The position numbers and the translations under genes are program-made. Shown here one piece after another: positions 1 to 64,000 of a stretch of DNA of 64,000 bases. The DNA lies in assembly GCA_965178125.1 (NCBI GenBank), contig OZ237769.1:124001-188000 (forward strand), in the 5' to 3' direction. The notes below the pieces were generated by a model, which searched no databases, was not told the origin of the DNA, and was given only the letters and a program-made list of their open reading frames with translations. The DNA is from Bilabrum cf. latius. Lineage: Eukaryota. Position 1 is the stretch's first letter. Each line of letters opens with the position of its first letter.

Positions 1-1020
1 GGTCGGGGAGCTTGCGGAGAGGAGGCAGAGGGCACTGGGGCCTGGTGACGTTGTGCTGATGGACTTTAGCATGCCTCGGATGGGGGGTGACAGGTGCACG
101 AGGTGCATCAGGATGGATCCGATGCTGGACGGTGTGCGCGTGATCGGAGTGACTGGGAACGTGCTGATCGAGGACCAGAACAAGCTGCGGAGGGCGGGGG
201 CAGAGAAGGTGCTGCCCAAGCCGGTGCGGCGCGCGATCCTTCGGGAGGCCCTGAAGCCGCCCGAGGTTGAGAAGCGCAGCACAAACGAGCGATCAAGTTT
301 ATCTGACCAGGCAGACGCCTCACCGAGTAGTCGGTTGGCGTACTCCGGACAGAAGGCTGGAGGAGGCGTGGGGTAGCTTGGACAGCCATTGTCATGACTC
401 ATGACTCATGTAAATTGTGGCATGCGCTAGGATCTGTGATCAAACAATCTCGTAGGCTGGTAGTTTATACGAGAGCGTTCAGTAACAAATATCCATAAAT
501 GTTGACCCACCAGTACAGTTGCCCGTCAATCCAAAAAATAAAAATTAGGATCAGGAATCCATGATTCAGGATGGTGCTAAGAACAAAGGCAAAAAGAAGC
601 ACAATTCAAAGTTGAACATCCGTGGACGTTGCAGATCCACGCCAGGATCAGCTTCCGACACGGTACCCAATGAGCTGCCTCTTGTCGGGCGAGCGTTCCT
701 GATCGGCATCGGAAGAGCTGGCATGGCTGGCGCTTGATTCCTCCCTTTCTCCCAACTCTGGCGGCTTCAGGGCCTCCCGAAGGATCGCGCGCCGCACCGG
801 CTTGGGCAGCACCTTCTCTGCCCCCGCCCTCCGCAGCTTGTTCTGGTCCTCGATCAGCACGTTCCCAGTCACTCCGATCACGCGCACGCCGTCCAGCATC
901 GGATCCATCCTGATGCATCTCGTGCACCTGTCACCCCCCATCCGAGGCATGCTAAAGTCCATCAGCACAACGTCACCAGGCCCCAGTGCCCTCTGCCTCC
1001 TCTCCGCTAGCTCCCCGACC
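1..1020. repeat. Inverted repeat: 1..261 is the near-identical reverse complement of 760..1020
   Basis: Direct comparison shows only scattered substitutions; similarity ends after ...EALKPPE; may extend beyond the window start. Confidence 0.95.
2..397 (+). CDS. 3' end (partial) of a response-regulator receiver domain protein, probably a hybrid histidine kinase paralogous to 648..12326
   Basis: DVVLMDFSMPRMGG...VIGVTGNV...AGAEKVLPKPV receiver motifs; open from the window edge; reading through TAG 374-376 gives a TGA stop at 395-397. Confidence 0.85.
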
Positions 1021-4000
1021 GAGTCGTCCGATGGACCAGCAGTCACACCTTGCCCGAGTCCGCCCGCCTCCGTGGGAGTGTTGGTCTCCTCGTCGATGCC
1101 CTGCAGTGCCGGCGTCAGCGGCGCACCGGGACCTTCGCTGTCCGTGCCGTCCGACCCCGCACGCCGCCAACGACGATCATGGGACTGCCCTTCTTTGCCC
1201 ACGAAAGACTCGTGGCTGTCCCCGGCAAGCAGAGCAGCAGCCGACCGCTTGCCCCCCGCATGAGAAGACGTTGTGGTAGAGCCCTTCACTTCCACCCAAC
1301 CTCCCGCTTGCCAGTACCTTCCCCGCGCATAGATCCCCACGCGCATCTCCCGCTCAAGCACACGGCGCATCTGCCGGTGCCTTGGCATACCCCCACTGCT
1401 AGCCACGGCCCGCAACAGACTGGCAGGCACGCCCAGCACCCGCAGTGCATCCAGCCCATCCGTGGCCTCCAGCACCACTGGCACACCCAGCTTGCGCACC
1501 GCCGAGGAGATGTATCTACGGTTCGACCGCTCGTCGTCCACGCACAGCACGCGCATGGGGAGGCCAGCAGGTGGCTACCCGTATCCCGACACGCCTCGAG
1601 GCACAATGCCCGCACCCCCACGCGGAGTGGCAATTTGCCCCGGTAGTATGTGGGACGGTACAGCCGCTCGCAGCACGTGCGAGGGCTCCTCCCGCATGGA
1701 CCGCCCCTCCCGTGATGCAGTCAGATCCTGATGCCCGCTGCTGCCCCTGCTGGACTGCCCTTCGTGTCCAGCAGTACTCCCTACCTGCCCGACCACGCCG
1801 TCTTGCCCCATCTGGATGGGAGTACCAGGATCAGAGCGGGGGTCACTTATTGCTGTAGCGTCAGTGGGCAGCATGTGGGTCGCGTTGAGCTGCGTCGCTC
1901 GCTGCATGAGTGCTTTCATCCAGCTGGAGCCACCAGGGCCGATCTGCTGCAGTGCGCGGCGGATGGAGGCAGTGGTCTCTGAGTCGAACCCCCCACTATA
2001 CACAGCACCACCAGCGGTAATTCTGCGAGAATCAGTGTTATTGAATGCGAAAGCAGCCGAACGAGTTGGGCTTGGCAGGAGGAGCTGCCCCGGCGCACCC
2101 CCTGCTGATAAATTGCCGGACTGCCTGCGTGAAAGGAGGAGCCCTCCACTAGTCATCGATGTCCTCGCAGTGTGCGGCGCACTTGTACCACCAGTCTTGC
2201 CAACACTCTACCATGCATGCAGGTGCCCCGAGGACGCGTTGGCACCACCTCGTGTTGACGAGGATCGTTCGAGAGCGCGATTAACGTGGCGGGCGAATAC
2301 AGAGTCTGGCATCTCGGTGGCCACACCAGTGAGAGCTGCACTTGTTGCGATTCCATTCACTGCCTTAGCAACGCTAGCAGAACGAGGTGTGACAGCTTGA
2401 GTAGGAACATCGGGGCTTGGCTCTGCCGCTGACTCCTCCAGACCGCTGGGAGGGGCAGCTGCCGACTGGCATCGCACCCACGCCCAGAATATGCTGCCGT
2501 GACCAGGCGCCGACAAGAAGCCGCACACGCCCCCGTGCAGCTTCACGATGCTCTCCGTGATGGCCAGTCCCAGCCCACTGCCCTTGCCTCCCTGCTGCAG
2601 ATTCGCGTCGATCTGCGAGAAGGGCTTGAACAGCTTGTGCCTCGCCGAGGCCTGCACACCCACGCCCCGGTCCCAGACCCAGAAACTGACCATGCGGAAC
2701 TTGCGGGCCTCGGCCGCCAGCTTGGCCATGTGTCTCACCATGCGCCTCAGTCGCCTGGTGCTGCACGACTTGCTGACCTCTGCGAGCTGCTTGCTGGTGG
2801 CCACGTTTTTCCAGCTCTGCCTGGGGCGCGTCTGTTTTCCGCTTCGAAGCTGGCCGCCAGATAGCACTGCTTGCTCGCTGGTGGCTGCTCTGCCTCGAAG
2901 TGCATCGCTCTCGGATACCACCTGCATGGGTTTCACGGAGCCCTGTGTTCCTAGCTGAGAGGGGCTGGATTTAAAACTTGCTCCGCCGTTTGTGCCGATG
3001 CCGGTGCCCGTTCCGCTGGTGTCATGTGCAAACTGCTGCGGTGGATCCAACGAGCGGTCGCCTGTTCCAGCTGAAGCAGACCTATTTGGGCCACTGTCCT
3101 TGCGCAAATTGCCATCATCGCCGACACGGTCTTCATTCCTGCCCTAAATCATGGGAACGCTCGCATACTTTGGGAGGGTTCCGGATCCGTTTACACCGCT
3201 CCCTCGGCTGCCGCGGCTGCTGGCGCTCCCTGCTCTGTTCCTAATAGACAGCAAGGCATTCTTGCCGCTGGAATCGCCTTGCGACTTCACTTCAGAGATT
3301 CTGCCACTAGCCGCGCGCTTGCCATTCCGTTTGAAGGAGCGGCGTCTCTGCTTTCGGCCGGACTCGCCGTGCCCCAGCGTCTGTAGCTGCCTGTGCACAT
3401 CCTAGACGTCTTTCCTCATCCTTCTTAGCACAGCTGCAGCCGCCCTTCCCGCTTGCTGTGCCAGCCAGCTGCCCAGCAGCACCGCCACCTGACCCTTGCT
3501 GCCTTTGGAAGCACTGAGCACCAACGGCTGCAGCTTGGACCGGAGTGCCTCCCCCAGCTTAGATTTGAAATCAGACATCTTCGACTGCGCGCTAGCGATG
3601 ACGAGCCCCCGGTCCTTGAGAATCTATGAAGGCTGCTGCTCTTTCTCTCTTAGGTTGTCTTGTAGGATTTCATCGTTGCCAGCTGCTAACAGCCCAGGCG
3701 TTTGTTTCGCAACACTCTACCTCTGCATTCCCTTGTGCTTGCTACCCAAGGCATCTTGCGACGAACTATTTCCGCCTTCCGTGCCATCAGACTAGCACGC
3801 TAGCATGACGTCGAGCGGCGTGCCGTCCTACAGCAGAGTGACCGCACCGGCCTTGCTGAATGATTCACCTGCATCTGCTGGGCTCCTTGATATTTTCCCT
3901 CTGTCACGCACAATACCCCCCTCACTCTGTGGAACGGCGTACCACCCTTGCTGCAGCAGAGGGTCCGGCTCGATCGTGCCATACAGCTCCTGCAGTACGC

Positions 4001-7000
4001 CACCGTCAGTCGCATGGCCCCCCAGCTGCCGCCGCATCTGCACGCGCAGCACCTGTCTCAGTTGCTCGAACATGGCATGCAGCCCCTGCCTCCTGCTCGA
4101 CCCCAGTATGCCCTGCTTGTGCATGGCCACGTGGTCCCACAGAGGGGGAGGCAGCTCGCTGGTGCCCACCACAACCAAGGCATCGCCCATGTCTCCCTTG
4201 GAGGCCAGGGAGCGGGGCATAGAGGATTGTAGTGGGCTGACAGCGAGAATAGGACGGCTTCTGAAATCACGCACATCTGATCTAGACCGAGATTCTGCGC
4301 CCACCAGCACTCCACTGTCAGCAAAGCTGGCGAATAGCGAATCCTCGTCGGTCCGTGTCTCCGCATGAGCTCCAGATTGCACCCCAGAGTTTGCTGCATT
4401 GGAGGAGTGCAGACCGTGAGTTGTGGCAGCACGATGGTTCTACTCCCTCGTGGATGTATCACTCGCTCCGCTCATCTCTGCTGCTCGACGCCTCGTCCCC
4501 ATGCGCATGGCATGAGCCGCCGTAGCTGGTGTCCCCTCTTCTGCCGTGGCTCGCACTCGGAGATGATGCATGCTGGGACCGGCTAGCTCGTCCTGGTTGT
4601 CCTGGTCATCCTGATCGTCCTCCATGCTCCTCGCACCGACTTCGCCTCCCCGGATGACGTGATCCAGCATGCCCGGTGTCATGTCTCCTCCGAACATGGA
4701 GTCGCCGGCTGACATGCCTCCATCGATTGACCCGCCGCCCACGCTCTCGTCCATCGAGTCGAGGCGTCGCTGAAGAGCGGCACGCTGCTTGTCGGGCGCG
4801 AAGTTAGGAGCAGGGGCAGGCGCACTGCTGACTCGGTGAGCGTAGGAGCCAGGTCCTAACCCGCGTGCCCCGTGTTTCTAAAACCGGCGAAGCTCTCGGG
4901 ATCCCGTGATCTGCTCCGCGGTGTGGCTCGCATCCGAGGCTGCTGACAGGTGCCTATCGCGGGCGAAGGACCCAGTGCTGCTGGATTGCCTGGACCCGGA
5001 GTCCACTACTTGAACGACTGTGGCCACGGGCTGGCCCATGGAATTTGTGCCTCTGTCTCTGGCACGCACTGCATGGGGCGAAGATTGTGGAGCCAATCGA
5101 CTCACTGGGCTGGGCGTGGGCGAAGAGGCAATTGGCGAGGCGGATGCCGGCCCAGCGGATGTCTATAAAGAGGCAGTTTGTGCAGCACTGGCACCGCTTC
5201 CACTAGCTCCAACATCCGCACTGGCACCGCTTCCACTAGCTCCAACATCCGCACTGGCACCGCTTCCACTAGCTCCAACATCCGCACTGGCACCGCTGGA
5301 TGGGGTGTGGCCTGCCAGCATCGAACCCGATGCCTGCATTCCAAGCATATCCTACGAACCGCCCTCAGCCGATCCGGAACCAGACTCTGCGCTGGTCAAG
5401 TCACGGATAGCCTCGTTTCTGTGCTCTCCACTGCTGCTTTCGCTGCTGCTGCTTCGATTTAATGAAGACCGAGGCTGCCCGCTGGCCGCCTCAAGAACGC
5501 GCAGCACCTGCACATTCTGTTCCTGACCCCGCTAATCATGGCGGGCCGGGTCGCTCCGTGTTCTTCCGCGAGCGGCAGCTTGATCTGCTCCACGTACCGT
5601 ATACATAGCGCGCTGCGGCGATCTGACGCTCAGAATGCCCCCATGCCCACTGCTCATCTACAACACGTCGCTGGAATCCGCTTCGGGCTCCGCTGCCAGC
5701 TACTGCTCCTCAGGCCTCAACGGCACCTCAGCGACCCTGACCCGTCTCACCTAGCCTGAATCGAGCGATCTAGAGCCCTTGGGACACCCCGCCTCGCGTC
5801 CGCGCACGAACGGCAAGGGACCGACACCGGAACTGGCTCTGTCGTTGTCCGACGGTTGCCTCGCGCTCAGTATATCGGAGGTTTCATTCGCGTGTCGATT
5901 CGGCCCCAGCAGACCGGCCACTGAGGGCGCACGGGCGGTCCGCTGCCGTGAAAGCTAGCTTTCCATTGGCACACGCCCCAGCACGAGGGGTTGGACACCG
6001 TTCCTCTGTGAAGAATAATGCTCCCCGACTGAGTGTGACGAGTGAGCTTGCATGGACATGAGTGCGACAGCAGCCTCAGCATCGCTGTGGTCGATCGAAC
6101 CGGACGTGGCGACTCGACTCAGTTTTGAGGGAACGTGTTGCTGCTTGCGGCTGGATGGAGCAGGGGCCCGACTGGGGTTCCTGTGGACAGCGGCCCGGCC
6201 GCGCGCACTGGTGGGGGTGGACTGCGACCGGTAGTGCATGCTCGTCCTGCTATCCTACCGCCTTGCAGCCCTGGCTGTGCCAAGCACGCCGCCACGCTCG
6301 CCGCCCCTTGATAATACTGAGGAGGAGTTGTACGACGGCTCCTCCAAGGCGTAAGACGGTTTTAAGCTGGATCCAGACCGGCGTGACTCGGATTCCCGCA
6401 TTGCCGAGTGCCCCCTGACGAGGCCCATGCGCCGGCTTGAGCTGCCCTACCGGATGCGGGCATTGCCACTACGAGACCGCTATTTGCGGATCGATATCCT
6501 GGACTTTTCCGAGGCAATTGCGTCTGCTTTAAGCCTTGCAGCGGTGAACTTGACTCCGTTGGAGGCGAAGTTGGCCTGGCACTGCTGCAGCCGAGGGAAG
6601 TCGCACACCTCCTGCGGCAGGTTGATCTCGTCAATCCGCTGGATGGAGACTTCCAGCACATGCAGGAGGGAGCCGACGCTGCTGGTCGCAGCAGCCAGCT
6701 GCAGCTGCAAGTTGCCTTGTTGCTGCCTTTGCTTCGAGACCTTCCTACTCCTCTTGGGCTTCTTCGCTGGCTAACTCTCCGCCTGGCGCCTGGTGCGCGT
6801 GTCGCTGGATGACGCAAGGATCGCCCCTTGCGTGGTGTCCAACCCGGAGTTGCCAGCGCCAGTGAGGGGTGGTTCCTTCTGTGTGAGATAGGTAGATGTA
6901 CCCACTGACGAGGCTGCTCTGCCGCGAGATGCACTGGAGGCCTTGGCGTCTCCCTGCGAGGCGGCGGGAGGCATGCCATGCCGGGTCTCCCGGCCTGCAG

Positions 7001-10000
7001 TCAGTGGCAGCCGAGCGCGGGCCTCCGATGAGTCTGCCGCGGCACCCTTCGGTGACCGTGTCGTCGAAGTCCCGAATGGAAGTATATCTTGATCAGTGGC
7101 CTGGGCACCTTGGTCCATTGGAGCATTAGGGCCAGCATCAGGACTGTCACCGGGACCTGGTGGACGCATATTAGTCCTGCCAGTGGTTCGCTCGCCCTTA
7201 CCGGCCGCACCAATATCATCGACACTGCTGCTGCTACGCGTCTCCCCGGCCTCCTCTCCCTCTCCCTCTCCCTCGGTGCCTTCCCCCTCCATTTCACCCT
7301 CGCTCTCCAGCATCGAGTCGTCACCCCCCTCATCGATGCCAACAAGCTCGATCCCATGCAGGCTGGACGGCTGGTTCAGAGCGCCCGCCACCGCCTGGAA
7401 CAGGAACGCAGCCAGCGACGGGTTCAGCAGCACTCCCTTCAGCGACTGAAGCTCACGGGACCGATCACTCCGCAAGTCCGCCAGCCCATCCCCCCACTCG
7501 CTGATCGACACGTCGCGCACCATCGCGAACGCTCGGAACGCCCGACTCACGGCCCGCCGCAGCTGCGTGGACAGCTCGACCGGCTTGAACTCCATCTTCA
7601 GCCGACCCGACTGCGCGGCCTCGAGCGACACCATGTCCCGCAGCACGGTCTGGATGCTGTCCGCGCTGGCCGACATGCTGGGGGCCGTGTCCTTGCGCAG
7701 CTGCCGCAGACCGGCCCGCACTTCTCTGGGCGGCAGTGGAGACAGTCCGCTGCTCTTCACCAGGATGGCAACTGCCTCCAGGCACAGGGCAGGGTCGGCG
7801 GATTGGGCAGCATGCTTGAGTTTTGAGGCGGTGTCCTTGTTGCCGGTCCTCGACCTAGAGGGAGACCGGGTCCGGCTTCTGCTTTTGGGACTTGTGCTGC
7901 TAGATTCATCGATAGGCTTGGAACTGCTTCCACTCGACGATTTCTCGACCTATGACGTGCTGGAGCTGGCGGCAGGGCCGGTTGACTCGGCCCCTTGCGA
8001 CCACATGGAATCGGCTCCGACGGCGTGCTTCGGCCTGCTGGACCGCTTTGCTCCCTTCAGCAGCATCTTCTTGAGTTTCTCCTTTCTCTTCTTTAGCTCT
8101 CCCTTGGTCTTGAACAGGTCCACCTCGAACTTGCGGTAGGCCAGCAGCTCGTCCTCCACGTCCTCCAGAGAGAGAGTCAGCGCGTTGAGCGGAGACAGCG
8201 TGTCGTGCAGCATCAGCCGCAGCATAGCACCCAGCGCCCTCCGCTTGCCCTCGGCCCCCGCCGTCGACTGCCGCACCTCCACCACCCGGGCCACGTGCCT
8301 TGCCAACAAGACAGCCATCAAAATGTAGCAGCACGGCACGATCAACCTGGCGAGTAAGAAAGACCGTGCTCTCGCCGACATGCACTGCTCGGACGATGGG
8401 ATGGCTCCCTCGCTGAACTCGAATTGCGTCCACACTACACGACTCGCCACTGCCTGCGCTAGCAAGGGTGCGGGCGGCATGGCTACCACCGGCATTCCAA
8501 GTGCTTCCGCAGATACGACTGTGTCGTTGTGTGCAGGGTCAGAATCGTAGTCGATGTGACCAGATTCGAGTTCCATGCAGTTGAAGTGATACCGCAACTG
8601 AGACAGACCATTCGATGCTCCTGGCAAAATTTGGGCCTGCAGTGGAGAGTGGATGTGCTCTGGCCCATTCCCATGCTCTTCTTCATCTTCTTCATCATGC
8701 CCGTGATCTTGCACACTGCTTGCGTTGAAGTGCTTGTGGCACTCGGCACCCAGCAGCATCGCCACCGCGCCGTGTCCCAGGTCCTGCATGCTCGTGTCCA
8801 GGTCCAGCAGCTCCAGCGACCTCTCGAACCGAGTCCTGCTCCTGGGGAACACAGAGGGGTTGCGGCGGACCACTGCGCCTGCGGCTGCGGCTGCAAGTGT
8901 GATGCCCAGCTGGTGGGTGCGGCACTCCAGCTGGTAGGTTGGTATGCCGAGCCAGAACAGCTCTGTAACAACAATGAGGAGTAACAGCACCTTGAGCCAG
9001 ATCAGCAGCCTCTGCTGGGACAGGAGCAGGCTGGCATAGGTGAAGGCCCGAGAGTCCTCCCCGCCCTCCCCCTCGTCCTCGTCCCCTCCCTGGCCCCCGA
9101 TCCTGTATCCATAGCCAGTGTCCTGGCCCTTCCGTCTACCTCCTCGCTTGACGTGCGCGTCAGCCTAGTCTTCAATAGCGTCAGTAGTGGCGAATACAGC
9201 GCTGCGGTGCGCAATTGATGCCGCATCGGTGCCCGTTGCGAGCAGCTCGGCACCCCGTTCAGAAGCCCCAGTGCCCGCGCGGCTCCTAAACGACCGGCCA
9301 GGACTTGGCGCCCACCCGTGGTCTCCCGGTGCAACTTTGGCGCCTGCAACTGACTCGTGGGCCTGAATCAGGGTCTGAGGGTCTGGCACGGTGGGGCCAC
9401 CACCCATACTCCTCCCCTGCTGCTGGCTCTGGTACATAGTGCTCACGCCCCGGAGCTTGCTCTTGGACCCAGATCCGTTGCTTGCGCTCGCACTCGGCTT
9501 CGTCGGCCCGCTCCTGAGGGTCGCAGAGGGCGAGCTGAGGGCATTGTCGAGGGCATCGTCATCCTCCGCACCCGGATCGTTGGGGACCGCTGCCGCTAGA
9601 GCATGCGCGGCCTTGACCTGCTTCTTGGTGAGTGCATCGGACTGCAGCGCAACACGGCTCCAGAGCTCGACGTTCTACAGGCGACTGCGCCGGGCCGCGG
9701 CGGCCTGTGACCCAGAATTCGCCAGTGTGACGATGGTTCGAATCGAAGTGCGCCGCCCCCTTGCACGTCCTACAGCCCGGTCCCAGCAGCCCCAGCACCA
9801 GCGTGACTCACGCTGCGGTCGCCTCTGTCTTGAGTTCCTGCTTCGACTCCCACGGGTATACCGAGACGGTCGCTGTCTTGCACTGTCACTACCGCAATCC
9901 ATGCACGCGGTGCAGCAGCAAATACCGCACAGTCGAAAGGGTGCACAGATGGACGCGTCCGCATCACTTGCCCTGCGCCGAGACCCCGTGATGCCGACTC

Positions 10001-12326
10001 CAGGCCCCAGCTCACCTTCGGGGTCCTCTTCGCTGCCACCGAACGAACGAAGACCCGCAGATGCCGATCCAGGAGAAATGCCTTCTTCCTCGTCCTCTTC
10101 TTCCCCCCCCTCCTCAGAGTGGCCAGCGGGCCCCGCCTCGTCCCCACGGGCAGATCCTCCGCTCGCTGTGGCAACCTCAACAGCGCCCTGACCTGCCGCA
10201 CCCAACTGTGCAGCCGAGCTGCTCAATTCCATATCGTGTCCTCCATGCTTGTTGGTTGCAGATTGGAACCTAACTCTGTTGCCCAGCCGGTGCCGCGCGT
10301 GCCTCGGTCTCTCTGCTGACTCAACGTCAGTGTCGGATATTCCAGTATCGGACACATCGCTCTCTTCGCCGCGCTCTGGCCCCGCCCCACCGGGGGCTCC
10401 GGACGGCGCTTTCCCATTATGCATGGATGGATGCTTCCTGTTGATGATGGACAGCCCACGGCCCTGGCGTCTCCCCGGCAAGTCATGGAGGGCTTGTTCC
10501 TCGGAGCGCTCAGTGCTCGAATCGTCCTTGTCCTTCTCCCCTAGCTCCGGCGTGCAGTCCCAGCTGCCCCCACAAAAGGCATCGCTGAATGCGTCTGCAA
10601 TGCCTATTCCGACGCATGTAAATGCCACGCAAGGCGGGTCTAGCCTGTTGACACCGCCAGGCATGCGAGATGCATCGCAGCAGATGCAGGTGACTGTATC
10701 CCAGCAAACCGCGCATGCACTGGTGCAAGCATCGTCGCCCTCTGCTGCGTCATTGCCCTTTCCCGCTTCGGCGCCCATCGCGCCGGTCCCGCCCAGGAGC
10801 CCTGCCCCACGCCCCCCACCGCCCACACCCACCACAACATCGCCGTCATCCTCCTCTTCATCCTCCGCGCCCTTCTCCACCAGCCCCCGCCTGTCGCACA
10901 GCACGCACCTCCCGCAGGTGTCGATCCACCAGTCCTGCAGCCACCAGCCAGTGGATGCCCTCGTGCCTCTGGGCCTGGGCCGGGGAGCGGCGAGGAACAG
11001 CAACAGCCCGATGAAACTCAAGTTGAAGAGAACCCTGACGATCCCCTGCTGCGCCTGAGTCGTGCCGATCGCGTCGATGGCATCGTCTGGGTGTTCCATT
11101 ACCTGCACGCTCACGAATGGGGCATTCGGATCGATCGATCCGCCGGGCAGCACATCGCCCCATAACGCCCTGGCTGCAGCCAGCTCCACCACGCTGGGCG
11201 GCCGCACGCCATCGAGGTGCATGGGTGCGGATGCATTGTACTGCGATGCATTCAACTGCAGCGCACTCGTTAACCAGGGTGGGGGTCTTCCCCCTTGCGC
11301 CCCCCCGCCTGCAATCGCGCCAATATCCTGTACCACTGACATCACCGAGGCCAGTCCCACAGCGGGGCCCATGGCAAGCGCGGGCAGCGTCACCCATCCG
11401 GCCTCGCCGCCCCCACCAGTGCCCCCATCACTGGACGATGCAATCGACCCGGTTGCCGCCGCGGTGCAAGTCCACGAAGGCAGTGATTTGGCAGCGTACA
11501 TTCCGTCCAGCCCTGTCTGCCTCGCCACCTCAAGCGCCATCTCGCCCGACTCCATCACCAGCGTGAAGAAAAACACCGTCACGATGCAAGCAATGGCCCC
11601 CTGGATGTAAAACCACCTGCTGGACGTGGCGCCGCTGATTCCCCACAGCAAGAGAGCGCTCAACGTGATGGAAAACAGTCTCGCGATGAAATCTCCGAGG
11701 GCGATCACAGCCACGGGCTCGGCCTCCCCCCAACCTGGTGTGCCCGGGCTGTGGAGCAGCTGGTCTACGGGGTAGAGAGGAACGGCCGATATGAAGTTGC
11801 GATCGATGTAGCTGCCGAATCGCACGGTCGCTAAGCCCCCAGTCCCCATCATCCAGAGCCAGAACACGCGACACGACAGGCTCGACCTGTCAGTCTGGAA
11901 GGGCAGCAGCACCAGCAGCGAGAGGATGGCCACGGCGGTGCCGCCCAGCTCGATCGTGCTTATGACATGTAACGCGGCTACTGATCGCATGTACGCGCCC
12001 AACTGACCGTACATTGTTTCAGCTCTGAGGGTCCAATGCGTGGATGCAGCGACATCCCGTGTTGCGACACGATTCCCTGTGCCGGCTTCAAATAGAGTAT
12101 TCAGGTCAGCTCCGTGTGGATCGGGTCGAAAAAATATTCTAGCTAGCGCGACTACGAAGATTATGATTACAAATACCGAACAGGCGCTGCAGCAGGTTGC
12201 TTCCCATGGCGAAGGCTTCCATGTAGCACGCTCTGGTCTTTTTTGCGCCCCGGACGTCGGCCTAGACCCACTACCCTGAAAACATCCACATGACTCTCCC
12301 TACTCGAGCCAAAGGACTGCCTGCAT
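648..12326 (-). CDS. Giant multi-pass membrane hybrid histidine kinase (TM sensor region, HisKA, HATPase_c, receiver), ~3,890 aa with TAG read as sense
   Basis: 14 ORF-track fragments share one frame and are separated by TAG; H-box LRLMLHDTLSPLNAL (~8180-8225), N-box ANFASNGVKFT (~6545-6580), G1/F/G2 boxes VWDRGVGV..LFKPFSQ..GSGLGLAI..HGG (~2480-2690), receiver RVLCVDDE / DVVLMDFSMP / KPV; TGA at 648-650; ATG at 12326 with in-frame TAA upstream at 12414. Confidence 0.85.
5185..5297. repeat. 33-bp coding tandem repeat (3.4 copies) encoding GASADVGASGS in the kinase insert
   Basis: Unit gcactggcaccgcttccactagctccaacatcc repeated exactly. Confidence 0.95.
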
Positions 12327-12926
12327 TGAATGGAACGAGAGGTTCGAACGAATCCATGGATGGATAGGAATTTTGAGGTCACCATGACATGGGTCTACAC
12401 AGAGTCGTAGGTATTATAAAGGTAAACGATTCCAGTAAACTTACAAATTTATCGCCTTCCGCTTTGCCGGGGGTATGCATTTCTGCTGGGGTTGAGAAGG
12501 AGTGAGCCGCGGCGATCGTAGGAATTGCTGCCTAGTAGCCGACCAGTGCTTGATTGGCTCTATGGCCTCGTCTGGTTTAGCCGGTGCGCGCCATTCGGGC
12601 CATAGGCAATGTGTGTGACAAAGGTGGCAAACGCAGTCGGCGTTGTGGCTTTAATGTGACAGCCCAGGCCCGAATTCATCGGCTATATCGGTTTGTACAT
12701 TATGTCTTCATCTTCATTCAACTAAAAATGCAGTGCATTAAGGCGAGACCTGGCCTAGTCTTTCTAGACTAGACTCACCATGAATCTAAACTATACAGTG
12801 CTAACTACCGTGCAAACATAGGAATCTGCTGATTGCAACTTCTGACAAGACACTGCACTGCACGCACCCGCTGCCACCTCATGTAGATGCGATTGACCCA
12901 CGCACTGCTGAGGAAGAAGCTTCATG

Positions 12927-12974
12927 CCCCCCCCCCCCCCCCCCACTTCCCCTTCTTTCTCCCCCCCCCCCCCC
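12927..12974. repeat. Two poly-C runs (poly-G on the sialidase sense strand) just after the sialidase stop
   Basis: C18 at 12927-12944 and C14 at 12961-12974. Confidence 0.9.
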
Positions 12975-12976
12975 TT

Positions 12977-14179
12977 TCAGCTCACCCACTCGCTGGATAC
13001 CCTCGCGAAGAAAATCCCCTCCGAAAAATGCTCCTTGCCGCCCTCGAACACGACGGCGAAGTGTGACGAGTTCAGCGCGGCAGCGTCGCTGTACCCAGCG
13101 GCAGCCGCCCACAGATTCTTCGGTTCCGCCCAGTGCGCGGCGCCGTCCTGGGACGCATACACGCCTAGCTGCGCTCTGGCGTCTGGATTGGTGGGCCCCG
13201 TGTAGAGCAACGGAGCGCCAGCAGCAGTGCTGGCCCGGGCCAGGCCCCCAACGATGCCCGTCCAGTTGTGCGTGATGGGCGACGGGATCGTGCTTTCGAT
13301 TCCGAATCGGGACACGGACTCCCCCCCGTCGGTGGACAGTGCCCAGGCGCGGTGCCCCTGCGTGGCGCCCATGTTCCGCTCGTTCAGGTAGATCTGAGGC
13401 GCGGCGCCGGCACGAGATCCTGCCACTGCTCCTGCTCCTGCGCGCCCGCACACCTGCGCGACACTCGCCTCGCGCGTGCCTTCCTGGCCCGTAGATACGG
13501 CTCCGAGTCGCCAGGTGGCCCCGTGGTCGTCCGAGAGCACCAGGCAGCTGAAACACCCGGGGCATTTGATGTCGCCACCGACCGCACTCATCACACCTCC
13601 CTTATTTCCCCCTTTCTTGCCGCTGCAGACGAACGGCATCACCAGGCGACCGTCGGATCCGGCCTGCTTCTCCCCCGCCCCTGCAGCCCCGTCACCGCCG
13701 CACATGGACCCGTCAATCTGGATGCCGTGCGCCACGCTCGGCTTGAAGCCGCTGTAGTCCGTCGGGATGCTCCAGGACGCCGGCTTGCTGAAGGTGCTAC
13801 CGCCATCCTTGGAACTGGAGAGGAGCACGGAGCCTCCCTCCTGGATGAACAGGAAAATCTCACCGGTGCTCGCATCGCGCACGGCGCCCAAGTAGTCGGG
13901 GTTTCCCGTCCACACCAGCTGCGTCTTGCCGAACGTCGAACCACCGTCCGTAGACTGCTTGTACAAAATATACTTGGGGTAGCCGTCCTTAGTACCCCAG
14001 CACAGCGTGTTGTTCCTGGCCTCCACGAACGCAATCACGGTTTGCTCAAAAGCCAGCAGCACCGGCTGGCGGTAACACGGGTACTCGACGCCCGCGGTCC
14101 AAATCTCCTTGATTTCAGGTACACTAGAAGCTGCAAAACCCGCCCCAATCAGGCCGAAGGCGAGCGCAACGGAAATCAT
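12977..14179 (-). CDS. Secreted BNR/Asp-box exo-alpha-sialidase-like protein (GH33 family)
   Basis: Signal-peptide-like MISVALAFGLIGAGFAA, YRQP (RIP-like motif), Asp boxes STDGGSTF, SKDGGSTF, SDDHGATW, STDGGESV, SQDGAAHW, C-terminal AGYS..VVFEGG; TGA stop; no internal TAG. Confidence 0.85.
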   Translation of the reverse strand: MISVALAFGLIGAGFAASSVPEIKEIWTAGVEYPCYRQPVLLAFEQTVIAFVEARNNTLCWGTKDGYPKYILYKQSTDGGSTFGKTQLVWTGNPDYLGAVRDASTGEIFLFIQEGGSVLLSSSKDGGSTFSKPASWSIPTDYSGFKPSVAHGIQIDGSMCGGDGAAGAGEKQAGSDGRLVMPFVCSGKKGGNKGGVMSAVGGDIKCPGCFSCLVLSDDHGATWRLGAVSTGQEGTREASVAQVCGRAGAGAVAGSRAGAAPQIYLNERNMGATQGHRAWALSTDGGESVSRFGIESTIPSPITHNWTGIVGGLARASTAAGAPLLYTGPTNPDARAQLGVYASQDGAAHWAEPKNLWAAAAGYSDAAALNSSHFAVVFEGGKEHFSEGIFFARVSSEWVS

Positions 14180-14319
14180 GGCACAATTAATGTGACGCGC
14201 CAAGTGCAACTGGCGATCATGCTGGCGCCGCGCACGGGGTGGTTCCGCTGAGGCCGGCAGAGTTCGCAGACTGCAAAAATCATGTACCCCAATCCGTCTC
14301 ATCAATATTTACTCGGTTT

Positions 14320-17313
14320 TCAGCGATGCACGGTCACGTCCTCGAACAGGAACGGCAGCACGCTGAACCACACCCTGGCCGGCATCACCGAGCCGGGACC
14401 TGCTGCCCGCCTCGAGTTGCCGCCATCCACCGCCAGCTAGGACTAGTAGCACCCCCGCATTGCATCCCCGCTCGCCCCGACACCCCGCATCATCCCGTCT
14501 GCCTGGAGAGCCGCCACCAATTCGGCCGATTGCCCCGCCAGAGACTCCAGCACGCCCGCCCCTGCCCTTCTCGCCCTCGCCACTTGCAGCATAGACTACA
14601 GCACGGCCCGCTGCTTGCCCGCCAGTGCCTCGGTGCCTCCCGACGCTGACAGAACGGGCAGGTCAACGCCCCCAAGTTCGGCTTCCACCGCAGCAACACG
14701 CGCCTCCAGCGCCTCTGAGGCGGCCACAGCTGCAGCCGCGCCCTCCCGCAACGAATCAGGCAAGGTGTCCACTGCAGATATCCTCTGCTTGCTCTATGCA
14801 TCCCGTGTCCCTGTCATATATGTACCATCCTTTCCTTTAGATGAGGCCTATGCTGTCGAGTCTTGGGCTGCAGCACCACCAACCGCTCCCGCTCCAAACC
14901 CGGGCACAGGTGCCGCCCTCGATCTCGATCCCCCAGCGGAGGAGGAGCCGTCCGTGCCAGCCCCATCGACCGCACCGCAGGGGTCAGCACCTCTGCTACT
15001 CCCACTCCCGCACCCATCGTCCGCTGTATTCGACATGCTGCCTACCTGCAGATACGGGCGCACGGCCAGCACGGCCAGCAGCACGGATCGGCCCCTCTGT
15101 GTCATGCGAGGCAGCACGGCAGCTCCACCGAACAGGGACACACGAGACACCGTCACCACCGGGGGGACAAACGGTGCCATCTGAAACCTATCGTGGGAAG
15201 CGTTCTAACTCGCAGCATGCAGTAGCGTGCTGGACGCTGGGTGCAGGTAGTTCAGCGCCAGCAGCTCGTCAAGCAGTCTAGGGCACCGCATGTGCGGCCT
15301 GCAAGCTTCCACGAACACTGTGCGCGCCATGTCCTCCACGGCCTGCACGCGCGCCTGGGTCACCGCGGGGTAGTCGAATTCGTCTCCTGGCGGCACGCAG
15401 TGCGCCCGCGCAATGGCATCCACTGGCATCATCATCCTGGCGCAGCTTGCAGTAGCCCCGTCCGTGGTACCTGCCTCGCCCACTGAGCGTCCCAGCAGCC
15501 GCCGATGCATCCAGTCGCTGAGAACTCGAGCTGCGCGCGCGTTGAGTCGCTTCTCCTCGATGCTTTGACTGCCCACGAGCAGCCTTGCGCATGCACTTGC
15601 AGCCCAGTCCACCTCTTTAGGCCCCCCCGCTGCGCCGCCCCCGTTCATGGCAGCGATAAGGTCCCCGAAACTCGCGTCTCTTCCCCCGGCTGGTTGCCCC
15701 ACCAGACCCCTCCCACTGTGGTCCATGCAGTTGAGAACAATTGGAGTGAGCTGCACAGGGGCCAGCACGGTCTTGGAGCCCATAGGCGGCCGCACTGGTG
15801 CCATGCCGCGCCATGCAGGTACCACAGTAGGCACCCATACTGTGGGCCTTACCCTATACCTCGAGTCGCAGGGAAAAGTGAAGGGGTCACCGCGGGCTCG
15901 CCTTTCTCCCGTGCCGACATCATCCGCTTCGAATGCAGTGTGCTCTCTCCGCATGCCGGGCGCGTGCCCAGCAGCCCCAGCCACCTCCTCCTCCCGCTCC
16001 TCCTCCTCCAGCTGACGCACCCAGTTCCCCACGAAGGAATGCCCCAGCAGCCGTGGGCCTCCTGCCATGATCGCGGGCACCCACCCCTGCCCCGGACCTG
16101 CGTCCCAAGGCTCCAAAACCAGCCGATCCAGCGCGTCTCCAACGATTGCACTGCTTGCGGCACCAGACCCAGCCCCGCCGGACGCAGGGCCGGACCCCGC
16201 CGGGTCACCAACACCAGAAGTAGGTGCAGCAGCTGCCCCTGCCCCTGCATCGAGTTCTCCTTCCCCCTTGCGAGGCACCACCGTGGGTCCCTCCGTAGGG
16301 GTGTAATCAAACCATCGCGGGGCTGACTGCCGCGGGCCCGGGTGCACCTGCAGCGCCCTGCCCCCGGCCATCGAGGCGATGTCCTCGTCGGAGCGAGCGA
16401 ACGGGGCGATGCAGAAGTCGCTAAACACCGACCCTTCCGCATTGCAAATATAGTATTGCATCGCATAAATCGGATGGTCATGCGCATGGAATGGCCCAAC
16501 CGCGTCCTGAGCGGCTGCCAACGACTCGAGCAGCTGCTTGCCGCTGGCAAGCTCTGCGATTTCGCCTAGGACGGCTAGCGGTATCCGACCTTCTTGTTCG
16601 ACACCAACTGCAACTGCATTATTCAGATCGACATAAATAGGGGCCCCGGAAAGTAGCTTTAGAATGGCAGATTTCGTCTGTGTTTCGCCGCATTTGCCGT
16701 CCAAAAAGACTCGCCTCACTCGCACGAGGACTAGGCAAAACTTCAAGCCGACCCTTTTCGCCGTTTCCAGCGATATTCGATGATATGGCATCGTCGTAGA
16801 GTCGCCGCAGCTGCCTTCACTAGGGCCTTGTGCCTGCTCACCCATCCACTGGTGGGCTACCATTGAGTTCAACCTCGCCTCCGCTGCCGCTTCCCACCCA
16901 GGCCGGACCGCGACCGCAGCAACAAAGGCTTCGTGGGAGAACGCTAAGTGGCGCCAATCCTGTGCCTGTGTACCGCCTTCGAGATCCCAAGAACCCATGT
17001 GTGCGTCATCAGCCCAGAATCCGAAGTACGGCGCTCGACCCACACGACCAACGATCAGAGCGTGAAGCCCGGTGCGCACGCCAAGGCCAGCCGTCTAGCC
17101 AGCGATAGCAATATCACCATTGTAGTATGTCGCATGGCTGGCGTTGATCCATGTCGAAAGCGTCCAAGACGGAGATAGAGGGCAAGCTGAACCCGCTACG
17201 CATCGATCCCGGCCCTCCCATCCTAGGCCAAGATCACGGGCGCTGCCCATGGTTGGAGGCGGACCGTCGTTTCGATAATAAACGAATGGTTCCAGTACCC
17301 TCCGTTGCTGCAT
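14320..17313 (-). CDS. Hypothetical protein, ~1,000 aa with TAG read as sense
   Basis: ORFs 17095..17478, 15205..17079 and 14848..15180 are co-frame and joined across TAG; first TGA at 14320-14322; ATG 17313 chosen (17478 is an alternative); no family recognised. Confidence 0.65.
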
Positions 17314-17481
17314 GTTGCTAGGCCTCAAATTTGCAGGTCTATGCTGTTCTTGGCGCCGCGCACTACTAGGTTCCGGCACGGCCGCAGAACACAAAACGAG
17401 GGGCGTAGGTTTTCGAGAGTAAGAGGGATGGACAGGAGAGTTGATATTCTTCAATTGGTCTTTCCAACGGCAGTGCATCGC

Positions 17482-20400
17482 TCACTGCCCCGGCAGCTTG
17501 GCGAATGCCGCCCCCCTGGCCCTGGCCGCCTTCACGAGCGTGCTGGCCGCCAGATTGCCCTCCCTCGCCCGCTTGGCCGCCTCCTGCTGCTGCACCACGG
17601 CTCGTAACCTCTTGGCCCTGGCCTTGTGCCCCGGCTGCCTCCCCTGCATCTGATAGGACTGGTCCCTGTACGCCTCTTTCTAAGTCTAAGGCCGCCCGAA
17701 CTCGTCCGTGTACTCCAGCTTGATCTGGGGAACAACGCCCTCGTGCCAGTCGCGCTTGCTGTCCGTGGAACGACCCGCCAGCGGCTGCCCGCCCCCCCCT
17801 CCGCGCTGCCCAAGCTTGCTGCCCTGCTGCGCGAACATGGCGAGGGCAGCCGCGGCGCCGCTGAGGACGGTCGGTTCCGCAGCGGTGGGAGCCACATCGG
17901 CTGATTCGCTGGCGGTTGCAACCGTGTCCCGACCGCTGCCCCCCCCTTGTTCCCTAGGCACCTGCACGATGCCCTCCTCCTCGTCCATGTGCACCTGCAC
18001 CTGCACTCCGGCTGAGCTGCCTCCCGTGGGGTCGCCCGGTCGGCGCCCAGAGGAAGCTGAAGATGAAGATGAAGAGGAATGCGCACCCGTTGGACCTGCC
18101 TCTCCTGCCCTGAGCTTGGACGTGTACACGCCAGCCGATGTGAGAGTCATGCCCCCTGCCTTCTTCTTGCTGGAGGAGGAGGATGACGAGGATGCAGCTC
18201 CGAGCAGAGCACCTCTGGTCCTCACCTTCCCCCTCCTGCCCCTGCCCATGGATGTAACACCCTTATCCATATTACCCTCGAATTCTTCCTCGCCCTCGCC
18301 CTCAAGATCCCTCCTCCTCCTCTGCTCGGCCTGCCGCAGTGCCGCAGCGATCTTCACAGCCGCCGAGTCCCCATCTCCATCCTCCTCGTTGTTCCCTGTC
18401 TCACTGTCCAAGCCCCCACCATCGTCAGCCTCCATTGCCTACTGCCCTACGGAGCTGCTAGAACCCCGCACTGCCCCTGCCCCTGCCCCTGCCCCTGTCG
18501 CCCTGGCTGCTTGCGCTGCTCGCTTCACGCCTGCCTGCAGGACAGCCATGACGCCACCATCCTCGTCTTCATCTTCGTCTTCATCCTGGCCATCGCCATC
18601 ACCTGCCCGGTACAGGAAAACCTATGTCCCCAGACGCCCCCTACCCTTGCCCGATACCACCTCGCCCCCCATCCCAATGCCCCTTGCCCGGCCCTTGCCC
18701 TTGCCCTTGCCCTTGCCTAACCGGCCGTACCTTCGCTGGCCGCTTGCGTTCATGCGAGCCGCTTCCAGAGCCGACTATCGCGCTACATCCCCCTGCGACG
18801 CGGCCCCTCCTTCACTCTCACCCCCTTGTTCCTTCAGCGCAGCACCCGCGCGCCGGGCCCGCCCCACGTCCTGCCACGTCACGTCGCCAGCAGCCCCCCC
18901 AACCCTCTCGCCAGGCACACCGGACTCTCCCGCGCCACCATGCGATGCACCCTCCTCACCGCCTAGCCCCGCCCCCGCCCTCGCTGAGGTCTCCGCCACG
19001 GCCCCATCGAACGCCGCCCTCCTCCTCATCCTCTCTGCCCTGTCCCCCGCAGCTGCCTTGGCCCTTGCAGAGCTGCCTGCCGCGTCTCGCCGCACGGGGC
19101 CTGCGGGCGCATCACCGTCATTGGCACGGCCGCGCTGTGATACTGCGGCCGACGGACCGTCTAGTTCTTGCAAAATAGCTGCCCTGGCCTGTGCCGCATC
19201 TCCCGCAGCACCGTGCGCGCCATGAACAACAAGGCCCTGACTCGTACCCTAGCTCTCGTCCTCGTCCTCCTCATCCTGCATGTCGGCCATGTCCCCTCTG
19301 CTGCGGCCGTGCTTGCGCTTGCCCTTGCTCTTGCTTTTCTTCTCCTTCTTGAGCTTCTTATTTTTCTTCTTCTTCTTTCCATCTTTCCTTTGCCTCCGAT
19401 CTTCCTCCTCCTCCAGCTCCTACGCACGCGCCTCCTCCGCTGTCAGGAAGTCCACCGCGCGACCGCTCCTGATGCCCGCCCCGTCCCCCTCGCCGCTCGC
19501 ATCTACTCTTCTCCTCTTCCCCACCGCCAACCCTTCGCTGTCTGATTCCGATTCCGATTCCGATTCCGATTCCGACCCGTCCTCTGCCCTCTCGAGCGTG
19601 CCATCGGCCCGCAGCACCATCCCATTGCCCTTGCCCTTGCCCTTGCCCATGCCAGCCCGTTCCCTCTTCCTGCCCCCCTTCATGCTAAGAGCGTCCATGT
19701 CCTCCTCGTAATCGTCGTAGTGCTGCAGCACCCCGCCCCTCCTCTTCCTACCCCGCTTCCCGCCGAGGAGCAGCCCCTCCTCCTCCCCGTCCCCTAGGCC
19801 GCCCCTGTACACCGGCAGCTTGGCTTGCTCTCGGCGGCGGGCGGCCTCCCGGCCCCGCGCGTCAGACGCCAGGCCAACGTTCTCGAGGACCTCCGTGGCG
19901 CCGCCCGCACTCGTCACACCGCCCTCCCGATCGTCCAGCAGCCGGCCCCGGTCGTCGAGCATGGGCCGCTCCTGGAGAGTGAGCACCATCGTGCTGCCCG
20001 CTGCAAGCGAGTCGGTGTCGTGTGACACGCGCATGTCTGCTCCTCCAGATTCGTGCGCGCGAGTGGATGCGCCCGATACTTTCGTGCCGCCTGCGGCGCT
20101 GTCGCTGGCACCGGTGGCAGCCTCCTTAGCTTGGGCCTTTCGGCCTCGGACTCGCATCGCCCACTCTGCAGCCGATTTTGTATTCAAGTTGGAGCTCGCA
20201 GCCAGCTGTTCGCCGAGCGAACCGCCAGCTTTGGCTGCGCGTACCCTCTCGCGGACTGCGCGCTTCTCCCTGGCTTGATCAAGCCTTCGCTTTGCTTCGG
20301 CTTCCCGCTCTTCTTTGCCTGCATCCACTTGAATTGGAGCCCTGGATGATCCTTCTCTGCTCGAATAGGCGCTGCGATCCTTCGTATCGGACGGAGGTCC

Positions 20401-20661
20401 GCCAACTTTGCCAACGTTTAGCGGTTTGAGCCCCAGCCTTGCCCTGAGATCATTTGTATCGTCGACAGACATAGAGACCTCATTGTTCGAAGTACTGATC
20501 TTCGGGGCGATCATTTCGCCTCCTGGCTTCGGAGCTTTACCAGGCGCTGACATTCGCAGTGGCTTTAGGCCTAGCCGGGCTCGCAACTTGTTCGTCTCCT
20601 CCACCGATAGCTCTATCTCGCCCGCGCCATTGGTCTTCGTGGGAACATCCACGGACTGCAT
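17482..20661 (-). CDS. SART1: U4/U6.U5 tri-snRNP-associated protein SART1/Snu66, ~1,060 aa
   Basis: Two HIND-type motifs (LSVEETNKLRARLGLKPL, MSVDDTNDLRARLGLKPL), MVLTLQERPMLD, LENV, VLQHYDD, and C-terminal IKLEYTDEFGRP*T*KEAYRDQSYQMQGRQPG where * = TAG; TGA at 17482. Confidence 0.9.
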
Positions 20662-20905
20662 GTATGGTAGTTGGTAAACGTCGTAGAGATGATCTAGAGG
20701 TGAGGTGAATTTAGGGTGCCTGCCATCATCACACCATGCGATCGAGCGCAGAAGTCGCAAACAAGAAAATAACGCATGCCAGATAAGACAGAAGTACAAC
20801 TACGACACCTCCTTGCGCTCCCGCCGCGGCGAAGAGATAGCAACTGAGACGCCGCAAGCGCCTGTCCACAAGCACCACCTGCTCCCCTCCCGCTGCTCTG
20901 CCCCC

Positions 20906-22297
20906 TCAGCGCCCAGCGGGAGCCTTCGAACCACCGCCGCCTGCCTTTACCCCAAGCAGCGAACGAGACAGGGCAGCGGCGCAGATGAGACCGAAGGCAA
21001 CTCCCACTGCCACCAGCCCGGCCCTCCCGCCGCCCGAGGCACCAGCGGACGACGGCTCCTCCCTCCCCTTCTTTGCCCCTTGTTTGGCCTGGTTTTCAGG
21101 GACCGCTGCCGCCTCCAGCAGCGCCCTGAGCACCTCCTCGTTCTCCTCCGTGCGACCAACCGTGACCCGGAGGCAGTTCCCGCAGTGCAGCTCGTGCGAC
21201 CTGTCGCGCACCACCACGCCCCTTGCTGCCATCCAGAGGTACATGGCCCGCGCCACCACCTCGGGGGCCATCTCCACGAGCAGGAAATTGCTGTCGGAGG
21301 GGTACACGCGGGACACGCACGGAAGGGCCTGCAGGCCCCGGGCCAGCTGCGACCGGCAATCGAGCAGCTGCTCCGTGCTCGCCTCCATCTCGGACCGCCG
21401 CTTGAGCGCGTCGGTCGCCACGCGCGCCGTCAGCTTGTTCACGTTGTAGGGCGCCTTGAGCTTGTTCAGCAGAGCTGCAACGGAGGGGTGCGCGATGGCT
21501 GCCCCGCACCTGATCCCCGCCAGCCCCCACGCCTTGCTGAGGGTCTGCATGACCACGATGCGGGGACACTGCGAGATCAGCCCGGCCGCCGACGCGCTGG
21601 ATCCGGAGCCTTTCATCTTCCTCTCCTGCTGCGCGACTGCGAAATCGACGTACGCTTCGTCCACCACTGTGATGCCTTTGAATGCCTGGGCCACCTGCAG
21701 CACCTGCTCCAGGTCGAGTGACCGGCCCGTCGGGTTGCCGGGCGAGCACAGGAACATGAGCTTGGTCCGGGGCGTGACCGCGGAGAGGATCGCCTCTGGG
21801 CGCAGCTGGAACGTCTCTGCAGTGAGCGGCACGTTTCTTACGGCCACATCGTTGGATGCAGCGGAGACCTTGTACATGCCGTACGTGGGGGGGCACTGCA
21901 GGATCTCGTCCTTGCCGGGAGTGCAAAACACGCGGATCAAGAGGTCGATCGCTTCGTCCGAGCCTACTCCAACGAAGAAGTTATCTGGTGTGAGACCATG
22001 GCCGCGCATGCCTGCCCACAGCTCCTTCACTTCCAGAGCACGAGGGTCGGGATACCGCTCCAACCCCATTCTCACCGCCTCCTTTGAGATTCCCTCTGGG
22101 CTTGAAATCTCGGCGCCCCCAGCCCCCGAGCTCGGCGCTAGAGGTGGGCCTCGAGTGTTCTCATTTGCGTCAAGAAGGACCCCTTCGTTGTAGTCGTCGC
22201 GCGCGCACCTGTACGCAACCAGCTTCTGCACATTAGGCCTTGCGAGATGCGTCAGGTCCACTGAGGGTCCGCCTGCTGACTTGCTAGCCTGTGCCAT
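20906..22297 (-). CDS. hisC: Histidinol-phosphate aminotransferase (PLP-dependent)
   Basis: LLDANEN, ERYPDP, GVGSDEAIDLLIR, PPTYGMY, LCSPGNPTG, VVDEAYVDF, TLSKAWGLAGIRCG, SDSNFLL, LRVTVG motifs; TGA stop. Confidence 0.95.
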   Translation of the reverse strand: MAQASKSAGGPSVDLTHLARPNVQKLVAYRCARDDYNEGVLLDANENTRGPPLAPSSGAGGAEISSPEGISKEAVRMGLERYPDPRALEVKELWAGMRGHGLTPDNFFVGVGSDEAIDLLIRVFCTPGKDEILQCPPTYGMYKVSAASNDVAVRNVPLTAETFQLRPEAILSAVTPRTKLMFLCSPGNPTGRSLDLEQVLQVAQAFKGITVVDEAYVDFAVAQQERKMKGSGSSASAAGLISQCPRIVVMQTLSKAWGLAGIRCGAAIAHPSVAALLNKLKAPYNVNKLTARVATDALKRRSEMEASTEQLLDCRSQLARGLQALPCVSRVYPSDSNFLLVEMAPEVVARAMYLWMAARGVVVRDRSHELHCGNCLRVTVGRTEENEEVLRALLEAAAVPENQAKQGAKKGREEPSSAGASGGGRAGLVAVGVAFGLICAAALSRSLLGVKAGGGGSKAPAGR

Positions 22298-22452
22298 GAA
22301 CACTTTTTAAATAGTTGCAATCGGAATGTGTGCTGTCCGTGCAATACGGCCCGCGATATTACTGAAGTGTAAATTCTGGAGACGCCGTCACTGTTGGCGT
22401 GTGATGAGCTCCGAAGTGCAAGTGCATTTTTGTCCCAAATTCTCACTATTCT

Positions 22453-23812
22453 ATGGGTCGCAATGCGTATGCTGAGCTTGGCATCAATCCCAATGCATCC
22501 AAGCGCGAGATAAAGCGAGCCTTTTTGGAATTGGCAAAGAAGTATCACCCCGATGCGTCCAAGGAAGCTGGTGCAGAGGACCGCTTCAAAGCAATCTCTG
22601 CAGCATACCAAACACTTTCAGATCCAACGTCCAAGTAGTTATTGGATGCCAAAATGCAGGCAGGGTCGTCAGTATACGGGCGGTAGCCTGTCAGTCCCGA
22701 TGCAGCAAAGTTCAGAGACGACTTTAGGGAGGCCATGCGTCGAGAGGTCCGAAGAGCGATGATGCAGCAGACCCAGGGCGCATCTAGTAGCAATGCTGGA
22801 GGTAGGTTTGGTGCCGCTTTCAACTCTCCAGAGTTCCATGCATGGCGGGAGCGGTATCAGTAGCAGCGAACCGCAGAGTGTGAGGCTATGCAGCGTATAA
22901 TATCCAGAGTTCTTTGGTTGGGGGGACAAAACCCATCATCACTACGTTGCCAGCTTGTTGTTTGATACCATCGCAGAGGCACGGCTGCATGCAGCCATCT
23001 AGTCAGCCAGAAGGGCGAGGCGAGCACAATTCTGGTGGGGCCTCGCCCTGGCCGGGTTCACTGCAACCGTGCTCGTTTCGGGACTGCGCCGAGCAGCTGC
23101 TCAGCGAGCCGAACGAAAAGCCGAGCACAGAGAAGCGGCCCGACACGCAGAACTGGTGATGCGACAAGAGGCGCGCATCAGAGCTAGCGAGGCGGCCGCG
23201 AGGATCCGAAGAAGCAGGGACAGGGACACGGCGGATGATATTGGCAGACATAGTGGCAGAGGCAGGGGCAGACACAAGGAACATGAGCCCAGGATGGAGC
23301 CCACTCAGTGGAATTACCGTGCCAGTGGCACTGCTCTTGGAGGCAGCGGGAACATGGTTGAAAGCAGCAGCAGCGAAGGCCAACGTGGGTCTGGAGGAGC
23401 CCCCGCCGATCTTGGCATCCGAGTGTTGGATATAGCACCAGCACCAGCGAAACCAGCGGAACCCTAGAGTTCCAGGTCCGAGGGGGCGGGCGCTGGGCAC
23501 AGTGCGCCCCAGCGAGCTGGAGACTCGGCACTCCGCACTGCTGGTGCTCGACATAGCCCGGGCGGGGCAGTAGCACCGAATTAGCCGCAGTCTCAACCGC
23601 AGCCGTGGGTCGTGCTGTGGCCTTGGGGCGCGCACCATAGTGACGGGAGTTTGCGCAAGGACGATCCCGCTGGTGGGGGACACGACGGGGGCCCCAGTGC
23701 CGGTGTTCCCACGGAGGAGGAGTCCTGTAGCGATGATGAGGCTGTATGTGCTGGAACTGAAACTACACCGGAGGCCCAGGCACCGGAGCTGTCGCGCGGT
23801 GGCAGGCAGTGA
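22453..23812 (+). CDS. DnaJ-domain protein with a TM segment and low-complexity tail; exons 22453..22879 and 22977..23812
   Basis: J-domain (AYAELGI..EIKRAFLELAKKYHPD..RFKAISAAYQTLSDP) continues through TAG 22636; the frame change is explained by a GT-AG intron; FWWGLALAGFTATVLVSGL hydrophobic segment; TGA 23810-23812. Confidence 0.8.
22880..22976 (+). other. Predicted 97-nt spliceosomal intron (phase 1)
   Basis: GTGAGG donor, ...ccatcgcAG acceptor, lower GC, contains an in-frame TGA for exon 1; removal restores the frame. Confidence 0.7.
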
Positions 23813-24080
23813 GCCACCCTTCTGCACCGCTGGGACGCTCAGCACAATGAGAATACAGAGATGCAGGCTGTGATAATGAACAGTGTAATTATTCCTAGAT
23901 CCGGGAGATACATTGCTATGGGCAGTTTTACTTTGTTCACTCATCACCTACTGGGCGTTGTTCCACCTGAATCGGCCAATCTTGAAGCGAGACTCCGGGT
24001 AGATTGCCACCTCGACCCTAGGCTACAAAGACTTACGACCTTCCATGAGCCCTTCTCGGGCCGGTGACCACTAAAGCGAG

Positions 24081-27000
24081 TCAGCCGAAAATGTCGAAGT
24101 CAATGCCGTCCAAGTCGGGGTCGTAGTCATCAGGCCCGCCACTGGCAGCACCACCACGGCCGACCCCGCCCTGTCCTCGTGCAGTGTGCCGCCCCTAACT
24201 CTCGGGCTGCAGCAAATGAACGCCGCCGTTGCGCCCTCCACTCAAGCGGCGTTGGCGTTCAGCCGTAGAGGGATGGTTCTATACCTGGCTTCCGTGCTGA
24301 GTGCTTGACTAGCTCTATCTACGGGAAGACGGATCCATGAAATCCGTTTGATCCGCGTGATACTCGACGGGCCAACCCCCCACTCCCAAGTCGGATCCTC
24401 TCGTGGAATCACCGTGCACGGTCCGCTGCCGATCGACACCAAGTCGACCAGGGCCACCACTTGCAGCACCCCCGGCAGCGATACCCTCGCCCTCGCCATC
24501 CTCTGCCACAGCGTCAGACCCTAAGGACACAACAGACCCAGGACTGACGCATGGGGTCTGCTCCACTTTCGTCACTGCAACAGAGCCGCCGGAGTGGGCG
24601 GCATTCACCCTCAAACCGGGCATGGTCCCTTGCACAGGTGCAATGGAGCTGCCAGAGGCTGGCTTGCCATCTTTCCCGCTGACCGGAGCCTCTTGCGAAG
24701 CGGTGGCAGGTCCATTATCAGGCTCGATCTGGTGGGGCTAGACCGCCGGCCCGCCAAGCACGTCGGTATCAGTGAAGTCCTCCTGGCCGTCTTCCTCGAT
24801 TCCTTGGGGATGGTCGGCATCCGCGATCTGACCAGATGCTTCGTGTGGATCTGCGTCATCAACGTCGCCACAAGAAGGCTAGGCAGATGCAGCAGCCAAG
24901 GCACTACTGGACGCCTTACCCGTGCCAATAGAGCCACCGGCAGCGCTCTTTCCCTGATCTGTGTCTATGCCCACGTGCTGGTCTGTCCCGAGGGACTCGT
25001 TGACATCCACCCCAGGCGATCCGCGTGAATGCACCGCCGAGCCCCCGCCTGTCTTTGAGCCGCGCTGGGCGTTTGCCTCCATGGCCAGCTGCACCACAGA
25101 CGCCACCCTCGTCTGCCCCAGCGCCCGCCGCGTGCTCTGCTGCAAGTTGGCCCGCAGGTACTTCTGGTTCGAGGAGAGGGCCCTGGCGAGTGCACGCTGC
25201 ATGGCCTGCAGCACAGAATCGAGGTGCGTTGCCTAGTGCCTGCAGCGGTCTTGCTCTTGCTCTTGCTCTTGCTCTTGGCCTTTGGAAGATCCAGCTGGCT
25301 CCGAGCTATTGGAATCTGCGCTGCCTTCCATCTTGCCACCAACGGCATGAGAAGGGCCTTCTGGCGCACGGATAGGCGAGACGTCCGGACCCGGCATCTC
25401 TCCTGCTGCATCCGGATTGTCCTGCGCCACTGCTTTGCCATCTCTGCTTTCATCCGGGCTGCCCTGATCGCCTATCAACTCCTCATGATTGTCCCCGGAT
25501 ACTTCATCTGCAATGCGCTGCACCTCTTCTCGCAGGGCCTGGATGAGGTTTGATCCGTGCTGCAGCGCACTCCTGAATCGGTACTGCACGAACTCTTCAA
25601 GCATTGATTCCTGCAAGGCCTGGTGCCTCTCCTCATCCACACCCCCGGCGCCTGACAATGTCCCGTTAGTCTGGGCTCCCCTAGCGGCTCCAAGTCCCGT
25701 AAATGCAGGCGCAATGGCAGACAGCACGGAGAATAGCACAAGCGACTCAGTTGCACCCACGCCGGCAGCAGCACCGGTGGCCTGCATGAGGGTGACGTTC
25801 TGGATGCGCCCCGACAGCACCCGGGAGCTCTCCGCCTCCGCAGCCTCTGTGCGAGTCCCCAGGCATGGAAGCCAACGCAGCTGCTTCAGCAGCACCGGCA
25901 TCACCGCAACTTGAGTGGCGATCGCAAACAGCGCCATCCCCGGCTCAATGAGGAAGAATGACATCCCTTGGGCAATCCAGAAATCGGACAAAAAGTCGCC
26001 CACGATATCATCCCCGTGGTATATGCCAAATGCTAGCACGTACCACAGTGTGAATGCGATGACCACGCTCAGCAACGTGTAACCCATCACCTTCTTGCTT
26101 GCCCCGCTGCATCCGCGCTCGGGCATGTCCTGCAGCGTCCGCCGCAGGATTTCATCCATGACTCGATCCTAGCCGAAGAAACGTTCCAGCTCTTTCTCAA
26201 GGTCAAGCTCGTCATTGAGCGGTGAAGATAGGTGCCCGGCAGCCGAAGCAGACGCGGAGGTATCGGGTGCATCATCGTTAGCTTGCGGCCCCGCGGCTGA
26301 ATCTCTCGGTGAGCCGGGGGTGGCACTGCTAGCCCGCTACAGGCCAGCCAGTACGCCCGCCCCGCTCGCCTGTCGAACAAGTCTGGCCTTCTGTACGGCC
26401 GCACGACGGTGCTCCACAACCGTGCTCGGCACATGATGATCGATGGAAGTGCCACTCACTGGTTTGGCATCAGAGATGGCCGCATCGCTTGCACCTGTCT
26501 GTGACGCTGACTCCGGCACATGATCGGTATGACCCTCTCCAGGCCCTGCTACGATATTCACATGGCTGTCTTGCGTTGATGAGACAGCCTGCCCTGCGGC
26601 GCTTCTCAATTCCAGAGGCTCCTCCTACGCCCCGTCTCCTGCCTCATCCGCTCTCTCCACGGCCTCTGCATCTCCCAGCATGTCCACCAGCAGCGCCTCC
26701 TCAAGTGCGATCTGCCTGGACCAGGACTTGACCTTGCTGTCACGCACGGGAGGGGCCTCTAGGATCCAACATGGCGACCGGAGGAATTTCAAGGGGCCCA
26801 GCGGGAGAGTCGTGCATGCCTCGCACCGCACGAACGGCCGGCCCCCGAGCATCAGGTGCTCCTCGTCCTGGTAGGCTAGTGGTGACCACCTGGTCACCGA
26901 GTCCACCCTCTCTGCTCGCCCGCACCAGCAGCAACCCGACGGGCGCCCCTGCACCGCGTATTGGGCCAGAAGGAAGTCCCTCTTCTGCGACTCGTGCCGG

Positions 27001-30000
27001 TTGCACCACACCAGGCAGCTGCTGCAGCACCACTTGACCAGTTGAGGCGGCTCAACCCACCCGAGATCGTACGGGTTAAATATGTCGCCAGGAAGCGGAT
27101 CTTTGACAGATGCTTCCGCACTGGCTGCGTCAAGCGCAGGGTGTTTCGCTTGCGGGGGCGGTGGTGGTGCAGCAACCGTGACACCACTGGAGTGGGGGGC
27201 ACTCGACGCATCCATGACACCGCGCGATTGCGGCAACAGCTCATCTGCCATGTCTCTGTACTCCATGGCAGCGCGCTGCAGCCCAGCCATCGCCCGCAAC
27301 CGGGATTTATTCTAATCGGGCTTGTGCGATGCGCACCACTGCGTCGATATTCGCAACCTATTGGCCAGGTCCACCTGGCACCTTGCCCCGCGAGTCAGCT
27401 CGTGGCCGGCCTTGATGCCTGCCTAGGCCACCTGCAGCCGCTTCTTCTCAAGCCGAATCAAATCAAGCCTCCGCTGGAGCTCCATGATTCGAGCTTTTCT
27501 GTCAGCATTGGATTCTAGCACAACGTCGGCCTCTTCGAGCTGCTGCAGGGTTGCAGCACGGAGCGAGGCACTGCGCTGTTGATTGGGGGGTTCGTCTCCG
27601 GGCGCGTCTTCTGATCCTAGAGGATGGCGGCGGGAGTCATTGCTCGCAGTGACACCTGCGTCCTACGGCATGGTCACCCTGAGCATTCGGTCAATTTGCT
27701 GCAAGGCCTCGTCGTTGGCAGGGTTCTTGGAATGGGCGTAGCAGTGCGCCAACCGCCGGGCGCGGAGCAGGGTGAGCTGCTGGCGGAGGGCCTGCAGCTT
27801 CACACCCAGGTGTGATTCTGCCGCCGCCCGCAGCTGCAGCTCCCTCCACAGCGGAAAGTACCGTTGCTTGAACGACTGGTCTGCCGCCCCGTCAAATATC
27901 TTGGACAGCAGCATCAGGGCTGGGAGTTTGATGAAGGCGGCAATGCACGCGAACGCCACCCTCTCGTTCATGCTCAGTGGCGTGAAATCGTCCACGCCAT
28001 CCCCGTCCTCGTCGATGCCGCTGCGGTCCACCCCCGTGATGCTGTAGAAGAACACAGTCACGGCCATGGTCACAAACACAACGGCAAGAAGCACGCCAAG
28101 CCGGAACACGCGGTCGCTGGCATACCGGAATGACAAGAACGGCCCCAGGTACAGATGGTCGTAGGCCAGCCGCGCAGACCACAGCTGCAGGATTGTCCAC
28201 CTGAGAGCCCACAGGCGCACGCACACGTTATCGCTATGCAAGCCGTGGTCAGCTCCAGAGGGTCCCGCCGCCGTGCTGACAGCATCAGCATGGGCTCCGC
28301 GTACTGCCTCTGCCTCTGGATCTGGCTGCTTCGGTGGACTACGGCCCACTACAGCCCGACTGTCGGAATTGGGGACTATTGACTCTGGCTTTTCTTCTGC
28401 CTGCATTGAATCTGAATGGTCCGAGTCAGGTTGCGCGGTGCGTACGTTCTAGTGTGACAGCTGGCTTGCTGCAGCTGCAATGGCCTGGAACCGAAGCACC
28501 GATTTCCTCTTGACTACCATGCCAGTTGCTGATTCCGCCGAGGCATGCAAGCCGCGCCGCACTTTGACCCGCTGCCGTAGTTGCGCCGCGATCCGCTGCG
28601 CTGATTGGAACTGCTTTGCAGTCATACCGTCCGATATGGTGACTCCACGATGCAGCACTCGCAGTCTCCCAGACAGCCTCCGAAACAGAGCATCCTATCC
28701 GATGCTTGCAATCACGCAGCAGTGGCCGCACGCTCGTCGGGCAACGCCCTGCTCCCGAAGGGACCCCGCTTTTCTTCCTTCTCGCTCGATCGTCTGGAAC
28801 TCTGCAGCCCCCGGTATTTCCATCTCCGCGTGGGACCGAGCCAGTGCGAGCAGCTCAACCAGCTTCTGCTAGCCCAGTTTCTGCCGCTATTTGTCCCGAA
28901 TGGCTCTCATCCTGCGCTCAAGAGACGAATGGGTCCCACTACCGCCATTCACATGTCCTAGCTCCAGGGCAGCTGTGAGGTATGTGGCGCCGAGGGTGCG
29001 AGCGACTGTTCCCACGGTGTTTCGGATGGCGGTGAACCGGCGCTCCCATGCCGGCTTGGTCTCAAAGGCGCCTGCGAATGCGTCTGACGTAGGGGCAGAG
29101 TTTTTGTTGGAACCGTTCCTACGACTGCCGGAGCTCTTGTCCTAGTTGGGCGATGGCACTTCGGCCACATCGGGCTCACTCGCAGATGCCTTGCCGCTTG
29201 CATCCTCGCGGTACCTGCCACCTTGACACTTCTTCGCCACAAGACTGGTTGTTTTATTGAGTTGCCCAGCTGCTCTATGCGGCGGGTCGCTGCCATTGCC
29301 AGCTTCACCTCCAAGTTGAGAGCTCGGATTCTGCTGACCATCGTCTTTCACTTCAAGCTGCTGCTTGTCCCCCCCGGCTTGGACCATTCGATCGAGTACT
29401 TCGTTGCACCCTTCGATCCTGACTAGTCCCCTGAGGAACACAACCTCCGGGTCCTGAAGCAGACTGTGGGCAAACTCTTTGTGCTAGACAGCGTCGATCT
29501 GGTCAGCCGCGATGCCGGCCACGATCACAACTCCCATTATGGCACACACGGTTGTGAGTGTCTTGAGATTCCGAACCAGATCCTGTACCGACAAGTTGGC
29601 CCCGCCTTGCAGGATCGCGCGATTCTCGCTCAACAGGAGTTGAAACCGCCCCGAGAAATCCGTCAGGTGAGTGCACCTACAGACCAAGCTGGTCTTGGTC
29701 ACCGCCACCGCGGAGCATCCAACTCCCGACCAGAGGCTCCTTGCCTCGTCCCAAAACATGCAGGCCGCAGCCGCCTGCTAGTCGCTCTGCATCGCTGACG
29801 CTTCCGCCGCCCCACTTCCAGCCAGCGTGTTGATATCGCCTGTGTCTTCCGTTCGCCGAGCGGATCCACCACCAGCTGCATCCTATGCATCCCCCGACAG
29901 CAGGGCAAGTGGACCCCCTAGAGAAATCGCAGGCTCGCTCTTGTCCCGCGGCACCACTATGCACGCCTCTGCTCCCATGGTGGCTAGATCCACCTCGGCT

Positions 30001-33000
30001 CCAGTGATTGATGAAAGAATGTTCACCGACACAGCGTCGCACTTCCAGCCGGAAATGTCCTCCTGTCTGGTGGTTGTAGCGGTGTCAGCATCTGCTACCT
30101 GCATTGCTAACTGCTGCTCGAGCGACTGACTCGCGGCTTTCGCCACGGAATCTGCGTCTGTCGCGTCATGCGGCAGCGCTCCCCACGCAAGCACGCTCAC
30201 ATCTAGAGGGGCGTTGCCTGCAGAAGGTAAGCTAATGGCATTGAGCAGCGTTCCATTCTCAACTATTGCATTGGGAAACATCAGTGCCATCCCGAACGAA
30301 GTGTCGTTTACAGCGTCTACCGACTTTTCTGTGACTGCGCCCTCGATAGCAGACGAACACTGCCTGGCCAAGCTTTCTCTCGAGGCTGCTGCTAGCTCTG
30401 GTACGGTGGAGGCATCAGACACGGTGGCCCCGATGGACAGCTGGCCCGACCCACCAGCCCCAGCGAGCCGGCGGCTTTGTCCAAGCCCTGAGGAGGAGGA
30501 GAGAGCGCTCCCGTCGACTCTACCAGATACCAGTGAAAGCGAGACAGTGCTGCTGTTAGCGCCGCTAGAGGTCGGATCGGTCGATGCCTAAATCATGACG
30601 GGTGACTCGCCAGGCACAGCACCAACCAGCGCACTTCTAGACAGCAGTGATGCAGTGCGCACGACACCGCCAGCGGACGGCAGGGAACTATTTTGCCCTG
30701 CTAGATCAAGCACATCATCATCAGCCGCGCCTGCACTGACTAATGCTTTGGCTTGCTGCTCGATCACAAGCACTCGATTCAATACATCGAGAACGCTGCG
30801 TTGCGCAGTCGTTCCGACGCTGCCTTCCTACAGCCCCGTTGCACCGCCACTGGCAACGACACCCTCTTGCGTTGCATTCACAGATGCAGTTCCAGTGGAG
30901 GCTTTCAGCCGAGCGTCCAGAACGGCACCCATGTTGGCTACTGCTAAGGCAGACATGCGCCTGGTTGTCTGCTCGGCTCCCTTCAGCACGCTACCCGTCG
31001 TCTTAGCTGCCATGCCGACGAGGTCATCGGAAACCGCGGAATCGTTGCCCTACAGCTCTACCGCCTGTCGGACGACGGTCAGCACGGCCTCGCGGGTCTG
31101 CTTCGTTTTCGTCTTGAGTTCGACCTCTCGTTCTGCGATCGCGTTTGCTGCGCCGTCCAGTCCGTCCACCATGACCGCGGTCTCTGCAGCGCGTCTGAGT
31201 GCCGCCCCAGGATCTGACGAGCGCATGTCTGTGCTGGCGCCATCCAGAAGTGAGTCAACCACGTCGATCCACGCGTCAGGGTCCCCTATCTGATTGTCGT
31301 CAATTGGGAATGCGAGCTGGATCGAGAGGCCTCCAGCTGCCACCGCGCCAAGCTCATCGCGCACCACCACGATGAGTGTGGCTTGGCTGCCGCCAGCCGG
31401 CGGCGGGGGCAGCGTGGTTCGGCAACTGCTTGCAACCGAGAATTCCTGCAGCGGCGAGGTCAGCCTGCTCTCGAGCATCGCCAGCACTTCGTCGCTCTAA
31501 GACAGGTCTGCGCCAGGCGACGCAGGTGCCCCTGGGTGGTAATAAAACGCGTACTGCAGCTGGTCATCTTCGCTAGAGTCATCGGTCCAGTCCATTGCCG
31601 TCAGCACAAACGTATCTCGAATCGCAGTGCCTCCAGTGGTTCTGGTACCATCGGGTGTGAACAGTCCAAGCATACCGCCATGCGGGGCAGCGTTTACCAC
31701 CAGGTCAATCTGCGATGACATCGTCGCCGAGGTGCCAGCCTTGGAAATGGTAGCGGCAAACGTATACTTGGCTCCTGCAGTCAGCGTGCCAGGTCGAATC
31801 ACCAACGAATCACTGTCGAGTCCAGTGCCGAACAGATGTGCGATAGACGCGGGGACAGCATCTGGCCCGATCGCTCTCGGCGGCAGGTCACCTGACGGCA
31901 TGCTCCATCTGACCTACAGGCCTTGATCTAGTACGATGGCTGCAGTCGATGACTGGCTCTCGTCCTGTATTATTTCGCTTAGCCGAGCAGAGAGTACTGT
32001 CCGTGTAGATGCAGACACGATCCTTATACCGCCCGTATTGTACCGCACAGCACCTGCACTAGTCACCGCCACGGAGATGCTGGGCAGGTCAACAGGCAGC
32101 ACCTGGAAGGTTGCCTAGGCTTCCCCCCTCTGCACAGTCTCGCTGATGACATTTTCAGTCGTTCTGTGCACGAGTCCTGAGACCACGGTGGCGATCAGCG
32201 TGACAGCTTCGTTCTCATGTGGAGCGAGCGCACCGCTCGGGATCAGGGCAGTAGATGCATTGGAGCTGTCTCGCATGGCCCGCGCGAGTTCTCCGCTGCA
32301 GGCTGTACCTCGTACACTGCACGTCCAATCAATGAAAAGGTACCGCTACCAAATAGTAGCATCGTATCCAGGGTCCTGGCTAGCAACAGCGCGCTGATAG
32401 TCCGAGTCCAAGGGCTCCATGAGCTGAATCCCGTGAGTCCTCGCGCTCGACAGGCCGCGATCGCCTCCCTGGATCACTGGCTGCAGAGCCGTGCGCTGCA
32501 CCCTCACCACGAAAGCCTCGTACGCCACCGGGTTGCCGACGGCCTGCTCGCCTGCGCTATCAATCATTTCCACTTTTGCAAGGAAAACATACGCAGTTCC
32601 TGCTCTGAGCGTTGCCTGAGGAATCCGCAGTTTTGGGGAGGATGGTGCTCGAGCAAGAAGGGGATTCAGGTGGCCCGGGGTGGCCATCATCCCGCTCACG
32701 ATGCGCGTTGCATTTTCAAGTGCCTCCTGCCTCCACGTGGCATCGAGAGTGTCTGCGCTGTCTTGCCCGTCCAATTCCTGGATGGGATGCATGCTGCCGA
32801 AATACCAGCTGTAGCGTAGCGCGGCTGTGCCAGTACTGGTGGAGGTCTCGGACCCGGCTGCATCGCACGAGAGGGATCTTAGAGATGCCATGGCACCCAC
32901 TTCAATGCTCTGAGACCTGCGCATGCTTCGGAACACTCCTCCAATCGCGTCGATCTCAAGTGTGCCAGTGTCTGCAAGCGTCTCGATTGACAGTGCATCT

Positions 33001-36000
33001 CCTGCCGCAGTCGTTGCTGGCAGGCTTCCATGCTGGCCCAGCCAGTTCACTGCACTGATGTTGAACCCGTACACATAGCCCCGCACAAGAGTAGGCCCGC
33101 TTGCTTCGAGCAGCTTATCCACTGAACCTACCACTGGGAATGCGATGCGAAGCCCGCTCAATAACGTGCCATTGTACGCAGTCGCTATGAGTTGCTCTAG
33201 CCTCGCTTGGTCTGCAGGCGGCAGCGATGATGAAACCGACAGTGTGTACGCAAGACTTCTCCCAGCCTGCCCAATAGTGCCTGAAAGATCGATTGATGCC
33301 GTAGATGCACAGGCTCCGACGGTTGCCGGTGCGCTTGCCCGGAGACTCACACGGACCGGATCTGCAGGCGGAAGCAGTTTAGCCTAAGCTCCCTGTCCTG
33401 CAGATAGCAGTGCTTGGCCAGGAAGAGCCCTTGCGTGGCGAAGTGAGCCTGGTACCAGGGACACGGCATCCCCAGGAAGTATGACCGCCTGCGTACCAAG
33501 GACAAGCAGGATGGCCCGACTGTCCGCTTCCAGACTGCAGCGGGGGGAGGTCCCAAGGCGGTCCAGGGTACTTGCTGCAACCAGATGCTTGCACTGGGTA
33601 TCGCCTTGCTCTAATTCTTCCAGCTGGATGGCAGTGGTGAAGTTGACACGAATGGAGCGTCCGTCGTCTGATAGCACCGCGGCTGCAACCTCAGGACTCT
33701 GCGGCTACGCAGGCTTGAACACCGGGAATCTTGCGACGTGGTTCACAGCTTGTTTGGAATCGATGTCGCTGCCTCGTTTCACGGAGTCAATTTGCACCGT
33801 GTACGACTCCTACGGGCTGCACAGAGCTGCGCTGCCTGCCATGTCTTGGCGGATTTGCAGGCACTACAGCGCTGCCGGCATGTCAGTGGGGTGCACGATC
33901 GCTCCAGCAATCGTCACGCTGCTACTCTGCGCAACCTCGTCCATTGAATATAATCTCTTTACCGAAAGTCGTGGATTTACAGTAGTAATGCAGCCATCGT
34001 CCACAGCTATCCTGGGGTGGACACATGCTTGCAGAGAAGATGGCGCATTGTTGCCCGCTGCCTAGCCCGACTGTTGGCCTTGGGCCTCCATGCGCACTGC
34101 AAACCCAGCAATGGGTCTGTTCATCGGCACCTACACCACGGGCGACAGCTTCATAACAACCTCATCGGGTGGAAGATCATTGATGATGTCCTGGGGGCCT
34201 CTGTGGTCCCAGGCTCCGAAGAGTGGCCTGGCAAATGTGGCCAGATCTGGGAGCTCCAATGTAGGCTCGGCCTCGGAAGTGTTTAACGCAAATACCCCGG
34301 ACTTCCTCCACGGAAACTCGCCAGATACTGTCGGAGTTCCCCCCGTCTCCATCACACCCACCTCATCCCCCGCCTTGGTTGCGGCTAGTTTCACACCCAC
34401 AAGCGCTGGAGAGGAGTCCACCAGCAGCACCGGAAGGGCCATGTGGATGCTACCTTGAAGCATGAACGCCTCTTCAGGGGACCAAGGAGCTTCAAAGGGG
34501 GCGTCTGCGCCGAAGTTCCAAGCAGGGGAAGCAATGGCTCGGTGAATCGACAGCACGATCACCTTGCTAGGGACAATCAGATCGTCACTAACCAGGTCTC
34601 GACTCGTGTGCAACACTGCATCTACCACAATCTGTTCATCTCCACTAGAGGACTAGGATTTCCAGGCACGCTGTAGCATGCTATACACGCCAGTTGATGA
34701 AGCTACGTCTGTGCTCAGTGTACTTGATCGTACCTCTTTAAACGGCTTCGGGCAAGTTGCATCGATAGAGACCATGCCAGTCTCCGCACAGGATGCAAAC
34801 TACTCGTCTGGTATCCCAGCGGGAAACATCCTGGCGGTTGCAAGGGGGCATTCAAGGGTGCTACCAACCACGCAACCCGTGGCATCGGACTCAACAAATC
34901 CCATTGTGAAGGCACCGTCCCTGCGAAACGCCAGGGCATGGACAGCAAGCTCAGTGCAATTGGACTACAAGTGTAGCCGAAGTGGAACCGGTGCCGGTTG
35001 TGTAGAGCCTTGCGGCGTTCCCTTCACATCCACCACCACCCATTCGCCTACAGCCGTTCCCGTGACTTCGTCATACATCGTAGACGGCAACATCGTACTA
35101 GCTTTGTCTTTTGATTCGACCGACCAAACGAGCCTGCCGCCAACCGCCGCTTCTTTCGTCCCATTTGGATTGCCTTCTGCTGCGATCCAGCTGGCTTGGA
35201 GCGCGGGATATGCCTCGGTTAGTTGGACTGCGACAAACACGGGCTCAGATGCGGTAGACTTGACAGTAGTGCCTTGTGAGGGACTGCCGTCAGCGACAGT
35301 TTGCAATTGCTGTTTGTAAACGCTCCGTGCTACCGCGAGACCCGCTAGCTCGGTCGTAGCATTGAATGGGTCTTGCAGGACGGGCACGTCAGTCTCCAAG
35401 GAAATGGCCTACAGGATCGCTTCTGTCACGGTGCAAGCGCTTGTTGCATCGTCAAGGCTCATGTTATAGTGCACTGCAAGCTCCAATAACAGCTCGCCGT
35501 CCAAGGCAGAAGATGCAGCCACTGCTTGAAACCCTGCGTCTGGATCGCAGGCAGGGCCAGAGGGCCCACCACCCACAAGCTACCGGCAGGTGTGATGCCC
35601 ATTAAACCGTAGCTTGGCATTACTGGGTCCAAGGCCTAGTTTTTCCGACAAAAGTAGGGACACGTTGACTGCCTACAGCTCCGGCACACCCGACGCCACT
35701 GACCCCTGCAGGCTGTGCGCGGCGTTCTCGCTCGGCGCAAGAGGGAGCGTGCCTCCCAGTGAGCCGCTCTAGAACATTAACTTCCCTGCCTGTACCATTG
35801 AGTGGCCTGATTGAGCGCATTTGATCCCGCGGAACAGGGCCACTCTGGTTGGACTTTGGTTGTCCTGGTCGTTGTGGCGAGCGTCAGCATCAGCACCGTC
35901 ATTGGCAAATACAACAGGCATCGGAGCAAGAGTGGCCACTCGAGGGATACCTGCCTAAGTGCTGAGTAAGCTCCCATTTTCTGATCCTGCCAGCGGCTCC

Positions 36001-39000
36001 CAGCCTACCGCTGCCTCTGCCGCTGCTGCCTGCCAAACGACCAGCTGCGGACGGTTGCGATCCCCACCAACCGCTGCATCGATCTGATCGTTAGAGCCAA
36101 ATGCCCCCAGAAACAGTCCAGCAGATGATGCTGGCTGTACAACGATGGTCCGATTTGCTCGAAGCCAATTGCTAGGATTGTTCTCGTCTCCTGTGCCGGC
36201 GATAGCAACCTCAACCACTACTTCGATTGGGGTATCCAGTGGCTTTGAGCCGGTGTACATGTATGCGAGTCTCTGCAAGATACCCCTGACTAACGATGTG
36301 GCTGCAGGCATGTGAGCGATGGGCACCTGCGGGCCTTGCATCTCCAGACGCTGGTCCTGCTCGTGCCATTTGGGGGATGCGCGCCCCGCCAGCGAGTCAC
36401 GGGTGGCAGCTGCGACGCCCGGCGGAGCCAGGGGATCGGGACTGCTTAGCACGCCTTCTTCTTCCATCCAGTCTATCCACGACTCCGGGTAGTACGCAGC
36501 AGGTGGGGTCAGACTCAGAGCCTCTTGATCATCTTGTGCTGCCCCGAGGGTCATGCCACCTAACCCTGCAACGCGGCCATCGCTTGCAGCTGCACTGGGT
36601 CGCAAGAGATACAAGCGGTGGCCTGCACTGCGCTGTGCAGTGTGAAGCTTCGCCTGTATTAGGCTTAATCCAATTGCAGGGTAGCGCGCTTCTGTTGTGG
36701 GCTCAAACACCCGGAAAGATGCATTGGGAGCAATGAGAACAAGCGGTCCGTCCTGAAGAGTGCTGTACGTAACAGGCGGTGTGATCCTACTACCGGAGTC
36801 GCTGGGAGCCAAGGACAGCTGACTAGGGGCTTCGATTGCAAGCACAATGCGCTTGATTGATTCGTCCGTCTCACCGAACACCGTCGGAACAGACTAGATT
36901 CGAAGCCTTATCTCTCGTTTGCGGAACCTGGACCAGCCACACAGCGTCTTTTGCGACTCGTCCTCATCCTCGCCCGAGCAACGGTATGCAAGGGATTTCA
37001 CAATCGAATGTAACACACTGGGGGGCACCCCGGTAGAAACAGCAGGCTTGATCCACATTCGGAGCGTGGTCCTCGACGGCTCGCGAACCCCACCGCCTGC
37101 ACTGGAGTGCGTCACACGGGCACATCCGAGGCCCAAGGCAGCAGCTGCCTCGTCTGTAGGTACAATCCCAGCCGTGACTAGAGCGCGTTGATTTTGCAGC
37201 TATGCATCGTTGCTTCCGTCCTGGGATGAACTGCAGGTCAGCTCGTTGACTTGGTCCCCGCTGGTCTGCGCCTTGCCGTCGGGCAGCAGCGCGATCCGGT
37301 CTACCGTGCTGACCCCGCCTTCGATCGAGACTTCGAGGGCAGACGAGTTGTACGACTCGGATGCTGGCCACATGATGTCATACATAGAGAAAAGTGGCTC
37401 GGCAGAACCAACTAGTGCTCCGGATCCCGAATCTGTACCTACAGAGTACCGCATTGGGCCCTCTCCTTCCTCTGGTGCCTGCCAGTGGGTGGAAGGGAGT
37501 CGGGGCCCCTGGGGGGTGCGGGCCAGCAGCATGGCTGGGTGGTTCCGAGTTCGTACTTCCAGGTTGCAGGAGGCAGTTGGTGTCCCTGGGTACATGCGAG
37601 CCATACCGGGAGATATTGACCCGCCCGTGCATCGTGCCACTGAGGTCGGGATGGAGTCAGTGATGGCGAAAAGGGGCGTGAAGCCGTCATAGTCGTAGCA
37701 TGTGCTCGCAGCACCGGGGTCTGCGATGGGCACCGCTGCGAGCTCTCTGTCCTATTTGCTCCGAATCTGCGCCACAATCGTCATGTACAGCTGCTCTCTC
37801 TGCACCGTGCGTGCGGAATCAACAGCTGCATCTGCGTCACCGCTGCCGGTGATGCCATCTCTGCTCGCCGCTGTCGCATTCATGAGATTGCTGGGATCCA
37901 CTGACGAGGGGTTGTTCATCCCTCCAACGTTCACGTACCGCAACCCAAGGATGTTCTCAAGATCAGCTGCCATGACGGACTTGACATCGTCAGACCGAAT
38001 GTCACCGTACCCACACGTGATTTGCAGCCCCGTGCCTGCCGGTGTAAACTGCCCTTGCACCGACTGGAATCTGCTCTCAATGTCCTCAGGTACTGAGCCG
38101 CTAGGCTTCATCAGCATGCCCTGCGCACCGCTTGTATCTTCGGAACAATGCGCGCCCATTGAGGGCGCCTCCAGCCCGTGCTACCAGTCCAGCGGTGCCG
38201 TCGAGCTGTACCAGTGCCTGTTCAGCTGCACGACGAAACGGATCTGAGATGCCCCAGATTGCGCGTGCTTCTAGTATTCGCCATACAATGCATTGAAGGA
38301 AGCACCGTCCTACGGCTCTTGGCATATTCGAATCGGACCGGACCGAGGCGATGCAATGCTGCCCTCATACCACGCGTGAGGCTGCAGAACATCAGCTGCT
38401 GATCGGACCCTAATTGGGACGCGCATAGGCCTGCCAGGCAAGAAGACCGGCTCGAGTCCAGTTGGTCCAGACGCAGAACTTGCCACGTGCCACGGCAGGA
38501 TGGAAACTATTCGAGAACCACTTGATACATCGTCGTGACCATGCACAGCAAGTGTCGTAAGTCTCAAGACAGTGTCAAAGTCGGCAGATCCCATGCTGGC
38601 CCCGTCTTTGCGCCGCACTACTATTGATGTGTTTGCAATCCTGGTCGTCACCGTGTGCACCGTGTAGGTAATGACCGAGTTTCTGCCGCCGTCATGTTCA
38701 AAGGCAAGGATTTCACCTCGGCCCAGCACTGGGGGCAGCGCCCCAGCAGGCGTCAAGTTATCCCCCGGCTGTGCGAATGCGGATTGATTGGCCTCAACAA
38801 GTGTCAACTGCAGAGCCGCGACTTCTGAACCGGATGGACTCGAGATTGAGAACCGAAACGGGTCTTTGGCTGGACAGTGTATGCAGGCGCTGGACGGTGC
38901 ATATTGGTCGACGCCGTACAGCCCGGCCAAATGCCCCCTTGTCGCCCAGAGAATCGGCCCATTCTCTTCGAGCCCTGCTTGCTGTGGCTGCGGAATGACA

Positions 39001-41579
39001 TCATGGAGGCGGGCGCTGGAGTTACCCACCTGTACGCACGTGTCGATTCCGGTATACATCTGGGTGCTGTTGACGCCTCCAGCATCTGGTCCACACCTAT
39101 CCCCGACGCACACCTCAATATTGAAGTAGACTACGCCTGGGATGCATTGCAGGGCTAGCAGCTCAGCGATACCATTACCTTGCTCTTCTTGCCGCTGTCC
39201 CACCTGCGCTGCGATCCCGGGCAGTGGCTGTGCTGCGTCTACCAATGCGCCACCGGGTCCTCTCAGATGATCGGCCCAGGCACTTGCAGAGTCACCATCA
39301 GGTCCATTTGCAGCTCTGACAAAGTCCACCACTGCCATTGGTTGCTGAATACCGTCAAGCATGACGGCATTGTATGCCTCGTTCAGCACCGAACTCGGCG
39401 TTGCAATCCCAGGGACGAACTGCGCCACTGATAGGGTCACAGCCACGCTCGATAAACCCATCCCCGATGCATCGAAGGCAGCTGGCTGGCCATACACATC
39501 TGGTGCTGAACAGTTTGCCGTGGTGTCTGAGCCGCTAAGGCTCGCGGGAAGGCTATGTGCCCCGACTACGTCCTGGATGCGGGATCCCCACAGAGTCACA
39601 GCGGCGGATGACGCCTGGGCTCCACCGTACACGAGCATCTCGGTTCGGTTCGCGCACGGCTCTAGCCATCCCATTCCGAGCACGTCATAGCCACCAGGAT
39701 AGCAGGGCAGTTCATTAGCTATGCTGTATACAGTAGCCGGTAGGAGTGCAGCGCCGGTATATCCCTGCACTGTCTCTGCTGCCAGCACTACCCCTGTAAC
39801 GGAAGAGAGATCAGAAACGGCCGCGTCCGCTTCCTGGGTCACCATCAGTGTCGCGGACGGCTGCATATCGCCGGCTGAGGTGGGCTGGAGCTGGGCATAC
39901 AGTGTGAGGAAGATCGGCTAGGCAGGGATACGCTGCACATCCAAGGCCGACTAGCCTTGTCCCTGGAGTCGCCCGCCGTGTGGTACCAGCCCCGATGCCT
40001 TGCCCTGGTCTACGCTGTCGATGGCCTCCACGCCCGAGCCAGTGCTGAAGGCAACCTACACAGTAGCCGGCCGCACCTGCATGCAGCCCTTGGTAGCGTC
40101 TCCCCGCATGATCTCGGCATGCAGAGTCAGTCCATTCATGGCTGCCTGCAAAGCCTGGGCGATGGCAGCATCGCCGCGCTTTTCGCTGTCTGCATCGCTC
40201 ACAGAGGTAATTTTAATCTCAACGTTTGCTTGCGACACATCCCCAGTCGTTACAAAATCGAAAGTCAGGCTGGCAGTGACGCTGGCCCCTACAGCATCCC
40301 CTGTGCCTGCATGGGTGAAAGTGAAGGTACCGTCCTTCAAACCGCCCTGCACCTGACTTTGGTCGAGCCCCGGCTGCATCGAGTCTGCCAGATCAGTCGT
40401 CACGGATATGACAGGATGCACATCCGCCCAGCTGCCCAGCTGCTACGTCGCCTGCGCTACATCCAGGTCTGTGCGGACTGCAATGATCACGCTGGAGGTG
40501 TATTTGGGTCGCGCCGGGTCCGATTCGTCGGGCTGGGGCGACTCTGAGGCCCGAAACGAGGACCATAGTCTCTTGAAAGCACTGCCTAGCTCGGCAGAAA
40601 CATCGATGCCTTTGGGAAGCAGAGGCACAAGGGGAGACACTGGGCCATCGCTGGAGAGCCCCAGGCCTTGGATCTCCACCGGATATGTCGGGAACTGCGC
40701 ACGACTGATCATGTCTTTCAGCTTAAAGGGGAGACCGATTCGAAGAGGGACCTCCCTAGGAAACACCCGCACTCCCAGCCGGAACACGATGGAGCTGCTC
40801 TCGACCTATGAAGGTGACCCCTGAGGATCTCCCTATGAAGGTGGATCCCCAGGATCTCCCTATGAAGGTGGATCCCCAGGATCTCCCTATGAAGGTGGAT
40901 CCCCAGGATCTCCCTATGAAGGTGGATCCCCAGGATCTCCCTATGAAGGTGAACCCTAAGGATCTCCCTGCTGTTTGGGCATCGATTTGATCTCTACTTG
41001 CAGCACCCTCATCCCAGGAAGTACACCAGCTGCACCCGCAGGAACAAATGCTGATAGGTTCTATAGAAGTGTCAGTGCGTCTGAGATCGTCGAGTTGGAT
41101 AAAGGTGGGGTGTGAATCCACGGCAGCTTGAGCGGCTGGCATCCCGACGGTTGCCCTCCGCTGGCCTCGCACCCTGCCGACAGCACCACCTCCAACGCAC
41201 CGTCATTCACGAACGGTGGCCGCGGTAAGTCATTTTTTTCCATTAGAGTGATAGACACAGACTCGAGGTAAAAATCATCCAGCGAGATATTTGTGCTGCC
41301 TGATTCCAGCTCCCATCCAAGCAGCAAACGCTGGCTCGGCTCTCCCTGCAGGACTGGCAAACACATCCCACTAGGGCTACCTGTTGCCAGATTTGAAGGT
41401 ATAAAATCATCCGTTTGCAGCGCCTCTATGGCATCGTCATGGCACTTGAGAACCCCAGTTGGGCTGACGGCGGAGAGGCTAGCCACCGGCACGGCCGTGG
41501 CACTACATGCTGCTAGCAGCACGAATATAGAGCCGCGTAGCAATGGGGCATTGGAACTTCCACTTTTTCTACGAATCAT
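24081..41579 (-). CDS. Giant polycystin-1/PKDREJ-like receptor (signal peptide, long ectodomain, REJ, GAIN/GPS, multi-TM), ~5,830 aa with TAG read as sense
   Basis: 27 ORF-track fragments in one frame; N-terminal hydrophobic signal; REJ-like LVIRPGTLTAGAKYTF..VNAAPHGG..WTDD..QYAFYY..VVVRDELGA; GPS CMFWDEARSLWSGVGC..LVCRCTHLTDFS (~29650-29762) followed by a TM helix; PKD1-type DHLYL..DRVFRL..FFYS and terminal TM pair ..SFFLIEP; TGA at 24081. Several, not all, gaps were read codon by codon. Confidence 0.85.
40805..40968. repeat. 27-bp coding tandem repeat (6 units) encoding GDPGDPPS-TAG
   Basis: Unit cctatgaaggtggatccccaggatctc, with variant first and last units. Confidence 0.95.
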
Positions 41580-42133
41580 AGGGCCTAATGAGTAGAAGGC
41601 TGCGTATTTCGCGATATAGTGTGAGAACCTGGAGGAATGCGTCTCGAGCTCCCTTCCGTTTCCGGTGCGTGATAGAACTAATCCAAGGCGTTCACTCCCT
41701 AGTACACGCCGGACGGATAGACCACGTAATCCAATAGCTTTTAATAATCTATGGAACCACTAGAAGCGTTCTGAATGTAGAAAATGGCCGGAAAATAGGA
41801 AAAGCTGCAACTCAGCATAGTTCATACCGTTACAATAACAAATCTGATTTACTCGACTACAGATGCATTTTTGTACCAAGGTCAACCAACTTGTTCCCAC
41901 TTTCGTGTAAGATGGTATATTTTATGGCTAGTGACGCCTAGATCGCTTGTGTGTGCTATTCATCGGTTTGAAGGAGTGACAGTAGCTCTTGCTCCAGCCG
42001 AAGCAACTCTGCTGACTGAGAATCCTGCGGATATTTGCCCTTCTCCCCCGTCTATTCGAATTGTATCTGTGTGGTATTACACTGCTGCAGGTTGTCTCCT
42101 GTTCCTAGGTTCCGTATCAGAATAGTTGGCACT

Positions 42134-45100
42134 ATGGCCTCAAGGGACGGAGTGCCACTCTCCACTCATGATTTTGAGCGGAAGATGATGACGGGCCGAG
42201 CCTAGGAAACATCTAGAAAGCTACCGACTCTACTGGGAAGAGAACCCGATCGAGTGGCGGCTGCGCTGGACCGGCTGCGTGCTGAGAACATCGTGCCGTC
42301 CACGACGTTTGCTTTCGGCGAGGACGGCGAGCACGCCCAGTCCTGGAAGAACAGCCCGCTGCTTGCAGCTAGGCGCCGCATGCTTGATGCCAGCAAGGTG
42401 ATCCCTTTTCAGGTTGAGCGCAGCCCCACGTTCGGTAGCCTTCTCGAAGCTTCCTCCCACCATCGGCTGCAGGGCGCCACTGTGCTCGCCCTCCAACGGA
42501 TGCCGTGGCTCGCGGGTTTCCTCGGCATGCCAAGCAAGCGGGCATCGCTCGGGGCAGGTAAGAGCGGTGCAAAGCCAGCAGCGTCTTCTTCTCCGTCCGA
42601 TTCTGCGTCTGGCGCAGGGGAAGGGGCAGCCGACGGCCCACTTCACCAGGCGACCTCCTTGGTCCCAGCCGCGTCTGCGGTTGCAACCAACCCCAAGGCG
42701 TGTCTGCTGGGAGCCGCCGTCTTGCGGGAGGCCATAAAGAATGGACACGACCAGGTGCTGGCGTGGATGGCCTGCCGCGCAGCCCTGGAGCATGGAGGCG
42801 TGGCCAGCTCGCCAGTGTTTGCGGGCAGCAGGCACTCCCCCGGGGACTCTGCCCTGTGGGCCGCCGCGGCGGCGGGGCAACCCGTGGCCATGCAGGCGCT
42901 GGTATCACTCGGGATCGATCCCAGGATCCCGGGCCCCAAGGGCCGCACCCCCTTCGCCGCACTGGTCGCGGGGGACGGGCCCGGTTGCAACCTCCCAGAC
43001 GAGCACATATCGCTGTCCGTGCGGTACCTGTCGCTGTTCCCCCACTGGAGGGCCCCTTCGGTTGTGTGCGCGGGTAGGAAGGACTCCATCGGGGCTCCCC
43101 CGCTGGTGCTCGCAGCCGATAGGCTCGGCGTGAACACCCTCCTGGCCCTCCTGCGACTGCCCGCGGTGGCTGGGCAGGTGCTGCAGGGGGACAAGTGCGT
43201 CGCTCTTGAGGCTGTCAATCGGCGAGACGCGACTGCCCGGGGGTCCCTCGCTAGGCTGTGCGCGATATCACTGCGGATTGCGGAGCCGCGACACAAGACC
43301 AGCGTGAGGGTGTCGATGCTGGAAGAGAGCTGGCGGCGGATGGCAGAGGCAGGGGCCCAGCTGGCGGAGCTGGGCCCTGACAAGGAGAGCGGCGGTGAGG
43401 GCGGGCTTGGGGACAGCGGCCCGGATGTGGACGCGAGGGTGCTCGAGTTGGCCCGGGAGATCAGTTCCATCAGCCGGTTCGGTCCTCCCAACGGCAGGGT
43501 CCCGCCCTTCGATGACTTCAGGCCCAAGCGGCCGCAGAGCGCAGTAGTGCACGGGGCGCGGCGCAAGTCAGACACGCCGTTCGGATTGAATTACCCACAT
43601 GGTCTCCGAAAACTGCTCGACTCTGCGTGGTACTAGCGGCTGGTCGGGAGCGCGGGGGCTGCAGGAGCAGGAGCGGTGGAAAGGCCTCACGGTGACGCTG
43701 GTGCTGGTCCCGCCCAATCCGAGGGCTCTTCATTCTCTTCATTGACTCATGGCTCTGGACCATCGCTTCCCGTGCCGTCACCTGCTCTCCTGCAGCACGC
43801 GCACACCCTGCTAGGTGTCGCGGCCACCTGTCGGGCGTACCGGAATGAGGCAAAGGCAGCTCTCGCGGACCCCGCGGATGGCCTGCTGCACTCGCTAGGG
43901 CCCTCCTCGTCCTCTTCCCTGGCAGAGCCCCAGCCTGATGGGTATGCGAGCGGTGAGCTGACAGGCACAGGCAGTGGGCCGTCCGATCCAAGCGCGAGGC
44001 CCAGCTCGGCCGGCGGGAATGGCAGTACTCAGGCGCATGGCCAGGCGAATGGCAGTAGTGCTAGTAGCAAGAAGAAAAGCAAGAAGAAGAAGCGAAGGGC
44101 CCCTCCAGTACCGCCTGCCACGAGCGGAGCGGGCCTGGCTGCCTCCACAGACGTAAAGCAATACATCGCAACCGTCCTGGACGTTGACTGGCTGGCCATG
44201 AAGGGTCATGATGGGGAGGCGGCAATGGACCGGGCGGGCGACCACACGCTGGCGGCCGACGTGCCAGTGTCTAGGGGCGGAGACCAGCTGCGGCAGGCGT
44301 TGCGGCGCTGCATCAAGCAGGGGACTGGGGTCAAGAAGGAGCTGGTTGAAGAGGCGAAAGAGGCTGGAGTCTAGGCGAGAAGGACCAGGCAGGCGGCTGG
44401 GCTAGCAGGGATGGAGGGGAGCGCGGAAAGCGAGGCTTTGCTGGAAGCAGAGCTGCGTGCCAAATCCGCAGTGAGCCTATCGGGCACTGGTGCCTTCGGG
44501 GGTGGCTGGAGCGTGGCGGCGGGTGCGGCTGCCCCGCGAGCACCGGGTGCCTCTGGTGCGGAGCTGGAAGCGGGTGCTGCACTTGGGGCAGCGCAGGGCA
44601 GTGCAGCCGATGCTGAGGGAGGCGAGCCGGCCTCCACATCCCTGTTGTCGGGCGCGCGCCGTGCAGAGGCCCAGACGATGGTGGAAGAGGAATACGACCC
44701 GTCCATCGGGGCGGGGAAGGAGGCCCTGCAGCTGGCCTCCAGCGCCATGTGCCTGCAGTCTAGAGGGGGCGAGCGCGAGCTGCAGGCGGCTTTGTTCCCT
44801 CAGTGGCTGTTCAGCACCGACGAGGGCGGCATGCTGGAGGCGGCCAGGAAGCACAGAGCCGAGCTGGATGGACACGCAGACATTCCCGACAAGGTGGAGG
44901 CTGCCCTCGGCGCGCCGGAGCGGTACATGGACAGACAGCCGGAGGAGGACATTCTCGACGCTGCAATGCGATGCATCAAGAAGCTGTCCCACCAGCGCGC
45001 ATCGGCAGCGGCGTGCCGCATGCTATTGCGGCACCACATCTAGGAAGGCAAGCTGATGCAGCCCGCAGCGGAGACTCTTCTGGCTGAGAAGTTGAGGTAG

Positions 45101-48100
45101 CAGCTGGCTGAGGGCGGCTTCGGTGACGGCATGGATGGTGCTGGCAACAGAGGAGACAAGCCTGCCGGGCAGAAGCACGGCAAGGCGAAGAAGAAAAAGA
45201 AGAAGCATCGCAAAGCGGATTCCAAGCAGTCGATTGCATTGGTGTCGTCAGACGATCCCGATTATGCTGCCACATCGAAGGAGGCGAGCACGGCAGCCAA
45301 GGCATCAGGTTCCACCGCTGGCCGTTCGAGCGCAGTGCACCCGTCCTCGTCCTCACCTGCGATCACTACGAGAGCGTCCGCAGCGCCCGATGCAGGCCTG
45401 AGCCCGCCGGTGGACGCAGCAGAAGAGGCCGAGTAGCTCCGTGTGGCAATCCGGGCGTCCGGGCGGGGCGACCCTGGAGCAGCAGCTGGGCGAAGAGGCA
45501 GATCGAGGGGAGGCGATCAGCGGGCGGGGACGGTCGAAGTGAGCCAAGGGGGCGGCTGGCACCGCCCGGGGGAGAAAAAACCGAAGGCCAAGGAGGCAAC
45601 TGGTAGCGGAAGGCGCAGTGCTGGTGCGAGAGACGGCAAGGGCAAGGCCCATGGAGGCGGCAGGCAACAGGCGAGCGCTCGAGATAGGAGAAGCCGTCGA
45701 GGTGACGGTGGCGATAGAATTGCCAGTGGCGCCGGTGCTCGACCGATTGCCACGGCAGGCGCACCAAGCAGCCGCACTTCTACCACTACGGCCACCGGTG
45801 GCGTCCAGGCCTCCGCGACGCCGACCCAAGGTGCTGCCGCATAGGCTGCTTCAGTCCAGAGCTCTGCCAAGGTCGCTGCCAAGCTTGCAGGGCCCATGTC
45901 GCAGACAGCCGCGCCGCCCTAGCAAGCGACCGACCGCGGTCCAGCGGCAGCGTCAGTGTGGAAGGGGAAAGTGGCTGCTGCAGCTGCGGCGCAATCCGGA
46001 GGAGCTCCAAAAGGCCCCAGACCTGTGCGCTAGTAGCCGGTCGACTACCGAGTGACGAGTGCGGCGCAGGGTAAAGAATCTCAACGCCCGGCCTCCTCTG
46101 GAGCTCCAGCTGGAGGAAAGGTACCGAACGCATCAACGAAGGAATCAAAACCTGCAGCTGCCAAGTCTATGGGCAAATAGGACGACCTGCCATCATCGGA
46201 TAATTCGAATACCTAGTCCATTAGTGCTAGCTAGGCCTCGGTGCAGCGACAAGAATCCGATGGCACAGGTGCTGCCAATACCGACGGCAAGCCAACATCG
46301 GCATCGCAATCGATCGATTCGCAACGTGCCCAGCCGGAACCGGCCGCTGGGACTGGCCCTCGCAGTACTGGCGCTGTGCAAGGCCAAGCACCGGCGCCCG
46401 GCATCGGCTCAGAGTCAGCCTCCAGTCGAGGGCCTGAAGCCGAAGATGCAGCCAAACCTGCGACCACAGCAGGAGATGCGCCCGCTCTCGCGCCAGGATC
46501 GACTCAAGCAGTACCCAAGGCAACTGCCTCCCGCGACTGGGCAGCTGCAGCTGCGAAGGCATCAGCATCAGCCTCCTCCTCCTCGTCGAAATCACCGCCT
46601 AGTGGTGCTGCAGGGAGCCCAGCGGTGACCATGCAGCGCAGCCCAAGCGCGGTGGCAGACTCGATCGAGGTGAAGGAGGACGAGGCAGGCCGCCTTCTCG
46701 GGGTGGTGTGGCAGCAGTTTCCCGAGGCGGAGGCAGCTTCTGTCTCTGTCCGGCACCTGCTGGGCCTGGACCTCGGCTCCCTGTCGGTGGGGCAGCTGGA
46801 CGTGGTGCATCGCGTGTGCGAAGACGTGCAGCGGCGAGTGGGCGACGCCAAGGTGCAGGCGGTGATGAGGCAGGGGTAGGTGGCGCTGGCCTCCGAGCTG
46901 CAGTCGATCGAGAGGAGGCTGGAGGAAAAGCGAAAACTGGAGGAAGAACAGCAGGCCAAGAGCAAGGAGCAGCAGGAACACGCGTAGAAGATGCAGGTGG
47001 ACCCTGCTGGATCTTCAGCCGAATTGGGTGAGCTACCTGCATCCCCGGAGGCAGTACCAACTCCGGATAGACCGGCCAGCTCGGAGTCGAGTGATGGCGG
47101 GAAGCAGAGCGAAGGGGGTGGCTCCTCGCAGTCGAGCGTGGCCTCGTCGGGACGTGACAAGGAACGAGAGAAGGAGCAGCAGGGGCATGAGGGCTAGAGG
47201 CGAGAGGCACAGCAGCGAGCCCGAGGGCCGGATGGAGAGCAGGTGGCAGGGACTGCGGCAGGTGCAGGATGGACCCAGGAGCCTCCTCCAGCACCCATGT
47301 ACACCCAGCACGGAGTGGTGTATAGATCCATGCCTGGGCCTGGGCCCGGGTCTGGGGCTGGGGCTGGGTCTGGCGGGTGGGGTCAGATGCAGGGTGCGCC
47401 CGTGGGCATGGGCGGATTTCCGGTGGTTGGGGTGGCCATGCAGCCTGGAATGGGCATGAGAATGGGCATGGGAATGCAGCCAGGAGTTAGCATGGGGATG
47501 GGGATGGGCAGGATGGGCATGGGCATGGGCATGGGCATGGGAATGGGGATGGGCTCGCCCCCGCCAGGTTACTATCCTCCTGGTGCACCCCTGCCCGCGG
47601 GTCCGTTCTCGGCCATGCCTGGGGGCGGCATGGCCGGCCCTGGATCCCAGTTTTACCCGCAACAGGTATATCAGCATCAGATGCACATGCAGATGCGGCA
47701 GCCCCACCAACAGCACACGCAATCCAAGGAGGATGATGATGCCATCAAGAGCAATGGTTAGGGCATCGCGGCCAAAGGGACCTAGGGCAAGGGCAAAGGC
47801 TAGGGAAAGGGAAAGGGAAGGGGTAGAGGTGGCAAGGGGCGCCTCCCGCCAGCCGTGCTCGAGCAGCAGGCCAAGGTTGCCGCCCAGCAGCTCATTGCCG
47901 CCCAGCAGAGGCAGCCGCAGCGCGCGATAGCCGCAGGTGGCGTGGCCCATGGCGCACTAAATCATCATGTTGGGCAGGGCCTACGTGCCGCAAGCAGTCA
48001 CGCTGGTATCGGCCATGCCGCAGAGGCTGGTAGCATCGACAGGGCCTCTGGACGCGGTGCTGCAGCTACCGCTGGCGCTGCAAGTGATGGCGATGGTGTT

Positions 48101-48160
48101 GCTGCAGTACCAAGTCGTGCCCCGGGTCCGTCCATTGGAGACGATAGTTACGTGAAGTAA
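42134..48160 (+). CDS. Large protein with N-terminal ankyrin-like repeats, Lys-rich patches, a coiled coil and a Gly/Met/Pro/Gln-rich tail, ~2,000 aa
   Basis: Nine co-frame ORF fragments joined across TAG; ankyrin-like AIKNGHDQVLAW, GDSALWAAAAAGQ..LVSLGIDP, GRTPF; in-frame ATG 42134; ends at TAA 48158-48160 followed by AT-richer DNA. Confidence 0.75.
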
Positions 48161-48198
48161 GCAACATCTTGGATTCCCCTTTGCCTTCATAGTAAGCC

Positions 48199-48367
48199 AC
48201 TGGTTGCGATGCATTGAAGCTGGCCCTAGAAATTGAAATAAATTAGTGCTTGTCAGGCACCTTCCACTTTTCACTGTGGTGACTGGTTGCGATGCATTGA
48301 AGCTGGCCCTAGAAATTGAAATAAATTAGTGCTTGTCAGACACCTTCCACTTTTCACTGTGGTGACT
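48199..48367. repeat. 83-bp tandem duplication in the 3' intergenic region
   Basis: actggttgcgatgcattgaagc...cactgtggtg occurs at 48199 and 48282 with a g/a difference. Confidence 0.95.
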
Positions 48368-48885
48368 CGGTTCACTGTGCTGGGTGTTCACTATGTGACT
48401 CGGTTCCTTCCCTCAAACTAACTCCGGAATCCATCTTTGCTCTACAGCCCCCTTCCACTTTTCTGCCTAGTCTGTGCCTCTCGTTTCATCCACCCCGTCC
48501 ACCTTGTTCACCATTCCCCCATTTCACCCATTACCTTTTCCTTCGGCTCAATCGTGCCACACGACTTGTCGACTCACCCAAGCGCTGCGCCCAGCGCACG
48601 AACTCAGCCTTAGAGGTGCAAGCCCCTCACACACGTGTCGAAGGGAATCACACCTGGATACCATCCATTCCAGAGTGGAAGTTCACCCCGGAGTTGCGTA
48701 TCGACCATACAACTTGTGTTAGAGGTGGCTGTCATCGTCATTGTTGGTACGGGTCTGCCCGCAGCGCGGGTTCACGCTACAGACACACCGCATCCTGGAC
48801 GCGGGCTGCTCCGCAATCTGACAATACACGTCCATGCAAGCAAGACCCATCGTTAGGATAGCTCATCGCTGCCGCTCGTGTCCGT

Positions 48886-51678
48886 TTATGTTTTGATAAG
48901 ATACCCCACTACCAAGGAGGGAGGTGCCATCCGGAAAGGAGGCTCGGAGGAGCTTGTGCCAGTTACTGTGGTGACTCGGTGCCCGGAGTTGGGACCCGTG
49001 CCCGCGTTAGTAGCGAAATTGTGCCGGTGGTCCGGGAATTTGTCATATTGCAGGACGTTCGACCAACTTGTCCCGATCGTCCCCACCCCGATAACGCCAT
49101 TCAGAGCAGTAACTCCCTGGGCAGCCGCACCGTATGGATACTTCCCCCTGAGGTCTGGAACACTGAATTTGCCTTCATCTGATACTACAGCACGATCCGT
49201 GAAGGCATCGCCGATGACGGACCAGAGGGTGGGATACCCCGCCTTGGCCAGCACACGTCCGTCGCAAGGCAGCCACCCAACCGGCACGTTCGCAGGATCG
49301 CGCACGTCCGCTGCGTGCATCACGAGAGTCCCAGGAGGCACACTACCACCAGAGCCACTGCTGCCGCCACCCGAGCTGCCAGCACCAGAGAGCTACCCGG
49401 TGGACCCGTCAGACCCCACAAGAGCAGCGTTCCCCGCTACAGCACCCGATATTATTGCGTCATTCATGACCATTAGGTACTCGCTGCTCACAGCCAGCCC
49501 CACAATCTGTGCCCCAGGCTCTACCCCTTGTGCCTGTGTGACGACGGTGCCATCCCTCTGCCTCGCGTAGTATGCAGCATGAGGCGTCAAGGAGTGGTAG
49601 GGGTTGCGCAGTGCCCCTGTTACTGCGGCTTGGACCACGTTTCCAGATGCGAGGGCGTGGTTCTTGCCGTGGACACTATCGCCGCTCCGACTGAACCGAG
49701 TCACGCCAACCGCCACCGGCCCGGACTAGAGGAGACCCACGCGAGCATGGGATGCAACGCCCGTCGACGATCGGTGTATAGCCAGAACAGAGTCTGCCAT
49801 CGCTGGACTGCCGGCGAGACCCACTGCAAGCACATCAGTGCTCTGACGGCTATCCCCTACAGGAAGGGGGATTCCCATGGAGAGCTGGAGCTCCCCATCA
49901 GCCGTCGCCACCCCGTCCTACAGCACTGCGGCTGCAGATCCGTCCCGGTACGCAACCACGAAGCGATTGGGACGGGCGCACGCCTCATCCTCAGTGACTG
50001 AGCCGAACCCTCCCAGCTCGGGGCCGCAGGGGACAGAAGCCACGAAGACAGACAGGGCAGTCGGAACTGTGGATCCTGGGTGTATCACTACGGCTGCATG
50101 CAGCTTCACCTACCGTACTGTAGTGCCATTGATCGACATGCCTCGCAGCAGGAGTGCTTGGCCCTCTTCAAAGTCGCGATAGGCAAGCACAGCTTGTCCG
50201 GATCGCACCACGCCCAGGGCCATGTGCTCGTACCTGCTGCCACCCGGGATGGGTCCGCTGGAGGACGACTGCGGATTGAAGCCGTCTTGATCATTCAGTA
50301 CGAGCAGGGAAAATCGACCCTCCTTCGATGCGTCCCCTTGATAGGCGAGCAAGAAGGTATCGGTGGTTGGTCCCACCAGCGCAAGGAACCGGGCTGACTG
50401 CGCCTGCTCTATGACCAATGCAGTCGAAAATGATCGTGTGCTGCCGTCCGAAGGCCGCACTTGGAGCGAAAGGCCCACCAGAGCCCCGTCCTATGGATCC
50501 CGAGTCGCCACTACCATCATGATACGGTGGTTGCCACCGGTCGGTGCCGCAGGGCCTGAGGGCGATCTGGAAGCAACGACAACGTCTGTTGCATCCGTGC
50601 GAGACCCACCGTCTCCGAACGCAGATGCAGGCACGCTAGTGGTATTGACAGCAACCGTCGCAAGCTCGGTAGAGGACGCTGTAGACACCTTGAACACAGA
50701 CACCTACACAACGCCCTTGCCGCCAACGGGTGCCACCCAGGAGCACACAACGGCGTCAGCGGCCAGAGGTGCGCACGAAGGTCGTGCTGCGTTGTTCATA
50801 GTGGTACTAGTCGGGCTCAAATTGACGCTGGTCACCTCCTCTACGCCTCCAACACTGTGCCCGGAGCCTGGGCGAACTGGCTATGCGCGGAGGAGGGTAG
50901 CAGCGGGCTGCCCACTGGCACTGCCAAGCTTGGAATAGAACGCCAGTGCTCCATGCCCGCTCCACAGGGGTGCAACGCCCATGCGGGATAGATCTGCCGT
51001 TGCCATTTGGCTGGAGGCGCTTTGCAGGTCTAATCCGAAGCCAGGACTGGCATACCCGTCGATGCCCACGCTCATGGCGACCATTGGTGCAACGGAGGAA
51101 GCGTTTCTGCCACCAGGGCGCAGCGGGAGCCCGAGCGATACCTCTGGTCCAGAGCCGAGAACTTCAAAATCTCCGCCCACTCTCAGCCCGCCGGTCACCC
51201 CGAGCGAGCTGGACTAGAAAGGGGACGTGGGCTGCCTCGGTGAGATGCTGCCTGCAAGGCGAGCCACGTCGACATGGTCGGCGCCATCGCTCGTCGCGTC
51301 TAGGCCGCCAATGCGAAGGGCAATGTTATCTTCCAAATGGATTCCTACCTCCTCTGCGAAGTACGAGGCTTCCTGATCGTACGCCACTGCTGGTCGGAGG
51401 CCATCGCCCGTAAAACCTTCAGACAGCTATCGAGCCTATCTTTAGCTCGGAGATACACCCGATTCTGCTAGATTCGTACTATCGTGACCAATGTGAGACT
51501 TAAACGTCCGAAGCTCGGCCTCGACACGTTCGAGGCGTTCTAGAATGTCGCTACGCGACGGCTTGCACGTCTCGATTGTTGTAGCACTCCGACTCTCTAC
51601 GCTCGTGGCCGCCACAAAACACGCCATAGCAACACCTGCTGCTGCATAATATTTTCGGAATCGAGCAGAGTATCGCAT
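48886..51678 (-). CDS. Putative secreted protein with a C-terminal phage tail-collar (Collar/MdpB-like) domain, ~930 aa; contains one in-frame TAA at 51442
   Basis: Seven or more co-frame fragments; N-terminal hydrophobic stretch and short coiled coil; C-terminus VPPGTLVMHAA..VPVGWLPCDGR..YPTLWSVIG..FSVPDLRGKYPYG..PDHRH..PPSLVVGYLIKT-TAA. Confidence 0.75.
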
Positions 51679-51894
51679 AGTACGGCCCAGAGGATGCGAT
51701 TGAGAGGTACCGAGGAAAGGTCGTCAGAATTGGCCCGCTGGATGAAGAAGTCTGTAGGGCTGAATCTGATCGGATCCGATTGAATTCAAAGTTTCGGCTC
51801 AATACAAAAAGCGCGCTATTTCAGTGCGTTGGTTTCTTATAGGTTTCCTCATGAATAACAGCGGTGTGGGCAGTACCACACTATGTACTCATGG

Positions 51895-52107
51895 GTCAAG
51901 GGCCAGGGCAAGGGACAGGGCAAAGGCAAGAGCAAGGGCAAGGGAAGGGGTAGAGGTGGCAAGGGGCGCCTCCCTCCAGCCGTGCTCGAGCAAAGGCCAT
52001 GATTGCCGCCCAACGGCTCGTCACTGCGCAACAGAGGCAGCCAAATAAGCGCGCGGTAGACTACTAGCGTACTAGTAGTATTTGCCGCAGGTGGCGAGGG
52101 CCCTGGC
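51895..52107 (+). pseudogene. Degenerate duplicated fragment of the 3' part (~47780-47955) of the 42134..48160 gene
   Basis: Shares gggaaggggtagaggtggcaaggggcgcctccc.ccagccgtgctcgagca and gccgcaggtggcg; frameshifted into TGA. Confidence 0.75.
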
Positions 52108-52399
52108 CAACAGCGCTGTGTGACCAGCCAGAGTGGTGTGCTTGGCAGCGACGGTGGCGCTACGACAGCTGACCCAAGTGCTTTTCCCACTGCCAATGTG
52201 CAACTGTGCTGAATGTGTACAATGCCAGCCTGTCTGTTTGGTGACAAACTTTGGTCCGATCTCCGAGTCGTGGATTCGGAGCTGACTGTGGACGTTTGAT
52301 TGCCGACTCTCTCCAGTATTGGGCACTTTTTGAGTTGGTATCTCTACATTCCGATTGAGAGAAGTTTGTGTCATGTTGCACAGACTTACATCTAGTTGC

Positions 52400-55270
52400 A
52401 TGGAGGCTGATGCTTCCATACCAGTCGACTCTCTTCGGTACGATCGGCATGCAAAAGAGCTGCCACGCAGGTTCGTCTCAGCGGTTGCATTGAAAATCGA
52501 TCTGGATGCAGAGTTTGCTACCATCTCGGCAGCTGGAAATAGCCGACTGTCCCAATAGGTCGATACAGCAGCGTCTCAGATACTTAATCTCTGTTTGACT
52601 TCCAAGCTGACAGAAAAGGACATATCTCAAGTTCGTGACAGCGTCCACAACTTGAATGTTGAGCACAGCTACTATCTCTATTATTGTTTGCTGATAAAGC
52701 TGGTAGCGGGATATCAATAGGGATGGTCCAGACCTGCGTGCGATTGCATCGCTGCCGACCGGCATCTCCAGCGTAATGGCTAGGCTCTGCACAGCGTGAT
52801 TCAAGATTAGTACAGGAGCGCATGGAAAGAGGTTGTACATGACGTCCATGCTGACACTCCCCGATCGTGCGCTGACGTAACTTCTTGGAGGGCGTGCCGG
52901 GATCCCTCCGGCCCCGGTGGTGCTCGCTCGATGATCGCGATGGCCTGCGCTGTGGGCGCCCCGTACACTCTGCGGTCCATTTTCGAACACATGGACAACG
53001 TGGACATGCATGTCGATCTCATTGTGGCAAAGTGCATGGAGAAGGTTCCGTGCAGGCGACCGGTGCGTTCAGCCACGCTGGCCCGCATGGGCCGAGACTT
53101 TTCGAAAGCATCGAAAGCATTGCAAGCGGCAGCAACAGCTGCAGCTGAGATAACGGCTGCGGCTACGTCTGATACAAGCCCCGTGGCCCCGCCTTTCTAT
53201 ACCATCCGGGATGAAGGTGATGCTCAGGACGATCCACTGCCAGGCCTACTCCCCTGTGAGACCGTGCATCTACTGCCTGAAGTGCTCGCTGTCCGGAGCG
53301 GGTGCATCGACACGCTGTGGGCTCTAATGAAGCAAATATTTGCTGAATCTGCGCGTGCGAATCACAGGTGGAATTGCCTGCACGAAGCCGCGCACTGGGA
53401 CGACTTTGATGCCTTCGAGGTGCTGCTCAACCAGCGCAAGGATCCGCACGAGTCTATCCTCGGGGAAGACGGGCCGATCGTGCGGGCATGCAGGCAGGGC
53501 AGCGTACGGGTGCTGAGGTACGCGCTTTAGATCTTGGTCGATTATCCTGAACCCAGCCTTTCCACCCGTGCCGCCAGAAAGTCGGCCCCTACCCCTGAAC
53601 ATGACCAATTCGCAACGACGATCGAAGGACAGACCCTGATTGCCGCTCTGCAACAGGCGATCCTGTGGGCCAGACCCAAGTGCGCTGCGCTAGTGTTGCA
53701 GTGGAATAGTGGCTGCGTTCGTGAAGCAATGATGAGTCGAACAATGGCTGGGAATAGAACGCGAATGCATCGTCCCATGGCACCTCTGCCGACCGACAGC
53801 CGCTGGGGCCGAGCTGGGTGCTCGGAGGAGGCCAGAAAAGCATGCGTGCGGACCGTGCAGGTGCTGGGAAGATTCAGACTGCAGGAGCTGTCGACGTGTA
53901 TTGTGCACTTGCTGGCCGTCTAGCGCATGCACGGCGCTCTCCGGGCCCTGGCGTCGAACGTCGGAACAGGGCCCACTGTGCTGGAGGCTGCTGGCCTTTG
54001 GAAGGCGCGACCGAGGTCCATGCCCAAGCATGTGACTGGCTACCTGGGGAAGTTTCCCGCTCGATTTGGACGCTTGGGTGACACCAATACCGTGAAGAGC
54101 CTCAGCATGGCAATCGTGGAGGTTGCCATTGCTAGCCAGAGCCTGCCCGAGGAACTGCGAATGTCCTACCCCTCTGCGGACTTGAAGGAGTGCATGTAGG
54201 CATTGCTTAACCTATGCAATTCAGGTGGTCCAAGCTATCGAAGGCCTGGCGGCACCCTGATGCACCAAGCACACTTTGCCAGCAGGGACGAGAGAGGCAG
54301 GCCCGTGCCAATGTTCTACAATGGTGCGAGCAGGCAGGATGAACTGGCCTGGCTGTGCCGCTATTTGCGGGAGAGGACAAAGCAACTGCTCTCTCGTCCG
54401 CGTCAGAACACGATGGCACTTGTGGATGCACCGTCATTGCACCTGAATCACCACAGCTGGAAGGAGCTGGTGCAGGAAATGCTGTGTCAGCAGTTTGGCA
54501 TGGCGCCGTGCTCCTTGCATGTGGTGCACGAGGCAATCCGGTGCGGCTGCATTCCCATTGGGAATTCAGGCGGTCCGAGCACATTTCATACCGCTGATAG
54601 TCAATTCGCAAAGCCATCCATCGTGCGACGGACAGTGGTCTGCACTCTGCTTCTGGGCGGATGGTCCGTCGTGCCAAGGCATTATCACGCATGTCGACCG
54701 GACGACCCTAGATTCTGGCACAACTACACCCCCAATGTGCGCAAGCAGCAGGCCCTTGCCGACGCATGCAAACGCGAGGCATGGCGGGAGGCAGGGGCGC
54801 TACTGGCCGAGAACAAGACCGTTGCAGCGATGCGTGAGGCGGCAGGACCCACGACCACGTACAGACAGCAAGCGATGATCTAGTGGAGGGAAGCGGTGCG
54901 GGCCCGACGAGATTTGCAGGATGTATGGGGCATGGCGATCGGCTGGAGGCCGCTTGGCCTGGCACGGTGCATGCGGCCCAGGACGCGACAGGCGTGCCTT
55001 GCAGTGCGGGGCTGCTTGCCGCCTTCCGAGTCGGGGCATGGAGGAGGTCAGCTGAAGGCATCAAGAGTCAAGCGGCGAGGCGGCTGTACGCTGCTGATGG
55101 GGGCGGCTTTCACTGGCTCGGCCGAGTGCGTGGAGGTGCTGCTCGAGGCAGGCGCGGATGTGGGCGAGCTGGACGAGGAAGGCAAGGACGCTGCGTGGTG
55201 GGCGAGTCAGACGGCGAAGGGGGTTGGGAGGGCATCGGTGATGCGATTGCTGGGGTGTGCGGTGGAGTGA
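52400..55270 (+). CDS. Ankyrin-repeat protein, tandem paralog 1 (~956 aa)
   Basis: Co-frame fragments joined across TAG; LHEAAHWDDFDAFEVLL, GPIVRACRQGSVRVL, GCTLLMGAAFTGSAECVEVLLEAGADV..DEEGKDAAWWA; TGA stop; colinear with paralog 2. Confidence 0.85.
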
Positions 55271-55555
55271 GATGAGTGGTTAGTTGACTAGCGGCAGCGA
55301 GAGTGTCTGCACCTTTATGTGTGCTCCATTTATCGTATCGGTTGATTCTCTTGAGTTGGCGGTTGCAATATCTGCCGTGTTGGGTGCGGGGCCTTTGTTT
55401 TTTGACATTTTTCCAGTGGCCTGGGTAGGAAGATGAAGATTGGAAGGTCCACAGCCGAGAAGCTGCATTCATCCCTGCAAACTTGAGCTGCTGACTCTGC
55501 AGCGAGTATTGTTAATTATCAATACTTGCTCTACTAGTCCATTCCTTTCTGAGCC

Positions 55556-58477
55556 ATGTCCAGGTTGCCGATTGATACGCTTTTTGTAGAATAGCATGCA
55601 GCATCACTGCCTCGCAGCTTCATTGCAGCGATCGCATTGAAACTTGATCTTAAAGCAGAGTTGGCTATTATTGAGGCAGCTCGAAATAGCCGACTGTGTC
55701 AGCAAGTTGATCTGGCGGCATCTGAGATATGCAATTTGCCTTGGACTGTCAGACTGGATGACAAGGCAGTCTCACATATTCGTGATATCATCCACGGCTT
55801 GGACACGCATGGCTGTTTCTTTTTGAATTTTGCTTTGCTTGTGCGGTTGGCCGCTGGGTATCAAGAAGGCTGGTCGAAGCCTGCTTGCGACGCGCTTGCC
55901 GTCGATACCATACTACAGCAAAACGGTCGAGTAGTGCACAGCATGATACATGATTAGTACAAGAGGGCATTGACACGGTTTCGAGGCAAACGCATACCTC
56001 AAAGATGTGCTGACACGGCCTCCTGGAAGGCGTGCCGGGATCCCTCCGGCCCCGGTGGTGCTCGCTCGATGATCGCGATGGCCTGCGCTGTGGGCGCCCC
56101 GTACATTCTGCAGTCCATTTTCATACACATGGACAACTTAGGCATCCCCAAGCACGTCATTCGGGCAAAGTGCATGGAGAAGGTTCCGTGTAGGCGACCG
56201 GTGCGTTCAGCCACGCTGGCCCACCGACGTCGGGCAGCCGCTGCGACACTTGTTTTGGAGAATGCACAGGGAGCGGGAGGAGTACCATTGCTAACTGGGG
56301 CAGCGGCAGCAGTTGGTACTATTCCCACAGCCGGATGGGCCACTGGCGCAGGATCAACGATGCCACTTCATAGGGCAGTGGCGAATCAGTCATCTAGGGT
56401 GGACGTACCATTGCCTGGGCTACCGCACATGCAGCCTGTGCTGTGGACGCCTGAAGTGCTTGCCGTCCGGAGCGGGTGCTTCGACACGCTGTGGGCTCTA
56501 ATGGAGCTAGTAGGGCGTACGAAGGATACAGGGTACACGTGGAACGGCCTGCACGAAGCCGCGCACTGGGACGACGTCGATGCCTTCGAGGTGCTGCTCA
56601 ACCAGCGCAAGGATCCGCACGAGTCTATCCTCGGGGAAGACGGGCCGATCGCGCGGGCATGCAGGCAGGGCAGCGTACAGGTGCTGAAGCGATCTCTCCA
56701 ATACCTGGACGATTAGCCTAGGCTAACAATGAGGGAGAGTGCCGCCATGGCATCTTCAAGATAGGCCCCATACCTTCCTCCACACTAGATGAATCGCACG
56801 GAGTTGGGAAGGACGCTTCTGGATTCCGTCTGGAAAGCGACTCTGTGGGCTAGACCCCAGTGTGTCGCGCTCTTGGTGCAGTGGGATGAAGGCATCGCGT
56901 ATGATGCACTGAAGAGTGAATACAAGGATTACACCGAAGCGCGATGGGAACAGTTCATGGCACCTCTGCCGACCGACAGCCACTGGGGCCGAGCTGGGTG
57001 CTCGGAGGAGGCAAGGAGAGCATGCGTGCGGACCGTGCAGGTACTGGGGAGATTCAGACTGCAGGAGCTGTCGACGTGTATTGTGCACTTGCTGGCCGTC
57101 TAGCGCATGCACGGCGCTCTCCGGGCCCTGGCGTCGAACGTCGGAACAGGGCCTACTGTGCTGGGGGTCGCAAGCGGGTGGCAGGCGCGGCCAAAGTTTT
57201 TGCCAGATCATGTGCGATTGTAGTTGTCTTGCCTTCCAGCCTACTTTTGGCATGGAGATGAAATACATGCGGTGAAGAGTTTTGCGATGGCAATCGTGGA
57301 GGTTGCCATTGCTAGCAAGAGCCTGCCTGAGGAGCTACGAATGTCCTACCCCTCTGCGGACTTGAAACATTGCATGCGGGCGCTGCTCGACCTTGGGAAT
57401 GCAGGGGGCTCGCACTATCGAAACCCTGCTGGCACGGTGGACATGCAATCACACTTTCCCTGCAGAGACGAGAGCGGCAGGCCCGTGGCGATGAAGTTTA
57501 ATGGTGCGAGGAGGCAGGACGAGCTAGCCTGGTTATGCCGCTATTTGAGGGAGAGGACGAACCAACTGCTCTCTCGTCCAAATGGGCGCACCATGGCAAC
57601 AGGTGCATGTGCTGAGCCCCTGCAGCGCGAGTGGTGGAGAGAGCTGGTGGAGAAGTTGCTCAATGAAACACACGGCTTCACACCTTGCTCCTTGCATGTA
57701 TTGCACGAAGCACTCCGGTGTGGCTACGGCAATGCTGTGATTGACCATGGTTCTGAGTCAAGAAGTCCCCCTGCTGTGCCGCTGCCAGCTAAGCGATTGT
57801 CTCCCACGCAGCGGGCGGCAGTTAGCACCCTTCTCCTGTGTGGATGGCCACTGGCGCAGGCAAGTGATAGGGATCTTGATCCAAAGGATTAGCCTAAGCA
57901 TGACGAGCCTGAGTTCTGGCACAACTACACCCCTAATGTGCGCAAGCAGCAGGCACTTGCCGACGCATGCAAACGCGAGGCATGGCGGGAGGCAGGGGCG
58001 CTACTGGCTGAGAACAAGACCATCGCAGCGATGCGAGAAGCGGCAGGACCCACGACCACGTACAGACAGCAAGCGATGATCCAGTGGAGGGAAGCGGTGC
58101 GGGCCCGCAGGTACCTCGCAGAAGCGTGGGGCATGGCGATCGGCTGGAGGCCGCTTGGCCTGGCACGGTGCATGCGGCCCAGGACCCGACAGGCGTGCCT
58201 TGCAGTGCGGGGCTGCTTGCCGCCTTCCGAGTCAGGAGGGGGGCAGCCGAAGGCATCAAGAGTCAAGCGGCGGGGTGGCTGTACGCTGCTGATGGGGGCG
58301 GCTTTCACTGGCTCGGCCGAGTGCGTGAAGGTGCTGCTCGAGGCAGGCGCGGATGTGGGCGAGCTGGACGAGGAAGGCAAGGACGCTGCGTGGTGGGCGA
58401 GTCAGGCGGCGAAGGGGGTAGGGAGGGCGGCGGTGATGCGATTGCTGGGGGCAGCATCGCCTGATCCCGGCGTTTGA
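55556..58477 (+). CDS. Ankyrin-repeat protein, tandem paralog 2 (~973 aa)
   Basis: Same architecture as 52400..55270; ATG 55556 in frame; TGA 58475-58477. Confidence 0.85.
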
Positions 58478-58791
58478 TGTTGGTGCGCGAGGTGAAGCAT
58501 AGATACTTTGAGTGTATACCGGCTTAGGGTGCGCATCCCAGAGGGGTGTCTTTTCGTTCATGGCTGTGGCTGGGGGGGGTATCTCGGATGTCCCATTGGT
58601 CCGATCCGATCCGATCCTGCTCTCCACTCTGGGATCTGATCCGATATACCCGTACTCCGTATGGATACGTTTTACAGATTGACTGTCACTTGCACCTTAT
58701 TTCTAGGGCTAGCATTTCTTGACAAACATCGCAGAGCCTTGACCTTAACCTTTATAACTTATGCCCAACATCGGATCTAGACAATCCATGG

Positions 58792-58838
58792 ATGGATCAC
58801 TCCTCCCGCCCAAACCGCATGGATCACTCCTCCCGCCC
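58792..58838. repeat. 20-bp direct repeat at 27-bp spacing, overlapping the kinase stop codon
   Basis: atggatcactcctcccgccc at 58792 and 58819. Confidence 0.85.
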
Positions 58839-61800
58839 GAACTGCTCCCGCACCGACAGCAGCGCCGCGCACTCCTCCCGCAGCCTGTCCACCGCCCGCT
58901 CCCTCAGCAGCCACTCCCTACGGGCCACCCCATCCCACACGCATGCCTCCCCGCGAGAGGCCTCCGGACCGCCCCCCGACACCACTCGAGGCACCGGCGC
59001 GCGCCCCACCACTCCGAACGAAACAGACCCCCGGCTGTCACGCGCACATGCCACCAGCTGACGCATCACGAACGACTCCGCTGAGTCCCCCGAGTCGGCA
59101 GCGCCCACCGACCGAACGACCGGGTCGTCCGCCCCCGCCCCCGATGCAGCCCCTCCAGCCCCCCCACCTTTCCCACCACTCCCGCCACTGCTACTGGCAC
59201 GGCCGCTGCCCCCGCTTGCCGCACACGCCCTCAGCCCCGCCTCCCCCCCTGGCCCGAACAGCATGGCCCTCAGCGCCATGATCGCACGGCCAGGCTCCAG
59301 CCGAAGCTCAGGGATGGGCTGCTGCAGGCCGCGGAGCACCGCCTCCAGCCACGGACCCGCTTGTTCCCTGGCGCTCGGTAGCTTGGCGGGGTCGTACAGC
59401 CCCCCGCAGTTTGGAAGCACCGCCGTCGGGTCCAACAGCTGCCACACCACCCGCCCCGCCGCCCACGCGTCCGCCGACTCGTACGCCTGAGCCAGCCTCT
59501 CCAGCTCCTCCCCCTCCGAATCAGTAGTCAGCTCGCCCCGCTGCATGAGAGTCAGCTCAGGCGCCCTCGTCACACCCGCCCCGTGCTCCCCCAAGTCCTC
59601 CGTCGAGAAGGCCACGTGCACCGACCCGGCCCCCGCACCCTCGAACACAGGGGCACCGGAAGCAGCAGCAGCAGCAGCAGTGGATGCAGTCCCAACGCTC
59701 GCCCGGCCTGAGCGCCCCCGCAGCACTGCCAGCAGATCTCCGCTGCCTCTCCCACTGCCGCTGCCACTGCCCGGGCCTGCTGCTTCACTTTCTCCGCCCC
59801 CGCTGCTGCTGCCAGCCGCCCCCGTGCCCTGCGACACATCCTCTGCCATCCGGCGCCTGTTGGCCTGGAACTCGCGGTCCAGCTCAGACGCCACCCCGCG
59901 CTTGAACAGCAGCCGCCCGCTCCCGAAGTCACCCAGCACGATCCGCCCGTCCTCTGCAAGGAACAAGTTATCATCCTTCACGTCCCGATGCACCGCCCCC
60001 CTTCGCAGCATGTGCTGCGTGGCCTCCAGCGCGCCCAGCAGCCACAGCGCCGCCTCCCGCCGACCCGTGCACGCCTTCGTCTTCACGGCGGAATGGAGAC
60101 TCGTGGGGTACCGCGGCATGACGATCCACGTGGTGCGCCGGGCCACCACGCCCAGGTCCATCAAGCCCCGACCCACCCAGGGAACTGTCAGAGCCGCAGA
60201 CCCGAAGAACGAGTGCAGCACCGGCACGATGTGCGGACATGCCGTCCCCAGCACCCGAGGCACCCTCCACTCTTCCCTGTGCTTCTGGATGACGTCCTTG
60301 GACTAGTACCGCGATGCGTCGGCGAACGGCAGCATCCCCTTCACCGCCAGCTCCCTTCCCTCCGTGGTCCGCACCGCAAACACGAATCCGTTCACCCCCT
60401 GTCCATCCCCCTCTTTGCCTCGTGGCAGGTTCAGCGGGGGGATGCGTCCCCGTTCTTCCTCGGGCGCGCCCTCTGCACCCGTGGCGATCCTCTTCACCGC
60501 ACCCACCTCCACCACCCGCGCCCCGCCGGCAGCCAGCACCTCCAGCTCCTCCGGACCCGGCACGCTCCCCAGATCGATCGTGGTGACACCGCCTGCAGCC
60601 AGGTACTGCAGGCGACCATCCGCATGCCGCATCCAGTCACTGTCTGCTAGCAGCGACGCAGGCAGCATCATTGACGACAATGACGACGACTCGGACGGCC
60701 CCTGACCCAGTCTCCGCAGTCGAGTCGCCGCGATTGCACTGACCCCCGCGGCCCCTCCCCATGCCTCAAGCAGGGCCCGAGCAGGACCAAACCACCCAGC
60801 CATCGCAGAGACCGACAGCATCGCGCCGGGGTCGGAAGGGGCAGGGGCTCCCATGGCCAGCAGCGCACGCACCGTGCCCAGCGAGGCAGCGCCCAGCATG
60901 TCCTCGCCCAGCGCCCTCACCAGCGGAGACATCGTGGCATCCAGGCCAGCGATCGCACCCCGCACCCCCTCGTCCTCCACCAGCGCCGCCAGCGCATCGC
61001 CCGCCTCCTTCACGCGGAAGTCCAGCGCCAGCCGACCCAGCCACCGAGGCGCCCCCGCCCGCACCAGCACCCGCCGAGCATCCCCCGAGGCCTTCCTGGC
61101 GATGGCCCCCACCCACGCGCACGAGGCAGCCGCCGCCTCGGTTCGATCTGATCCGTCGCCCCCGACCACACTGGCGCGCTGCATTGCCCGCACGGCCATC
61201 GTGACCAGCTCCCTGTCCTCTGGATCGTCCGACTCACCGAGCCCCAGTGCCACCGCGGCACGGCATGCTCCTGGGCCCGGAGCTGCAGCCCTGAGGTGCC
61301 ACCGGACCGAGTCGATGACACCCTCCGCCGGGATTGCGATGTCCATGGCTTCCTGGTCCGTGTCAGTGGCAGCGATGCAGTCTGCCAGGGCCTCGCACGC
61401 AGCATCCGCGGCCGCGAAATCGTGTGGGGATGCGTCAGCCAGAACCTCGAGACTCGCACGGACCGAGCCTCTGCAGACGGTGCGGATCGCATCGAGAGCA
61501 TCTTCTGCAGTGCTTGCGGTTGCAGCCTCCCTCCGTCGCTGCATGATATGCTGTAATGTGGGTTTGGTCTATGAAGACGGCACAGGCTCGCAGCGTCCCT
61601 CGAGTGCTTGCCGCACCTTCTCCCGCCATACCTCAACCACCTTGGTGCTTTCGAGATTCAGCTCCCGAAGCGCCCCGTTGGTCTTGAGCGCCTCCGCCAG
61701 GCCGCACGCCCCCTCGTCCCCCACCTGGGTGCTACCGAGATGCAGCACCCGAAGCGCCCCGTTGGTCTTGAGCGCCTCCGCCAGGCCGCACGCCCCCTCG

Positions 61801-63308
61801 TCCCCTACCTTGGTGCCATTGAGAAACAGTACCCGAAGCGTCCCGTTGGTCTTGAACGCCTCCGCCAGGCCGCACGCCACATCGTCCCCTACCTTGGTGC
61901 CATTGAGAAACAGTACCCGAAGCGCCCCGTTGGTCTTGAGCGCCTCCGCCAGGCCGCACGCCCCCTCGTCCCCCACCTTGGAGTCACCGAGATGCATCTC
62001 CCGAAGCGCCCCGTTGGTCTTGAGCGCCTCCGCCAGGCCGCACGCCCCCTCGTCCCCTACCTTGGTGCCATTGAGAAACAGTACCCGAAGCGCCCCGTTG
62101 GTCTTGAGCGCCTCCGCCAGGTCGCACGCCCCCTCGTCCCCCACCTGGGTGCTACCGAGATGCATCTCCCGAAGCGCCCCGTTGGTCTTGAGCGCCTCCG
62201 CCAGGCCGCACGCCCCATTGTCCCCCACCTGGGTGCCATTGAGATCCAGCACCCGAAGCGTCCCGTTGGTCTTGAGTGCCTCCGCCAGGCCGCACGCGCC
62301 TTCGTCCCCCACCTGGGTGCGACCGAGATCCAGCTCCCGAAGCGCCCCGTTGGTCTTGAGCGCCTCCGCCAGGCCGCACGCCCCATTGTCCCCCACATTA
62401 GTGCCATTGAGAAACAGTACCCGAAGCGTCCCGTTGGTCTTGAGCGCCTCCGCCAGGTCGCACGCCCCCTCGTCCCCCACCTTGGAGTCACCGAAATGCA
62501 TCTCCCGAAGCGCCCCGTTGGTCTTGAGCGCCTCCGCCAGGCCGCACGCCCCCTCGTCCCCCACCTGGGTGCCATTGAGATCCAGCACCCGAAGCGTCCC
62601 GTTGGTCTTGAGCGCCTCCGCCAGGCCGCACGCCCCCTCGTCCCCCACAATGGTACCACTGAGATCCAGCTCCCGAAGCGCCCCGTTGGTCTTGAGCGCC
62701 TCCGCCAGGCCGCACGCCCCATTGTCCCCCACATTAGTGCCATTGAGAAACAGTACCCGAAGCGTCCCGTTGGTCTTGAGCGCCTCCGCCAGGTCGCACG
62801 CCACATCGTCCCCCACATTGGTGTAATACAGATGCAGCTGCCGAAGCGCCCCGTTGGTCTTGAGCGCCTCCGCCAGGCCGCACGCACCCTCGTCCCCCAC
62901 CTGGGTGCCAAAGAGAGTCAGCACCCGAAGCGCCCCGTTGGTCTTGAGCGCCTCCGCCAGACCGCACGCCCCCTCGTCACCCACCGTGGTGTAATTGAGA
63001 CTCAGCTTCCGAAGCGCCCTGTTGGTCTTGAGCGCCTCCGCCAAAGCTAATACGCCCCGATCACTAACGGATCCAGAGCAAGACAGTGTAGCGCAAGTCG
63101 TGTTGTCGGCAAGCAACTCTGCCACAGCTATGGCTTTATCATCGGATACAATGTTCACTTCATTTGTCCCGCTCAGAAGATGGTGGCAAGCCTGCAGAAG
63201 TGCAGAGGGCGGTGAACGGCATAGGATGGAGCCACTCAATGGACGCAGCGGATGCGTTCGGTTGGTACACCCATGACTCACATTTTGGTCTCGCCCCCTT
63301 CCCGACAT
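58824..63308 (-). CDS. LRR (RNI/NLRC3-type 28-aa repeats), helical region and PINK1-like Ser/Thr kinase fusion, ~1,490 aa
   Basis: ORFs 61569..63308, 60303..61544 and 58824..60263 are co-frame and joined across TAG (61569, 60303); kinase motifs GQGVNGFV, LAVK, PHIVPVLHSF, WIVMPRYPTSL, HRDVKDDNL, DFG, APE, ADAWAAG; TGA at 58824. Confidence 0.85.
61655..63045. repeat. 84-bp coding tandem repeat array (16 full units plus 1 partial) encoding LRRs
   Basis: Constant cgaagcgccccgttggtcttgagcgcctccgccaggccgcacgcccc.tcgtccccca plus a variable ~30-bp segment; translation EALKTNGALRxLxLxxTxVGDEGACGLA. Confidence 0.97.
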
Positions 63309-64000
63309 GTAGCTAATGATACAGAAACGGGTAGTCGAATGGTGCTGCAGAATCTGATCGTAGGCATATGCAGTTTAAAGTAGCGAACGAACGAACGAAC
63401 GAATCTTGATTTTCGAGCAATCATCACACTCAGAATGATCCTAACACCTAACAAATATCAGATGATGAAACCATTCCTTTGGCCATGCCCACCCAGAAGG
63501 CAAAAACAAAAGAAAATCCTTTGTAGCCCGTGTGCGCGATCCGGGGATCCGGAGTCCGGATGGAAGCTTCGAGTGGCCGAACACAGCTGCACTGCACTCC
63601 GGTTCCGCTAGTCGCCGCCACCTCATTCATCCCATTGCAGTCCCACACCCCTCTGCAATCCCACTTCCCCCTATCACTCTCTTCCCCATCTGCGTCTCCT
63701 TACTCGATCTGGCACAGAGGTTCCAGGTGTCTACAGCGCTAGTGGATTTGGGCGGGGGCCACGTGCTGGCGCAGTTCCGCTGCGCCCGCCGCCTAGTTCC
63801 GCACATGCTCCGCTCGTGGGGTAACCCCGCGGAGCCGCTCGGAACAAAGGTGCACGTAACCCCGCTGGGACCCCCCGGGGTCGCTTGCGCCCCCGGATAG
63901 CCCCATCGCCGCAGGCCCGACCTAGGGCGGCATCTGTAGCACTAGTAATACTCTGTACCTGAGCAGGTGACACCTTCTGGATCCTCCTCCATCCGCCGCA

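What the first reader, a model, noticed from the sequence alone, without database searches (positions are those of the whole stretch)
1..64000. Nuclear genetic code variant: UAG read as a sense codon (most likely Gln) while UAA and UGA remain stops
Seen: dozens of ORF fragments fall into long same-frame runs (11.7 kb, 17.5 kb, 6 kb and others) broken by TAG. In the gaps I read by hand there was no in-frame TGA and only one TAA (51442). TAGs interrupt conserved domains (J-domain end, kinase N-lobe, SART1 C-terminus). The 13 gene ends are 11 TGA and 2 TAA (48158, and 48886 directly after the canonical tail-collar ending YLIKT). Known: UAA and UAG nearly always change meaning together in eukaryotes; UAG-only reassignment (NCBI table 15-like) is reported for few lineages, e.g. 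the fornicate Iotanema and some ciliates. Inference: this GC-rich, intron-poor genome does not look like a typical ciliate and may be an independent origin, implying a tRNA-Gln(CUA) and an eRF1 that ignores UAG.
Basis: partly seen in the sequence, partly recalled or inferred. Interest (0 to 1): 0.96.

Follow-up and report, generated by a model that had tools for sequence, protein, structure and literature searches.

The report
UAG read as glutamine in a eukaryote
This GC-rich piece of a eukaryote's nuclear genome only makes sense if the stop codon TAG is read as an amino acid, almost certainly glutamine, while TGA and TAA still end genes, which adds a new organism to the short list that split the meanings of TAG and TAA.

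Summary
With TAG read through, the window resolves into 12 full genes plus one partial gene, with frames up to 5,946 codons. Over 19,533 codons there are 151 in-frame TAG, the same rate as out of frame. There are no in-frame TGA or TAA, where about 401 are expected. All 13 gene ends are TGA (11) or TAA (2).

TAG is most likely glutamine. At 24 sites where a close relative or a tandem paralogue has a residue opposite our TAG, the counts are Q 9, E 4, R 3, K 2, Y 2, and L, S, P, D 1 each. Gln beats the next residue by 14 log-likelihood units. Relatives at 56-84% identity have stops exactly where we have TAG (4 sites) or CAG, so they share the code.

This is the Iotanema-type code (UAG=Gln; UAA and UGA stop). 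It differs in sitting in a 61% GC, intron-poor genome that ends genes mainly with UGA. I could not test the tRNA, the eRF1, whether TAG stays in mRNA, or the organism's placement. One in-frame TAA, in gene H, remains unexplained.

The parts
2..397 (+). 3' end of a second hybrid histidine-kinase gene, a paralogue of the C-terminus of gene A. It converges on A, has 1 in-frame TAG and ends in TGA.
648..12413 (-). Gene A: giant hybrid histidine kinase (HATPase_c plus Response_reg). The frame is 3921 codons with 25 in-frame TAG and ends in TGA.
12977..14179 (-). Gene B: sialidase-like BNR protein. It has 0 TAG and ends in TGA.
14320..17481 (-). Gene C: protein with no Pfam family. It has 7 in-frame TAG and ends in TGA.
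17482..20946 (-). Gene D: SART-1 / Snu66 tri-snRNP protein with HIND motifs. It has 8 in-frame TAG, one of which (codon 49) probably lies upstream of the start. It ends in TGA.
17680..17688 (-). Two TAG codons (17686-17688 and 17680-17682) in the conserved SART1 C-terminal motif GRP-TAG-T-TAG-KEAYR. The closest relative has Q at both.
20906..22297 (-). Gene E: histidinol-phosphate aminotransferase. It has 0 TAG and ends in TGA.
22453..22965 (+). J-domain protein gene with 3 in-frame TAG. One (22636-22638) is at the end of the J domain. It ends in TGA.
24081..41921 (-). Gene F: giant membrane protein with REJ and GPS domains. The frame is 5946 codons with 61 in-frame TAG and ends in TGA. A GDPGDPPS-TAG repeat carries the TAG in each copy.
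42020..48160 (+). Gene G: low-complexity protein with no Pfam family. The frame is 2046 codons with 19 in-frame TAG and ends in TAA (48158-48160).
48886..51441 (-). Gene H: protein with a phage tail collar domain. It has 10 in-frame TAG and ends in TAA (48886-48888). It probably continues upstream to the ATG at 51676-51678.
51442..51444 (-). The only in-frame TAA, lying inside coding-like sequence of gene H. Candidate in-frame GT..AG segments of 21 nt (51436-51456) or 30 nt (51427-51456) span it.
52334..55270 (+). Gene I: ankyrin-repeat protein with 8 in-frame TAG, ending in TGA. It is a tandem paralogue of gene J.
55553..58477 (+). Gene J: ankyrin-repeat protein with 8 in-frame TAG, ending in TGA. 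It is 65% identical to gene I.
58824..63374 (-). Gene K: LRR_6 repeats plus a PINK1-like protein kinase domain. It has 2 in-frame TAG (61569-61571; 60303-60305 in the kinase N-lobe) and ends in TGA.

Best explanation
The window is nuclear DNA of a GC-rich, intron-poor eukaryote whose cytoplasmic ribosomes read UAG as a normal sense codon for glutamine. UGA (the main terminator) and UAA still end translation.

Shown:
- TAG is as common in frame as out of frame.
- TAA and TGA are excluded from frames up to 17.8 kb and close every gene.
- Residues opposite TAG in relatives and paralogues are best explained by Gln.
- Related organisms carry stops at the same positions.

Inferred from what is known of other UAG-only codes (PMC5304391, sections 7 and 9 read):
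- a tRNA-Gln with anticodon CUA, which pairs with UAG but not UAA;
- a glutaminyl-tRNA synthetase that accepts that tRNA;
- an eRF1 whose N-domain no longer recognises UAG well.
For: (1) Frame structure. TAG-sense frames reach 5946, 3921 and 2046 aa, against 874 aa under the standard code. The TAA-only and TGA-only controls reach 874 and 1174 aa.

(2) Codon counts over 19,533 codons. There are 151 TAG, 0 TAA and 0 TGA in frame, against about 149 TAG and about 401 TAA+TGA expected from the off-frames.

(3) The frames are real genes. Pfam finds HATPase_c + Response_reg, BNR_2, SART-1 + HIND, Aminotran_1_2, DnaJ, REJ + GPS, Collar, Ank, and LRR_6 + Pkinase.

(4) Gene ends. All 13 ends are TGA (11) or TAA (2).

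(5) Residue identity.
- The closest SART1 relative, P0003 (70% identity), has Q at both TAG sites.
- The relative of gene F on one 9,936-nt contig (68-84% identity) has Q at 4 of 11 TAG sites; the rest are E2, K2, L1, S1, P1.
- The tandem paralogue has Q at 3 of 10 sites, encoded CAA, CAA and CAG, so two of the three are not single-step neighbours of TAG.
- Pooled over 24 sites: Q9, E4, R3, K2, Y2, L1, S1, P1, D1.
- Log-likelihoods from an empirical table of 3,050 aligned pairs: Q -64.4, H -78.4, R -82.6, E -83.0, S -123, L -131.
- Site F4146 is Q even in a 42%-identical homologue.

(6) Shared code in relatives. Of the 6 fragment ends on the F relative's contig, 3 lie opposite our TAG and the other three opposite CAG, GAG and CAT. 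A SART1 relative, P0017, ends exactly before TAG 1087.

(7) The TAGs are real DNA. All 46 in-frame TAG codons in 12400-32399 lie in listed contigs of run X4 without any difference. Runs of two other studies cover 33 and 16 of them (X5 and X6, one study) and 4 (X7).

(8) TAA is not a second Gln codon. With CAA:CAG at 203:578, about 53 in-frame TAA would be expected beside 151 TAG if UAR were Gln. The 12 frames hold none; they were defined as TAA-free, so the argument rests on their length. The one TAA is the one bounding gene H.
Against: - Only 9 of 24 sites (38%) show Q, against 72% conservation of canonical Gln codons in the same alignments. TAG therefore sits at less constrained sites, or its decoding is not purely Gln.
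- CAG is a transition neighbour of TAG, so part of the Q excess could be mutational.
- SART1 column 1087 is L in 100 and M in 15 of 121 homologues, with Q in only 4.
- One in-frame TAA lies inside coding-like sequence of gene H.
- There is no tRNA gene in the window, no eRF1, no genome, no peptide data, and no run on record as RNA.
- With only 13 gene ends, occasional use of TAG as a terminator cannot be excluded.
Confidence: 0.85

Rival explanations
1. UAG is a sense codon but encodes another residue. The candidates are Glu, Lys, Arg or His; Leu as in the rhizarian exLh and the TARA phyllopharyngeans; or Ser as in Scotinosphaera.
For: - E (4), R (3) and K (2) are the next most common residues opposite TAG.
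- SART1 column 1087 is L or M in 115 of 121 homologues.
- One L and one S lie opposite TAG in the close relative.
Against: - Log-likelihoods are 14 to 21 units worse than Gln for H, R, E and K, 59 worse for S and 67 worse for L.
- SART1 column 1089 has no L in 121 homologues, and Q is its commonest residue (33).
- The 70%-identical relative has Q at both SART1 sites.
- The J-domain site aligns to E, A or R in the solved J domains shown, a polar position.
Confidence: 0.06
2. UAG has two meanings: Gln inside genes and stop at some gene ends, depending on context. Alternatively it is read by a near-cognate tRNA-Gln(CUG) without a dedicated suppressor tRNA.
For: - Only 13 gene ends could be examined.
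- TAG usage is uneven: 0 in genes B and E (443 and 466 codons) and 2 in gene K (1516 codons), against a mean of 7.7 per 1000.
- Conservation at TAG sites is lower than at CAG and CAA sites.
Against: - No gene end needs a TAG. SART1 continues in conserved sequence after its two C-terminal TAGs.
- The base after in-frame TAG (G66, C36, A26, T23) matches that after all codons, so no context signal is seen.
- In-frame TAG is as frequent as off-frame TAG, which suggests no cost.
Confidence: 0.07
3. The TAGs are removed or changed before translation, by U-to-C editing to CAG or by tiny in-frame introns. Under this reading the code itself is standard.
For: - Editing TAG to CAG would also give Gln.
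- One in-frame TAA in gene H can be spanned by GT..AG segments of 21 or 30 nt.
- No run is on record as RNA, so mRNA was not seen.
Against: - It would need 151 precise events in 19.5k codons affecting TAG alone. TAA and TGA are simply absent.
- The TAGs have no shared flanking pattern.
- Relatives alternate between a stop and Q, E or K at homologous sites, as a normal codon would.
- No listed contig of any of the four runs differs at a TAG or joins across one. The only joints are in low-complexity repeats, with 20-28 letters on the short side.
Confidence: 0.02

Closest known systems
Iotanema spirale (Fornicata) nuclear code: UAG=Gln, UAA and UGA stop (PMC5304391; abstract and sections 7 and 9 read)
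   Same: UAG alone is reassigned, to Gln. No in-frame UAA or UGA occurs. UAG is not seen as a terminator. A tRNA-Gln(CUA) is predicted.
   Different: Iotanema ends genes mainly with UAA (104 of 119 ends), whereas this window uses TGA in 11 of 13. The genome here is 61% GC with long intron-free genes. The organism here is unplaced. The eRF1 change seen in Iotanema (T32G) could not be examined here.
Ciliates with UAG=Gln only: Hartmannula sinica, Trochilia petrani and Protocruzia tuzeti (PMC11687900; abstract and Discussion read)
   Same: The codon table is the same.
   Different: In those ciliates UAA ends 86.9-98.3% of genes and UGA is the rarest stop. Their GC content is 27-54%. This window is GC-rich, uses UGA, and has giant genes on a contig of at least 64 kb.
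UAG=Leu codes (the rhizarian exLh; three TARA phyllopharyngean MAGs) and UAG=Ser (Scotinosphaera) (PMC5304391; PMC11687900 Discussion)
   Same: UAG is decoupled from UAA.
   Different: The residue differs. Leu and Ser fit the data here far worse than Gln.
UAR=Gln codes (NCBI table 6: many ciliates, Hexamitinae, some ulvophytes, Streblomastix, Amoeboaphelidium protococcarum) (PMC5304391 Background; PMC11687900 Discussion)
   Same: UAG is read as Gln.
   Different: In those codes TAA is a sense codon too. Here the 12 gene frames hold no TAA in 19,533 codons, against about 53 expected from the CAA:CAG ratio. TAA also closes 2 genes.

Membership tests
UAG=Gln, UAA/UGA=stop nuclear code (Iotanema type; 'table 15'-like) | In-frame UAG occurs inside bona fide coding sequences at the frequency of a sense codon. 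| tested here: met
   151 TAG in 19,533 codons. 10 of 12 full genes carry at least one. The in-frame rate equals the off-frame rate. TAGs lie inside the DnaJ, SART-1, REJ and kinase regions.
UAG=Gln, UAA/UGA=stop nuclear code (Iotanema type; 'table 15'-like) | UAG positions correspond to Gln in homologues. | tested here: met
   Q lies opposite TAG at 9 of 24 sites and is the commonest residue. lnL is -64.4 for Q against -78.4 for the next residue. Only 24 sites from 3 gene families could be used, and the homologues are close relatives or one paralogue.
UAG=Gln, UAA/UGA=stop nuclear code (Iotanema type; 'table 15'-like) | UAA and UGA are not used as sense codons and do terminate genes. | tested here: met
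   There are 0 in-frame TAA or TGA against about 401 expected. The 13 gene ends are 11 TGA and 2 TAA. One unexplained in-frame TAA lies at 51442-51444.
UAG=Gln, UAA/UGA=stop nuclear code (Iotanema type; 'table 15'-like) | UAG never serves as a terminator. | tested here: inconclusive
   None of the 13 gene ends needs a TAG. That is too few genes, and the ends were defined by reading TAG through.
UAG=Gln, UAA/UGA=stop nuclear code (Iotanema type; 'table 15'-like) | A tRNA with anticodon CUA and Gln identity is present. | not testable with these tools
   The window has no tRNA gene and no Rfam hit. No genome is held.
UAG=Gln, UAA/UGA=stop nuclear code (Iotanema type; 'table 15'-like) | eRF1 N-domain changes weaken UAG recognition. 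| not testable with these tools
   eRF1 is not in the window, and no genome is held.
UAG=Gln, UAA/UGA=stop nuclear code (Iotanema type; 'table 15'-like) | UAG is retained in mature mRNA and translated, as shown by peptides. | not testable with these tools
   No run is on record as RNA. Contigs cannot show transcripts. There are no proteomic data.
UAR=Gln code (NCBI table 6) | UAA is used as a Gln codon alongside UAG. | tested here: not met
   The 12 frames hold 0 in-frame TAA against about 53 expected from CAA:CAG = 203:578 and 151 TAG. Two genes end in TAA.
UAG=Leu code (exLh; TARA phyllopharyngeans) | UAG positions correspond to Leu. | tested here: not met
   L lies opposite TAG at 1 of 24 sites, and lnL is 67 units worse than for Gln. 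SART1 column 1089 has 0 L in 121 homologues. Column 1087 on its own would favour L (100 of 121).
Context-dependent codes with no dedicated stop (Condylostoma or Blastocrithidia type) | All three stop codons, or UAA and UGA, also occur as sense codons in frame. | tested here: not met
   There are 0 in-frame TGA and 0 in-frame TAA in the 12 frames.

The most novel reading that the evidence does not exclude
This is an unreported, non-ciliate eukaryotic clade that reassigned UAG to Gln independently. At least three related organisms in public data carry stops at homologous in-frame sites. It did so in a GC-rich, compact, intron-poor genome where UGA, the leakiest stop, is the main terminator. In that setting AT-driven 'codon capture' of UAG cannot apply. 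The same lineage may in addition tolerate a rare in-frame UAA, or have 21-30-nt introns (gene H).
Probability: 0.4. Interest if true: 0.75.

Novelty: new member of a known kind. Interest (0 to 1): 0.62.

Why it matters
UAA and UAG almost always change meaning together. The papers read here list only a few nuclear lineages that split them: Iotanema, the rhizarian exLh, Scotinosphaera, some phyllopharyngean ciliates and Protocruzia (PMC11687900, PMC5304391).

A further case in a 61% GC genome that terminates mostly with UGA would be useful in two ways:
- It would test models of code change. A GC-rich genome does not purge UAG, which favours the ambiguous-intermediate or release-factor-first routes over codon capture.
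- It would offer a natural eRF1 and tRNA-Gln(CUA) pair that discriminates UAG from UAA.

There is also a practical point. Standard-code gene calling shatters this organism's genes. The database proteins of its relatives are fragments of 38-770 aa that end at these stops.

Tried and rejected
- Whole genome: none is held. Genome-wide Codetta, tRNA and eRF1 checks were therefore impossible.
Sources and names of the relatives' proteins are therefore unknown.
- RNA: no RNA holder is listed. Three runs are only guessed to be RNA, and one of them is marked 'probably DNA'. Retention of TAG in mRNA is therefore untested.
- The metagenome scan with the HisC protein returned 80 loci with a best identity of 55%. 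None was close enough for codon-level comparison.
- The protein search with ankyrin gene I (shorter proteins) gave 2 irrelevant ankyrin hits.
- The Atlas look-ups named the HisC and sialidase genes but gave no usable taxon. HisC lay nearest fungal-type clusters and the sialidase nearest animal-type clusters.
- PDB searches with the gene H C-terminus and the gene C N-terminus gave nothing below E=0.2. The 'canonical YLIKT ending' stays unverified.
- SART1 columns 509, 566, 724, 775 and 836 lie in low-complexity linkers and are uninformative.
- Literature: five searches found no report of a GC-rich non-ciliate UAG=Gln lineage. Subscription journals are not covered. Supplements are closed, and the code tables and eRF1 alignments of PMC5304391 and PMC11687900 may list more taxa.
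- Pseudogenes, assembly error and pyrrolysine were rejected. The first two would not spare TAA and TGA. The TAGs recur in runs of three studies. 151 TAGs spread across unrelated proteins is not a Pyl pattern.
Full report
**What the window is**

The window is 64,000 bases with no N. GC content is 0.57-0.65 throughout. Under the standard code it looks like a mosaic of ORF fragments, the longest being 874 aa.

If TAG alone is read through, it resolves into a few very long frames of 5946, 3921, 2046, 1516, 1154 and 1053 aa. Reading TAA alone through changes nothing (longest frame 874 aa). Reading TGA alone through gives at most 1174 aa. The effect is therefore specific to TAG.

Pfam shows that these frames are real, mostly eukaryotic genes:
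- a hybrid histidine kinase;
- a sialidase-like BNR protein;
- SART-1 with HIND motifs, a spliceosomal tri-snRNP protein;
- histidinol-phosphate aminotransferase;
- a J-domain protein;
- a REJ + GPS giant membrane protein;
- a phage tail collar domain protein;
- two tandem ankyrin paralogues;
- an LRR + protein kinase.

The window holds no tRNA gene and no Rfam family.

**How strong the signal is**

Over the 12 full genes (19,533 codons) there are 151 in-frame TAG, or 7.7 per 1000. The two off-frames of the same genes hold 147 and 151, so TAG is not avoided in frame at all. In the same frames TAA and TGA are absent, while the off-frames hold 54 and 66 TAA and 322 and 361 TGA. About 401 in-frame TAA+TGA would be expected.

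The frames were defined as free of TAA and TGA, so the evidence lies in their length. The chance of a 5,946-codon frame without TAA or TGA at the off-frame rate is about 1e-53.

All 13 gene ends, including the partial gene at the left edge, are TGA (11) or TAA (2). The base following in-frame TAG (G66, C36, A26, T23) has the same distribution as the base following any codon, so no context signal is visible.

**The TAGs are real DNA**

I laid contigs of four public runs on 12400-32399. No difference from the window was listed, apart from a single one-base deletion at 12961, between genes. The only joints were in low-complexity repeats, with 20-28 letters on the short side.

The pieces listed for run X4 cover all 46 in-frame TAG codons of that stretch. 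X4 may be the source of the window. Runs of two other studies cover 33 and 16 of them (X5 and X6, one study) and 4 (X7) (using only the pieces listed in table 8).

None of these runs is on record as RNA, so this says nothing about transcripts.

**Which amino acid**

Three kinds of comparison were available.

(a) Tandem paralogues I and J are 65% identical over 943 aligned residues.
- 12 alignment columns hold a TAG. They account for 14 of the 16 TAG codons; the other 2 fall in gaps.
- Two columns are TAG opposite TAG.
- The other ten show Q three times, R three times, Y twice, and E and D once each.
- The three Q are encoded CAA, CAA and CAG, so two of them differ from TAG at two bases.

(b) SART1 was searched by an exhaustive HMMER scan, which gave 468 hits, of which the best 150 were returned.
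- The closest relative, P0003 (70% identity over 98 residues), reads GRPQTQKEAYR where the window has GRP-TAG-T-TAG-KEAYR.
- Another relative, P0017, ends exactly at GRP, so it has a stop where we have the first TAG.
- Among the 121 homologues covering these columns, the second site is Q33, P27, R26, K18, T9, A4, E3, S1, with no Leu.
- The first site is L100, M15, Q4, I1, V1. On its own the first site would suggest Leu. Together with the second site and the closest relative it does not.

(c) The giant gene F has relatives in the protein database.
- Six collinear fragments from one 9,936-nt contig (68-84% identity) cover F residues 2383-4322.
- There is also a 60-aa fragment from another contig and a 42%-identical homologue.
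- Opposite our TAGs the close relative has Q four times, E and K twice each, and L, S and P once each.
- Site 4146 is Q in all three relatives that cover it, including the 42% one.

Pooling gives 24 distinct sites: Q9, E4, R3, K2, Y2, L1, S1, P1, D1. I built a substitution table from the same alignments (3,050 residue pairs, 73% identity) with a small BLOSUM62 pseudocount. The log-likelihoods are:

| Residue | lnL |
|---|---|
| Q | -64.4 |
| H | -78.4 |
| R | -82.6 |
| E | -83.0 |
| K | -85.2 |
| S | -123 |
| L | -131 |

The J-domain TAG sits at a polar, variable position that is E, A or R in the solved J domains shown.

Caveats:
- Q is found at only 38% of TAG sites, against 72% conservation for canonical Gln codons.
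- CAG is a transition neighbour of TAG.
- The sample is small and comes from three gene families.

I put Gln at about 0.9.

**Relatives share the code**

The database proteins of the relatives were called with a standard code, so they are fragments. On the F relative's contig, three of the six fragment ends lie exactly opposite our TAG codons (F2620, F3192, F3336). The other three lie opposite CAG, GAG and CAT.

With P0017 this gives four homologous positions where both organisms carry an in-frame stop. At least two or three related organisms therefore show the same interruption pattern. I could not see their DNA, so I infer rather than observe that their stops are TAG.

**UAA**

TAA is not a second Gln codon. 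CAA:CAG is 203:578, so about 53 in-frame TAA would be expected beside 151 TAG. The 12 frames hold none, and TAA closes genes G and H.

There is one anomaly, in gene H.
- The frame is bounded upstream by TAA at 51442-51444.
- The 116 codons between that TAA and the first Met score as coding: 0.147 per codon, against an in-frame median of 0.15 and an off-frame 95th percentile of -0.018.
- The 79 codons further upstream, back to an ATG at 51676-51678, also score above the off-frame range (0.065). They begin with a signal-anchor-like peptide.
- Either this TAA is read through, or it lies in a very short in-frame GT..AG segment (21 nt, 51436-51456, or 30 nt, 51427-51456), or it is a nonsense allele. 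This is unresolved.

**Mechanism**

By analogy with Iotanema spirale and the UAG-only ciliates, UAG should be read by a tRNA-Gln(CUA). Such a tRNA cannot pair with UAA. The eRF1 should have lost affinity for UAG. In Iotanema the eRF1 change is T32G in the GTS motif (PMC5304391, section 9).

None of this could be examined. There is no genome, no tRNA gene in the window and no eRF1. That TAG is as frequent in frame as out of frame suggests an old, settled reassignment. Its absence from the two conserved enzyme genes B and E, and its scarcity in K, is compatible with a slightly disfavoured codon.

**Comparison with what is known**

The codon table is that of Iotanema spirale (PMC5304391) and of Hartmannula sinica, Trochilia petrani and Protocruzia tuzeti (PMC11687900, Discussion). 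The differences are:
- UGA rather than UAA is the main terminator: 11 of 13 ends here. In Iotanema UAA closes 104 of 119 ends. In the ciliates UAA closes 86.9-98.3% of genes.
- The genome is 61% GC.
- Twelve genes show no intron, and one runs 17.8 kb without interruption.
- Spacers are short. For example, 140 nt separate the stop of gene C (14320-14322) from the first ATG of gene B (14177-14179).

The following codes were tested and not met: UAG=Leu (exLh, TARA phyllopharyngeans), UAG=Ser (Scotinosphaera) and UAR=Gln (table 6).

Five literature searches found no report of such a GC-rich lineage. The library lacks most subscription journals and supplements were closed.

**The organism could not be placed**

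- The Atlas look-ups only named the HisC and sialidase genes.
- The metagenome scan gave no relative above 55% identity.

**Verdict**

The result is a new member of a known but rare kind of code. It is of real but not extreme interest until the lineage is placed and the tRNA and eRF1 are seen.

Noticed in passing
window 51427-51678 (- strand): Gene H has an in-frame TAA (51442-51444) between a coding-like N-terminal segment that starts at ATG 51676-51678 and the rest of the gene. In-frame GT..AG segments of 21 or 30 nt span it. The possibilities are a tiny intron, UAA read-through or a nonsense allele.
   Followed up: partly
window 2-397 (+) and 648-1000 (-): The left edge holds the 3' end of a second histidine-kinase gene. 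The last ~85 residues of its receiver domain are nearly identical to those of gene A. The two genes converge tail to tail and diverge only in their last ~40 codons.
   Followed up: no
window 40800-40960 (- strand), gene F residues ~320-375: The short repeat GDPGDPPS-TAG is repeated in tandem, with the TAG codon in every copy: 7 TAG within about 50 codons. One flanking copy has CAG/CAA-type Q (GDPQGSPS) where another has TAG (GDP-TAG-GSPS).
   Followed up: partly
window 12977-14308, 20906-22306 and 58824-63374: TAG use is uneven. There are none in the sialidase-like gene (443 codons) or the HisC gene (466 codons), and 2 in the 1516-codon LRR-kinase gene, against a mean of 7.7 per 1000 codons.
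   Followed up: no
window 14180: Contigs of runs X5 and X6 (same study; their RNA status is only a guess) both end at 14180, one base upstream of the ATG of gene B. The DNA-like run X4 continues across that point. This is a weak hint of a transcript 5' end or a trans-splice site.
   Followed up: no
window 52334-58477 (+): Two tandem ankyrin-repeat genes are 65% identical. They share a long non-ankyrin N-terminal and middle region with no Pfam family. A search of shorter database proteins found no relatives.
   Followed up: partly
window 19070-19736 and 25073-25739: Summed contig depth is very high in all four runs (up to 2730 and 6341 in X4). These stretches are low-complexity, charged or Gly-rich coding repeats, and many unrelated contigs map to them.
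   Followed up: no
window 12400-22310 (- strand): Spacers between same-strand genes are very short: about 140 nt between the stop of gene C and the first ATG of gene B. No intron is apparent in any of the 12 genes, although a spliceosomal protein (SART1) is encoded.
   Followed up: no

Follow-up and report, generated by a model that had tools for sequence, protein, structure and literature searches.

Does TAG encode an amino acid in this DNA and, if so, which one? The window, by which we mean the whole 64-kb stretch analysed, has a GC content of about 60% and is intron-poor and eukaryote-like. Nine of its 11 long ORFs carry TAG in frame. We asked how these codons behave across the window, what stands opposite them in a tandem gene pair, in the orthologue of a close relative and in protein family profiles, and which known genetic code the result resembles.

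In-frame TAG codons across the window

The 11 ORFs span 19,252 codons, in which TAG occurs 146 times in frame and TAA and TGA not once. Their +1 frame contains 146 TAG, 52 TAA and 321 TGA, and their +2 frame 146, 66 and 357, respectively, so that zero in-frame TAA and TGA compare with 373–423 per alternative frame, while the count of TAG is the same in all three frames, with no in-frame depletion. TGA terminates nine of the ORFs and TAA the other two; TAG terminates none of the 11. Across the window, TAG is a sense codon, and TAA and TGA are not. Pfam and homology searches placed conserved domains downstream of or around the TAGs, which lie upstream of or inside the SART-1 C-terminal block, the REJ/GPS region, and the collar, kinase, HATPase/receiver and C-terminal ankyrin-repeat domains. 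No sequence motif marking the in-frame TAGs of the window was found in their surroundings. Contigs from public runs of three studies match the DNA over both ankyrin-repeat genes described below, with no differing letter reported at the TAGs; the match covers the TAGs of positions 48300–58800, and the assembly may derive from one of these runs.

On the minus strand, a 3892-codon ORF (648–12326) encoding a hybrid histidine kinase with HATPase_c and receiver domains has 25 in-frame TAGs, each either 5′ of the conserved domains or between them, and a 1052-codon ORF (14320–17478), for which no Pfam family was found, has seven. A SART-1/Snu66-like gene (17482–20934, minus strand), encoding a spliceosomal tri-snRNP protein, has eight, two of them in its conserved C-terminal block (FGRP-TAG-T-TAG-KEAY). 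A 2041-codon plus-strand ORF for a low-complexity protein (42035–48160), ending in TAA, carries 19. An 833-codon minus-strand ORF with a C-terminal phage-tail-collar domain (48886–51387), also ending in TAA, has eight, all 5′ of the domain, and a minus-strand gene combining LRR (RNI-like) repeats with a PINK1-like kinase (58824–63308) has two, one of them within the kinase domain envelope.

Two minus-strand genes have no TAG, namely a BNR/sialidase-like gene of 442 codons (12977–14305, GC3 0.76) and a histidinol-phosphate aminotransferase gene of 465 codons (20906–22303, GC3 0.79). The latter, with its high codon bias, offers a TAG-free gene for comparison. Per 1000 codons, TAG ranges from 0 in this high-GC3 pair (0.76–0.79), through 1.3 in the LRR-kinase gene, to 6.4–10.3 elsewhere; across the 11 ORFs, the rate per gene follows weak codon bias, in parallel with the share of CAA. 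Reassigned codons are likewise described as avoided in highly expressed genes of other recoded protists (PMC5304391; PMC12153298).

A tandem pair of ankyrin-repeat genes

Two genes in tandem on the plus strand allow TAG to be compared with the codon opposite. Paralog A (52400–55270) is open from 52355, with ATG codons at 52373 and 52400, and ends in TGA; its eight in-frame TAGs are at 52556, 52718, 52781, 52808, 53528, 53921, 54197 and 54881. Paralog B (55556–58477) runs from ATG to TGA and also has eight, at 55592, 55955, 56714, 56762, 56786, 57101, 57221 and 57890. Both are ankyrin-repeat proteins, with Ank_2, Ank and Ank_4 scoring above the Pfam cut-offs (residues 338–391 and 907–965 in A); for the remaining ~850 residues, searches found neither a family nor a homologue. 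The copies are identical at 601 of 938 aligned positions (64%), and all gaps comprise whole codons. Neither contains TAA or TGA in frame, as against 21–30 in each +1 and +2 frame, and their dN/dS (ω) is 0.51 (95% bootstrap 0.44–0.61) whichever meaning of TAG is assumed. These are functional tandem copies under moderate purifying selection, as an earlier sequence-only reading had held in denying that they are pseudogenes: about 970 codons are free of TAA and TGA, and ω is not near 1. Synonymous divergence varies from 0.14 to 1.33 between 100-codon blocks, and the paralogs have probably been homogenised patchwise through gene conversion.

The alignment has 14 TAG columns, of which two are common to both copies, one (57890) faces a gap and 11 are unshared. 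The same reading had aligned TAG 54881 with CAG 58082 (ATG ATC TAG/CAG TGG AGG), TAG 52556 with CAA 55703 and TAG 53528 with CAA 56699, and had pointed to the two common TAGs, 52808/55955 (GAT TAG TAC) and 53921/57101 (GCC GTC TAG CGC); coordinates and codons are correct throughout. The codons GAA, CGG and TAT that it placed opposite other TAGs are also right, but its description of these sites as lying in diverged blocks fails for CGG 57377, where 16 of 20 flanking residues are identical. Opposite the 11 unshared TAGs are CAA (2), CAG (1), CGG (2), CGA (1), GAA (1), TAT (1), TAC (1), AAG (1) and GAC (1), that is, three Gln, three Arg, two Tyr and one each of Glu, Lys and Asp. Ordinary Gln codons of the pair most often face these same residues: Gln first, then Arg, Glu and Lys. 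The TAGs would then be ordinary codons, drifting to and from CAG or CAA and their other one-step neighbours.

The pair also gives room to the strongest alternative, namely that TAG is sense but specifies another residue, whether one of the one-step neighbours Lys, Glu, Leu, Tyr and Ser, or Arg. Arg faces TAG as often as Gln does, although an Arg reading is disfavoured in that it is not a one-step anticodon change from CUA, and no hydrophobic residue faces TAG at the 11 unshared sites. A residue-exchange model weighted by local identity gave posteriors of 0.96 for Gln and 0.04 for Arg. A codon model including mutational adjacency gave Gln only 0.46, with a lead of 1.6 lnL over Tyr and 2.6–2.9 over the rest, and when TAG sites were allowed their own rate under each hypothesis, Gln and Tyr were indistinguishable, Tyr fitting equally well. 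Taken alone, the pair is suggestive of TAG as a synonym of CAR. Two observations outside the pair also favour another residue: a degraded duplicate of the 2041-codon gene has AAG opposite both TAGs compared, and yeast and human SART1 have Leu at the first TAG of the conserved block.

An orthologue in a close relative

The largest ORF of the window, with 5939 codons and 61 in-frame TAGs, encodes a polycystin-like REJ/GPS protein (24081–41900, minus strand). Five protein fragments of a close relative (P0006, P0007, P0005, P0003 and P0009) tile its residues 2943–4176 (window positions 29373–33074) at 79–84% identity. This region contains ten window TAGs. Eight of them face Gln (4), Lys (1), Glu (1), Leu (1) and Ser (1) in the relative, and never Arg or Tyr. 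At the remaining two, the relative's fragments stop exactly before the site and the reading frame picks up downstream; the relative shares in-frame stop-like codons at these sites, presumably TAG as well. At residue 4139, a second relative (P0004, 48% identity) likewise has Gln, but on its own this sequence was uninformative on the meaning of TAG under the codon model.

With uniform rates, the codon model applied to the close relative put Gln ahead by at least 6.5 lnL, and by 3.8 lnL when each hypothesis had its own rate. Under the permissive codon model for the pair and the relative combined, every alternative falls at least 5.9 lnL behind Gln. If TAG is read as any residue other than Gln, at most one of the eight sites is conserved, compared with 67–100% for ordinary codons (P ≤ 1.5e-4). 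Even as Gln codons the TAG sites are unusually changeable, Gln being retained in the relative at 4 of 8 as against 44 of 47 ordinary Gln codons (P = 9e-4). The four non-Gln residues are all one-step neighbours of TAG, and at least four CAG among eight one-step changes, with a transition bias of 2–6 and no selection, has a probability of 0.06–0.26. The same gene contains a 27-base coding tandem repeat (40805–40969, minus strand; GDPGDPPS plus TAG) in which TAG closes every unit; where one of the two outermost units has TAG the other has CAG, a further pairing in favour of Gln.

Profile scores and the residue assigned to TAG

Pfam scores were computed under all 20 possible readings of TAG, over eight TAG columns in four families. 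The summed scores were 199.3 bits for Gln, 195.3 for Thr, 195.0 for Met, 193.4 for Glu, 192.9 for Lys, 192.5 for Leu and 191.1 for Arg. Gln came second within each family and first overall, with a margin of only 4 bits; Glu, Lys, Leu and Arg trail it by 5.9–8.2 bits. Opposite TAG, Gln forms the plurality both in the paralogs (3 of 11, tied with Arg) and in the close relative (4 of 8). By these three independent comparisons, Gln is the best fit; informative TAG sites number about 27 overall, and we grade the support as moderate. The equivalence of TAG and CAR proposed from the pair is well supported only once the relative's orthologue and the Pfam scores are added to it, and in the data at hand TAG does not mostly face Glu, Leu, Tyr or Trp.

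Another residue at TAG is therefore unlikely on the combined evidence. For Leu in particular there is precedent, UAG being Leu in a rhizarian and some ciliates (PMC5304391, PMC11687900). Here, Leu was rejected: it faces none of the 11 unshared TAGs in the paralogs and one of eight in the relative, and falls behind Gln by 6.0 lnL and 6.8 bits. We consider it likely that UAG is read as Gln in this genome, while UAA and UGA remain stops.

Other explanations of the in-frame TAGs

TAG might instead be ambiguous, either a leaky stop read by near-cognate tRNAs or a codon whose stop or sense meaning depends on context, as in karyorelict ciliates or Condylostoma. Avoidance of TAG by the most codon-biased genes would fit such a reading, as would the faster evolution of TAG sites than of ordinary Gln sites, which might be expected of a costly codon. 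However, readthrough of the 61 TAGs in the REJ/GPS ORF would give almost no full-length product, the codon is not depleted in frame, no context motif is present and none of the 11 ORFs requires a TAG terminator; ambiguity is very improbable. We give slightly less credence still to a standard code in which U-to-C editing turns TAG into CAG in the mRNA. Gln would likewise appear in the protein, but 146 precise edits per 64 kb would be needed without a common sequence context, and neither the equal frequency of TAG in and out of frame nor its absence as a terminator from the 11 genes agrees with editing. We know of no nuclear U-to-C editing on such a scale. Finally, the high GC content does let long ORFs arise by chance on both strands, but the view that we are dealing with pseudogenes or non-coding sequence, or that the TAGs stem from assembly errors, is refuted, as far as a 64-kb window allows, by the lack of TAA and TGA, an upper bootstrap bound on ω of 0.61, Pfam domains 3′ of TAGs, orthologous fragments in another organism and the agreement, at the TAGs covered, of contigs from three studies, one run of which may underlie the assembly.

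A probable UAG-to-Gln code and its known counterparts

Under a Gln assignment, the window would come from the nuclear genome of a GC-rich, intron-poor eukaryote in which TAG no longer signals termination, a role left mainly to TGA and also to TAA. Gln would then have three codons, TAG along with CAG and CAA. By analogy with known cases, a dedicated tRNA-Gln with anticodon CUA would read UAG but not UAA, and eRF1 would recognise UAG poorly. The 64-kb window contains no tRNA genes, gave no Rfam match and does not encode eRF1.

NCBI table 6 codes, found in ciliates, dasycladacean algae and hexamitid diplomonads, read both UAA and UAG as Gln. A code of this type would share Gln at UAG with the window, but it was rejected: TAA is absent in frame, compared with counts of 52 and 66 in the two shifted frames, and terminates two ORFs. 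Closer is the nuclear code described for Iotanema spirale (Fornicata), in which UAG is Gln and UAA and UGA are stops (Panek et al. 2017, PMC5304391). Both would be non-ciliate eukaryotes with UAG alone reassigned, Gln as the inferred meaning and UAA kept as a stop. In contrast to Iotanema, for which UAA is given as the primary stop (PMC5304391), the window uses TGA in 9 of 11 ORFs at about 60% GC; its histidine-kinase and histidinol-phosphate aminotransferase genes, the latter for amino-acid biosynthesis, are a further difference. The code of the window is probably a further case of this rare, table 15-like type, unusual in being GC-rich and TGA-terminating.

Among phyllopharyngean ciliates, Hartmannula sinica and Trochilia petrani are reported to read UAG as Gln, with UAG alone reassigned and widely used as sense, as here, although their preferred stop is UAA (McGowan et al. 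2024, PMC11687900). TGA is the main stop in our 64-kb, multi-gene, GC-rich stretch. Such a stretch does not resemble a ciliate macronuclear genome. UAG is described as Leu in the rhizarian exLh and an uncultivated phyllopharyngean clade (PMC5304391, PMC11687900). These codes are similar in that UAG alone is reassigned, UAA and UGA are kept and highly expressed genes contain less UAG; exLh came to light within sequence data of a host animal, and the window sequence is present in three differently labelled sources. The paralogs, the relative, the likelihoods and the Pfam scores all set the window apart from these Leu codes. Code 15 of crAss-like and Lak phages, in which TAG is Gln, matches the window in the codon and its inferred meaning (PMC9523058). 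The window differs from these phages of gut bacteria in having SART-1/Snu66, PINK1-like kinase and REJ/GPS genes and no phage gene set. The crAss-like and Lak phages are also low in GC.

An undescribed, non-ciliate, GC-rich lineage of at least two species, with UAG alone turned to Gln, TGA as the main stop and a recent change of code, is a possibility to which we attach a little less than an even chance. The change would be recent enough for the TAGs to be turning over fast even now: at 8 of 10 the relative has something else, and the codon-biased genes have none.

Split meanings of UAG and UAA are rare, the accounts at hand naming one fornicate, one rhizarian and a few phyllopharyngean ciliates (PMC5304391, PMC11687900), and codes that separate UAG from UAA show that the two codons are mechanistically separable. 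Reassignment has been linked to AT-richness (PMC12153298), and a GC-rich, TGA-terminating case would widen the known conditions for UAG capture. Annotation under the standard code will break up genes of this organism, just as the relative's orthologue is stored as five fragments, whereas with the correct code proteins of 4,000–6,000 residues emerge. If the proposed lineage is real, it would show codon capture in progress, and in a GC-rich rather than the usual AT-rich setting.

TAG as a sense codon

Across the 11 long ORFs of the window (19,252 codons), TAG occurs in frame 146 times and TAA and TGA never. The same ORFs hold 146 TAG, 52 TAA and 321 TGA in the +1 frame and 146, 66 and 357, respectively, in the +2 frame, so TAG is undepleted in frame while TAA and TGA are wholly excluded. 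Nine ORFs terminate with TGA and two with TAA, none of the 11 needing TAG. Reading TAG through yields ORFs of 3892, 5939 and 2041 codons, and TAGs lie upstream of or within conserved domains (SART-1/Snu66 C-terminal block, REJ, GPS, tail-collar, PINK1-like kinase, and HATPase_c with receiver). No readthrough motif was found around the TAGs, whose flanking bases show ordinary coding periodicity. Contigs from public runs agree with the window over 48300-58800, and no letter differs at any TAG; the runs come from three studies, one may be the assembly's own source, and two may be RNA. No intron joints were seen over this interval in these contigs, the kind of which is unproven. TAG is almost certainly a sense codon here.

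The ankyrin paralogs

Under the standard code, 52400-58477 splits into ORFs of 80-250 codons. With TAG read through, it holds two tandem + strand ORFs of 971 and 973 codons (paralog A, 52355/52400-55270; paralog B, 55556-58477). Pfam places ankyrin repeats in both at residues ~338-391 and 907-965 and returned no family match for the remainder of the proteins. No further homologues were retrieved from the protein collection (near and shorter lengths) or from metagenome, genome or viral contigs.

In a protein-guided codon alignment, 601 of 938 aligned positions (64%) are identical. Nei-Gojobori estimates are dN 0.283, dS 0.554 and omega 0.511 (95% bootstrap 0.436-0.606), so both paralogs are under moderate purifying selection, in agreement with the sequence-only reading, which had argued against pseudogenes. 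Omega is constant within 0.015 whether TAG is taken as Q, E, K, R or L or TAG codons are omitted. Over 52355-58477, dS is a mosaic ranging from 0.14 to 1.33 per 100 codons, a pattern suggestive of gene conversion in patches between the two genes.

The pairings from which glutamine had originally been proposed are correct to the base: TAG 54881 with CAG 58082 (ATG ATC ... TGG AGG), TAG 52556 with CAA 55703 and TAG 53528 with CAA 56699, as well as the common TAGs at 52808/55955 (GAT TAG TAC) and 53921/57101 (GCC GTC TAG CGC). The alignment contains 14 TAG columns, of which two are shared, one faces a gap and 11 face sense codons (CAA and CGG twice each; CAG, CGA, GAA, TAT, TAC, AAG and GAC once each). 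TAG thus pairs with Q, R, E and K, plus Y and D, and these partners resemble those of ordinary Gln codons between the two copies (Q 55%, R 12%, E 11%, K 6%). Under a BLOSUM62 residue-exchange model with local-identity weighting, Q receives 0.96 and R 0.04. Much less decisive is an explicit 62-codon model that allows for mutational adjacency, with kappa (2.0) taken from TAG-free columns and omega and t from TAG-flanking columns: Q leads Y by 1.6 lnL and the rest by 2.6-2.9, with a posterior of 0.46. When the rate and omega of the TAG sites were fitted separately for each hypothesis on a grid, Y and Q tied for the pair alone. A classifier based on neighbouring-residue context mainly reflected low-complexity self-clustering and the size of the training set, and was uninformative. 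Since the codon model is weak and Y and Q tie at free rates, the pair alone points to Gln without establishing it; the proposal that TAG is a synonym of CAR is supported, mainly through evidence outside the pair.

The REJ/GPS protein and a close relative

An exhaustive HMMER search with residues 3050-4249 of the polycystin-like REJ/GPS protein (24081-41900, - strand) retrieved five short proteins that tile its residues 2943-4176 in order (29373-33074, - strand). Identities over aligned residues are 143/175 (82%) for P0006, 50/60 (83%) for P0007, 95/120 (79%) for P0005, 648/769 (84%) for P0003 and 47/59 (80%) for P0009. The fragments look like a single orthologous gene of a related organism, split by a standard-code gene caller. 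Two of them stop exactly one codon before TAGs of the window (residues 3185 and 3329), homology resuming a few codons on. With 10 TAGs in ~1230 codons, the estimated probability that two of five ends would match in this way by chance is < 0.001, so the relative apparently has both the in-frame stop-like codons and the recoding in common with the window. In the reverse direction, P0003 ends on a CAG of the window and P0006 on a GAG. Used as a query, P0003 found no DNA match in genome or viral contigs.

The other eight TAGs of the tiled region face Q four times (residues 3617, 3691, 3771 and 4139) and K, E, L and S once each; at residue 4139, Q is also present in P0004, a more distant relative (48% identity). 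Ordinary codons keep their residue in the relative in 67-100% of columns, and under any non-Q reading at most one of the eight TAG columns would be conserved (P <= 1.5e-4). In a codon-to-residue model fitted on 1170 ordinary columns, Q leads by 6.5 lnL or more across omega values of 0.05-1. When each hypothesis has its own free rates, the lead is still 3.8 lnL, and for pair and relative combined Q stands 5.9 lnL above the next-best Y, K and L. Among ~140 distant homologues of the REJ/GPS region, the columns at TAG sites are unconserved.

Profile scores

Four domain regions with eight TAGs were translated with TAG as each of the 20 residues, and their Pfam bit scores were compared. This comparison draws on distant homologues, independently of the pair and the relative. 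SART-1 (two TAGs) scored best with M (49.1; Q 48.0, L 47.7), REJ (four TAGs) with T (78.4; Q 78.3, S 77.3), Ank_3 (one TAG) with E (24.2; Q 24.0) and Pkinase (one TAG) with K (49.1; Q 49.0). Ank_3 was summed instead of Ank_2, whose score shifts by ~5 bits with the inclusion or exclusion of a second stretch. Q therefore ranks second in each family and first in the sum: Q 199.3, T 195.3, M 195.0, E 193.4, N 193.1, K 192.9, S 192.9, L 192.5 and R 191.1. It exceeds the runner-up by 4 bits, and E, K, L and R by 6-8 bits.

Evidence against glutamine and the age of the TAG codons

Several observations speak against Gln. In the relative, Q is kept at four of eight TAG sites, against 44 of 47 ordinary Gln sites (P = 9e-4); its four non-Q residues are all one-step neighbours of TAG; and under transition bias alone, at least four CAG among eight changes has P = 0.06-0.26. 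Two TAGs of the low-complexity 2041-codon gene (42035-48160, + strand) stand opposite AAG in a degraded duplicate (51911-52059), and at one TAG of SART-1 the yeast and human proteins have Leu, although Q scores as well as L there in Pfam. The TAG codons may be young and have arisen mostly at weakly constrained sites, which would fit the lack of TAG in the two genes with the strongest codon bias and the parallel with the CAA share. Given that TAG is a sense codon, Gln is very probably its meaning.

The duplicate, upstream of paralog A, is a frameshifted copy (83% identity) of 47784-47930, where the 2041-codon gene has its 3' end. In two runs, word depth at 51810-52160 greatly exceeds that of the surroundings (~260 and 148 versus 0-5), so a short element here is repeated many times or highly abundant.

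Genome type and gene content

The window has a GC content of 57-65%, with uninterrupted, closely spaced genes and AT-richer intergenic DNA. It encodes a eukaryotic set of genes: a SART-1 spliceosomal protein with HIND motifs, an RNI-type LRR and PINK1-like kinase and the polycystin-like REJ/GPS giant, along with a hybrid histidine kinase, a BNR protein and a histidinol-phosphate aminotransferase. We rejected a bacterial origin on the SART-1 with its HIND motifs and the AT-richer intergenic DNA, and a phage or giant virus origin on this gene set and the absence of hallmark genes. No tRNA or Rfam RNA was found in the window, and the C-terminal region of SART-1 returned no matches in a word-indexed search. 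The aminotransferase (20906-22303, - strand) has the Escherichia coli enzyme as its nearest solved structure (E = 7e-58); its metagenome search retrieved only ~40-55% identical loci and no close relative's DNA.

Several repeats were also observed. At 40805-40969 (- strand), a coding tandem repeat with a 27-base unit (6.1 copies, 94% matches) specifies GDPGDPPS and then TAG in each unit, giving seven TAGs in ~51 codons. The LRR-kinase gene (58824-63308, - strand) contains a very regular 84-base (28-residue) leucine-rich-repeat array at 61637-63043 (16.8 copies, 86% identity) that lacks TAG. An 83-base tandem repeat (48199-48372; 2.1 copies, 97%) directly follows the TAA stop of the 2041-codon gene, and depth at 48300-48650 in one public run is ~3.5x the neighbouring level. 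An inverted repeat, 1-265/756-1020 (98.5% identity over 265 bases), has one arm at the window edge and the second within the histidine-kinase ORF, at its 3' end; it may represent a genuine palindrome or an error of the assembly.

Decoding and relation to known codes

Reassignment of UAG only is described for Iotanema spirale (Gln) and for a rhizarian living in an insect (Leu), both in PMC5304391, and for phyllopharyngean ciliates (Leu, and Gln twice) in PMC11687900. In Iotanema and the ciliates UAA is the main stop, whereas the window is GC-rich with TGA as its main stop. UAG-only reassignment to Gln is itself already documented; our literature search found no description of it in a GC-rich, TGA-terminating eukaryote, though an earlier one may exist. 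PMC11687900 states that a tRNA with anticodon CUA reads UAG only and that a UUA anticodon would read UAA too. Because in-frame TAA is absent, the decoder would be specific to UAG, and the expected parts would then be a tRNA-Gln(CUA) and an eRF1 sparing UAG. The relative's genes seem to be mis-annotated under the standard code, its orthologue of the REJ/GPS protein being stored as five short proteins in the public library.
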